From Heptranchias perlo (taxonomy: Eukaryota), in the NCBI RefSeq assembly GCF_035084215.1, contig NC_090363.1:12276001-12340000 (forward strand): a DNA stretch of 64,000 nucleotides. Direction: 5' to 3'. Under the pieces are notes generated by a model, which worked only from the letters and a program-made list of their open reading frames with translations, was not told the DNA's origin and searched no databases. Positions within the stretch are counted from its first letter, which is position 1. Each line of letters starts with the position of its first letter. The position numbers and the translations under genes are program-made. Shown piece by piece: positions 1 through 64,000 of this stretch.

Positions 1-520
1 ACAGGCGAGAAAGTAGAGAAAGGAGGAAGTTCAAGGCTAGCGCAGGGAGGAACCTTGGGGTAAGTTTGGCTTCGTGGGTTAAGGGAAAGCAGGGAAGCGG
101 CAGAGGCAGCAGAACGGATGGTCTCAATCTTAGTAATAACGAAGTCCATGAGCTCGTCGCACTTGTTGTTGGAGCTGACTGCAGAGGGGCAGTGATTAGA
201 GGTTCAAGAATACCGTTTGCAGTGGAGAAATGACGCCGGGGTTAATGTTATCATTCCAGGATGGTCCTGGAATATTGAGCAATTTTGGCAGAGGAGAATA
301 GGACACGATAAAGCTTTATGTGGTCCAGCCAGATCTGGCAATGGATTGTTATACCAGTTGTCCGCCGTAAATGTTCAAGTCTGGGTCCCTTGGACTTCAG
401 GGAGGGGAGATGTGGGCTGTAACGGGGGTAAGGACCAGGGTGAGAGGCAATAATTGTTTTAATGGAGCAAGGGCATCAAAGTTGGAGGTACGGTGTGATT
501 GAGCAGATCGGTAGCCATTA
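1..520 (-). mobile_element. L2-clade LINE ORF2 relic (continuation of the element seen at 34520-35715)
   Basis: Duplicate of 35198-35715, whose minus strand encodes MDFVITKIETIRSA...FSTFSPVS...SCYLDPIPTKLL, typical of L2 ORF2. Confidence 0.7.
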
Positions 521-1110
521 GGTACAGTGTAGATATTTTATATTGAAAAAAATATGCATTCAGGGTACGATAATGACTAACAGTCACTCAATCGCCGACC
601 ATGTTGCGCTGGTGAAATTGTGTTCGTCGCACCAGCACCTGATTGAACGGTGCTGCCGGGTGATGACCCATTTTATATTCCCCTCCCAGCTCCGATATTG
701 TATCTCATGTTGTCAATGCGATTTACTCTATCACTCTATCACTCTCACAGCTTTTTGGTATGATTTGCACTTTGACGGTTAAGTGCTAACTGACAGGTTC
801 ACATTTTATTCCCCTTCTTCTCCAATTCACTTTTAATTTTTAGAACTGGAACAACGGAGCCTTCGTAGAATTAATTAAAGCATCGAGTTACCAAGAGCTA
901 AATAACGTCATCAAGAAACTGCTTTGAGGTCACAGTTTCAGCGCGGGGGATGACTGAGCCTCAGAGTGCCCAGTGGAGCCTCGATTTTCGCACTGCCTCA
1001 TTAAATGATCGTGGAGCGCACTTTACTCATTGATTTGGAAAATAAATATGTTCTAATATGTTTGTTCGAAGGCCCGTGGCTAATACCATCTCTTATGTAA
1101 AACCACTGTG

Positions 1111-1138
1111 TCCCTGTGGGATTGACTGGTGTATAAAA
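1111..1138 (+). promoter_or_regulatory. Putative core promoter of copy A: TATAAAA (1132-1138) preceded by TCCCTGTGGGA
   Basis: TATA box starts 83 bp upstream of the ATG; both motifs are conserved at the same spacing in all five copies that keep a promoter. Confidence 0.6.
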
Positions 1139-1214
1139 CAGCTCCTGTTTCAGTTCATTGTCTTTGTGTTCAAACCACACCCTTGCTTCCACGATTGTCC
1201 GGTTTCGGCAGGAA

Positions 1215-3267
1215 ATGGGACGGGCAGCAGTTTTCTCCGAATCAGTCATTTGCTATCCAATTCTTGCAATTATTGGTCTTCCCAGTAAGTAATAAATTAA
1301 TGACGAAAGGTCATCGACCTGAAACGTTAACTCTGTTCCTTTCTCCAAAGATGCTGCCTCACTGAGTATTTTCAGCATTTTCTGTTTTTATTTCAGAGTT
1401 CCAGAATCCGCAGTATTCTGCGCTTGCAGTAATAACAAGCAATTATTATGTGGACCATTTTTAAAATGCATTGTTGCTTTCACAATGTGCTGTTTGCCTC
1501 CATCTCTTTCTTCCTTGGTTGCCCATTTTATGGTAAGTTTATTGAATAGAAAGCTCTCACTTTGCCTTACTTCTTATAAAAGGAAAACTATTGTGATATT
1601 ATATAAGGCTCTCTAAATGCATACATCAAATGCAAGTTCTCCCGTTTGTTAAACGCCTTGCAATCAGCTACATGGAATAACTGTGACCATCAGGTTTATC
1701 GTGAGGACCCTTATGCGGAGTTTTAACCAGAGTTTATCTTCCAAATGTCAACAGGCCGGTTACGCATCTCCAAGATTCAGTATACCTGACTCACGTGAAT
1801 TCCTAAACTTCTCCCACGCTGTGAATTGACTTTGGGGGCGAATTCAACCTAACCCGACTGTCGGGAAACTGACGGGATCGTGTGCATCGCTGGTTTAATA
1901 CCCCATCCCATTTTATCCACTATTGAACGCAAAGGGTTCTAAAACCGGCGTTTCACGCCATACTTGGGTTAAAATTACCCCTTCTGTCGCATAATTTGAA
2001 GGAAATCAATGGCTGTTTTACTGAACTCTCTTCATCACTTGCTCAGGATGAAATGGCTTCTCATCAGTAATGTGTCTCCGAAAATATTGACAAAATCGTG
2101 AAAGTGTCACAGTAAATCACGTGTGTCAAAGGAGGAGCCAATTTCCAGCAATTCGTATGCTGCACATACTTTATTCTCGACTGGAATCACTTAAATCAGC
2201 AGATAGTAGTGAGTGAATTTGGCACTGTCCTGATCTGGTTCTCTCAGTACAGCACCCGGTGAGACTGGGAGGAATCCGTCTCAGTAACAAGCCTCCTTTC
2301 TCACAAATACCAAACAGCCAATTCCAAAGGAGTGTGATTTTATATCTTGTTTTTTTTTCAATTTATTTCAGCAAACCTGATGTCAGTTGTGATCCTGTCC
2401 CGGGGAAAGTGCGGTCTCTCCAAAGGAATCACTCGTTACATGGCGGCCATGGCAGTAGCAGATCTAATGGTTTGCATGTTTAATGTAATATTACGAAATA
2501 TCTTCAGGTATCATTTTCGAGATTCATGGTTGAGCTACACTTACGTGTGCCGTTTTACTGCTTTTATACAAGTATTTAGTAGCCAGCTCTCTGTCTGGTT
2601 CACAGTTTCATTCACCTTTGACCGCTTCATATCAATTTGTTGTCAGAAACTAAAATTGAAATATTGCACCGAAAGAACTGCCAGTGTAGTTTTAACGACC
2701 ATATGTGTGCTCAGCTTTTTGATGAATATTCCTGTTTATTTCCGATTTGAGCCATACTATATGGTTGATCATATACAGTGGGGCTGCCGTACAGTTACAG
2801 GATATTTTTCTTCACCGGCATGGGTAGCTTACAAATGGATTAGCACTCTCTCAACCCCAATTCTCCCATTCCCTTTGTTATTGCTGTTAAATTCTCTCAC
2901 TGCCAGGCACATCTTAGTGGCCAGTAGATCTCGCAGAGTCCTGAAGAGCCGAAACAATGGGGAGAACCGCAGTGATCCCGAGATGAAGAATCGAAGAACA
3001 TCCATCATTCTGCTCTTCGCTATCTCGGGGAGTTTTATTGTGTTGTGGACGCCGATTACTGTAATAAACATCTGTGTCGGTGTGACGGAGACACTTAGTT
3101 TCAAAGGTTCAAACTCACTTTATTTGGCAATTAGAATCACACTTCTGCTGATGTATTTGAGCTCCTGCACGAACACGTGCATTTATGCATTGACCCAGAG
3201 GAGATTCCGAGAGGAGATGAAGAATATGTTGAAATATCCGGTTACTTTCGTTTTCAAGTTATTTTAA
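1215..3267 (+). CDS. GPR139/GPR142-like class A GPCR, copy A (intact, 2 exons: 1215-1284 + 2372-3267, 321 aa)
   Basis: Exon 1 ATG at 1215 reads MGRAAVFSESVICYPILAIIGLP+A|GTAAGT. Acceptor is polypyrimidine TTTCAG|CA at 2371/2372, and the phase-1 join gives ...GLPTNLMSVVILSRG. 7TM motifs: TM2 AMAVADL, TM3 C...TFDRF, ECL2 WGC, TM6 FIVLWTP, TM7 SSCTNTCIY, helix 8 RRFREE. Confidence 0.9.
1301..1426 (+). mobile_element. Penelope-like element terminal-repeat fragment with degenerate hammerhead ribozyme core (intron 1)
   Basis: TGACGA-A-AGGTC-ATC-GACCT-GAAACGTT followed by ...AGATGCTGCC..CTGAGTATTTT.CAGCATTTTCTGTTTTTATTTCAGA. Homologs at ~14147, 26566, 36498, 49317, 57220. Confidence 0.6.
1834..1981. 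mobile_element. Palindromic MITE-like element in intron of copy A
   Basis: Imperfect terminal inverted repeats GGGGCGAATTCAACC / GGTTAAAATTACCCC and an internal inverted repeat; homologs at 15337-15484, 37031-37178, 50525-50672; absent from C/C'. Confidence 0.55.
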
Positions 3268-3781
3268 TAATTAAATTTTATTTACTCGCATTTTCCTGGG
3301 ATCTAGGTTCGTTGTTGCTACTTGAAGTGTTCGGCTGAGGCCAGGTATTGCACCCATTGGTTCTCATCCTTCCACAACACCAGTTGTCCATTTTCCTACC
3401 TCACAAGGTGATGGCAGTTCCGCTCCTGTTCTAAAACTCGCCATACCGATATGAGAAAACGAATCGCACCGAATTCTCTAAACATATTACTGATAGAATG
3501 TTTTGCGGTATCTAAAAGTTCACAACATTTCACAATGGTTCATTTTTTGAGATGAAAGGACAGAGACCGAAGGTCCCCATCAGTTCTTGTCAAATTTCGG
3601 AATATTCCCTTTGGCTCCTATGAGTGAAAATACCAGATACTCACCGTGAAGAGTCCATCTGGTCTGTGCATGTGAGGGCATCAGTGACTCATTGTGGATA
3701 TTTCTTCTGTATCCAATCCGTCAGGTTATCAGTGTGATCCCTATGTCTAAAGGGTTGGAAGTTATGCTCCAGCGATACAAA

Positions 3782-5889
3782 CATAGAAACATATAGAAAC
3801 ATAGAAAATAGGAGCAGGAGTAGGCATTCGTCACATCAAGCCTGTTCCGCCATTCATTATAATCATGGCTGACCCTCTATCTCAATGCCATATTCCCGCT
3901 CGCTCCCCATACCCCTTGATGCCTTCAGTGTCGAGAAATTTATCTAGCTCCTTCTTAAATATATTTAGTGAATTGGCTTCTACAGCCTTCTGTGGTAGAG
4001 AATTCCACAGATTCACCACACTCTGAGTGAAGAAGCTTCTCCTCATCTCAGTCCTAAATGGCCTACCCCATATCCTGAGACTGTGACTCCTCGTTCTGGA
4101 TCCCACAGCCAGGGGAAACATCCGCCCTGCATCCGGTCTGTCTAGCCCTGTCAGAGTTTTACATATTTCAATGAATACCCTCTCATTCTTCTCAACTGGA
4201 GTAAATACAGGCCGAGTCGACCCAATCTCTCCTCAAACGACAGTGCTGCCATCCCAGGAATCAGCCTGGTGAACATTCGTTGCACTCCCTCTAAGGCAAT
4301 TATATCCTTTATTAGATAAGGAGACCAAAACTGCATACAATACTCCAGATGTGGTCTCACCAAGCCCTGTATAACTGCAGTAAGACATATTAGCTCATGT
4401 ACTCAAATCCTCTTGCAATGAAGGCCAACATACCATTTGCCTTCCTAACTGCTTGCTGCACCTGCATGTTTGCTTTCAGTGACTGGTGTACAAAGACACC
4501 CAGGTCCCTTTGTTCATTAACATTTCCCAGTCCATCACCATTTCAATGATACTCTGCCTTTCTGTTTTTTCTTCCGAAGTGGATAACTTCACATTTATCC
4601 ACATTATACTGCATCTGCCATGTATTTGCCCACTCACTCAACTTACCTCAATCGCCTTGATGCCTCTTTGCTTTCTCCTCACATTTCATGATCCCACCTA
4701 ATTTTGTGTCGTCAGCAAACTTGGAAATATTACATTTGGTTCTCTTCTCCAAATCATTGATATATATTGTGAATAGCTGGGGCCCAAGCACTGATCCCTG
4801 CGGTAACCCACTAGTCACTGCCTGCCACCCCGAAAAAGACCCATTTATTCCAACTCTCTGTTTCCTGACTGTTAACCAATTTTCAATCCACGACAGTATA
4901 TTACCCACAATCCAATGTGCTTTCATTTTTCATGTGGGTCTTTATCAAAGGCTTTCTGAAATTCCAAATAAACCACATCTACTGGTTCTCTCTTACCTAT
5001 TCTACCAGTTATATCCTCAAAAAACTGCAGTGATTTTGTCAAACATGATTATCCTTTCAGAAATCCATGTTGACTTTGTCTAATCCCTTTGATATTTTCT
5101 AAGTGTCCTGTTATCACATTCTTATAATAGACTCTAGCATTTTTCCTACTACTGATGTTAGGCTACCCGGTCTGTTTTCCCTGTTTTCTCTCTCCCTCAA
5201 TTTTTAAAATAGTGGGCTTACATTTGCCACCCTCCAATCTGCAGGAACTGTTCCATAATCGATCGAATTTTGGAAAATGACAACTCATGCATCCACTATT
5301 TCCATGGCTACCGCTTTCAGTATTCTGGGATGCACATTATCAGGCCCTGTGGATTTATCGGCTTTCAGTCCCATTAATTTCTCCAGTACTATTTTTTTAC
5401 TAATACTAATTTCCTTTAATTCCTCCTTCTCACTACTCCCTTGGTTCCCTCGCATTTCTGGGAAGTTATTTGTGTCCTTTTCCGTGAAGACAAAACCGAA
5501 GTATTTGTTCAATTGCTCTGCAATTTCCTTCTTCCCCATTATAAATTCTTCCGTTTCTGACTGTAAGGGACTTACATTTGCCTTCGCTAATCTTCTTCTT
5601 TTTACATACTTATTGAAGCTTTTACAGTCCACTTCTATGTCCCTTGCAAGTTTACTCTCATACTCTATTTTTCACTTCTTAATTGATCTCTTGATCCTTT
5701 TTTGCTGAATTCTAAACTGCTCCCAATCTTCAGGCTTGCTTCTTTTTCCGGTAACTTTATATGATTCCTCTTTTGATCTAATACTATTCTTAATTTCTTT
5801 TGTTAGCCACGGTTAGGCCGCTTTTCCTTTTGTGTTTTCGTGCCAGAAAGGAATGTATAATTGTTGCAATGCATGCATTGCTTCCTGTT
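3782..5889 (-). mobile_element. CR1 LINE, 5'-truncated, A-specific insertion with TSD
   Basis: RT fragments SGLPQGSVLGPQLFTIYINDL, KFADDTKLGG, VRPHLEYC; (TTTCTATG)n-type tail at 3782-3810; TSD ATACAAA at 3775-3781 and 5890-5896; inserted in an older + strand CR1. Confidence 0.9.
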
Positions 5890-6460
5890 ATACAAAGCCC
5901 TGGTTAGACCGCACCTGGAGAACTGTGTACAGTTCAAAGTACCTCAAAATGGAAAGGATATTGAACTTGATGGAAGGGCAGCGTTGATTTACTAGAATGA
6001 TACTTGGACTCCAAGGGTTCAATTGTGAGAGATTACACAAACTAGGGTTGTATTCCCTGGAATGTGGAAGATTAAGGGGTGATTTGCTCGAAGTTTTCAA
6101 GATATTAAAGGGAACTGATATGGTAGATCGAGAGAAAGTATTTACGCTGGTTGAGGACTCTAGGACTAGGGGACATAGCCGAAAAATTACAGCCAGCATC
6201 TTGAGGAGTGAAGTTAGGAAACGCTTCCACACGCAAAGAATGATAGAAGTTTGGAACTCGCTTCGGCAAACGGCAGTTGATGCTAACTCAATTGTTAATT
6301 GTTAATCTGAGATTGATAGATTTTTGTCAACTAAAGGTGTCAAGCGATTTGGGGCGAAGGCGGGTATATTGAGTTAGATCAGAGATCAGCCATGAATTCA
6401 TTCAATGGCAGAACAGGCTCGAGGGGTTAAATGGCCTACTCATGTGCCTATGATCCAATG
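5890..6460 (+). mobile_element. Older CR1 LINE 3' fragment (shared by all units; also 3720-3781)
   Basis: LGLYSLECGRLRGDLLEVFKILKG...SRTRGHS...WNSL, the CR1 ORF2 C-terminus. Confidence 0.8.
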
Positions 6461-7545
6461 TTCCAATGATATCAGAACCATAACAATATGGTATGTAATT
6501 CTGCAACAAGTAAGGGACAGAAATTGTGTTTCTTTGTGACAAGGTCCACAGAGCTCTCCTGACGGGAGATTGATAGACACAGGAAGTCACATCGTTGGGT
6601 GTGCGAGGTTATATAACAATTGGACCATATTGTAAAATAGTAGAATTTGTTTTTAAATTTATTCTCAGAATGTGTACATCCCTGGCTAGGCCGGCATTTA
6701 TTGCCCATCGCTAGTTGACGTGAGAAGGTGATGACCGACCTTCTTCCTTGAATCATCTTTATTGGTATGATACAACTGTGTGGCTTGCATGTCCATTATG
6801 AGGGTAGATAAGAGTCAACCAAGTAACAATAGGCCAGAATCTATGACAGTTTTCCTTCCCTAAAGGACATCATTGAACCGATTCGGTTTTTAAAACTATC
6901 AGATTGCCTTATGATCACTTTTACTGGCTTTTTTTCCAGATGTCCAGGGAAACAGAATTAAAATTCTCATAAAGCGGTGGTGCAATTTGAACTCAAGGTC
7001 TCCGAATTACTAGCCCAGGAATATAACCGCTTCATTGTCGTAACCGTTATATCATTATAATGCACTGTCAAGCTTGCCCAATTCATAAATCTGTGCCTTG
7101 TTTGTTAAAGATCTGCTCCAATTAGAAGATTATGATTTGATTTTTGGCTTTAGGAGCTCAACTATTCGCTTCAATGCTCAAGGACTGAGAACATCTAGAA
7201 GTTGGGCGGGGTCCATTCTCCTGGTCAAATTTAAATGACCTCTCTGCGAAAGTATGCCTGTCTGGAGGCTGGGAGCAGCTCAGCTTGAGTTAAACCTAGA
7301 GTACATCACATGTGGAGAATCACAATGCATCCTGACAGCAGTGAAAGATCACACGCTCTGGACCATGTGTCATACTTCGCAGAAAACCACCGCCTATGTT
7401 TGCACGTGAAATCCCTTACTTTGTGCAGAAATACATCGCATATTTTATTGCTTCTGATACCCTTGCACACGGTGACCAAAGGTATTCTTGATCAGTTCCT
7501 GCTGTCCTCTCACATACAAACCAGTAGTAACCACCCTGTGCTGTA

Positions 7546-7833
7546 GCTGATATTTTCAGTCATATGGACCAACGGCAACTTTTCCGTTCTGCAGATTATA
7601 CAGTCACTCATAGGGACCAGATGGAATCTTCCAGTTATGTACCTGATATCTTCACTCATAGCGACCAAAGGAAATTTTCCCATTGTGCAGATGATACGTT
7701 TACTCATAGGGATCAAAGGGAATCTTCCTATTCTGTATCTGATATTTTCGCTCATAGCGACCTGATGGCTTCCTCACATTTTGTATCTGACATCTTGACT
7801 CGTAGGGAAAATAGGAATCTTCTACCCTTTGTC
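7546..7833. repeat. Degenerate 48-bp tandem repeat, 6 units
   Basis: Units start at 7546, 7594, 7642, 7690, 7738, 7786; consensus approx. CTGATATCTTCACTCATAGGGACCAAAGGGAATCTTCC...TGTA. Confidence 0.85.
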
Positions 7834-9199
7834 AAGCACTGATGGGAATCTTCCCCTGCTGCGTTTTTATCTCAAAAATGAACAATTGTGAACAATATTA
7901 AGGATTAAGTTGTGCATGTGATCGTCTAACATTCATCAGATTCAAACATCTGGATGAAAGTGTCCAATATGTCACTTGTACGTCAATGTTTTCTCCCAGT
8001 CTACATATATTGTAAATTTATCTTCAGAATTGATCGCAACTGGGGCAATTCAAAAATCGAATTCATTGTCCGCATGCCTGATTGATTACTTGTTCGTTCT
8101 GCTGAGCAGATCTGAATCCACATTGCAATGAATTTACCTGATTTTAAAATATTTTAGTTTGCCAAATCTACAGAAATACTTTTCCATGCAATTCGATTTG
8201 ATATAACTGTCCTGCTTGACGTGTCGAAGGCCATTTTATCAGGACAGAAGCAATCTTCCAAGGGGCTGATGTGCAAATTATGTCATTCAGATGATGATAA
8301 ACTTAGGCAAGAAACGTTGATGGATTAAAAGAGAAAAGTTGATTATATCGGCCTGCTATCAACAAAATGGTGGATAGGATTGCACAATGAATGATAAAAG
8401 TAATTATTTTGGGAAAGGAACGGAGTGATGCAGAGAACAGATTGTGGGGAGTTCCTCAGTTGAAAAAAGGAATCAGGCGATGCGCCATGATCAACTGCGC
8501 AGATAGAGGGTCATTTGCGGATGTTTGTCAGCAATAAGCCAATCTTTTATTCAAAATCTTCTGATATTAGCTTGTTTAGTTGTTCAAATGTCAATCCATG
8601 TCAATGGCGTTGACTATCAGCAAATTAAATTTTCAAAATACTCACCAGTAGGAATCTGGTGGTGTATCGATATATATCGAGGACATCGGTATAACTGCCT
8701 CACCGAACTCCATGCTGGTGTTCAAAGATTAGAAGAGATCTTTCATGTCGATGAAGTAATTAAGATTTGAAAATTCCCTCCTTAATTTTGGAAAACACAG
8801 GGTTAAGTGCTTAACCTTGGCCTTTAGTTAGAAAGTCAGGGCTATCGACGTTCTTTGGGATAGAATGTTGACAAACAGCTCTTTAACTGAAAAGGATATG
8901 AGGAATGAATGCAACCGACAGTGTGTAAATAGAAGAACACGTGGCTGAGATCAGACACATGAATCTAGAGAACCAAAGGAAGAATTCTACCAGAATTAGA
9001 ATTTTTTGGAGTCAATGACAGGCAGGATCCGACATACAGTTTATGATAATCTTGACAACATTACATAAAATGGCCGTGAGAAAGCCTTGAAGACATTTTA
9101 GTGAAGTTTCACTGTATGGTTGGTATTTTAATATATTCCAATTTCGCTTTCAAAAGCTTAACACACGTTAAAACACGTGCATGAGACAGGAAGTCAACG

Positions 9200-10465
9200 T
9201 GGGAAAAGGAGTATGTCATTCAGTCCCTCGAGACTTTTCCGCTGTTCAATGAGGTCATGACTTATCTGTAACCTAATTTCATCCACCCGCCTTGGCTCCA
9301 TATCCTTAAATAACCTTGGCTGGAAAAACTGTCAAAGATCTCAGATTTAAAGTTATTAATTGAAGTAGCATCTATTGCTTTTTGTGGGAGAGAGTTCCAC
9401 ATTGAGAATCTATGTGTGAAGAAAGATTTCCCAACTTCTCTCCTCAATGGCCTTGCTCTGAATTTAAGGTTATGGCCCTTTGTCCTCGACTCCACAATCA
9501 GCAGAAAAAAAATTCGCTCTATCTATCCTATCAATTCCTTTCAAAATCCGAAAAAACGTCAATCAAATCACCCGTTAACCTTCTATATTCGAAGGACGAC
9601 AAGCCTGGTTTGTGTATTCTCACCTCATAATCTAATCCTTGGATCCCTGGTAACATTCACGTGAATTTGCGCTGCACTCCTTCCAAGGCCAATATATCCT
9701 TTCTGAGGCGCAGTGCCCAGAACTGTACACAGTACTCCAGATGTAGACTAACCAGGGTTTTGTATAGCTGTGGCAAACATTCCTGTCCTTTCTATTCTAT
9801 CCCTCTCCTGATGAAGGCTAACATTCCATTAGTCTTTTTGATAATTTTTTCTACCTGACGACTACATTTTACTGATCTGTGCAGATGGAGCACAAAATCT
9901 CCTTGGACCTCCAATGTTCCTAACTTTTCAGCATTCAAAAATATTCGGATCAATCCCTTTTTGGTACAATATGGATGACCTCACACTTGCCTGAATTGAA
10001 ATTACAATAATTTCCCCACAACAAATGTTAGATTATTAGATTTTAAATGTCATGGTATTTCTCTCTCATTTTTCTTAAATAATGGAGTTACATTTGCAGT
10101 ATTCCAATCTAAAGGGCCAATTCCAGAATCGGGAGTGCTGTGAATATTATGGCGAAAGCATCTGCAATTTCCTCACCTACTTCCTTTAAAATCCTGGGGG
10201 TAAAGTATAAGGCCTGGGGATTTGTCATTCTATACGGCCATCAATATTTCTAATTCAGTTTTCTTGCGTACATTATCGTCAGTGAGTTCCAGTCCTTGAT
10301 TCATTATTAGATTCCCTGGAATGTAAGGAATATTATCCTATTCCTCTACTGTGAAGACTAGCACAAAGGAATCATTCATCACGTCAGCCATTTCCTTATT
10401 TTCATTAGCAATATTACCAGCATCTTTTTTGATTACACTTTTTCTTCTACTATAATGATAAACAC
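9200..10465 (-). mobile_element. Old CR1 LINE fragments
   Basis: Minus-strand SRTKGHNLK...FFTHR...WNSLP and LHLEYCVQFWA homology. Confidence 0.75.
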
Positions 10466-10814
10466 ATTTGTAAATTCCCTGCTATCGTTACAAAGGCAGG
10501 AGTTGGGGTTGTTCAATGGAGATGGGGAATTTGCTCAATTCAATACGGTCAGAATTAGATTGTGTCCCTCACATCCACACTGTTCACAGTAAACATCCTG
10601 AGGCAATGAAATGTGTAACCGTGTCTGAGAAATTTCAAAGTGACGAAACACACAAAGGAAGAGTCGATGGGAGAATATACGAAACCTGAGGCCCAGTACA
10701 GAGCACAAGGAAGGTGTTAGCAGCAATTACGGTTTTGCATCTGTTGTGTATTTGCAGCAGATGCTGTTTAACTTTAGTTCTTTAATGTAGTCGCTGGACA
10801 GCGAGTGCTGTGCC

Positions 10815-11022
10815 TGGGGAGGCTGGGTTACTTGGGCACAAGGGGAGTCGGAGATAGGCGGTGAGGGTACCTGCGGTCCTTGGGCAACAGTGTGAAGGGG
10901 AGATAGGCTGCGAGGTGTCCCTGGGTTGCTTGTGCCACAGAGAAGGGGAAGGCAGGTGTTGAGGGAGCCCTGGGCTGCTTGGAACAAAGCGGGAAGCGGA
11001 AACAGGCTGCAAGGGGTCCTTG
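10815..11022. repeat. G-rich degenerate ~49-bp tandem repeat (~4 units)
   Basis: Recurring CTGGG.TGCTTGGGCACA...GGGGAGA.AGGCTGCGAGGG..CC; homologs at 23289-23486 and ~45995-46192. Confidence 0.7.
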
Positions 11023-11164
11023 GATTATATTATGTGAACAGTGACACGGATACACACATCCGTTGAACAGTCATTAACACATGACCCGTGTCTGTGCTGA
11101 CCCATTTGTGACACATTTTTAATATCAAATCAAAAATTCCTCGGTATGACAGGGACTTTCCGTC

Positions 11165-11545
11165 AATCATTCCCTTTTACTCACGGTGTAAGTACATGTA
11201 CAGGAGCTGACATTGAGACACACATGTGGCATTAAAGTATCAGACGGGACTGAATCGTTCCCTTAAACCCACTGTGTACTGTACATGTATAGGAGCTGAA
11301 ACTGAGACACACATGGACCATACAGTACCAGACGAGAGTGAATCGTTCCCTTGTACCCGCTGTGTGCTGTACACGTAGATGAGCTGACATTGAAACACAC
11401 AGAGGCCGTACAGTACCAGACGGGTGTGAATTATTCCCTTTCACCCGCTGTGTGCTGTACAATTCCAAAGCTGAAACTGAGACACACACGAGCCATACAG
11501 TCCCAGGCGGGAGCGAATCATTACCATTTACTGTGTATGGTATTA
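11165..11545. repeat. Degenerate ~88-bp tandem repeat (~4 units)
   Basis: TACATGTA..GGAGCTGACACTGAGACACAC..GGCCATACAGTACCAGACGGGAGTGAATC.TTCCCTT units starting at 11193, 11282, 11370, 11458. Confidence 0.85.
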
Positions 11546-11549
11546 CATA

Positions 11550-12195
11550 GATTTACAAAGAATTTACAGCACAGCAACAGGCCATTCGGCCCAACTGGTC
11601 TGTGCTCGTTTTTATACTCCGCACAAGCCTCGTTCCACTTTATTTTATCTAAACCGATCTGCATGTCCTCGATCACTTTCTCCGACATGTACTTATCATG
11701 CTTCCCCTTAACTACATTTCTACTATTCGTCTGAACTGCTCCATGTGGTAGCAAGTTCCACATTCTAACAACTTTGTGGGTTTCTCCTGAATTCTTTATT
11801 GGATTTATTGGGAAATATCTTATTTTTATGGCCCCTCGTTTTAGATTCCTCCATTATTGGTAACATCTTCTCTACATTTCTCCTCTCAAACACCTTCATA
11901 ATTTTGAAGATCTCGATTAGGTCACCGCTCAGCCTTCTGTTTTCTGGAGAAAAGATCTCCAGCCTGTTTGGTTTTTCCAGATATTTGTACCCTCTCAATT
12001 TTGATATCATCCTTGTAAACCTTTTTTGAACCTTTTCCAGTGCCTCTATACTCTTTTGCAACATGGAGACTGGAGCTGTCGGCAGTGCTCCAAGTGTGGT
12101 CCAACCAACATTCCATACATGTTTAACATAACTTCTCTGCTTTTCAATTCTATTCATTTAGAAATGAACCCCTGTGCTTTGTTTGCATCTTTAGG
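11550..12195 (-). mobile_element. CR1 LINE 3' fragment
   Basis: IEALEKVQKRFTRMI...RRLSGDLIEIFKIMK...SKTRGHK. Confidence 0.78.
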
Positions 12196-12199
12196 GCCT

Positions 12200-13390
12200 T
12201 GTATGGAGGAGGATGGTGTTCTCAACCGTGTCGAAGTCTGAGGTGAGGTCGAGCAGGATGAGGAGGGATATTTCACCACGGTCACAGTCACATACGATGT
12301 CATTTGTGACTTTGATAACGGCTGTTTCAGTCCTGTGGCAGAGGCAGAAACCTGATTGGAAGGATTCAAACATGGAGTTGCGGGAAGGATGCGCACATAT
12401 TTGGGAGACGTTAACAACTTCAAGGACCTTGGAGTGGAATTGCAGCTTGGTGATAGTTGTTTGCGATGACAGGTGGGCCAAGGTTGTTTGCTTGATCAGG
12501 GGTGTGAGGACGGCAGATTTAAAGGAGAGAAAATCAGTAAAATAGCCATTGATTTGCTTCAAATTCTGACATAAAGCAAACAGAGTTCACAGCGTGAGAG
12601 AAGCTCAGAAATACACGTGAGTCAGAAATACAAAATCTTGGACATGTGCAACAGGCTTGTTAACATCTGGAAGAAAAACTCAGGTTAAAACTCCGCATGA
12701 GGGGCCTCACATTAGACCTGGTGGCCACAGTTATTCCAGGAAATGGGACAGGGAAACCTCAACAATATCAGCAAACATGGAGGCTCGAAAGAGAAGTTGG
12801 GTGGTCAGCAGTTTGGTGAGAATAGGGTTGACGCAGCAGGAAGTGGGTTTCATGGTCAAGATAAGCTTGGAGAGGGCATGAGGGGAGTTAGGAGAGAAAC
12901 TAGAGAAAGATGGATGTTCAAGGCTAAGTCAGGGAGGAATGTTGGGGCAAGTTTGGCTCGGTGGGCTCAGGGAAGTGAGGGAAGTGGCAGAAGCAGCTGA
13001 ACTGATGGCCTCAATCTTAGAAAGAGAGTACTGTTGTTGGAGGCGAGATTAGTGGGGGCAGGACAAAGAGTTTAAAAGACGGTTTGTAGTGGAGAAGAGA
13101 CGCCGGGGTTATGTTTGCATTCCAGAATGATCCTGGAATAGTGAGCAATTTTGGCAGAGGAGACCATGACCCGATAAAGCTTTATGTGCTCCAACCAGAT
13201 CTGGCAATGAATTGCTAAACCAGTTGTCTCCATAAATGTTCAAATCTGGGTCCGTTCGACTTAAGGGAGTGAAGATGGAGGCTGTACCAGGGCAAGGACC
13301 AGGGTGAGAGAGAGTAATGGTTTTAATGGAGGCAAGGGCATCAAAGTTGGAGGTGCGTTTGTGATTGAGCAGATCGGTAGCCATGAGGTA
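12200..13390 (-). mobile_element. L2-clade LINE ORF2 relic
   Basis: MFESFQSGFCLCHRTETAVIKVTNDI...SLLILLDLTSDFDTVENTILL, the RT motif of the L2 group. Confidence 0.8.
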
Positions 13391-13956
13391 CATTGCAGAT
13401 ATGTTATATTGATCAAAATAACCATTCAGGGTATAACATTGGTGACAATGGTCACTCAATCGCCGACCATGTTATGCTGGTGAAATTGTGTTAATTGCAC
13501 TGACACCTAATTGAACAGTGCTGCCGGGTGATGACCCATTTTATATTCCACTCCCAGCTTCGATACTGTATGTCATCAAGTCAATACGATTTACTCTATC
13601 ACTCTATCACTCTCACAGCTTTTTGATATTATTTACACTTTGACTCTCATGTGCTAACGGACGGGTTCACATTTTATTCCCCTTCTTCTCCATTTAACTT
13701 TCAGTTTTTATGACTGAAGAAACGAAGCCATCGCAGAATGAATTAAAGCATCGTGTTCCCAAGAGCAGAATAACGCGATCAAGATGATGTAATGAGGTAA
13801 CAGGTTCAGAGCGGGGCATTCATAAGCCTGAGAATGCCCCTTGGAGCCTCGATTTACTCACTGCCTCATTAAGTGATCGTTTGGAAACTAAATATGTTCT
13901 AATGTGTTTGTTCCAGCGCGCGTGGCTGATACCGGGTTTAATGTAAAACCACTGTC

Positions 13957-13984
13957 TCCCTGTGGGACTGACTGGTGTATAAAA
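13957..13984 (+). promoter_or_regulatory. Putative core promoter of copy B (TATAAAA 13978-13984)
   Basis: Homologous to 1111-1138; same distance to ATG 14061. Confidence 0.58.
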
Positions 13985-14060
13985 CACCTCCTGTTTCAAT
14001 GCATTGTCTTTGTGTCCAAACCAGAGCCTTGCATCCACGATTGTCTCGCTTAGGCAGGAA

Positions 14061-16760
14061 ATGGGAGGATCAGCAATTTTCTACGAATCAGTCATTTGCT
14101 ATCCAATTCTTGCAATTATTGGTCTTCCCAGTAAGTAATAAGTTAATGACGAAAGGTCATCGACCTGAACCGTTAACTCTGCTTCTTTACCACAGATGCT
14201 GTCTCACTGGGTATTTTCGGCATTTTCTGATATTTTTCAGATTTCTAGGATCCGCAGTATTTTGCTTTTGAAGTAATAACAAGCATTTATTTTTTGAACC
14301 ATTGTTTAATTACATTGTTGCTTTTAATACATGCTGTTTGCCTCTATATCTTTGTTCCTTGGTTGACCATTTTAAAAAATTCGTTAGTGGGATGTGGGCG
14401 TCGCTGGCGAGGCCAGCATTTATTGCCCATCCCTAATTGCCCTTGAGAAGGTGGTGGTGAGCCGCCTTCTTGAACCGCTGCAGTCCGTGGACGGTTCTCC
14501 CACAGTGCTGTTAGGAAGGGAGTTCCAGGATTTTGACCCAGCGACAATGAAGGAACGGCGATATATTTCCAAGTCGGGATGGTGTGTGACTTGGAGGGGA
14601 ACGTGCAGGTGGTGTTGTTCCCATGTGTCTGCTGCTCTCGTCCTTCTAGGTGGTAGAGGTCGCGGGTTTGGGAGGTGCTTTTGAAGAAGCCTTGGCGAGT
14701 TGATGCAGTGCATCCTGTGGATGGTACACACTGCAGCCACAGTGCGCCGGTGGTGATGGGAGTGAATGTTTAGGGTGGTGGATGGGGTGTCAATCAAGTG
14801 GGCTGCTTTATCTTGGATGGTGTCGAGCTTTTTGAGTGTTGTTGGAGCTGCACTCATCCAATCAAGTGGAGAGTATTCCATCACACTCCTGACATGTGTC
14901 TTGGAGATGGTGGAAAGGCTTTGGGGAGTCAGGAGGTGAGTCACTCGCCGCAGAATACCCAGCCTCTGACCTGCTCTCGTAGCCACAGTATTTGTATGGC
15001 TGATAGGTGGTAGGTGGTAATCAGCAGGAGGTTTCAGCAGCAGCAGGTGGTTAGATTATTGATTCGAAATCTCTCACTTCTTATTTACTTCAAAATGACA
15101 ACTTTTGTGATATTATATCAGGCTCTCTGAATGTCTGCATCAAATGCAAGTTCTTCCCTTTGTTAAACGACGCGCAATCAGCCACCTGGAATAACTGTGG
15201 CCATCAGGTCGAACGCGAGGATCCTTATGCGGAGTTTTAAATTGAATTTCTCTTCCAGATGTTAACAGGCCTGGTGTGCATCTCCAAGATGCTGTATTTC
15301 CGACTCCTGAATTTTGTCACGCTGTGACTTGACTTTGGAGGCAAAATTAATCCAACCCGACAGTCGGGAAACTGACGGGGTCGAGTGTTACGCTGGTTTT
15401 ATACCCCACCAGATTTCACCCTCCATTGAAGTTAATGGGGTGTAAAACCGGCGTTTCACCCGATCCGTGGGTTAAAATTACCCCTTTTCTGTCAGAATTT
15501 GAAGCAAATCAATGGCTATTTTACTGAACTCTGTTCATTACCCTCACACGAGGACGCGGCTTCTCATCAGTAATGTGAAACTGTCACATTAAATCACGTG
15601 TGACAAAGGAAGAGCCAATGCCGTTATTGGCACATACTTTATTCTCGAATGAGGGCAATTAAATCAGCACAGTGGTGAGTGAACTTGGTACCACCCTGTT
15701 CTGGTTGTCTCAGCAACCCACCCAGTGAGACTCGGAGGAATCCGTTTCAGTAACAAGCCTCCTGTCTCACAGCGACGAAACATTCAATTCCAAGGGAGTG
15801 TGATTTTATATCGCTAATCTATTTCTTCGTTAATTCTCCTGGTTTTTCCAATTTCTTACAGCGAACCTGATGTCAGTTGTGATCCTGTCACGGGGAAAGT
15901 GCGGTCTCTCCAAAGGAATCACTCGTTACATGGCGGCCATGGCATTGGCAGATCTAATGGTTTGCATGTTTAATGTAATTTTGCAAAACATCTTTCGGTA
16001 TCATTTTCTAAATTCATGGTTGAGCTACACTTACGTGTGCCGTTTTACTGCTTTTATGCAAGTATTTATTAGCCAAATCTCTGTCTGGTTCACAGTATCA
16101 TTCACCTTTGACCGCTTCATATCGATTTGTTGTCAGAAACTAAAATTAAAATATTGCACCGAAAGAACTGCCTCTGTAGTTTTAACGATCGTGTGTTTGC
16201 TCAGCTTTTTGATGAATATTCCTGTTTATTTCCGTTACGAGCCCTACTCTATTATTGACGATATACCGTGGGGCTGCCGTACAGTATCAGGACATTTTTA
16301 TTCACCGGCATGGGTAGCTTACAAATGGATCAACACTCTCTCATCCCCAATTCTCCCATTCCCTTTGTTATTGCTGTTAAATTCTCTCACTGCCAGGCAC
16401 ATCTTAATGGCCAGTAGATCTCGCAGAGCCCTGAAGAGCAGAAACAATGGGGAGAACAGCAGTGATCCCGAGATGAAGAACCGAAGAACATCCATCATTC
16501 TGCTCTTCGCTATCTCGGGGAGTTTTATTGTGTTGTGGACGCCGATTACTGTAATAAACATCTGTGTCGGTGTGACGGAGACACCTACTTTCAAAGGTTC
16601 AAACTCACTTTATTTGGCAATTAGAATCGCACTTCTGTTGATGTATTTGAGCTCCTGCACGAACACGTGCATTTATGCATTGACCCAGAGGAGATTCCGA
16701 GAGGAGATGAAGAATATGATGAAATATCCGGTTACTGTCATTACTAAATTATTTAAATAA
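14061..16760 (+). CDS. GPR139/GPR142-like class A GPCR, copy B (intact, exons 14061-14130 + 15862-16760, 322 aa)
   Basis: Exon 1 is MGGSAIFYESVICYPILAIIGLP+A|GTAAGT. Acceptor TTACAG|CG is in frame with ORF 15870..16760. Same 7TM motifs as copy A. Confidence 0.9.
14376..15005 (-). mobile_element. Young LINE (CR1/L2 supergroup) 3' end inserted in intron of copy B
   Basis: ORF 14420-14986: RAGQRLGILRR...VRSVMEYSPLDW...KLDTIQDKA...WNSLP; 3' end GGGCAATTAGGGATGGGCAATAAATGCTGGCC. Empty site in A and C introns. Confidence 0.85.
15337..15484. mobile_element. Palindromic MITE-like element in intron of copy B
   Basis: Inverted pair CGCTGGTTTTATACCCCA / TGGGGTGTAAAACCGGCG around CCATTGAAGTTAATGG; ends in GGTTAAAATTACCCC. 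Confidence 0.55.
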
Positions 16761-17199
16761 TTAAATTTTAATTCCTCGTATTTTCCTGGTATCCAGGTTC
16801 GTTGTTGCTACTTGAAGTGTTCGGCTGAGGCCAAATATTGCACCCATTGGTTCTCAACCTTCCACAACACCAGTTGGCCATTTTCCCACCTCACAAGGTG
16901 ATGGCAGTTACGCTGCTGTTCGAAAACTCGCCATACCGATATCAGAAAACAAACCACACCGAATTTTCCAAACATATTGCTGAAATAATGTTTTAACATA
17001 AACTTCACAACGTTTCACAATCGTTCATTTTTTGAGGTGAAAGCACAGCGAGCAATGGTGCCCACCGGTTCTCAATGATTTGCAGAAGATTCCCTTTGGC
17101 TGCTACTGATGAAGATATCAGATACACAACGTGAAGATTCCATCTGGTCTGTACGTGTGAGGGCATCAGAAACTCATCGGGAATGCTTCTTTTGTATCC

Positions 17200-17835
17200 A
17201 GTCTTAAAGGATGTCAGTTTGGTTCCTGTGTGTAAGGGGTTTGAAGTTATGCTACAGCTATAGAAAGCCCTGGTTCGACCTCACCTGATATACTTTGTAC
17301 AGCTCTGAGCACCGCACCTTAGGAAGGTGATATTGATCTTGGAGGGGGTGCAGCATAGGTTTGCTAGAATGATAACTGGAATCCAAGGGTTAAATTAGGT
17401 GAGATTACACAAACTATGGTTGTATTCCCTAGATTTTAGAAGATTAAGGTGCGAGATGATCAAAGTTTTCAAGATATTAAGGGGAACTGAAGGGGTAAAT
17501 ATAGAAAAACAATTTCCGATGGTCGGAGAGTCTCGGACTAGTGGGATACCGCCTAAAAATCGAGCCAGAACCTTCAGGAGTGAAGTTAGGAAACACTTCA
17601 ACTGGGGTGGTAGAAGTTTGGAACTCTGTTCGGCAATCGGCGGTTGATGCTAGCTCGATTGTTAATTTGAAATCAGAGATTGATCTATTTTTGTTATTCA
17701 TAGGTATTAAAGGATTTGGGGCAAAGCCGGGTATATGAAGTTAATTCACAGATCAGCCATGAACTCATTGAACGGCAGAACCGCCTCCAGTGGCTAAATG
17801 GCCTACTCCTGTTCCTATGATGTTATGTTCCTATG
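17200..17835 (+). mobile_element. Older CR1 LINE 3' fragment (uninterrupted homolog of 3720-3781/5890-6460)
   Basis: RLHKLWLYSLDFRRLRCEMIKVFKILRG...; empty site for the A-specific CR1. Confidence 0.78.
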
Positions 17836-18088
17836 ATATCAGAGACACAACAATATATGCATTTCTGCAAAAAGGGACAGAAATGTTGTTTCTTTGTGAT
17901 AAGCTCCACACCTGTCTCCTGACTGGAGATTAATAGACAAGGGAAGTCACATCACTGGGTGTGCGAGATTATATAACAATTGGACCATATTGTAAAATAA
18001 CGGGACTTATTTATTTAATTTATTCTTTGAATGTGGGCATCCCTGGATAGGCCGGACTTTATTGTCCATCGCTAATTGTCCTGTGAAC

Positions 18089-18233
18089 CTTTTGTTTTAT
18101 TCGTTCATGGGTTGTGAGCGTCGCTAGCAAGGCCAGCATTCATTGCCCATCTCGAATTGCCCTTGAGAAGGTGGTGGTGAGCCGCCTTCTTGAACCGCCG
18201 CAGTCCGTGTGGTGAAGGTTCTCCCACAGTGCT
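18089..18233 (-). mobile_element. Short LINE 3'-end fragment, B-specific (same family as 14376-15005)
   Basis: STVGEPSPHGLRRFKKAAHHHLLKGN plus the same 3' tail; nested in an older related fragment; duplicate at 53277-53421. Confidence 0.7.
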
Positions 18234-18838
18234 GGTGATGGCAGGCCTTCTGCCTTGAATCACTGTCAGTTGTTTGAAACAAATGTGTGGATTGTGTGGC
18301 CACTTTACAGCGTAGCGAACCATTACACTACCGTAGCCATGACTTCATTATAACGCAGTGTCCAGCTGGCCCAATCCGTGAATCTGAGCCTTGCTGGTAA
18401 ATGATCCGTTCCAATTAGATGATCATGATTTGATTTTTGGCGTTAGGAGCTCAACAATTCGCTTCAATGCTCAAGGACTGGGGATGTGTAAAAGTTGGAC
18501 GTGGTCCGCTCTCCTGGTCAAATTTAAATGACCCCTCTGCGAAAGTGTGCCTGTCTGGATTCAAGGAAGAGCTCAGCTTGAATTAACCCAAGGTTATATC
18601 TCATGTCGAGAATCACAGTGCATCCTCACAGGCAATGGAAGATCATACCCTCTGGACCATGTGTCAGAATTAGCGGAAAACTTCCGTCGATGTTTACCTG
18701 CGAAATCCCTTACATTTTGCAGAAATACATATCATATTGTATTGCAGATGATATCCGTGCACACGGAGACCAAGGTATTCCAGATCAGTTCTTGATGTCC
18801 TCAGACGCACAGTTCAGTTGCAATTTCAGTGTTCTGTC

Positions 18839-19075
18839 GCTGATATTTTTACTCATATGGACCAAATGCAATCTTTCTGTTCTGCAGATGATATGGTCAA
18901 TCAGAGGGAGCAAATGAATCTTCCAGTTTTGTTTCAGATATCTTCACTATTGGGAACAAAGTTCATTTTCCCATTGTGTAGATGATACATTTACTCAAAG
19001 CGATGAAAGGGAATCTTCCCATTGTGTATCTGGCATCTTGACTGGTAGGGAAAAAAGGAATCTTCTATCCTTTGT
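18839..19075. repeat. Degenerate 48-bp tandem repeat, 5 units (unit B)
   Basis: Homolog of 7546-7833 lacking one unit. Confidence 0.75.
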
Positions 19076-20424
19076 CAAGCACTGATGGGAATCTTTCCCA
19101 ACTGCGTTTTCATCTCAAAAATGAACAATTGTGAAAAATATTAAGGATTAAGTTACGCATGTGATCATCTAACGTTCACCAGATTGAAACATCTGGATGA
19201 AAGTGTCCAATATGTCACTTGTACCTCAATGTTTTCTCCCAGTCTACATATATTGTAAATCTATCTTCAGAATTGATCGCAAGTGGGGCAATTCAAAAAT
19301 CGAATTCATTGTCCGCATGCCTGATTGATTACTTTTTCTGTGCAGATCTGAATCAAATTGAAATGAATTTGTGATTTTAAAATACTTTAGAAAGCCAAAT
19401 CTACAGAAATACTTTTCCATGCAATTTGATTTGATATAACTGTCCTGCTTAACGAGTCGAAGGCCATTTTATCAGGGCATGAGTAATCTTCGAAGGGGCT
19501 GATGTGCAAATGACATCATTCATGGTTCCATGATTGGACGGTAATAAACTTCGGCAAGAAACATTGGCGGATTAAAAGAGGAAAGTTGATTATATCGGCC
19601 TGCTATCAACAAAATGGTGGATATAATTGCATGATGAATGATAAAAGTAATTATTTTGGGAAAGGAACGGAATGATGCAGCAAACAGACTGTGGGGAGGT
19701 CCTCAATTGAAAATAAAAGACTCAGGCGAAGGGCCATGAGCAACCGCGCAAATAGAGGGACATACGGGAAGTTTGACAGCAATAAGCCAATCGTTCATTC
19801 AAAATCTTAGTATATTAGCTTGTTTAGTTGTTCAAATGTTAAACCCTGTCAATGGCTTTGAATATCAGGAAAGTAAATTCCCAAATACTCACCAGTAGGA
19901 ATATGATGGTTTATGAAGGGGCTAAACAGGGCATCAGTAGAACTGCCTCACCGAACTCCATACTGGTGATCAGAGATTAGAAGAGAACTTTCAGGTCGAT
20001 GGATTAATTAAGTTTTAAAATTTGCCACCTAAATTTTGGAAAACACAGGGTTAAGTGCAATAGGCCCTTAATTAGAAAGTCAGAGCAATCGACGTTCTTT
20101 GGGATCGAACTTTGACAAACAGCACTATAAGTAAAAAGGATATGAGGAATGAATGCAACCGACAGTGTGCAAACAGATCAACACGTGGCTGAGATCAGAC
20201 ACATGCATCTCGAGAACCATAGGAAGAATTCTACCAGAGTTAGAGGTTTTTTGAGTTAATGAAAGGCATAATCCAACATACAGTTTATTATAATGTTGAA
20301 ACATTACATAAAGTGACCGTGAGAATGCCTTGAAGACATTTTAGTGAAGTCTCACTATATGATTGGTATATTAATATATTCCAATTTGGCTTTCGCAATA
20401 TTAACCCACATTCAAACATGTGTA

Positions 20425-22370
20425 TGGGGTAGGAAATCAACATAGGAACAAGAATAAACAATTCAGTCCCTCGACCCTTTCCGCTGTTCAATGAGATCAT
20501 GGCTGATCTGTATCCTAAGTCCATCCACCCGCCTTGGTTCCTGATCCTTTAATAACCTTGGCAAGCAAAACTGTTATCGATCTCAGATTTAAAATTATGA
20601 ATTGAAGTAGCATCTGTTGCTTTTAGTGGGAGAGAGTTCCACATTGCTACCACTCTATGTGTGAAGAAATGTTTCCTAATTTCTCTCCTGAATGGCCTGG
20701 TTATGATTTTAAGGTTATGTCCCCTTGTCCGAAACTCCCCAACCAGCGGAATTTTTTTCCCTCCATCAACCCTAGCAAATCCTTTCAAAATCCTAAAAAC
20801 GTCAATTAAATCACCCCTTAACCTTTCATATTCGAGGGGCTACAAACCTGGTTTGTGTATTCTCACCATATAATCTCACCCTTGGAGCCCTGGTAACATT
20901 TCTTCACTCAACGGGGTGGTGAACCTATGGAATTCTCTACCACAGAATGCTATGGAGGCCAAGTCACTGAATATATTTAAGAAGGAGCTAGATAGATTTC
21001 CAGACACAAAAGGCATCATGGGGTATGGGAAGAGAGCGGGAATATGGTATTGAGATAGAGGATCAGCCATAATCATATTGAATGACGCAGCAGGCTCGAA
21101 GGGCCGAAAGGCATAATCCTGCTCCTATTTTCTATGTTTCTATGTAACATTCTGGTGAATTTGCGCTGCACTCCTTCCAAGGCCAATATATGCTTTCTGA
21201 GGCGCAATGCCCAGAACTGTACACAGTACTCCAGATGTAGTTTAACCAGGGCTTTGTATCGCTGTTGCAATCCTTCCTCCTTTTTATATTCTGGCCCTCT
21301 TGTTATTAAGGCGAACATTGCATTAGTTTTTTTGATGATTTTTTGTACCTGATTACTACATTTTAGTGATCTGTGTAGATGGACCATTAAATCTCTTTGG
21401 ACCTCCACTGTTCCTAACTTTTCACCATTGAAAATTGCTCGGATCAATCCTTTTTTGGTCCTCGCACTTTTGGATGACCTCACACTTGCCTGAATTGAAA
21501 TTACAATAACTTCTCCACATCAAATGTTAGACTCACAGATTTATAATTTCCTGGTACTCACTCTCGTCTTTCTTAAATAATGGAGTTACATTTGCCGTAT
21601 TCCAATCTAAAGACGCAATTCCAGAATCGAGAGAGCTTTGGAAGATTATGGCTAAAGCATCTGCAATTTCCTCACCTCCTTCCTTTAAAATCCTGGGATG
21701 GAAACCATCAGGTCCTGGGGATTTGTCAGTCTATACTGCCCTTATTAATCCTAATTTTGTTGTCTTGCTTACATTAACGTCAGTGAGTTTCAGTCCTTGA
21801 TTCATTATTAGCTTCCCTGGAGTGTTAGGTATATTATCCTTTTCCTCTACTGTGAAGATTGACACAAAATAATTATTCAACAAGTCTGCCACTTCCTTAT
21901 TTTCATTTGCAATATTACCAGCGTCTGTTTTGATTACCGTTTTTCTTCTAATATAATCGTAAACACCTTTTGTGTTGATCTTGGTATCCCTCGCAAGGCT
22001 CTTTTCGTATTCCGTTTTTTGCAGGCATTTTTATCTGTTTTGGCTTCCTTTGCTGTTCTTTATATCACCCCCAGTCCCCTGGATCTACACTATTCTTTGT
22101 ACTCTTTTATGCCCTTTCGTTTAGTTTTATGTTGTCTCTCATCTTTTTATTCTGCCATGACTGTTTTATTTGGTACGTCGAGCTCTTGTCCCTTCTGGTT
22201 ATATACTGGTCCTGTATCAAATTAAATTCTTCTTTGAACACCGCCCACTGTTCATCTGCAGTTTGACTCGATAACAGTTTTGATAAGATTGATTTCGTCA
22301 GTCTCTTTCTCACCGCTTTAAAGTTAGCCATATCAAAATCTGGAATCTTAGTAATTGTGTTACGTTTCTC
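20425..22370 (-). mobile_element. Old CR1 LINE fragments with nested young CR1
   Basis: GEFRTRGHNLKI...FFTHRVVAMWNSLP; KALVKLHLEYCVQFWA; PDFDMANFKAVR...QWAVFK. Confidence 0.78.
20901..21143 (+). mobile_element. 243-bp CR1 3'-end insertion with 8-bp TSD (shared by B and C lineages)
   Basis: TSD GTAACATT at 20893-20900 and 21144-21151; TTTCTATG tail; also at 32243-32485, 56089-56331, 62898-63140; empty site in A (~9650). Confidence 0.88.
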
Positions 22371-22439
22371 CTCAGGGAGTGAATCATTCCTTTTTAAACA
22401 CTGTGTATTGTACATGTACAGGACTGACACTGAGACACT

Positions 22440-22705
22440 CTTTCTATTTCTCTCTCTCCATCTTTATCCCTCTATATCTCTCTACCTCACTCTCCGTCCT
22501 GTCTGTTTCTCTGTCTCTATTTCTCGCTGTCTGAATCTCTTTTGTTCATTTCTCTCCCCCACTCGCTGCCCTTTCTCTTTCTCTCACTCTCCTTCTTTCA
22601 CTCTTCTGCTCACTCTCTATTTATATTTCTCTCTCTATCCCTTTTCGCCTGCCCCTATCACTGTTCCTCTCCCTTTCTTGCTGTCTCCCTTTCATTGTTG
22701 TCTCT
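22440..22705. repeat. CT-rich low-complexity / degenerate microsatellite tract
   Basis: Polypyrimidine (CT)n-like sequence; seen only in unit B. Confidence 0.85.
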
Positions 22706-23288
22706 GAAATGTTCTTCATTGAGATGTACTCTGAAATATTTCAGTCTCACTGGTAAATAACAACAAATCACAATTCTATAGCTTTTCTATACATTAAAGA
22801 TTCAATTAGGGGTTGCAAATCTGTCAGGAAGTTCTGGTTTCTCAACTTAAAACATTTTAGTGTTTAAAATTTTACAGGGACCTGAGATCAAAAGCCGTTT
22901 CCCATTCAGACATTCCAGCATTTGGAAGTCCCTGTTATCTTTACAGAGACATGAGATGGAATTGTTCAATAGAGATGGAAGATTTGATCAATTGAGTAGC
23001 GTCAGAATTAGATTGAGTCGCTCACATCTACACTGGGTTCAAGCTGTTTCCAGTAAACACCCTGAGGCAATGAAATGGGTAAATCATGTCTGAGAAATTT
23101 TAAAGTGACGAAACACACAATGGAACAGGAAATGGGAGAATATACAAAACCGGAGGCCCAGAACAGAGCAGAAGGAAGGTGTTAGCATCAATTTCAGTTT
23201 TTGCATCTGTTGTGTATTTGGACCAGATGCTGTTTAACTTTAGTTCTTTAATGTAGTCGCTGGACAGTGAGGGCTGTGCCTGGGGAGC

Positions 23289-23486
23289 CTGGGGTGCTTG
23301 GGCACAAGGAGAGTAGGAGATAGGCGGTGAGGGGACCCTGGGGTCATTGGGCAACAGTGGGAAGGGGAGACAGGCTGCGAGGGTACCCTGGGGTGCTTGT
23401 GCAATGGAGGAGGGGAAGACAGGTGTTGAAGGAACCCTGGAGTGCTTGGGCACAGAGGGAAGGGGAAACAGGCTGCGAGGGAACCG
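23289..23486. repeat. G-rich ~49-bp tandem repeat, 4 units
   Basis: Units start at 23289, 23338, 23388, 23437. Confidence 0.8.
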
Positions 23487-23629
23487 TGGATTATATTATG
23501 CAACCAGTGACACTGAGAAACACATACGTTGAACAGACAGTGACAAATGTCCCGTGTATGTGCTGATCCATTTGTGACACATTTTTAATGTCGAATCAAA
23601 TATTCCTGCGTACGACAGAGACTGTCCGT

Positions 23630-24010
23630 CAATAATTCCCTTTTACTCACAGTGTACTTGTGCGTATACAGAAGCTGACACTGAGACATACGTGTGCCAT
23701 ACAGTACCAGACGGGAGTGAATCGGTCCCTTAAACACGCTGTGTACTGTACATGTACAGGAGCAGACACTGAGACATACACGGGCCATACAGTACCAGAG
23801 GAGAGTGAATTGTTCCCTTGTGCCCGCTGTGCGCTGTACATGTAGAGCAGCTGACATTGAGACAAGCACACAGCCCGTACAGTACCAGAAGGGGAGTGAC
23901 TAATTCCATTTTACCCGCTGTGTGCTGTCCATGTGCGGAAGCTGACACTGAGACATACACGGGCCATACAATCCCAGACGGGATTGAACCATTCCCCTTT
24001 ACTATGTAAC
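23630..24010. repeat. ~88-bp tandem repeat (unit B)
   Basis: Homolog of 11165-11545. Confidence 0.82.
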
Positions 24011-24019
24011 GTGTTACAT

Positions 24020-25790
24020 CGAATTACACAGCATTTACAGCAGAGAAACAATCCATTCGGCCTTTCGCCGACATGTAGTTATCATGCTTCCCCTTAATTA
24101 CATTTATCGTATCCGTATGAACTTCTCCATGTGGTAGCAAGTTCCATTTTCTAACAGCTCTGTGGGTAAAGACGTTTCTCCTGAATTATTTATTGGATTT
24201 ATTAGTGACTATCTTATATTTATGGCCCCTCGTTTTGGGCTCGTCCACAATTGGTAACATCTTCTCTGCGTCCAACCTCTCAAACACCTTCATAATTTTG
24301 AAGACCTCTATTAGGTCACACCTCAGCCTTCTATTTTCTGGAGAAAAAAATCTCCAGTCTGTTCGGTCTTTCCTGAAAGTTGTACACTCTCAATTTTGAT
24401 ATCATCCATGTAAAAATTTTTTGAACCTTCTCCAGTGCCTCTGCACCCTTTTGTAACATGGAGACCGCAGTACTCGAAGTGTGGTCAAAGCTACGTTCTA
24501 TATGGGTTTAACATAACTTCTCTACTTTTCAATTCTATTCGTTTAGAAATGAACCCCTGTGTGTTATTTGTTATTTTATGGTTTTGTATGGAGGAGGATG
24601 GTGTGCTCAACCGTGTCAAAGTCTGAAATCAGGTCGGGAAGGATGAGGAGGGATAGTTCCCCACGGTCACAGTAACATAGGATGTCATTTGTGACTTTGA
24701 TAAGATCCGTTTCAATCCTGTGGCAGGGGCGGAAACCTGATTGGAGGGATTCAAACATGGAGTTGCGGGAAAGATGGGCACGGATTCGGTAGGTGGCAAT
24801 AACTGCAAGGATATTGGAGTGGAAATGCAGGTTGGAGATTGTAGTTTGCAAGGACAGATGGGGGAAGGTGTTTTTTTTTGAGCAATGGTGTGATGATGGC
24901 AAATTTAAAGGAGAGCGAGCCACTATAATAGCCATTGATTTGCTTCAAATTCTGACACAAAAGAAACAAGAGTTCACAGCGTGAGAGAAGTTTAGGAATA
25001 CACGTGAGACGGAAATAAAAAAACTTGGAGATGCTCAACATGCCTGTTAACATCTGGAAGAGAAACTCAGGTTAAAACTCTGCATGAGGATCCTCACGTT
25101 AAACCTGTTGGCCACAGTTATTCCAGGCAGCTTTGGACAGGGAAACGTTCACAACATCAGCTAACATGGGGCTACGAAGAGAAATTGTGTGGTCAGCAGT
25201 TTGGTGAGAATAGGGTCGAGTTAGCAGGAGGTGGTCAAGACTAGCTCGGAGAGCGCATGAGGAGAGACAGGCGAGAAAGTAGAGAAAAGTGGAAGCTCAA
25301 GGCTAGGGCAGGGGGAATGCTTGGGGTAAGATTGGCTTAGTGGGCGAAGGGAAAGGAGGGAAGCGGCAGAGGCAGTTGAACGCATGGTCTCTCAGTAATC
25401 TTAGTAATAACGAAGTCCATCAGCTCGTCGCACTTGTTGTTGGAGGTGGCTGTCGAGGGGCAGTGGTTAGAGGTTTTAGAAGACCGTTTGCAGTGGAGAA
25501 AAGAAGACGGGGTTTATGTTTTCATTCCAGGATGATACTGCAATAGTGAGCAATTTTGACAGAGGAGAACAGGACCCGATAAAGCTGTATGTGGTCCAGC
25601 CAGATCTGGCAATGAATTGATAAACCAGTTGTCGGCCATAAATTTTAAAGTCTGGGGCCCTTGGACTTAAGCAAGTGGAGGTGGGAGCTGTGCCAAGGGC
25701 AAGGACCAGTGTGAGAGGGAGTAATGGTTTTAATGGAGCAAGGGCAACAAAGTTGGAGGTGCGGGTGTGATTGAGCAGATCAGTAGCCAT
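24020..25790 (-). mobile_element. CR1 3' fragment (~24020-24580) joined to L2 ORF2 relic (~24585-25790)
   Basis: CR1 RPHFEYCG-like segment, then MFESLQSGFRPCHRIETDLIKVTNDIL...DFDTVEHTILL. Confidence 0.78.
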
Positions 25791-26375
25791 TAGGTACAGT
25801 GCAGATATTATATATTGATCAGAATAACTCTTCAGGATAGGACAGTGACCAACAGTCACTCAATCGCCGACCATGTTCTGCTGGTGAAATTGTGTCAATC
25901 GCACTGGCACCTGATTGAACGGTGCTGCCGGGTGATGACCCATTTTATATTCCACTTCCAGCTTCGAAATTGTCTGTCATGAAATCAATGCGATTTACCC
26001 CATCACGCTATCACTCTCACAGCGTTTTGATATCATTTACACTTTGACTGTTATGTGCCAACGGACGGGTTCACATTTTATTCCCCTTCTCAATTTCATT
26101 TTTAGATTTTACAACTGGAACAACGGAGCCTTCTCAGAATTAATTAAAGCATCGTGTTACTAACAGCAGAATCACAAAAGAAGCTGCTTTGAGGTAACAG
26201 TTTCAGAGCGGGGGATGACTGAGCCTGAGAGTGCCCAGTTGAGCCTCGATTTTCTAACTGCCTCATTAAGTGATCGTGGAGCGCACTTTACTCATTGATT
26301 TGGAAAATAAATATGTTCTAATGTGTTTGTTCGAAGACCCGTGGCTAATACCAGCTCTTATGTAAAACCACGGTG

Positions 26376-26403
26376 TCCCTGTGGGACTGACTGGTGTATA
26401 AAA
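26376..26403 (+). promoter_or_regulatory. Putative core promoter of copy C (TATAAAA 26397-26403)
   Basis: Homologous to 1111-1138; same distance to ATG 26480. Confidence 0.58.
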
Positions 26404-26479
26404 CAGCTCCTGTTTCAATACGTTGTCTTAGTGTTCAAACCAGACCGTGGCTTCCACGGTGGTCTGAATTAGGCAGGAA

Positions 26480-28000
26480 ATGGGACGAGCAGCAATTTTC
26501 TACGAATCAGTCATCTGCTATCCAATTCTGGCAATTATTGGTCTTCCCAGTAAGTAATAAATTAATGATGAAAGGTCATCGACCTGAAACGTTAACTTTG
26601 CTTGTTTGCTACAGATGCTGCCTCACTGAGTATTTCCAGCATTTTCTGTTTTTATTTCAGAGTTCCAGCATCCGCAGTATTCTGCTCTTGCAGGAATAAC
26701 AAGCATGTATTAAGTGAAACATAAATGCATTGTTGCTTTCACGTTTTGCTGTTTGCCTCCATCTCTTTGTTCCTTGGTTGCCCATTTTATGATAAGCTGA
26801 TTGAATAGAAATCTCTCACTTATCCTTATTTTCTTCAAAACGATAACTATTGTGATATTATATAGTGCTCTCTAAACGTATACATCAAATGCAAGTTCTC
26901 CCCTTTGATAAGCGCCTTGCAATTAGCTACCTGGAATACCTGTGGCCATCAGGTTTATCGTGAGGATCATTATGCGGAGTTTTAACCAGATTTCTCTGGC
27001 CTCCTTTCTCATAAATGATAAACAGCCAATGCTAAAGGAGTGTGATTTTATATCGCTGATCTATTTCTTTGTGATTCTCCTGCTTTCTTTCCAATTTTTT
27101 TCAGCGAACCTGATGTCAGTTGTGATCCTGTCCCGGGGAAAGTGCAGTCTCTCCAAAGGAATCACTCGTTACATGGCGGCCATGGCAGTAGCAGATCTAA
27201 TGGTTTGCATGTTTAATGTCATTTTGCAAAATATCTTTAGGTATCATTTTCTAGATTCATGGTTGAGCTACACTTACGTGTGCCGTTTTACTGCTTTTAT
27301 ACAAGTATTTAGCAGCCAACTCTCTGTCTGGTTCACAGTATCATTCACGTTTGACCGCTTCATATCCATTTGTTGTCAGAAACTAAAATTAAAATATTGC
27401 ACCGAAAGAACTGCTACTGTAGTTTTAATGATCGTGTGTGTGCTCAGCTTTTTGATGAATATTCCTGTTTATCTCCGTTATGAGCCCTACTCTATTATTG
27501 ACGATATACAGTGGGGGTGCCGTACAGTAACAGGATATTATTCTTCATCCGCATGGGAAGCTTACAAATGGATTAGCACTCTCTCATCCCCAATTCTCCC
27601 ATTCCCTTTGTTATTGCTGTTAAATTCTCTCACGGCCAGGCACATCTTAGTGGCCAGTAGATCTCGCAGAGCCCTGAAGAGCCGCAACAACGGGGATAAC
27701 AGCAGTGATCCCGAGATGAAGAACCGAAGAACATCCATCATTCTGCTCTTCGCTATCTCGGGCAGTTTTATTGTGTTGTGGACGCCGATTACTGTAATAA
27801 ACATCTGTGTCGGTGTGACGGAGACACCTACTTTCAAAGGTTCAAACTCACTTTATTTGGCAATTAGAATCACACTTCTGCTGATGTATTTGAGCTCCTG
27901 CACGAACACGTACATTTATGCATTGACCCAGAGGAGATTCCGTGAGGAGATGAAGAATATGGTGAAATATCCATTTACTGTCGTTAAGTTATTTAAATAA
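26480..28000 (+). CDS. GPR139/GPR142-like class A GPCR, copy C (intact, exons 26480-26549 + 27105-28000, 321 aa)
   Basis: Exon 1 is MGRAAIFYESVICYPILAIIGLP+A|GTAAGT, followed by a 555-nt intron and acceptor TTTCAG|CG. The ORF-track N-terminus (26942-27104) is intronic. TM7 reads NTYIY rather than NTCIY. Confidence 0.88.
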
Positions 28001-28419
28001 TTATATTTTAATTCCTCGCATTTTCCTGGCATCTAGGTTGTTTTTTGCGACTTGAAGTTTTTGGCTGAGGCCAGTTATTGCACCCATTGGTTCTCATCCT
28101 TCCACAACATCAGTTGACCATTTTCCCACCTCACAAGGTGATGGCAGTTACGCTGCTGTTCTAAAACTCGCCATACCAATGTCAGCAAACGAATCACACC
28201 GAATTCTCCAAACATATTGCTGATAGGATAAACTTCACAATGTTTCACAATCGTCTATTTTTTGAACAATTGAGCGAGCGAAGTTCCCAATCGGTTCCCG
28301 ACGATTTGCGGAAGATTCGCTTTGGCTCCCATTGGTGAAGCTATCAATTACATAACATAAAGATTCCATCTGGTCTGTACGTGCGAGGGCGTCAGATACT
28401 CATCAGGGATACTTCTTCT

Positions 28420-29065
28420 GCCTCCAGTCTGTAAGGATGTCACTGTCGTCCCTGTGTGTAAGGGTTTGAAATTGATGCAACAGCTATACAAAGCACTGAC
28501 TAAACCGCACCTGGAATACTGTGTACAGCTCTGAGCACCGCACCATCGGAAGGAAATATTGATCTTGGAGGGAGTGCTGCCTAGGTTTACGAGAATGATA
28601 CCTGGACGCCAAGGGTTAAATTAGGTGAGATTACACAATCTAGGTTTGTATTCCCTGGAATTTACAAGATTAAGGTGTGAGTTGATCGAAGTTTTCAAGA
28701 TATTAAGGGGAACTGATAGGACAAATAGAGAAAAACTATTTCCGCTGGCCGGTGAGTCTCGGACAAGGGGATACAGCCTAAAAATAGAGCCAGAACCTAC
28801 AGGAGTGAAGTTATGAAACACTTCTACACCCAAAGAGTGGTGGAATTTGGAACTTTCTTCGGCAATCGGCAGTGGATGCTCGCTCTATTGTTAATTTTAA
28901 ATCTGAGATTGACCGATTTTTGTTAATCAAAGGGAGTAAAGGATTTGGTGCTAAGGCGGGTATAGGAAGTTAGTGCACAGATCAGCCATGAATTCATTGA
29001 ATGGAAGAACAGCCTCGAGGGGCTAAATGTCCTACTCCTGTTCCTATGATCCTATGTTCCTATGA
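28420..29065 (+). mobile_element. Older CR1 LINE 3' fragment (unit C)
   Basis: LGLYSLEFTRLRCELIEVFKILRG...GESRTRGYSLKI. Confidence 0.78.
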
Positions 29066-30130
29066 TATCAGAAACACAACAATATATGTATTTCTTCAAA
29101 GAGTAAGGGACAGAAATGTTGTTTCTTTGTGATAAGCTTCACACTGCTATCCTGACTGGAGATTGATAGACACAGGAAGTCACATCACTGGGTGTACGAG
29201 ACTATATAACAATTGGACCATATTGGAAAATAGCAGAACCTTTTTATTTCATTTATTCTTCGAAAGTGGGCATCCCTGGCAAGGCCGTCCTTTATTGCCC
29301 ATCCATAGTTGCCCTGATAACGTGATGACGGGCTTTCTTCCTTGAATCACCGTAAGTTTTTTGAAACAAATATGTGGCTTGCGTGGCCACATTTGAGGGT
29401 AGGAAAGAGTCAACCAAGCACCTCTGGGCCAGAATGGATGGCTGATTTCCTTCCCGAAAGGACATCATTGAAACGATTGGGTTTTTTAAAGTATCGGACT
29501 GCTTTATGATCACTTTTATTGGCTTTTATTTCCATAGAAACAGAATAAAAATTCTCATAAAGTGATGGTGCAATTCACAGCATCTGGATTACTAGCCCAG
29601 CAATATAACCATTGCATTACCATACCCATAACTTCATTATAATGCGGTGTGCAGTTGGCTCAATCCGCGAATCTGAGCCTTGTTTCTAAACAATCCGTTC
29701 CAATTAAAAGCTCATGTTTTGATGTTTTTGGCGTTAGGAGCTCAATAATTCACTTCAATGCTCAAGGATTGTGGACGTGTAAAAGTTGGGCGGGGTCCGC
29801 TCTCCTGCTCAAATTTAAATGACCCCTCTGTGAAAGCGTGCCTGTCTGGAAGCTGGGAACAGCTGAGCTTTGATTAATCCTAGAGTACATCACATGTCAA
29901 GAATCACAGTGCATCCTCTCAGATACTGGAAGATCATACCCTCTGGACCATGTGGCAGGCTGAGCCGAAAACGTCCGTCAATGTTTACCTGTGAAAGCCC
30001 TTACATTTTGCAGAAATACATATGATAATGCATTGCTTATGGTATTCGTGCACACTGAAACCAAAGGTATTCCTCATCATCTCCTGATGTCCTCCGGCGT
30101 ACAGACCAATTGCAACTTCTCTGTTCTGCA

Positions 30131-30418
30131 GCTGATATTTTCACTCATATGGACCAAAGGCAATATTTCCGTTCTGCAGATGATCTCGTCACTCATCGGG
30201 ACCAGATGGAATCTTCCAGTTATGCATCTGATATCGTCACTCATAGGAACCAAAGGCAATTTTCTCAATGTGTCGATTATATATTTACTCATAGCAATGA
30301 AAGGGAATCTTCCCGTTGTGTAAATAATATCTTCACTCATAGGGACCTGGTGGAATCCTGCCATTGTGTATCTGACATCTTGACTCGTAGGGGAAAAAAA
30401 GGAATCTTCCCCCCTTTG
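30131..30418. repeat. Degenerate 48-bp tandem repeat, 6 units (unit C)
   Basis: Homolog of 7546-7833; 16-aa periodicity visible in ORFs 30110-30478, 30077-30364 and 29991-30323. Confidence 0.82.
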
Positions 30419-31774
30419 TCAAGCACTGATGGGAATCTTCTCCATCTACGTTTTTATCTCAAATATGAAATGTTTTAAGCATTAAGTTACGCATGTGATC
30501 ATCTAACGTTCACCAGATTGATACATCTGGATGAAAGTGTTCAATATGTAACTTGTACTTCATTGCTTTTTCCCCGTCTACGTATGTTGTGAGTCTATCT
30601 TAAGAATTGATCGCAACTCAGGAAATGCAAAAATGTAATTCATTGCCCGCATGACTGATTGATTACTTTTTCGCTCTGCTGAGCACATCTGAATCAAAAT
30701 TGCAATGAATTTATGTGATTTTAAAATATTTTTACTGAGCCAATTCACCAGAAATACTTTTCCATGCAATTTGATTTGATATAACTGTCCTGCTTAAGGA
30801 GTCGATGGCCAATTTATCAGGGCATGAGCTATCTTCGAAAGGCCTGATGTGTAAATGACATCATTCATGATGCAATGATTGGACGGTGATAAACTCAGAC
30901 AAGAATCATTGGCGGATTAAAAGAGGAAAGTTGATTATATCGGCCTGCTATCAACAAAGTGGTGGATATGATTGCATGATGAATGATAAAAGTAATTATT
31001 TTGGGAAAGGAACGGAGTGATGCAGAGTACAGATTGTGGGGAGTTCCTCAGTCCTAAAAGACTCAGGCGATGGGCCATGAGCAACTGCGCAAGTAGAAGG
31101 ACATAAGGGGAAGTTTGACAGCAATAAGCCAATCGTTCGTTCCAAACCTTATGATATTAGCTTGTTTAATTGTTCTATTATCATCCCTATCAATGGCTTT
31201 GAATATTTGTAAATTAAATTACCAAAACACTCACCAGTAGGAATCTGATGGTGTATAAAGGAGCCAATGAGGTCATCAGTAGAACTGCCTCACCGAACTC
31301 CATACTGGTGATCAGAGATTGGAAGAGAACTTTCATGTCGATGGATTAATTAAGATTTAAAAATTACCTCCTTAATTTTGGAAAGCACAGGGTTAAGTGC
31401 AATAGGCCTTTAGTTAGAAAGTCTGAGCAATCGACGTTCTTTGGGATAGAACGTTGGCAAAGAGCTCTCGAAGTAAAAAGGATATGAGGAATGAATGCAA
31501 CCGACAGTGTGTAAACAGATCAACACGTGGCTGAGATCAGACACATGCATCTCGAAAACCATAGGAAGAATTCTACCAGAGTTAGAGTTTTTTGGAGTTA
31601 ATGAAAGGCATGATCCAACATACAGTTTATTATAATGTTGAAACATTACATAATGTGGCCGTGAGAATGCCTTGAAGACATTTTAGTGAGGTTTCACTAT
31701 ATGATTGGTATATTAATATATTCCAATTTGGCTTTCACAAGCTTAATCCACATTCAAACATGTGCCTGGGGCAG

Positions 31775-33670
31775 GAAATCAACATAGGAACAAGAGTAAA
31801 CCATTTAGTCCCTCGACCCTTTCCGCTGTTCAATGAGATCATGGCTGATCTGTATCCTAACTCCATCCACCCGCCTTGGTTCCTGATCCTTAAACAACCT
31901 TGGCTGGCAAAACTTTAATCGATGTAAGATTTATAATTATTAATTGAAGTAGCATCTGTTGCTTTTTGTGGGAGAGAGTTCCACATTGCTACCACTCTAT
32001 GTGTGACGAAATGTTTCCTAATTTCTCACCTCAAAAGCCTGGTTATGATGTTAAGGTTATGTCCCCTTGTCCGAGACTCCCCAACCAGCGGAATTTTTTC
32101 ACCTCCACCGACCCTATCAAATCCTTTCCAAATCCAAAAAAAGTCAATCAAATCACCCGTTAACCTTTTATATTCGTGGGACTACAAGACTGGTTCGTGT
32201 ATTCTCACCATATAATCTAACACTTGGAGCCCTGGTAACATTTCTTCACTCAGAGGGTGGTGAACCTATGGAATTCTCTTCCACAGAAGGCTGTGGAGGC
32301 CAAGTCACTGAACATATTTAAGAAGGAGCCAGATAGATTTCTAGACACAAAAGACATCAAGGGGTATGGGGAGAGAGTGGGAATATGGTGTTGAGATAAA
32401 GGATCAGCCATGATCATATTGAATGGCGGAGCAGGCTCAAAAGGGCGGAATGGCCTACTCCTGCTCCTATTTTCTAAGTTTCCATGTAACATTCTGGTGA
32501 ATTTGCGCTGCACTCCTTCCAAGGCCAATATATCCTTTCTGAACTGCAGTGCCCAGAACTGTACACAGTACTCTTGATGTAGTCTAACCAGGGCTTTGGA
32601 AAGCTGGAGCAAACCTTCCTCCCCTTTATATTCTAGCCCTCCACTTATAAAGGCTAACATTCCATTAGTCTTTGTGATTATTTTTTTTTACCTGACTACA
32701 ACATTTTAGTGATCTGTGTAGATGGACCATTAAATATCGTTGGACCTGCACTGGTCCTAACTTTTCACCATTTAAAAATACTCGGATCAATCCTTTTTTG
32801 GTCCAAAATGGATGACCTCACACTTGTCTGAAATTAAATTTCAATAACTTCGCCACAACAAAAGTTAGACTGACAGATTTTTAATTTCCTGGTACTTCTC
32901 TCTCGCATCTTTCTTAAATAAAGGTTTTACATTTGCAGTATTCCAATCTAAAGACGCAATTCCAGAATCGAGAGAGTTTTGGAAGAGTATGGCTAAAGCA
33001 TCTGCAATTTCCTCACCTACTTCCTTTAAAATCCAGGCGTGGAAACCATCAGGCCCTGAGGATTTGTCAGTCTATACTGCCCTTATTAATCCTAATTTTG
33101 TTGTCTTGCTTACATTAACGTCAGTGAGTTTCAGTCCTTGATTCATTATTAATTTCCCTGGAATGTCAGATATATTATCCTTTTCCTCTACTGTGAAGAT
33201 TGACACAAAATAATTATTCAACAAGTCTGCCACTTCCTTATTTTCATTTGCAATATTACCAGCGCCTGTTTTGATTACCGTTTTTCTTCTAATATAATCG
33301 TAAACACCTTTTGTGTTAATCTTGGTATCCCTCGCAAGTTTCCTTTCATATTCCGTTTTTGCAGCTCTTATTATCTCTTTTTGTTTCCTTTGCTGTTCTT
33401 TATATCACCACCAGTCCCCTGGATCTACACTATTCCTTGCACTTTTTAAATGCTCTTTCGTTTAGTTTTATGTTACCTCTCATCTTTTTTATTCTGCCAT
33501 GGCTCTTCATTGGGACGTGACATTATTTTTTGAACACCGCCCACTGATCATCGGTAGTTTTACTCGTAAACAGTTTTGATAAGTTTGCTTTCGTCAGTCT
33601 CTGTCTCACCGCTTTAAAGTTTGACATATCACCATCTAGAATCTTAGAAATCGTGTTAGGTTTCTCCTTC
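31775..33670 (-). mobile_element. Old CR1 fragments with nested 243-bp CR1 (32243-32485)
   Basis: MLAFISGGLEYKGEEGLLQLSKALVRLHQEYCVQFWA; TSD GTAACATT. Confidence 0.78.
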
Positions 33671-33674
33671 GGGA

Positions 33675-33965
33675 ATGAATCATTCCCTTTAACCACTGTG
33701 TACTGTACATGTACAGGACTGACACTGAAACACACACGGGCCGTACAGTACCAGATGTGAGCAAATCATTCTCTTTTCCCCTTGTGTACTGTACTTATAA
33801 AGGAGCTGACATTAGGACACAAACACAGGCCGTACAATACCAGAAGGGCGTGACTTAGTCCCTTTTTCCCGCTGTGTGCTGTCCATGTGCAGAAGCTGAC
33901 ACTGAGACATACACGGGCCATACTGTCCCAGACGGGAGTGAACCATTCCCCTTTAATATGTAACG
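33675..33965. repeat. ~88-bp tandem repeat (unit C, ~3 units)
   Basis: Homolog of 11165-11545. Confidence 0.8.
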
Positions 33966-33979
33966 TGTTTCATTGTGTT

Positions 33980-35715
33980 ACATAGCGTTTACAACAGAGA
34001 AACAATCCATTCGGACTTTCTCCGACATGAAGTTATCATGCTTCCCCTTAACTACATTTATAGCTTCCGCCTTAACTTCTCCATGTGGTAGCAAGTTCCA
34101 TTCTCTAACAACTCTGTGGGTAAAGACGTTGCCCCTGAATTTTTTATTGGATTTATTAGTGACTATTTTATTTTCATGGCCCTTCGTTTTGGACTCCTCC
34201 ACAACTGGTAACATCTTCTCTACTTCTAACCTCTCAAACACCTTCATAATCCTGAAGACCTCTATTAGGTCACCCATCAGCCTTCCCTTTTCTTGAGAAA
34301 AGATGTCCAGCCTGTTTGGTCTTTCTTAAAATGTTGATATCATCCATGTAATTTTTTTTTGGAATCTTCTCTAGTGCCTCGATACCCTTTTGTAACATGG
34401 AGACCGCAGTACTCAAAGTGTGGTCGAACCAACGTTCTATTTTGGTTTAACATAACTTCTCTGCTTTTCAATTCTATTCGTTTAGAAATGAACCCCTGTG
34501 TGTTGTTTGTATTTTTATGGCCTTGTATGGAGCAGGATGGTGCGCTCAAACGTGTCAAAGTCTGAGGTCATGTCGAGAAGGGTGAGGAGGGATGGTTCAC
34601 CACGGTCACAGTCACATGGGATGTCATTTGTGACTTTGATAAGTTCCGTTTCAATCCTGTGGCAGGAGCGGAAACCTGATTGGAGGGGTTCAAACATGGA
34701 ATAGGGGGAAAGATGGGCACGGATTTCGGGAGGAGACAACAACTTCAAGGACATTGGAGCGGAAATGCAGGTTGGAGATTGTAGTTTGCAAGGGCAGATG
34801 GGCGAAGGTGTTCTTTTGAGCAGGGTTGTGATGACGACAGATTTAAAGGAGAGCGAGCCAGTAAAATAGCCATTGATTTGTTTCAAATTCTGACACAAAA
34901 GAGTTCACAGCGTGAGAGAAGTTTAGGAATACACGTCAGTCAGAAATACAAAATCTTGGAGATGCTTAACAAGCCTGTTAACATGTGGAAGAGAAACTCA
35001 GGTTAAAACTCTGCATGAGGATCCTCACGTTAAACCTGATGGCCAGAGTTATTCCAGGCAGCTTAGGACAGGGAAACGTTAATATCATCAGCTAACATGG
35101 GGCTAGGAAGTGAAGTTGGGTGGACAGCAGTTTGGTGGGAATAGGGTCGAGGTAGCAGGAGTTGGTCAAGACTAGCTCGGAGAGCGCATGAGGAGAGACA
35201 GGCGAGAAAGTAGAGAAAGGTGGAAGTTCAAGGCTAGCGCAGGGAGGAACCTTGGGGTAAGTTTGGCTTCGTGGGTTAAGGGAAAGCAGGGAAGCGACAG
35301 AGGCAGCAGAACGGATGGTCTCAATCTTAGTAATAACGAAGTCCATGAGCTCGTCGCACTTGTTGTTGGAGCTGACTGCAGAGGGGCAGTGATTAGAGGT
35401 TCAAGAATACCGTTTGCAGTGGAGAAATGACGCCGGGGTTAATGTTATCATTCCAGGATGGTCCTGGAATATTGAGCAATTTTGGCAGAGGAGAATAGGA
35501 CACGATAAAGCTTTATGTCGTCCAGCCAGATCTGGCAATGGATTGTTATACCAGTTGTCCGCCGTAAATGTTCAAGTCTGGGTCCCTTGGACTTCAGGGA
35601 GGGGAGATGTGGGCTGTAACGGGGGTAAGGACCAGGGTGAGAGGCAATAATTGTTTTAATGGAGCAAGGGCATCAAAGTTGGAGGTACGGTGTGATTGAG
35701 CAGATCGGTAGCCAT
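33980..35715 (-). mobile_element. CR1 3' fragment (~33980-34515) joined to L2 ORF2 relic (~34520-35715)
   Basis: GDLIEVFRIMKVF...WNLLP; MFEPLQSGFRSCHRIETELIKVTND; SCYLDPIPTKLL. Confidence 0.8.
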
Positions 35716-36307
35716 TAGGTACAGTGTAGATATTTTATATTGAAAAAAATATGCATTCAGGGTACGACAATGACTAACAGTCACTCAATCGCCGACCATG
35801 TTGCGCTGGTGAAATTGTGTTCGTCGCACCAGCACCTGATTGAACGGTGCTGCCGGGTGATGACCCATTTTATATTCCCCTCCCAGCTCCGATATTGTAT
35901 CTCATGTTGTCAATGCGATTTACTCTATCACTCTATCACTCTCACAGCTTTTTGGTATGATTTGCACTTTGACGGTTAAGTGCTAACTGACAGGTTCACA
36001 TTTTATTCCCCTTCTTCTCCAATTCACTTTTAATTTTTAGAACTGGAACAACGGAGCCTTCGTAGAATTAATTAAAGCATCGAGTTACCAAGAGCTAAAT
36101 AACGTCATCAAGAAACTGCTTTGAGGTCACAGTTTCAGCGCGGGGGATGACTGAGCCTCAGAGTGCCCAGTGGAGCCTCGATTTTCGCACTGCCTCATGA
36201 AATGATCGTGGAGCGCACTTTACTCATTGATTTGGAAAATAAATATGTTCTAATATGTTTGTTCGAAGGCCCGTGGCTAATACCATCTCTTATGTAAAAC
36301 CACTGTG

Positions 36308-36335
36308 TCCCTGTGGGATTGACTGGTGTATAAAA
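36308..36335 (+). promoter_or_regulatory. Putative core promoter of copy A' (TATAAAA 36329-36335)
   Basis: Duplicate of 1111-1138. Confidence 0.5.
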
Positions 36336-36411
36336 CAGCTTCTGTTTCAATTCATTGTCTTTGTGTCCAAACCACAGCCTTGCTTCCACGATTGTCCGGT
36401 TTCGGCAGGAA

Positions 36412-38465
36412 ATGGGACGGGCAGCAGTTTTCTCCGAATCAGTCATTTGCTATCCAATTCTTGCAATTATTGGTCTTCCCAGTAAGTAATAAATTAATGA
36501 CGAAAGGTCATCGACCTGAAACGTTAACTCTGTTCCTTTCTCCAAAGATGCTGCCTCACTGAGTATTTTCAGCATTTTCTGTTTTTATTTCAGAGTTCCA
36601 GAATCCGCAGTATTCTGCGCTTGCAGTAATAACAAGCAATTATTATGTGGACCATTTTTAAAATGCATTGTTGCTTTCACAATGTGCTGTTTGCCTCCAT
36701 CTCTTTCTTCCTTGGTTGCCCATTTTATGGTAAGTTTATTGAATAGAAAGCTCTCACTTTGCCTTACTTCTTATAAAAGGAAAACTATTGTGATATTATA
36801 TAAGGCTCTCTAAATGCATACATCAAATGCAAGTTCTCCCGTTTGTTAAACGCCTTGCAATCAGCTACATGGAATAACTGTGGCCATCAGGTTTATCGTG
36901 AGGACCCTTATGCGGAGTTTTAACCAGAGTTTATCTTCCAAATGTCAACAGGCCGGTTACGCATCTCCAAGATTCAGTATACCTGACTCACGTGAATTCC
37001 TAAACTTCTCCCACGCTGTGAATTGACTTTGGGGGCGAATTCAACCTAACCCGACTGTCGGGAAACTGACGGGATCGTGTGCATCGCTGGTTTAATACCC
37101 CATCCCATTTTATCCACTATTGAACGCAAAGGGTTCTAAAACCGGCGTTTCACGCCATACTTGGGTTAAAATTACCCCTTCTGTCGCATAATTTGAAGGA
37201 AATCAATGGCTATTTTACTGAACTCTCTTCATCACTTGCTCAGGATGAAAAGGCTTCTCATCAGTAATGTGTCTCCGAAAATATCATTGACAAAATCGTG
37301 AAACTGTCACAGTAAATCACGTGTGTCAAAGGAGGAGCCAATTTCCAGCAATTCGTATGCTGCACATATTTTATTCTCGACTGGGATCAGTTCAATCAGC
37401 AGATAGTAGCGAGTGAATTTGACACCGTCCTGATCCGGTTGTCTCAGTACAGCACCCGGTGAGACTGGGAGGAATCCGTTTCAGTAACAAGCCTCCTTTC
37501 TCACAAATACCAAACAGCCAATTGCAAAGGAGTGTGATTTTATATCCTTTTTTTTTCAATTTATTTCAGCAAACATGATGTCAGTTGTGATCCTGTCCCG
37601 GGGAAAGTGCGGTCTCGCCAAAGGAATCACTCGTTACATGGCGGCCATGGCAGTAGCAGATCTAATGGTTTGCATGTTTAATGTAATATTATGAAATATC
37701 TTCAGGTATCATTTTCGAGATTCATGGTTGAGCTACACTTACGTGTGCCGTTTTACTGCTTTTATACAAGTATTTAGCAGCCAGCTCTCTGTCTGGTTCA
37801 CAGTTTCATTCACGTTTGACCGCTTCATATCAATTTGTTGTCAGAAACTAAAATTGAAATATTGCACCGAAAGAACTGCCAGTGTAGTTTTAACGACCAT
37901 ATGTGTGCTCAGCTTTTTGATGAATATTCCTGTTTATTTCCGATTTGAGCCATACTATATGGTTGATCATATACAGTGGGGCTGCCGTACAGTTACAGGA
38001 TATTTTTCTTCACCGGCATGGGTAGCTTACAAATGGATTAGCACTCTCTCAACCCCAATTCTCCCATTCCCTTTGTTATTGCTGTTAAATTCTCTCACTG
38101 CCAGGCACATCTTAGTGGCCAGTAGATCTCGCAGAGTCCTGAAGAGCCGAAACAATGGGGAGAACCGCAGTGATCCCGAGATGAAGAACCGAAGAACATC
38201 CATCATTCTGCTCTTCGCTGTCTCGGGGAGTTTTATTGTGTTGTGGACGCCAATTACTGTAATACACATCTGTGTCGGTGTGACGGAGACACTTAGTTTC
38301 AAAGGTTCAAACTCACTTTATTTGGCAATTAGAATCACACTTCTGCTGATGTATTTGAGCTCCTGCACGAACACGTGCATTTATGCATTGACCCAGAGGA
38401 GATTCCGAGAGGAGATGAAGAATATGGTGAAATATCCGGTTACTTTCGTTTTCAAGTTATTTTAA
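36412..38465 (+). pseudogene. GPR139-like GPCR copy A', nonsense pseudogene (exons 36412-36481 + 37570-38465; R65*)
   Basis: Near-identical to copy A, but codon CGA (2494-2496 in A) is TGA at 37692-37694, which truncates the protein after TM2. Confidence 0.88.
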
Positions 38466-38979
38466 TAATTAAATTTTATTTACTCGCATTTTCCTGGGAT
38501 CTAGGTTCGTTGTTGCTACTTGAAGTGTTCGGCTGAGGCCAGGTATTGCACCCATTGGTTCTCATCCTTCCACAACACCAGTTGTCCATTTTCCTACCTC
38601 ACAAGGTGATGGCAGTTCCGCTCCTGTTCTAAAACTCGCCATACCGATATGAGAAAACGAATCGCACCGAATTCTCTAAACATATTACTGATAGAATGTT
38701 TTGCGTTATCTAAAAGTTCACAACATTTCACAATGGTTCATTTTTTGAGATGAAAGGACAGAGACCGAAGGTCCCCATCAGTTCTTGGCAAATTTCGGAA
38801 TATTCCCTTTGGCTCCTATGAGTGAAAATACCAGATACTCACCGTGAAGAGTCCATCTGGTCTGTGCATGTGAGGGCATCAGTGACTCATTGTGGATATT
38901 TCTTCTGTATCCAATCCGTCAGGTTATCAGTGTGATCCCTATGTCTAAAGGGTTGGAAGTTATGCTCCAGCGATACAAA

Positions 38980-41087
38980 CATAGAAACATATAGAAACAT
39001 AGAAAATAGGAGCAGGAGTAGGCATTCGTCACATCAAGCCTGTTCCGCCATTCATTATAATCATGGCTGACCCTCTATCTCAATGCCATATTCCCGCTCG
39101 CTCCCCATACCCCTTGATGCCTTCAGTGTCGAGAAATTTATCTAGCTCCTTCTTAAATATATTTAGTGAATTGGCTTCTACAGCCTTCTGTGGTAGAGAA
39201 TTCCACAGATTCACCACACTCTGAGTGAAGAAGCTTCTCCTCATCTCAGTCCTAAATGGCCTACCCCATATCCTGAGACTGTGACTCCTCGTTCTGTATC
39301 CCACAGCCAGGGGAAACATCCGCCCTGCATCCGGTCTGTCTAGCCCTGTCAGAGTTTTACATATTTCAATGAATACCCTCTCATTCTTCTCAACTGGAGT
39401 AAATACAGGCCGAGTCGACCCAATCTCTCCTCAAACGACAGTGCTGCCATCCCAGGAATCAGCCTGGTGAACATTCGTTGCACTCCCTCTAAGGCAATTA
39501 TATCCTTTATTAGATAAGGAGACCAAAACTGCATACAATACTCCAGATGTGGTCTCACCAAGCCCTGTATAACTGCAGTAAGACATATTAGCTCATGTAC
39601 TCAAATCCTCTTGCAATGAAGGCCAACATACCATTTGCCTTCCTAACTGCTTGCTGCACCTGCATGTTTGCTTTCAGTGACTGGTGTACAAAGACACCCA
39701 GGTCCCTTTGTTCATTAACATTTCCCAGTCCATCACCATTTCAATGATACTCTGCCTTTCTGTTTTTTCTTCCGAAGTGGATAACTTCACATTTAGCCAC
39801 ATTATACTGCATCTGCCATGTATTTGCCCACTCACTCAACTTACCTCAATCGCCTTGATGCCTCTTTGCTTTCTCCTCACATTTCATGATCCCACCTAAT
39901 TTTGTGTCGTCAGCAAACTTGGAAATATTACATTTGGTTCTCTTCTCCAAATCATTGATATATATTGTGAATAGCTGGGGCCCAAGCACTGATCCCTGCG
40001 GTAACCCACTAGTCACTGCCTGCCACCCCGAAAAAGACCCATTTATTCCAACTCTCTGTTTCCTGACTGTTAACCAATTTTCAATCCACGACAGTATATT
40101 ACCCACAATCCAATGTGCTTTCATTTTTCATGTGGGTCTTTATCAAAGGCTTTCTGAAATTCCAAATAAACCACATCTACTGGTTCTCTCTTACCTATTC
40201 TACCAGTTATATCCTCAAAAAACTGCAGTGATTTTGTCAAACATGATTATCCTTTCAGAAATCCATGTTGACTTTGTCTAATCCCTTTGATATTTTCTAA
40301 GTGTCCTGTTATCACATTCTTATAATAGACTCTAGCATTTTTCCTACTACTGATGTTAGGCTACCCGGTCTGTTTTCCCTGTTTTCTCTCTCCCTCAATT
40401 TTTAAAATAGTGGGCTTACATTTGCCACCCTCCAATCTGCAGGAACTGTTCCATAATCGATCGAATTTTGGAAAATGACAACTCATGCATCCACTATTTC
40501 CATGGCTACCGCTTTCAGTATTCTGGGATGCACATTATCAGGCCCTGTGGATTTATCGGCTTTCAGTCCCATTAATTTCTCCAGTACTATTTTTTTACTA
40601 ATACTAATTTCCTTTAATTCCTCCTTCTCACTACTCCCTTGGTTCCCTCGCATTTCTGGGAAGTTATTTGTGTCCTTTTCCGTGAAGACAAAACCGAAGT
40701 ATTTGTTCAATTGCTCTGCAATTTCCTTCTTCCCCATTATAAATTCTTCCGTTTCTGACTGTAAGGGACTTACATTTGTCTTCGCTAATCTTCTTCTTTT
40801 TACATACTTATTGAAGCTTTTACAGTCCACTTCTATGTCCCTTGCAAGTTTACTCTCATACTCTATTTTTCACTTCTTAATTGATCTCTTGATCCTTTTT
40901 TGCTGAATTCTAAACTGCTCCCAATCTTCAGGCTTGCTTCTTTTTCCGGTAACTTTATATGATTCCTCTTTTGATCTAATACTATTCTTAATTTCTTTTG
41001 TTAGCCACGGTTAGGCCGCTTTTCCTTTTGTGTTTTCGTGCCAGAAAGGAATGTATAATTGTTGCAATGCATGCATTGCTTCCTGTT
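38980..41087 (-). mobile_element. CR1 LINE insertion (duplicate of 3782-5889)
   Basis: Same RT fragments; TSD ATACAAA at 38973-38979 and 41088-41094. Confidence 0.9.
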
Positions 41088-41660
41088 ATACAAAGCCCTG
41101 GTTAGACCGCACCTGGAGAACTGTGTACAGTTCAAAGTACCTCAAAATGGAAAGGATATTGAACTTGATGGAAGGGCAGCGTTGATTTACTAGAATGATA
41201 CTTGGACTCCAAGGGTTCAATTGTGAGAGATTACACAAACTAGGGTTGTATTCCCTGGAATGTGGAAGATTAAGGGGTGATTTGCTCGAAGTTTTCAAGA
41301 TATTAAAGGGAACTGATATGGTAGATCGAGAGAAAGTATTTACGCTGGTTGAGGACTCTAGGACTAGGGGACATAGCCGAAAAATTACAGCCAGCATCTT
41401 GAGGAGTGAAGTTAGGAAACGCTTCCACACGCAAAGAATGATAGAAGTTTGGAACTCGCTTCGGCAAACGGCAGTTGATGCTAACTCAATTGTTAATTGT
41501 TAATCTGAGATTGATAGATTTTTGTCAACTAAAGGTGTCAAGCGATTTGGGGCGAAGACGGGTATATTGAGTTAGATCAGAGATCAGCCATGAATTCATT
41601 CAATGGCAGAACAGGCTCGAGGGGTTAAATGGCCTACTCATGTGCCTATGATCCAATGTT
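41088..41660 (+). mobile_element. Older CR1 3' fragment (duplicate of 5890-6460)
   Basis: Identical ORF at 41195-41503. Confidence 0.78.
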
Positions 41661-42743
41661 CCAATGATATCAGAACCATAACAATATGGTATGTAATTCT
41701 GCAACAAGTAAGGGACAGAAATTGTGTTTCTTTGTGACAAGGTCCACAGAGCTCTCCTGACGGGAGATTGATAGACACAGGAAGTCACATCGTTGGGTGT
41801 GCGAGGTTATATAACAATTGGACCATATTGTAAAATAGTAGAATTTGTTTTTAAATTTATTCTCAGAATGTGTACATCCCTGGCTAGGCCGGCATTTATT
41901 GCCCATCGCTAGTTGACGTGAGAAGGTGATGACCGACCTTCTTCCTTGAATCATCTTTATTGGTATGATACAACTGTGTGGCTTGCATGTCCATTATGAG
42001 GGTAGATAAGAGTCAACCAAGTAACAATAGGCCAGAATCTATGACAGTTTTCCTTCCCTAAAGGACATCATTGAACCGATTCGGTTTTTAAAACTATCAG
42101 ATTGCCTTATGATCACTTTTACTGGCTTTTTTTCCAGATGTCCAGGGAAACAGAATTAAAATTCTCATAAAGCGGTGGTGCAATTTGAACTCAAGGTCTC
42201 CGAATTACTAGCCCAGGAATATAACCGCTTCATTGTCGTAACCGTTATATCATTATAATGCACTGTCAAGCTTGCCCAATTCATAAATCTGTGCCTTGTT
42301 TGTTAAAGATCTGCTCCAATTAGAAGATTATGATTTGATTTTTGGCTTTAGGAGCTCAACTATTCGCTTCAATGCTCAAGGACTGAGAACATCTAGAAGT
42401 TGGGCGGGGTCCATTCTCCTGGTCAAATTTAAATGACCTCTCTGCGAAAGTATGCCTGTCTGGAGGCTGGGAGCAGCTCAGCTTGAGTTAAACCTAGAGT
42501 ACATCACATGTGGAGAATCACAATGCATCCTGACAGCAGTGAAAGATCACACGCTCTGGACCATGTGTCATACTTCGCAGAAAACCACCGCCTATGTTTG
42601 CACGTGAAATCCCTTACTTTGTGCAGAAATACATCGCATATTTTATTGCTTCTGATACCCTTGCACACGGTGACCAAAGGTATTCTTGATCAGTTCCTGC
42701 TGTCCTCTCACATACAAACCAGTAGTAACCACCCTGTGCTGTA

Positions 42744-43031
42744 GCTGATATTTTCAGTCATATGGACCAACGGCAACTTTTCCGTTCTGCAGATTATACA
42801 GTCACTCATAGGGACCAGATGGAATCTTCCAGTTATGTACCTGATATCTTCACTCATAGCGACCAAAGGAAATTTTCCCATTGTGCAGATGATACGTTTA
42901 CTCATAGGGATCAAAGGGAATCTTCCTATTCTGTATCTGATATTTTCGCTCATAGCGACCTGATGGCTTCCTCACATTTTGTATCTGACATCTTGACTCG
43001 TAGGGAAAATAGGAATCTTCTACCCTTTGTC
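42744..43031. repeat. 48-bp tandem repeat (duplicate of 7546-7833)
   Basis: Identical ORF translations at 42762-43040 and 42708-42953. Confidence 0.85.
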
Positions 43032-44399
43032 AAGCACTGATGGGAATCTTCCCCTGCTGCGTTTTCATCTAAAAAATGAACAATTGTGAACAATATTAAG
43101 GATTAAGTTGTGCATGTGATCGTCTAACATTCATCAGATTCAAACATCTGGATGAAAGTGTCCAATATGTCACTTGTACGTCAATGTTTTCTCCCAGTCT
43201 ACATATATTGTAAATTTATCTTCAGAATTGATCGCAACTGGGGCAATTCAAAAATCGAATTCATTGTCCGCATGCCTGATTGATTACTTGTTCGTTCTGC
43301 TGAGCAGATCTGAATCCACATTGCAATGAATTTACCTGATTTTAAAATATTTTAGTTTGCCAAATCTACAGAAATACTTTTCCATGCAATTCGATTTGAT
43401 ATAACTGTCCTGCTTGATGTGTCGAAGGCCATTTTATCAGGACAGAAGCAATCTTCCAAGGGGCTGATGTGCAAATTATGTCATTCAGATGATGATAAAC
43501 TTAGGCAAGAAACGTTGATGGATTAAAAGAGAAAAGTTGATTATATCGGCCTGCTATCAACAAAATGGTGGATAGGATTGCACAATGAATGATAAAAGTA
43601 ATTATTTTGGGAAAGGAACGGAGTGATGCAGAGAACAGATTGTGGGGAGTTCCTCAGTTGAAAAAAGGAATCAGGCGATGCGCCATGATCAACTGCGCAG
43701 GTAGAGGGTCATTTGCGGATGTTTGTCAGCAATAAGCCAATCTTTTATTCAAAATCTTCTAATATTAGCTTGTTTAGTTGTTCAAATGTCAATCCATGTC
43801 AATGGCGTTGACTATCAGCAAATTAAATTTTTAAAATACTCACCAGTAGGAATCTGGTGGTGTATCGATATATATCGAGGACATCGGTATAACTGCCTCA
43901 CCGAACTCCATGCTGGTGTTCAAAGATTAGAAGAGATCTTTCATGTCGATGAAGTAATTAAGATTTGAAAATGCCCTCCTTAATTTTGGAAAACACAGGG
44001 TTAAGTGCTTAACCTTGGCCTTTAGTTAGAAAGTCAGGGCTATCGACGTTCTTTGGGATAGAATGTTGACAAACAGCTCTTTAACTGAAAAGGATATGAG
44101 GAATGAATGCAACCGACAGTGTGTAAATAGAAGAACACGTGGCTGAGATCAGACACATGAATCTAGAGAACCAAAGGAAGAATTCTACCAGAATTAGAAT
44201 TTTTTGGAGTCAATGACAGGCAGGATCCGACATACAGTTTATGATAATCTTGACAACATTACATAAAATGGCCGTGAGAAAGCCTTGAAGACATTTTAGT
44301 GAAGTTTCACTGTATGGTTGGTATTTTAATATATTCCAATTTCGCTTTCAAAAGCTTAACACACGTTAACACACGTGCATGAGACAGGAAGTCAACGTG

Positions 44400-45663
44400 G
44401 GAACAGGAGTATGTCATTCAGTCCCTCGAGACTTTTCCGCTGTTCAATGAGGTCATGACTTATCTGTATCCTAATTTCATCCACCCGCCTTGGCTCCATA
44501 TCCTTAAATAACCTTGGCTGGAAAAACTGTCAAAGATCTCAGATTTAAAGTTATTAATTGAAGTCGCATCTATTGCTTTTTGTGGGAGAGAGTTCCACAT
44601 TGAGAATCTATGTGTGAAGAAAGATTTCCCAACTTCTCTCCTCAATGGCCTTGCTCTGAATTTAAGGTTATGGCCCTTTGTCCTCGACTCCACAATCAGC
44701 AGAAAAAAAATTCGCTCTATCTATCCTATCAGTTCCTTTCAAAATCCGAAAAAACGTCAATCAAATCACCCGTTAACCTTCTATATTCGAGGGACGACAA
44801 GCCTGGTTTGTGTATTCTCACCTCATAATCTAATCCTTGGATCCCTGGTAACATTCACGTGAATTTGCGCTGCACTCCTTCCAAGGCCAATATATCCTTT
44901 CTGAGGCGCAGTGCCCAGAACTGTACACAGTACTCCAGATGTCGACTAACCAGGGTTTTGTATAGCTGTGGCAAACATTCCTGTCCTTTCTATTCTATCC
45001 CTCTCCTGATGAAGGCTAACATTCCATTAGTCTTTTTGATAATTTTTTCTACCTGACGACTACATTTTACTGATCTGTGCAGATGGAGCACAAAATCTCC
45101 TTGGACCTCCAATGTTCCTAACTTTTCAGCATTCAAAAATACTCGGATCAATCTCTTTTTGGTAGAAAATGGATGACCTCACACTTGCCTGAATTGAAAT
45201 TACAATAACTTCCCCACAACAAATGTTAGATTATTAGATTTTAAATGTCATGGTATTTCTCTCTCATTTTTCTTAAATAATGGAGTTACATTTGCAGTAT
45301 TGCAATCTAAAGGGCCAATTCCAGAATCGGGAGTGCTGTGAATATTATGGCGAAAGCATCTGCAATTTCCTCACCTACTTCCTTTAAAATCCTGGGGGTA
45401 AAGTATAAGGCCTGGGGATTTGTCATTCTATACGGCCATCAATATTTCTAATTCAGTTTTCTTGCGTACATTATCGTCAGTGAGTTCCAGTCCTTGATTC
45501 ATTATTAGATTCCCTGGAATGTAAGGAATATTATCCTATTCCTCTACTGTGAAGACTAGCACAAAGGAATCATTCATCACGTCAGCCATTTCCTTATTTT
45601 CATTAGCAATATTACCAGCATCTTTTTTGCTTACACTTTTTCTTCTACTATAATGATAAACAC
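44400..45663 (-). mobile_element. Old CR1 fragments (duplicate of 9200-10465)
   Basis: Same minus-strand CR1 ORF2 remnants. Confidence 0.75.
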
Positions 45664-46334
45664 ATTTGTAAATTCCCTGCTATCGTTACAGAGGCAGGAG
45701 TTGGGGTTGTTCAATGGAGATGGGGAATTTGCTCAATTCAATACGGTCAGAATTAGATTGTGTCCCTCACATCCACACTGAGGCAATGAAATGTGTAACC
45801 GTGTCTGAGAAATTTCAAAGTGACGAAACACACAAAGGAAGAGTCGATGGGAGAATATACGAAACCTGAGGCCCAGTACAGAGCACAAGGAAGGTGTTAG
45901 CAGCAATTACAGTTTTGCATCTGTTGTGTATTTGCAGCAGATGCTGTTTAACTTTAGTTCTTTAATGTAGTCGCTGGACAGCGAGTGCTGTGCCTGGGGA
46001 GGCTGGGTTACTTGGGCACAAGGGGAGTCGGAGATAGGCGGTGAGGGTACCTGCGGTCCTTGGGCAACAGTGTGAAGGGGAGATAGGCTGCGAGGTGTCC
46101 CTGGGTTGCTTGTGCCACAGAGAAGGGGAAGGCAGGTGTTGAGGGAGCCCTGGGCTGCTTGGAACAAAGCGGGAAGCGGGAAGGGGTCCTTGGATTATAT
46201 TATGTGAACAGTGACACGGATACACACATCCGTTGAACAGTCGTTAACACATGACCCGTGTCTGTGCTGACCCATTTGTGACACATTTTTAATATCAAAT
46301 CAAAAATTCCTCGGTATGACAGGGACTTTCCGTC

Positions 46335-46715
46335 AATCATTCCCTTTTACTCACGGTGTAAGTACATGTACAGGAGCTGACATTGAGACACACATGTGGC
46401 ATTAAAGTATCAGACGGGACTGAATCATTCCCTTAAACCCACTGTGTACTGTACATGTATAGGAGCTGAAACTGAGACACACATGGACCATACAGTACCA
46501 GACGAGAGTGAATCGTTCCCTTGTACCCGCTGTGTGCTGTACACGTAGAGGAGCTGACATTGAAACACACAGAGGCCGTACAGTACCAGACGGGTGTGAA
46601 TTATTCCCTTTCACCCGCTGTGTGCTGTACAATTCCAAAGCTGAAACTGAGACACACACGAGCCATACAGTCCCAGGCGGGAGCGAATCATTACCATTTA
46701 CTGTGTATGGTATTA
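46335..46715. repeat. ~88-bp tandem repeat (duplicate of 11165-11545)
   Basis: Near-identical sequence. Confidence 0.85.
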
Positions 46716-46719
46716 CATA

Positions 46720-48560
46720 GATTTACAAAGAATTTACAGCACAGCAACAGGCCATTCGGCCCAACTGGTCTGTGCTCGTTTTTATACTCCGCACAAGCGT
46801 CGTTCCACTTTATTTTATCTAAAGCTATCTGCATGTCCTCGATCACTTTCTCCGACATGTACTTATCATGCTTCCCCTTAACTACATTTCTACTATTCGT
46901 CTGAACTGCTCCATGTGGTAGCAAGTTGCACATTCGAACAACTTTGTGGGTTTCTCCTGAATTCTTTATTGGATTTATTGGGAAATATCTTATTTTTATG
47001 GCCCCTCGTTTTAGATTCCTCCATTATTGGTAACATCTTCTCTACATTTCTCCTCTCAAACACCTTCATAATTTTGAAGATCTCGATTAGGTCACCGCTC
47101 AGCCTTCTGTTTTCTGGAGAAAAGATCTCCAGCCTGTTTGGTTTTTCCAGATATTTGTACCCTCTCAATTTTGATATCATCCTTGTAAACCTTTTTTGAA
47201 CCTTTTCCAGTGCCTCTATACTCTTTTGCAACATGGAGACTGGAGCTGTAGGCAGTGCTCCAAGTGTGGTCCAACCAACATTCCATACATGTTTAACATA
47301 ACTTCTCTGCTTTTCAATTCTATTCATTTAGAAATGAACCCCTGTGCTTTGTTTGCATCTTTAGGGCCTTGTATGGAGGAGGATGGTGTTCTCAACCGTG
47401 TCGAAGTCTGAGGTGAGGTCGAGCAGGATGAGGAGGGATATTTCACCACGGTCACAGTCACATACGATGTCATTTGTGACTTTGATAACGGCTGTTTCAG
47501 TCCTGTGGCAGAGGCAGAAACCTGATTGGAAGGATTCAAACATGGAGTTGCGGGAAAGATGCGCACATATTTGGGAGACGTTAACAACTTCAAGGACCTT
47601 GGAGTGGAATTGCAGCTTGGTGATAGTTGTTTGCGATGACAGGTGGGCCAAGGTTGTTTGCTTGATCAGGGGTGTGAGGACGGCAGATTTAAAGGAGAGA
47701 AAATCAGTAAAATAGCCATTGATTTGCTTCAAATTCTGACATAAAGCAAACAGAGTTCACAGCGTGAGAGAAGTTTAGAAATACACGTGAGTCAGAAATA
47801 CAAAATCTTGGACATGTGCAACAGGCTTGTTAACATCTGGAAGAAAAACTCAGGTTAAAACTCCGCATGAGGGGCCTCACATTAGACCTGGTGGCCACAG
47901 TTATTCCAGGAAATGGGACAGGGAAACCTCAACAATATCAGCAAACATGGGGGCTCGAAAGAGAAGTTGGGTGGTCAGCAGTTTGGTGAGAATAGGGTTG
48001 ACGCAGCAGGAAGTGGGTTTCATGGTCAAGATAAGCTTGGAGAGGGCATGAGGGGAGTTAGGAGAGAAACTAGAGAAAGATGGATGTTCAAGGCTAAGGC
48101 AGGGAGGAATGTTGGGGCAAGTTTGGCTCGGTGGGCTCAGGGAAGTGAGGGAAGTGGCAGAAGCAGCTGAACTGATGGCCTCAATCTTAGAAAGAGAGTA
48201 CTGTTGTTGGAGGCGAGATTAGTGGGGGCAGGACAAAGAGTTTAAAAGACGGTTTGTAGTGGAGAAGAGACGCCGGGGTTATGTTTGCATTCCAGAATGA
48301 TCCTGGAATAGTGAGCAATTTTGGCAGAGGAGACCATGACCCGATAAAGCTTTATGTGCTCCAACCAGATCTGGCAATGAATTGCTAAACCAGTTGTCTC
48401 CATAAATGTTCAAATCTGGGTCCGTTCGACTTAAGGGAGTGAAGATGGAGGCTGTACCAGGGCAAGGACCAGGGTGAGAGAGAGTAATGGTTTTAATGGA
48501 GGCAAGGGCATCAAAGTTGGAGGTGCGTTTGTGATTGAGCAGATCGGTAGCCATGAGGTA
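46720..48560 (-). mobile_element. CR1 3' fragment plus L2 ORF2 relic (duplicate of 11550-13390)
   Basis: ORFs 46893-47327 and 47361-47732. Confidence 0.78.
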
Positions 48561-49126
48561 CATTGCAGATATGTTATATTGATCAAAATAACCATTCAGG
48601 GTATAACATTGGTGACAATGGTCACTCAATCGCCGACCATGTTATGCTGGTGAAATTGTGTTACTTGCACTGACACCTAATTGAACAGTGCTGCCGGGTG
48701 ATGACCCATTTTATATTCCACTCCCAGCTTCGATACTGTATGTCATCAAGTCAATACGATTTACTCTATCACTCTATCACTCTCACAGCTTTTTGATATT
48801 ATTTACACTTTGACTCTCATGTGCTAACGGACGGGTTCACATTTTATTCCCCTTCTTCTCCATTTAACTTTCAGTTTTTATGACTGAAGAAACGAAGCCA
48901 TCGCAGAATGAATTAAAGCATCGTGTTCCCAAGAGCAGAATAACGCAATCAAGATGATGTAATGAGGTAACAGGTTCAGAGCGGGGTATTCATAAGCCTG
49001 AGAATGCCCATTGGAGCCTCGAATTACTCACTGCCTCATTAAGTGATCGTTTGGAAAATAAATATGTTCCAATGTGTTTGTTCCAGCGCGCGTGGCTGAT
49101 ACCGGGTTTAATGTAAAACCACTGTC

Positions 49127-49154
49127 TCCCTGTGGGACTGACTGGTGTATAAAA
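49127..49154 (+). promoter_or_regulatory. Putative core promoter of copy B' (TATAAAA 49148-49154)
   Basis: Duplicate of 13957-13984. Confidence 0.58.
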
Positions 49155-49230
49155 CACCTCCTGTTTCAATGCATTGTCTTTGTGTCCAAACCAGAGCCTT
49201 GCATCCACGATTGTCTCGCTTAGGCAGGAA

Positions 49231-51948
49231 ATGGGAGGATCAGCAATTTTCTACGAATCAGTCATTTGCTATCCAATTCTTGCAATTATTGGTCTTCCCA
49301 GTAAGTAATAAGTTAATGACGAAAGGTCATCGACCTGAACCGTTAACTCTGCTTCTTTACCACAGATGCTGGCTCACTGAGTATTTTCGGCATTTTCTGA
49401 TATTTTTCAGATTTCTAGGATCCGCAGTATTTTGCTTTTGAAGTAATAACAAGCATTTATTTTTTGAACCATTGTTTAATTACATTGTTGCTTTTAATAC
49501 ATGCTGTTTGCCTCTATATCTTTGTTCCTTGGTTGCCCATTTTTAAAAATTCGTTAGTGGGATGTGGGCGTCGCTGGCGATGCCAGCATTTATTGCCCAT
49601 CCCTAATTGCGCTCGAGAAGGTGGTGGTGAGAAGGTGGTGGTGAGCCGCCTTCTTGAACCGCTGCAGTCCGTGTGGTGAAGGTTCTCCCACAGTGCTGTT
49701 AGGAAGGGAGTTCCAGGATTTTGACCCAGCGACGATGAAGGAACGGCGATATATTTCCAAGTCGGGATGGTGTGTGACTTGGAGGGGAACGTGCAGGTGG
49801 TGTTGTTCCCATGTGCCTGCTGCTCTTGTCCATCTAGGTGATAGAGGTCGCGGGTTTGGGAGGTGCTTTTGAAGAAGCCTTGGCGAGTTGATGCAGTGCA
49901 TCCTGTGGATGGTACACACTGCAGCCACAGTGCGCCGGTGGTGATGGGAGTGAATGTTTAGGGTGGTGGATGGGGTGTCAATCAAGTGGGCTGCTTTATC
50001 TTGGATGGTGTCGAGCTTTTTGAGTGTTGTTGGAGCTGCACTCATCCAATCAAGTGGAGAGTATTCCATCACACTCCTGACATGTGTCTTGTAGATGGTG
50101 GAAAGGCTTTGGGGAGTCAGGAGGTGAGTCACTCGCCGCAGAATACCCAGCCTCTGACCTGCTCTCGTAGCCACAGTATTTGTATGGCTGATAGGTGGTA
50201 GGTGGTAATCAGCAGGAGGTTTCAGCAGCAGCAGGTGGTTAGATTATTGATTCGAAATCTCTCACTTCTTATTTACTTCAAAATGACAACTTTTGTGATA
50301 TTATATCAGGCTCTCTGAATGTCTGCATCAAATGCAAGTTCTTCCCTTTGTTAAACGACGCGCAATCAGCCACCTGGAATAACTGTGGCCATCAGGTCGA
50401 ACGCGAGGATCCTTATGCGGAGTTTTAAATTGAATTTCTCTTCCAGATGTTAACAGGCCTGGTGTGCATCTCCAAGATGCTGTATTTCCGACTCCTGAAT
50501 TTTGTCACGCTGTGACTTGACTTTGGAGGCAAAATTAATCCAACCCGACAGTCGGGAAACTGACGGGGTCGAGTGTTACGCTGGTTTTATACCCCACCAG
50601 ATTTCACCCTCCATTGAAGTTAATGGGGTGTAAAACCGGCGTTTCACCCGATCCGTGGGTTAAAATTACCCCTTTTCTGTCAGAATTTGAAGCAAATCAA
50701 TGGCTATTTTACTGAACTCTGTTCATTACCCTCACACGAGGACGCGGCTTCTCATCAGTAATGTGAAACTGTCACATTAAATCACGTGTGACAAAGGAAG
50801 AGCCAATTTCGTTATTGGCACATACTTTATTCTCGAATGAGGTCAATTAAATCAGCACAGTAGTGAGTGAACTTGGTACCACCCTGTTCTGGTTGTCTCA
50901 GCAACCCACCCAGTGAGACTCGGAGGAATCCGTTTCAGTAACAAGCCTCCTGTCTCACAGCGACGAAACATTCAATTCCAAGGGAGTGTGATTTTATATC
51001 GCTAATCTATTTCTTCGTTAATTCTCCTGGTTTTTCCAATTTCTTACAGCGAACCTGATGTCAGTTGTGATCCTGTCACGGGGAAAGTGCGGTCTCTCCA
51101 AAGGAATCACTCGTTACATGGCGGCCATGGCATTGGCAGATCTAATGGTTTGCATGTTTAATGTAATTTTGCAAAACATCTTTCGGTATCATATTCTAAA
51201 TTCATGGTTGAGCTACACTTACGTGTGCCGTTTTACTGCTTTTATACAAGTATTTAGTAGCCAACTCTCTGTCTGGTTCACAGTATCATTCACCTTTGAC
51301 CGCTTCATATCGATTTGTTGTCAGAAACTAAAATTAAAATATTGCACCGAAAGAACTGCCTCTGTAGTTTTAACGATCGTGTGTTTGCTCAGCTTTTTGA
51401 TGAATATTCCTGTTTATTTCCGTTACGAGCCCTACTCTATTATTGACGATATACCGTGGGGCTGCCGTACAGTATCAGGACATTTTTATTCACCGGCATG
51501 GGTAGCTTACAAATGGATCAACACTCTCTCATCCCCAATTCTCCCATTCCCTTTGTTATTGCTGTTAAATTCTCTCACTGCCAGGCACATCTTAGTGGCC
51601 AGTAGATCTCGCAGAGCCCTGAAGAGCCGAAACAATGGGGAGAACAGCAGTGATCCCGAGATGAAGAACCGAAGAACATCCATCATTCTGCTCTTCGCTA
51701 TCTCGGGGAGTTTTATTGTGTTGTGGACGCCGATTACTGTAATAAACATCTGTGTCGGTGTGACGGAGACACCTACTTTCAAAGGTTCAAACTCACTTTA
51801 TTTGGCAATTAGAATCGCACTTCTGCTGATGTATTTGAGCTCCTGCACGAACACGTGCATTTATGTACTGACCCAGAGGAGATTCCGAGAGGAGATGAAG
51901 AATATGGTGAAATATCCGGTTACTGTCATTACTAAATTATTTAAATAA
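49231..51948 (+). CDS. GPR139/GPR142-like class A GPCR, copy B' (intact, exons 49231-49300 + 51050-51948, 322 aa)
   Basis: Exon 1 matches B; donor GTAAGT at 49301, acceptor TTACAG|CG at 51049/51050; open 7TM ORF to 51948. Confidence 0.9.
49545..50193 (-). mobile_element. Young LINE 3' end in intron of copy B' (duplicate of 14376-15005)
   Basis: ORF 49590-50174; carries a private short tandem duplication of GAGAAGGTGGTGGT near 49615-49642. Confidence 0.85.
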
Positions 51949-52389
51949 TTAAATTTTAATTCCTCGTATTTTCCTGGTATCCAGGTTCGTTGTTGCTACT
52001 TGAAGTGTTCGGCTGAGGCCAAATATTGCACCCATTGGTTCTCAACCTTCCACAACACCAGTTGGCCATTTTCCGACCTCACAAGGTGATGGTAGTTACG
52101 CTGCTGTTCTAAAACTCGCAATACCGATATCAGAAAACAAACCACACCGAATTTTCCAAACATATTGCTGAAATAATGTTTTAACATAAACTTCACAACG
52201 TTTCACAATTGTTCATTTTTTGAGGTGAAAGCACAGCGAGCAATGGTGCCCACCGGTTCTCAATGATTTGCAGAAGATTCCCTTTGGCTGCTACTATGAA
52301 GATATCAGATACACAACGTGAAGATTCCATCTGGTCTGCACGTGTGAGGGCATCAGAAACTCATCGGGAATGCTTCTTTTGTATCCAGT

Positions 52390-53025
52390 CTTAAAGGATG
52401 TCAGTTTTGGTTCCTGTGTGTAAGGGGTTGGAAGTTATGCTACAGCTATAGAAAGCCCTGGTTCGACCTCACCTGATATACTGTGTACAGCTCTGAGCAC
52501 CGCACCTTAGGAAGGTTATATTGATCTTGGAGTGGGTGCAGCATAGGTTTGCTAGAATGATAACTGGAATCCAAGGGTTAAATTAGGTGAGATTACACAA
52601 ACTATGGTTGTATTCCCTAGATTTTAGAAGATTAAGGTGCGAGTTGATCAAAGTTTTCAAGATATTAAGGGGAACTGAAAGGGTAAATATAGAGAAACAA
52701 TTTCCGCTGGTCGGGGAGTCCAGGACCAGTGGGATACCGCCTAAAAATCGAGCCAGAACCTTCAGGAGTGAAGTCAGGAAACACTTCAACTGGGGTGGTA
52801 GAAGTTTGGAACTCTGTTCGGCAATCGGCGGTTGATGCCAGCTCGATTGTTAATTTGAAATCAGAGATTGATCTATTTTTGTTATTCATAGGTATTAAAG
52901 GATTTGGGGCAAAGCCGGGTATATGAAGTTAATTCACAGATCAGCCATGAACTCATTGAACGGCAGAACCGCCTCCAGTGGCTAAATGGCCTACTCCTGT
53001 TCCTATGATGTCATGTTCCTATGAT
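52390..53025 (+). mobile_element. Older CR1 3' fragment (duplicate of 17200-17835)
   Basis: ORF 52587-52835. Confidence 0.78.
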
Positions 53026-54026
53026 ATCAGAGACACAACAATATATGTATTTCTGCAAAAAGGGACAGAAATTTTGTTTCTTTGTGATAAGCTCCACAAC
53101 TGTCTCCTGACTGGAGATTAATAGACACGGGAAGTCACATCACTGGGTGTGCGAGATTATATAACAATTGGACCATATTGTAAAATAACGGGACTTATTT
53201 ATTTAATTTATTCTTTGAATGTGGGCATCCCTGGATAGGCCGGACTTTATTGTCCATCGCTAATTGTCCTGTGAACCTTTTGTTTTATTCGTTCATGGGT
53301 TGTGAGCGTCGCTAGCAAGGCCAGCATTCATTGCCCATCTCGAATTGCCCTTGAGAAGGTGGTGGTGAGCCGCCTTCTTGAACCGCCGCAGTCCGTGTGG
53401 TGAAGGTTCTCCCACAGTGCTGGTGATGGCAGGCCTTCTGCCTTGAATCACTGTCAGTTGTTTGAAACAAATGTGTGGATTGTGTGGCCACTTTACAGCG
53501 TAGCGAACCATTACACTACCGTAGCCATGACTTCATTATAACGCAGTGTCCAGCTGGCCCAATCCGTGAATCTGAGCCTTGCTTGTAAATCATCCGTTCC
53601 AATTAGACGATCATGATTTGATTTTTGGCGTTAGGAGCTCAACAATTCGCTTCAATGCTCAAGGACTGGGGATGTGTAAAAGTTGGGCGTGGTCCGCTCT
53701 CCTGGTCAAATTTAAATGACCCCTCTGCGAAAGTGTGCCTGTCTGGATTCCAGGAAGAGCTCAGCTTGAATTAACCCAAGGTTATATCTCATGTCGAGAA
53801 TCACAGTGCATCCTCACAGGCAATGGATGATCATACCCTCAGGACCATGTGTCAGAATTAGCGGAAAACTTCCGTCGATGTTTACCTGCGAAATCCCTTA
53901 CATTTTGCAGAAATACATATCATATTGTATTGCAGATGATATCCGTGCACACGGAGACCAAGGTATTCCAGATCAGTTCTTGATGTCCTCAGACGCACAG
54001 TTCAGTTGCAATTTCAGTGTTCTGTC

Positions 54027-54263
54027 GCTGATATTTTTACTCATATGGACCAAATGCAATCTTTCTGTTCTGCAGATGATATGGTCAATCAGAGGGAGCA
54101 AATGAATCTTCCAGTTTTGTTTCAGATATCTTCACTATTGGGAACAAAGTTCATTTTCCCATTGTGTAGATGATACATTTACTCAAAGCGATGAAAGGGA
54201 ATCTTCCCATTGTGTATCTGACATCTTGACTGGTAGGGAAAAAAGGAATCTTCTATCCTTTGT
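54027..54263. repeat. 48-bp tandem repeat, 5 units (unit B')
   Basis: Duplicate of 18839-19075. Confidence 0.75.
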
Positions 54264-55612
54264 CAAGCACTGATGGGAATCTTTCCCAACTGCGTTTTCA
54301 TCTCAAAAATGAACAATTGTGAAAAATATTAAGGATTAAGTTACGCATGTGATCATCTAACGTTCACCAGATTGAAACATCTGGATGAAAGTGTCCAATA
54401 TGTCACTTGTACGTCAATGTTTTCTCCCAGTCTACATATATTGTAAATCTATCTTCAGAATTGATCGCAAGTGGGGCAATTCAAAAATCGAATTCATTGT
54501 CCGCATGCCTGATTGATTACTTTTTCTGTGCAGATCTGAATCAAATTGAAATGAATTTGTGATTTTAAAATATTTTAGAAAGCCAAATCTACAGAAATAC
54601 TTTTCCATGCAATTTGATTTGATATAACTGTCCTGCTTAACGAGTCGGAGGCCATTTTATCAGGGCATGAGTAATCTTCGAAGGGGCTGATGTGCAAATG
54701 ACATCATTCATGGTTCCATGATTGGACGGTAATAAATTTCGGCAAGAAACATTGGCGGATTAAAAGAGGAAAGTTGATTATATCGGCCTGCTATCAACAA
54801 AATGGTGGATATAATTGCATGATGAATGATAAAAGTAATTATTTTGGGAAAGGAACGGAATGATGCAGCAAACAGACTGTGGGGAGGTCCTCAATTGAAA
54901 ATAAAAGACTCAGGCGAAGGGCCATGAGCAACCGCGCAAATGGAGGGACATACGGGAAGTTTGACAGCAATAAGCCAATCGTTCATTCAAAATCTTAGTA
55001 TATTATCTTGTTTAGTTGTTCAAATGTTAAACCCTGTCAATGGCTTTGAATATCAGGAAAGTAAATTCCCAAATACTCACCAGTAGGAATATGATGGTTT
55101 ATGAAGGGGCTAAAAAGGGCATCAGTAGAACTGCCTCACCGAACTCCATACTGGTGATCAGAGATTAGAAGAGAACTTTCAGGTCGATGGATTAATTAAG
55201 TTTTAAAATTTGCCACCTAAATTTTGGAAAACACAGGGTTAAGTGCAATCGGCCCTTAGTTAGAAAGTCAGAGCAATCGACGTTCTTTGGGATAGAACTT
55301 TGACAAACAGCACTATAAGTAAAAAGGATATGAGGAATGAATGTAACCGACAGTGTGTAAACAGAACAACGCGTGCCTGAGATCAGACACATGCATCTCG
55401 AGAACCATAGGAAGAATTCTACCAGAGTTAGAGGTTTTTGGAGTCAATGAAAGGCATAATCCAACATACAGTTTATTATAATGTTGAAACATTACATAAA
55501 GTGACCGTGAGAATGCCTTGAAGACATTTTAGTGAAGTCTCACTATATGATTGGTATATTAATATATTCCAATTTGGCTTTCGCAATATTAACCCACATT
55601 CAAACATGTGTA

Positions 55613-57171
55613 TGGGGTAGGAAATCAACATAGGAACAAGAATAAACAATTCAGTCCCTCGACCCTTTCCGCTGTTCAATGAGATCATGGCTGATCTGTA
55701 TCCTAACTCCATCCACCCGCCTTGGTTCCTGATCCTTTAATAACCTTGGCTAGCAAAACTGTTATCGATCTCAGATTTAAAGTTATGAATTGAAGTAGCA
55801 TCTGTTGCTTTTAGTGGGAGAGAGTTCCACATTGCTACCACTCTATGTGTGAAGAAATGTTTCCTAATTTCTCTCCTGAATGGCCTGGTTATGATTTTAA
55901 GGTTATGTCCCCTTGTCCAAGACTCCCCAACCAGCGGAATTTTGTTCCCTCCATCAACCCTAGCAAATCCTTTCAAAATCCTAAAAACGTCAATTAAATC
56001 ACCCGTTAACCTTCTATATTCGAGGTGCTACAAACCTGGTTTGTGTATTCTCACCATATAATCTCACCCTTGGAGCCCTGGTAACATTTCTTCACTCAAC
56101 GGGGTGGTGAACCTATGGAATTCTCTACCACAGAATGCTATGGAGGCCAAGTCACTGAATATATTTAAGAAGGAGCTAGATAGATTTCCAGACACAAAAG
56201 GCATCAAGGGGTATGGGAAGAGAGCGGGAATATGGTATTGAGATAGAGGATCAGCCATAATCATATTGAATGACGCAGCAGTCTCGAAGGGCCGAATGGC
56301 ATAATCCTGCTCCTATTTTCTATGTTTCTATGTAACATTCTGGTGAATTTGCACTGCACTCCTTCCAAGGCCAATATATCCTTTCGGAGGCGCAATGCCC
56401 AGAACTGTACACAGTACTCCAGATGTAGTTTAACCAGGGCTTTGTATCGCTGTTGCAATCCTTCCTCCTTTTTATATTCTGGCCCTCTTGTTATTAAGGC
56501 GAACATTCCATTAGTTTTTTTGATTATTTTTTGTACCTGACTACTACATTTTAGTGATCTGTGTAGATGGACCATTAAATCTCTTTGGACCTCCACTGTT
56601 CCTAACTTTTCACCATTGAAAATTGCTCGGATCAATCCTTTTTTGGTCCTCGCACTTTTGGATGACCTCACACTTGCCTGAATTGAAATTTCAATAACTT
56701 CTCCACATCGAATGTTAGACTCACAGATTTATAATTTCCTGGTACTCACTCTCGTCTTTCTTAAATAATGGAGTTACATTTGCCGTATTCCAATCTAAAG
56801 ACGCAATTCCAGAATCGAGAGAGCTTGGGAAGATTATGGCTAAAGCATCTGCAATTTCCTCACCTCCTTCCTTTAAAATCCTGGGATGGAAACCATCAGG
56901 TCCTGGGGATTTGTCAGTCTATACTGCCCTTATTAATCCTAATTTTGTTGTCTTGCTTACATTAACGTCAGTGAGTTTCAGTCCTTGATTCATTATTAGC
57001 TTCCCTGGAGTGTTCGGTATATTATCCTTTTCCTCTACTGTGAAGATTGACACAAAATAATTATTCAACAAGTCTGCCACTTCCTTATTTTCATTTGCAA
57101 TATTACCAGCGTCTGTTTTGATTACCGTTTTTCTTCTAATATAATCGTAAACACCTTTTGTGTTGATCTTG
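55613..57171 (-). mobile_element. Old CR1 fragments with nested CR1 (56089-56331), truncated by the deletion
   Basis: Duplicate of 20425-21983. Confidence 0.78.
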
Positions 57172-58654
57172 CTATCCAATTCTGGCAATTATTGGTCTTC
57201 CCAGTAAGTAATAAATTAATGATGAAAGGTCATCGACCTGAAACGTTAACTTTGCTTGTTTGCCACAGATGCTGCCTCACTGAGTATTTCCAGCATTTTC
57301 TGTTTTTATTTCAGAGTTCCAGCATCCGCAGTATTCTGCTCTTGCAGGAATAACAAGCATGTATTAAGTGAAACATAAATGCATTGTTGCTTTCACGTTT
57401 TGCTGTTTGCCTCCATCTCTTTGTTCCTTGGTTGCCCATTTTATGATAAGCTGATTGAATAGAAATCTCTCACTTATCCTTATTTTCTTCAAAACGATAA
57501 CTATTGTGATATTATAGAGTGCTCTCGAAACGTATACATCAAATGCAAGTTCTCCCCTTTGATAAGCGCCTTGCAATTAGCTACCTGGAATACCTGTGGC
57601 CATCAGGTTTATCGTGAGGATCATTATGCGGAGTTTTAACCAGATTTCTCTGGCCTCCTTTCTCATAAATGATAAACAGCCAATGCTAAAGGAGTGTGAT
57701 TTTATATCGCTGATCTATTTCTTTGTGATTCTCCTGCTTTCTTTCCAATTTCTTTCAGCGAACCTGATGTCAGTTGTGATCCTGTCCCGGGGAAAGTGCA
57801 GTCTCTCCAAAGGAATCACTCGTTACATGGCGGCCATGGCAGTAGCAGATCTAATGGTTTGCATGTTTAATGTCATTTTGCAAAATATCTTCAGGTATCA
57901 TTTTCTAGATTCATGGTTGAGCTACACTTACGTGTGCCGTTTTACTGCTTTTATACAAGTATTTAGCAGCCAACTCTCTGTCTGGTTCACAGTATCATTC
58001 ACGTTTGACCGCTTCATATCCATTTGTTGTCAGAAACTAAAATTAAAATATTGCACCGAAAGAACTGCCACTATAGTTTTAATGATCGTGTGTGCGCTCA
58101 GCTTTTTGATGAATATTCCTGTTTATCTCCGTTATGAGCCCTACTCTATTATTGACGATATACAGTGGGGGTGCCGTACAGTAACAGGATATTATTCTTC
58201 ATCCGCATGGGTAGCGTACAAATGGATTAGCACTCTCTCATCCCCAATTCTCCCATTCCCTTTGTTATTGCTGTTAAATTCTCTCACGGCCAGGCACATC
58301 TTAGTGGCCAGTAGATCACGCAGAGCCCTGAAGAGCCGCAACAACGGGGATAACAGCAGTGATCCCGAGATGAAGAACCGAAGAACATCCATCATTCTGC
58401 CCTTCGCTATCTCGGGCAGTTTTATTGTGTTGTGGACGCCGATTACTGTAATAAACATCTGTGTCGGTGTGACGGAGACACCTACTTTCAAAGGTTCAAA
58501 CTCACTTTATTTGGCAATTGGAATCACACTTCTGCTGATGTATTTGAGCTCCTGCACGAACACGTACATTTATGCATTGACCCAGAGGAGATTCCGTGAG
58601 GAGATGAAGAATATGGTGAAATATCCATTTACTGTCGTTAAGTTATTTAAATAA
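57170..58654 (+). pseudogene. GPR139-like GPCR copy C', 5'-truncated (promoter, ATG and first 12 codons deleted; exon-1 remnant 57170-57203, exon 2 57759-58654)
   Basis: Only CYPILAIIGLP|GTAAGT remains, fused to CR1 sequence with an in-frame TGA just upstream (57164-57166). Exon 2 is open but carries L>P (IILPFAIS) and R>G (LAIGITL). Confidence 0.8.
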
Positions 58655-59074
58655 TTATATTTTAATTACTCGCATTTTCCTGGCATCTAGGTTGGTTTTT
58701 GCGACTTGAAGTGTTCGGCTGAGGACAGGTATTGCACCCATCGGTTCTCATCCTTCCACAACATCAGTTGACCATTTTCCCACCTCACAAGGTGATGGCA
58801 GTTACGCTGCTGTTCTAAAACTCGCCATACCAATGTCAGCAAACGAATCACACCGAATCCTCCAAACATATTGCTGATAGGATAAACTTCACAATGTTTC
58901 ACAATCGTCTATTTTTTGAACAATTGAGTGAGCGAAGTTCCCAATCGGTTCCCGACGATTTGCGGAAGATTCGCTTTGGCTCCCATTGGTGAAGATATCA
59001 ATTACATAACGTAAAGATTCCATCTGGTCTGTACGTGCGAGGGCGTCAGATACTCATCAGGGATACTTCTTCTG

Positions 59075-59720
59075 CCTCCAGTCTGTAAGGATGTCACTGT
59101 CGTCCCTGTGTGTAAGGGTTTGAAATTGATGCAACAGCTGTACAAAGCACTGACTAAACCACATCTGGAGTACTGTGTACAGCTCTGAGCACCGCACCAT
59201 AGGAAGGAAATATTGATCTTGGAGGGAGTGCTGCCTAGGTTTACTAGAATGATACCTGGACGCCAAGGGTTAAATTAGGAGAGATTACACAAACTAGTTT
59301 TGTATTCCCTGGAATTTAGAAGATTAAGGTGTGAGTTGATCGAAGTTTTCAAGATATTAAGGGGAACTGATAGGACAAATAGAGAAAAACTATTTCCGCT
59401 GGCCGGTGAGTCTCGGACTAGGGGATACAGCCTAAAAATAGAGCCAGAACCTACAGGAGTGAAGTTATGAAACACTTCTACACCCAAAGGGTGGTGGAAT
59501 TTGGAACTTTCTTCGGCAATCGGCAGTGGATGCTAGCTCTATTGTTAATTTTAAATCTGAGATTGACCTATTTTTGTTAATCAAAGGGAGTAAAGGATTT
59601 GGTGCTAAGGCGGGTATAGGAAGTTAGTGCACAGATCAGCCATGAATTCATTGAATGGAAGAACAGCCTCGAGGGGCTAAATGTCCTACTCCTGTTCCTA
59701 TGATCCTATGTTCCTATGAT
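59075..59720 (+). mobile_element. Older CR1 3' fragment (duplicate of 28420-29065)
   Basis: Near-identical sequence. Confidence 0.76.
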
Positions 59721-60785
59721 ATCAGAAACACAACAATATATGTATTTCTTCAAAGAGTAAGGGACAGAAATGTTGTTTCTTTGTGATAAGCTTCACACTG
59801 CTGTCCTGACCGGAGATTGATAGACACAGGAAGTCACATCACTGGGTGTGCGGTGACTATATAACATTTGGACCATATTGGAAAATAGCAGAACCTTTTT
59901 ATTTCATTTATTCTTCGAAAGTGGGCATCCCTGGCAAGGCCGTCCTTTATTGCCCATCCATAGTTGCCCTGATAACGTGATGACGGGCTTTCTTCCTTGA
60001 ATCACCGTAAGTTTTTTGAAACAAATATGTGGCTTGCGTGGCCACATTTGAGGGTAGGAAAGAGTCAACCAAGCACCTCTGGGCCAGAATGGATGGCTGA
60101 TTTCCTTCCCGAAAGGACATCATTGAAACGATTGGGTTTTTTAAAGTATCGGACTGCTTTATGATCACTTTTATTGGCTTTTATTTCCATAGAAACAGAA
60201 TAAAAATTCTCATAAAGTGATGGTGCAATTCACAGCATCTGGATTACTAGCCCAGCAATATAACCATTGCATTACCATACCCATAACTTCATTATAATGC
60301 GGTGTGCAGTTGGCTCAATCCGCGAATCTGAGCCTTGTTTCTAAACAATCCGTTCCAATTAAAAGCTCATGTTTTGATGTTTTTGGCGTTAGGAGCTCAA
60401 CAATTCACTTCAATGCTCAAGGATTGTGGACGTGTAAAAGTTGGGCGGGGTCCGCTCTCCTGCTCAAATTTAAATGACCCCTCTGTGAAAGCGTGCCTGT
60501 CTGGAAGCTGGGAACAGCTGAGCTTTGATTAATCCTAGAGTACATCACATGTCAAGAATCACAGTGCATCCTCTCAGATACTGGAAGATCATACCCTCTG
60601 GACCATGTGGCAGGCTTAGCCGAAAACGTCCGTTAATGTTTACCTGTGAAAGCCCTTACATTTTGCAGAAATACATATAACAATGCCTTGCTTATGGTAT
60701 CCGTGCACACTGAAACCAAAGGTATTCCTCATCATCTCCTGATGTCCTCCGGCGTACAGACCAATTGCAACTTCTCTGTTCTGCA

Positions 60786-61073
60786 GCTGATATTTTCACT
60801 CATATGGACCAAAGGCAATCTTTCCGTTCTGCAGATGATCTCGTCACTCATCGGGACCAGATGGAATCTTCCAGTTATGCATCTGATATCGTCACTCATA
60901 GGAACCAAAGGCAATTTTCTCAATGTGTCGATTATATATTTACTCATAGCAATGAAAGGGAATCTTCCCGTTGTGTAAATAATATCTTCACTCATAGGGA
61001 CCTGGTGGAATCCTGCCATTGTGTATCTGACATCTTGACTCGTAGGGGAAAAAAAGGAATCTTCCCCCCTTTG
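60786..61073. repeat. 48-bp tandem repeat (unit C')
   Basis: Duplicate of 30131-30418. Confidence 0.82.
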
Positions 61074-62429
61074 TCAAGCACTGATGGGAATCTTCTCCAT
61101 CTACGTTTTTATCTCAAATATGAAATGTTTTAAGCTTTAAGTTACGCATGTGATCATCTAACGTTCACCAGATTGATACATCTGGATGAAAGTGTTCAAT
61201 ATGTAACTTGTACTTCATTGCTTTTTCCCCGTCTACGTATGTTGTGAGTCTATCTTAAGAATTGATCGCAACTCAGGAAATGCAAAAATGTAATTCATTG
61301 CCCGCATGACTGATTGATTACTTTTTCGCTCTGCTGAGCACATCTGAATCAAAATTGCAATGAATTTATGTGATTTTAAAATATTTTTACTGAGCCAATT
61401 CACCAGAAATACTTTTCCATGCAATTTGATTTGATATAACTGTCCTGCTTAACGAGTCGATGGCCAATTTATCAGGGCATGAGCAATCTTCGAACGGCCT
61501 GATGTGTAAATGACATCATTCATGATGCAATGATTGGACGGTGATAAACTTAGACAAGAATCATTGGCGGATTAAAAGAGGAAAGTTGATTATATCGGCC
61601 TGCTATCAACAAAGTGGTGGATATGATTGCATGATGAATGATAAAAGTAATTATTTTGGGAAAGGAACGGAGTGATGCAGAGAACAGATTGTGGGGAGTT
61701 CCTCAGTCCTAAAAGACTCAGGCGATGGGCCATGAGCAACTGCGCAAGGAGAGGGACATAAGGGGAAGTTTGACAGCAATAAGCCAATCGTTCGTTCCAA
61801 ATCTTATGATATTAGCTTGTTTAATTGTTCTATTATCATCCCTATCAATGGCTTTGAATATTTGTAAATTAAATTACCAAAACACTCACCAGTCGGAATC
61901 TGATGGTGCATAAAGGAGCCAATGAGGTCATCAGTAGAACTGCCTCACCGAACTCCATACTGGTGATCAGAGATTGGAAGAGAACTTTCATGTCGATGGA
62001 TTAATTAAGATTTAAAAATTACCTCCTTAATTTTGGAAAGCACAAGGTTAAGTGCAATAGGCCTTTAGTTAGAAAGTCTGAGCAATCGACGTTCTTTGGG
62101 ATAGAACGTTGGCAAACAGCTCTATAAGTAAAAAGGATATGAGGAATGAATGCAACCGACAGTGTGTAAACAGATCAACACGTGGCTGAGATCAGACACA
62201 TGCATCTCGAAAACCATAGGAAGAATTCTACCAGAGTTAGAGTTTTTTGGAGTTAATGAAAGGCATGATCCAACATACAGTTTATTATAATGTTGAAACA
62301 TTACATAATGTGGCCGTGAGAATGCCTTGAAGACATTTTAGTGAGGTTTCACTATATGATTGGTATATTAATATATTCCAATTTGGCTTTCACAAGCTTA
62401 ATCCACATTCAAACATGTGCCTGGGGCAG

Positions 62430-64000
62430 GAAATCAACATAGGAACAAGAGTAAACCATTTAGTCCCTCGACCCTTTCCGCTGTTCAATGAGATCATGGC
62501 TGATCTGTATCCTAACTCCATCCACCCGCCTTGGTTCCTGATCCTTAAACAACCTTGGCTGGCAAAACTTTAATCGATGTAAGATTTATAATTATTAATT
62601 GAAGGAGCATCTGTTGCTTTTTGTGGGAGAGAGTTCCACATTGCTACCACTCTATGTGTGAAGAAATGTTTCCTAATTTCTCACCTCAAAAGCCTGGTTA
62701 TGATTTTACGGTTATGTCCCCTTGTCCGAGACTCCCCAACCAGCGGATTTTTTTCCCCTCCACCGACCCTATCATATCCTTTCCAAATCCAAAAAAAGTC
62801 AATCAAATCACCCGTTAACCTTTTATATTCGTGGGACTACAAGACTGGTTCGTGTATTCTCAGCATATAATCTAACACTTGGAGCCCTGGTAACATTTCT
62901 TCACTCAGAGGGTGGTGAACCTATGGAATTCTCTGCCACAGAAGGCTATGGAGGCCAAGTCACTGAACATATTTAAGAAGGAGCCAGATAGATTTCTAGA
63001 CACAAAAGACATCAAGGGGTATGGGGAGAGAGTGGGAATATGGTGTTGAGATAAAGGATCAGCCATGATCATATTGAATGGCGGAGCAGGCTCAAAAGGG
63101 CGGAATGGCCTATTCCTGCTCCTATTTTCTAAGTTTCCATGTAACATTCTGGTGAATTTGCGCTGCACTCCTTCCAAGGCCAATATATCCTTTCTGAACT
63201 GCAGTGCCCAGAACTGTACACAGTACTCTTGATGTAGTCTAACCAGGGCTTTGGAAAGCTGGAGCAAACCTTCCTCCCCTTTATATTCTAGCCCTCCACT
63301 TATAAAGGCTAACATTCCATTAGTCTTTGTGATTATTTTTTTTTACCTGACTACAACATTTTAGTGATCTGTGTAGATGGACCATTAAATATCGTTGGAC
63401 CTGCACTGATCCTAACTTTTCACCATTTAAAAATACTCGGATCAATCCTTTTTTGGTCCAAAATGGATGACCTCACACTTGTCTGAAATTAAATTTCAAT
63501 AACTTGGCCACAACAAAAGTTAGACTAACAGATTTTTAATTTCCTGGTACTTCTCTCTCGCATCTTTCTTAAATAAAGGTTTTACATTTGCAGTATTCCA
63601 ATCTAAAGACGCAATTCCAGAATCGAGAGAGTTTTGGAAGAGTATGGCTAAAGCATCTGCAATTTCCTCACCGACTTCCTTTAAAATCCAGGCGTGGAAA
63701 CCATCAGGCCCTGAGGATTTGTCAGTCTATACTGCCCTTATTAATCCTAATTTTGTTGTCTTGCTTACATTAACGTCAGTGAGTTTCAGTCCTTGATTCA
63801 TTATTAATTTCCCTGGAATGTCAGATATATTATCCTTTTCCTCTACTGTGAAGATTGACACAAAATAATTATTCAACAAGTCTGCCACTTCCTTATTTTC
63901 ATTTGAAATATTACCAGCGTCTGTTTTGATTACCGTTTTTCTTCTAATATAATCGTAAACACCTTTTGTGTTAATCTTGGTATCCCTCGCAAGTTTCTTT
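62430..64000 (-). mobile_element. Old CR1 fragments with nested CR1 (62898-63140)
   Basis: Duplicate of 31775-33345; TSD GTAACATT at 62890-62897 and 63141-63148. Confidence 0.78.

What the first reader, a model, noticed from the sequence alone, without database searches (positions are those of the whole stretch)
1215..58654. Tandem birth-and-death array of GPR139/GPR142-like receptors: candidate lineage-specific chemosensory or ligand-sensing repertoire
Seen: six head-to-tail copies of a compact two-exon 7TM gene with a very short extracellular N-terminus; four are intact and two were disabled independently. Established: mammalian GPR139 and GPR142 are single-copy receptors activated by aromatic amino acids (L-Trp, L-Phe); cartilaginous fishes have few classical odorant receptors; OR, TAAR and V1R families evolve as tandem clusters with frequent pseudogenisation. 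Inference: this cluster behaves like a sensory or immune-type receptor family built on a GPR139-like scaffold, possibly an under-recognised amino-acid/peptide chemoreceptor system.
Basis: partly seen in the sequence, partly recalled or inferred. Interest (0 to 1): 0.85.

Follow-up and report, generated by a model that had tools for sequence, protein, structure and literature searches.

The report
Expanded shark orphan receptor gene family
This stretch of shark DNA holds six side-by-side copies (four working, two broken) of a cell-surface receptor from a large, little-studied shark and ray gene family whose ligand pocket varies widely between members, as in smell or immune receptors, although what it senses and where it is used are unknown.

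Summary
Observation confirmed: six head-to-tail two-exon class A GPCR genes, four intact, one with a nonsense codon, one missing its promoter and start through a 4.5-kb deletion. They are really three paralog types doubled by a recent ~35-kb block duplication (99% identical). Paralogs are under purifying selection (dN/dS 0.35).

They are not GPR139 orthologs: catshark keeps a true GPR139 (81% to mouse), while these are ~20% identical to human GPR139 and keep 1 of its 4 Trp/Phe-pocket residues. They belong to a large shark/ray family (1,885 clusters hit; 117 of the 120 seen are named elasmobranch proteins), sister (99/98) to an apparently single-copy amphibian/sturgeon orphan. At matched background divergence, pocket identity is 98% among amphibian orthologs but 66% among same-species shark paralogs; pocket charge spans -6 to +5. 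That fits a multi-ligand repertoire. However, the four intact window copies share 30 of 33 pocket residues, so this array itself is mostly redundant.

No expression or ligand data were found; a chemosensory, immune or internal role is open. No description turned up in the paper library searched.

The parts
1132..1138 (+). TATA box of copy 1, 83 bp before ATG; same spacing at 13978, 26397, 36329, 49148
   Evidence: role as promoter is inferred
1215..1284 (+). copy 1 exon 1 (N-terminus and first half of TM1)
2372..3267 (+). copy 1 exon 2 (rest of 7TM); intact, 321 aa spliced
14061..14130 (+). copy 2 exon 1
15862..16760 (+). copy 2 exon 2; intact, 322 aa spliced; its ORF from the internal Met matches database protein P0003 (zero branch length)
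26480..26549 (+). copy 3 exon 1
27105..28000 (+). copy 3 exon 2; intact, 321 aa spliced
36412..36481 (+). copy 4 exon 1 (duplicate of copy 1)
37570..38465 (+). copy 4 exon 2; pseudogene, CGA>TGA at codon 65 (37692-37694)
49231..49300 (+). copy 5 exon 1 (duplicate of copy 2)
51050..51948 (+). copy 5 exon 2; intact, 322 aa spliced
57170..57203 (+). copy 6 exon 1 remnant at the junction of a ~4.53-kb deletion that removed promoter and start codon
57759..58654 (+). copy 6 exon 2 (duplicate of copy 3); open frame but no start; also L238P and R278G
1..33345 (+). first block of the higher-order three-gene repeat (period ~35.2 kb; may begin before the window)
35198..64000 (+). second block, 98.8-98.9% identical to the first, carrying the deletion; runs off the window end

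Best explanation
The window is a piece of a tandem array belonging to an elasmobranch-expanded class A GPCR family. The family descends from an old jawed-vertebrate orphan paralog in the GPR139/GPR142/FMRFamide-receptor-like clade, which survives as an apparently single, pocket-conserved gene in amphibians (plus a sturgeon homolog). In sharks and rays it was multiplied by unequal crossover (inferred from the nested tandem blocks). The cytoplasmic G-protein face stayed conserved while the extracellular pocket diversified, giving a multi-ligand receptor repertoire that signals through a common pathway, as OR/TAAR/V1R or MRGPR-type families do. The three local types are young, near-redundant variants that differ mainly in ECL2. 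Their pocket is basic (+4/+5, no acidic residue), so I predict a water-soluble anionic ligand (peptide C-terminus, carboxylate or sulfate) rather than GPR139-style Trp/Phe binding. SHOWN: gene anatomy, purifying selection, phylogenetic placement, pocket diversification at family level. INFERRED: expression, ligand class, G-protein coupling and tissue. My split for tissue, given a repertoire: external chemosensation ~45%, immune/barrier ~35%, internal gut or brain sensing ~20%.
For: Class A 7TM with beta-hairpin ECL2 and a C3.25/ECL2 cysteine pair. dN/dS 0.28-0.41 in 12 of 12 between-type pairs; pooled 0.35, Fisher p<1e-4. Family + amphibian/sturgeon clade 99/98. 20 amphibian clusters, one per named species. 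Species- or order-restricted subclades for Heptranchias, Mustelus, Narcine, Pristiophorus and carpet sharks. Outer-half entropy 1.94 vs inner 1.02 bits, p=4e-17, 84 sequences. Pocket variability 0.21x average in amphibians vs 1.13-1.95x in five shark groups. At 80-90% non-pocket identity, pocket identity is 98% (99 amphibian pairs) vs 66% (102 same-species shark pairs). Pocket net charge -6..+5 across 125 shark rows vs +3 in 20 of 20 amphibians. Non-synonymous changes among local types enriched in ECL2, p=1e-4.
Against: No expression or ligand data found. Intact window copies share 30 of 33 pocket residues. No region shows dN/dS>1 (outer 0.41, ECL2 0.50), and ECL2 synonymous changes are also raised (p=0.02), so ECL2 divergence need not be adaptive. 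Pocket vs other outer-helix positions is significant only for the whole family, not in 4 of 4 shark subclades. Pairs are not phylogenetically independent, and the pocket positions are generic class A positions recalled by me, not from a ligand-bound structure. The closest database models start at an internal Met and omit exon 1, which may mean no transcript support. No GPCRs were among the top 50 catshark brain+olfactory genes (PMC11979771). True GPR139/142 could not be put in the tree.
Confidence: 0.65

Rival explanations
1. Genomic-drift amplification: a dispensable orphan receptor sits in a recombination-prone, repeat-rich region and is copied and lost without selection for new ligands. Pocket variability reflects relaxed ligand constraint while fold and coupling stay constrained.
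For: 2 of 3 genes in the newest block died within <1% divergence. Local pockets are nearly identical. No dN/dS>1. Units are full of retroelement fragments and satellites.
Against: The family spans 18 named shark, ray and skate species with deep subfamilies. Pocket identity falls well below non-pocket identity (66% vs 84%; 32% vs 64%), and charge flips from -6 to +5. Core motifs are kept in about 122-130 of 131 rows.
Confidence: 0.2
2. GPR139-like amino-acid sensors: the copies detect L-Trp/L-Phe through the GPR139 binding site.
For: GPR139 is the best solved match to the family profile, 84.9 vs 60.2 bits. The amphibian sister gene keeps F3.33, W6.48 and N7.39 in 20 of 20.
Against: The window has V/S(N)/W/L at F109/H187/W241/N271 (PMC5430874 abstract; mapping); 0 of 131 shark rows keep all four. 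As a single sequence, mu-opioid receptor outscores GPR139 (42.8 vs 32.6 bits). Catshark has a separate true GPR139.
Confidence: 0.08
3. The second block is an alternative haplotype assembled in tandem, so the locus has three genes and c4/c6 are null alleles. This affects the copy count only, not the family-level reading.
For: The blocks are 99% identical; one type-specific insertion (3782-5888) differs at only 4 of ~2100 bases.
Against: No N gap in the window. The join runs through ordinary unit spacer 79-87% similar to other units. 271 substitutions in 28,788 bases with only 9 indel events, and ts/tv 0.9 like older paralogs (0.8-0.9), so the differences are not read errors. Near-identical sister proteins lie on the same 21-Mb contig.
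Confidence: 0.15

Closest known systems
GPR139 (human; PDB 7VUG) and GPR142
   Same: Best solved match to the family profile. Shares the LGxPAN-L TM1, N at 5.58, loss of P7.50 and a short N-terminus; the database label is 'probable G-protein coupled receptor 139'.
   Different: ~20% identity. Keeps 1 of 4 ligand residues. Has C3.25 and an ECL2 Cys, which the aligned GPR139 lacks. Multicopy; sharks also carry a true GPR139, 81.3% to mouse. GPR142 was not compared directly.
Amphibian/sturgeon orphan labelled 'probable GPR139' (P0210, P0269-P0288)
   Same: Sister clade 99/98. Same 24-26-residue N-terminal segment and DPE-x-xRR motif before TM6; 28-34% identity to copy 1.
   Different: One cluster per species with an almost invariant pocket (7 distinct pocket strings in 20) vs 129 in 131 shark rows (gaps counted). 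D2.50 is N in amphibians.
GPR210A/B and a third unnamed GPR139/142-related fish set (Rinne et al. 2019, PMC6504862, passages)
   Same: Extra GPR139/142-related orphan subtypes in gar, teleosts and coelacanth; unnamed P0220/P0227/P0254/P0259 may be these (my guess).
   Different: That survey has no mention of sharks; the P0220 group lies outside the shark+amphibian clade. Identity with GPR210 was not testable.
OR, TAAR, V1R/ORA chemoreceptor families; MRGPR and FPR repertoires (the last two recalled)
   Same: Tandem clusters, pseudogenes, lineage-specific expansion, variable pocket with conserved cytoplasmic face.
   Different: Different scaffold: only Pfam 7tm_1 hits; an intron splits TM1; no canonical O/E site near the promoters. 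Catshark has only 8 OR/OR-like, 3 ORA and 3 TAAR genes (PMC11979771 section 13).
Protostome FMRFamide/MIP/proctolin receptor clade and nematode Srw chemoreceptors
   Same: Published as sharing an origin with GPR139/142 (PMC8514136, PMC12208981 passages). Atlas neighbours include Srw-bearing clusters.
   Different: The window proteins have no Srw Pfam hit; invertebrate rows are a distant outgroup. A chemosensory expansion here would be an independent vertebrate event.

Membership tests
Class A (rhodopsin) GPCR | 7tm_1 domain, seven helices, N1.50, D2.50, C3.25, DRx, P5.50, W6.48, N7.49/Y7.53 | tested here: met
   Pfam E 1e-23 to 1e-25 for 3 of 3 exon-2 proteins; AF2 pLDDT 81.7, exon 2 only; motifs
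GPR139 ortholog | High identity to mammalian GPR139 (catshark ortholog 81.3%) | tested here: not met
   20% in structural alignment to 7VUG; catshark ortholog row in PMC13200729 supplement
GPR139 ortholog | Trp/Phe pocket F109, H187, W241, N271 | tested here: not met
   V, S/N, W, L in window; 0 of 131 shark rows have all four
GPR142 ortholog | Orthology by tree or synteny | not testable with these tools
   No GPR142 sequence was returned by any search
GPR139/142/FMRFaR-like superclade | Closest profile match is GPR139; N5.58; no P7.50 | tested here: met
   84.9 vs 60.2 bits; N5.58 in 130 of 131, NTxxY; atlas neighbours
GPR139/142/FMRFaR-like superclade | Groups with true GPR139/142 in a phylogeny | not testable with these tools
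   True GPR139/142 not available as usable rows; trees lack them
GPR139/142/FMRFaR-like superclade | Structural nearest neighbour is GPR139 | tested here: inconclusive
   Foldseek rank 7 among near-ties; VIA top rows tied at Z 23-25 among peptide receptors
GPR210A/B (Rinne 2019) | Orthology to the named Ensembl coelacanth/gar proteins | not testable with these tools
   Ensembl ids cannot be fetched; one search gives ids only
OR / TAAR / V1R families (membership) | Family Pfam profile (7tm_4, V1R) and intronless coding region (recalled) | tested here: not met
   Only 7tm_1 at E<=0.01; coding intron in TM1
Chemoreceptor-type repertoire (works like) | Tandem clusters with pseudogenes and lineage-specific expansion | tested here: met
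Chemoreceptor-type repertoire (works like) | Variable ligand pocket, conserved G-protein face | tested here: met
   Family level. Not met among the four intact window copies (30 of 33 shared)
Chemoreceptor-type repertoire (works like) | Positive selection on extracellular sites | tested here: inconclusive
   Only six DNA sequences; outer dN/dS 0.41, ECL2 0.50
Chemoreceptor-type repertoire (works like) | Sparse expression in sensory cells; activation by external ligands | not testable with these tools
   No expression table reachable

The most novel reading that the evidence does not exclude
Sharks and rays have an unrecognised chemosensory receptor family, probably tens to over a hundred genes per genome, built from a GPR139-clade orphan that stayed single-copy in amphibians. 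It is expressed one or a few per cell in olfactory, taste or skin/gill chemosensory cells and makes up for their tiny OR/TAAR/V1R repertoire. It would be a vertebrate parallel to the Srw-type chemoreceptor expansions from the same peptide-receptor clade in protostomes.
Probability: 0.3. Interest if true: 0.92.

Novelty: new variant of a known kind. Interest (0 to 1): 0.7.

Why it matters
Cartilaginous fishes are described as GPCR-poor (PMC8455134 passage), with about 8 OR-like, 3 TAAR, 3 ORA and 32 V2R genes in catshark (PMC11979771 section 13), which sits oddly with their reputation for chemical sensing. A large family hidden under the automatic label 'probable GPR139' (and, in the nearest models, under unrelated names and without exon 1) could be a missing chemosensory or immune receptor repertoire. 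It is testable at once with existing catshark tissue RNA-seq. The pocket-conserved amphibian sister gene gives a tractable single-copy handle (Xenopus) on the ancestral ligand.

Tried and rejected
Literature: ten searches. Those aimed at this family listed no paper describing it; GPR139+shark gave 4 papers whose listings are on other topics (passages read for one). The library lacks most subscription journals and bioRxiv supplements.

Expression tables: the PMC11979771 supplement is too large to read. No hits in supplements of PMC13188829, PMC11589584 (one file unreadable) or PMC10529500. PMC8455134 gave no GPR139 row (74, 78; file 19 cut). Its orthogroup OG0000365 (157 proteins, 12 taxa, 7tm_1) could be this family but could not be identified (82, 85, 87).

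Structure search did not discriminate among class A peptide receptors (34, 86).

OR-type promoter (motifs recalled): no O/E site near promoters, 2 matches vs 5.7 expected; TCATTA is kept in the four intact copies, but the 6-mer occurs 47 times in the window. NF-kB idea for the 48-bp array rejected: 10-mer 6 vs 11.6 expected; the 11-mer excess comes from duplicated repeats.

The 48-bp array as a second coding gene: frameshifted in unit 2, no Pfam hit. No Rfam hit. Read-error origin of block differences rejected by ts/tv and indel counts. Attempt to reach true GPR139 through amphioxus relatives returned 11 amphioxus-clade and 3 unnamed proteins. Cluster-member accession lists could not be obtained, so per-genome copy number is only a lower bound.
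Full report
1. Observation. Six long + strand ORFs encode near-identical 7TM proteins. A short exon 1 ending CCA|GTAAGT lies 0.55-1.75 kb upstream of each. Splicing in a script gives open proteins of 321, 322, 321 and 322 aa for c1, c2, c3 and c5, with 24 residues before N1.50 and no extracellular N-glycosylation site. Copy 4 has CGA>TGA at codon 65. Copy 6 keeps only the last ~33 bases of exon 1, because a ~4.53-kb deletion joined at a TG microhomology removed its promoter and ATG. tblastn finds no seventh copy.

2. Architecture. Self-alignment shows that 1-21989 recurs at 35198-57177 (98.9%) and 26516-33345 at 57170-64000 (98.8%), while the three ~11-13-kb units within a block are 79-88% alike. 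The window is therefore a three-gene higher-order repeat, doubled recently, with both dead genes in the second block. The blocks differ at 271 of 28,788 aligned bases with 9 indel events; ts/tv is about 0.9, as among older paralogs (0.81-0.89), so these are real differences. There is no N gap and the join passes through ordinary spacer, which favours true tandem duplication. A misplaced haplotype cannot be excluded without reads.

3. Selection. Between types, dS is 0.106-0.138 and dN/dS 0.28-0.41 in 12 of 12 pairs; flanks diverge 0.117-0.219 in 12 segments. Pooled over c1, c2, c3, dN/dS is 0.35 (p<1e-4): outer half 0.41, inner 0.28, ECL2 0.50. The genes have been kept functional, but no positive selection is shown. 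ECL2 is enriched for non-synonymous (p=1e-4) and also synonymous (p=0.02) change.

4. Family. Exon 2 hits 1,885 clusters (90% identity) at E<=1e-10 among 2,625 candidates. I saw the best 120: 117 are named shark, ray or skate proteins from 18 species and 3 are unnamed; the other 1,765 were not seen. The nearest are Heptranchias perlo proteins (87-95%). They carry unrelated automatic names (C5a, cephalotocin, melatonin receptor-like) and start at an internal Met without exon 1. Copy 2 matches P0003, on a contig of the same length as those hits, so the window is probably from this hexanchiform shark (inference). In the top 120 alone, 36 H. perlo-named clusters plus P0003 hold 122 member sequences on 16 contig lengths (my sum; isoforms or other species may be included). 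A profile of 84 members finds 140 clusters at 50% identity with E<=1e-30.

5. Placement. As a single sequence, the best solved match is mu-opioid receptor (42.8 bits; GPR139 32.6). As a profile it is GPR139 (84.9 vs 60.2). Structure searches show a peptide-receptor-like class A fold with a beta-hairpin ECL2 but do not discriminate. The best full-length non-elasmobranch hit I identified, P0210, is a Pleurodeles protein; it retrieves 20 amphibian clusters, one per named species, and one sturgeon protein. IQ-TREE on 49 rows joins the elasmobranch family with this amphibian/sturgeon gene at 99/98; the family alone has 93/69. FastTree on 171 rows (11 gene models with large internal indels or without names left out) puts the window copies in an H. 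perlo-only clade (0.993) and shows separate expansions in Mustelus, Narcine, Pristiophorus and carpet sharks. True GPR139 and GPR142 could not be included. A supplement of PMC13200729 lists catshark GPR139 at 81.3% identity to mouse, whereas the window protein aligns to human GPR139 at 20%. It is not the ortholog. Rinne et al. (PMC6504862, passages) name extra GPR139/142-related fish subtypes (GPR210A/B) but do not mention sharks.

6. Pocket. F109, H187, W241 and N271 are required for GPR139 activation by Trp/Phe and surrogate agonists (PMC5430874 abstract). Mapped through the alignment, the window has V, S/N, W, L. None of 131 shark rows has all four, while 20 of 20 amphibian orthologs have F, Q, W, N. 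Across 84 members the outer half is far more variable than the inner half (1.94 vs 1.02 bits, p=4e-17). For 33 generic class A pocket positions (recalled numbering), variability is 0.21x the protein average in amphibian orthologs but 1.13-1.95x in five shark groups. At 80-90% non-pocket identity, pocket identity is 98% for 99 amphibian pairs and 66% for 102 same-species shark pairs; at 60-70% it is 86% vs 32% (pairs not independent). Pocket net charge is +3 in all amphibians and -6 to +5 across 125 shark rows; the intact window copies have 4-5 basic and no acidic residues. Against the repertoire reading: the four intact window copies share 30 of 33 pocket residues, and pocket vs other outer-helix positions is significant only for the whole family.

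7. Mechanism. Most likely (0.65), an ancestral single-ligand orphan with a GPR139-like aromatic pocket was amplified by unequal crossover in elasmobranchs into a repertoire with common G-protein coupling and many pockets. The window shows the newest, still redundant layer, with rapid loss of extra copies. I predict anionic, water-soluble ligands for these copies. Tissue is unknown. Catshark has few OR/TAAR/ORA genes, often expressed outside the nose (PMC11979771 section 13), which leaves room for a further family. The same paper found no GPCR among the top 50 brain+olfactory genes, and immune or barrier sensing is nearly as plausible. Rivals: drift (0.2), GPR139-type amino-acid sensing (0.08) and, for copy count only, haplotype duplication (0.15).

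8. Novelty. The proteins are in public annotations, but eight searches aimed at the family listed no paper describing it, and the whale shark genome paper speaks of a paucity of GPCRs in cartilaginous fishes (PMC8455134 passage). The library omits most subscription journals and bioRxiv supplements, and the key catshark expression supplement was unreadable, so prior description or existing expression evidence is not excluded.

Papers seen: section 13 and passages of PMC11979771; passages of PMC6504862, PMC12208981, PMC10620051, PMC3963977, PMC8514136 and PMC8455134 (plus supplement searches); abstract and outline of PMC5430874; supplement searches only for PMC13188829, PMC13200729, PMC11589584 and PMC10529500; listing plus empty term searches for PMC6367278 and PMC12287315.

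Verdict: real, ordinary as a tandem array, but a window onto an apparently undescribed, pocket-diversified vertebrate GPCR family. Interest 0.7.

Noticed in passing
7520-7823, 18815-19066, 30104-30411 (duplicates 42718-43021, 54003-54239, 60759-61066); inverted single copy at 3600-3664 and equivalents: Each unit carries a 48-bp tandem array (about 5-6 diverged copies; 0-2% indels by TRF where reported) 2-4 kb after the stop, plus an inverted copy ~330 bp after the stop. An open 16-aa-repeat frame exists in units 1 and 3 but is frameshifted in unit 2; no Pfam or Rfam hit.
   Followed up: partly
11162-11531, 23628-24002, 33670-33955, 46332-46701: 88-bp tandem array about 2.5 kb upstream of the genes, part of the duplicated unit.
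   Followed up: no
998-1003 and equivalents (13866, 26263, 49036); mutated at 36199: TCATTA (reverse complement of a homeodomain site recalled from OR promoters) is kept in the four intact copies and mutated in pseudogene c4. Weak: the 6-mer occurs 47 times in the window.
   Followed up: partly
whole window, e.g. 3782-5888, 11768-12586, 14375-15047, 21076-21519, 24579-24944: Degraded retroelement-like fragments fill the spacers; some are type-specific insertions. Only 24579-24944 gave a weak RVT_1 match (E 0.008, below the cutoff) among 10 ORFs scanned.
   Followed up: partly
whole window: The transition/transversion ratio among duplicated sequences is only 0.8-0.9, low for a vertebrate (expectation recalled).
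   Followed up: no
database proteins P0001-P0006: The closest annotated models are 275-276 aa, start at an internal Met (no TM1) and carry unrelated receptor names, so annotation hides and truncates this subfamily.
   Followed up: yes
P0210, P0269-P0288: An apparently single-copy amphibian/sturgeon orphan GPCR with an almost invariant pocket retaining F3.33, W6.48 and N7.39 of GPR139, and N at 2.50; no amniote appeared among the 25 hits.
   Followed up: partly
2580 and 2616 vs 37778 and 37814; 16058-16077 vs 51246-51265: At 23 of 253 block differences in shared sequence, both alleles occur among older paralogs, a hint of gene conversion or recombination within the array; not formally tested.
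   Followed up: partly
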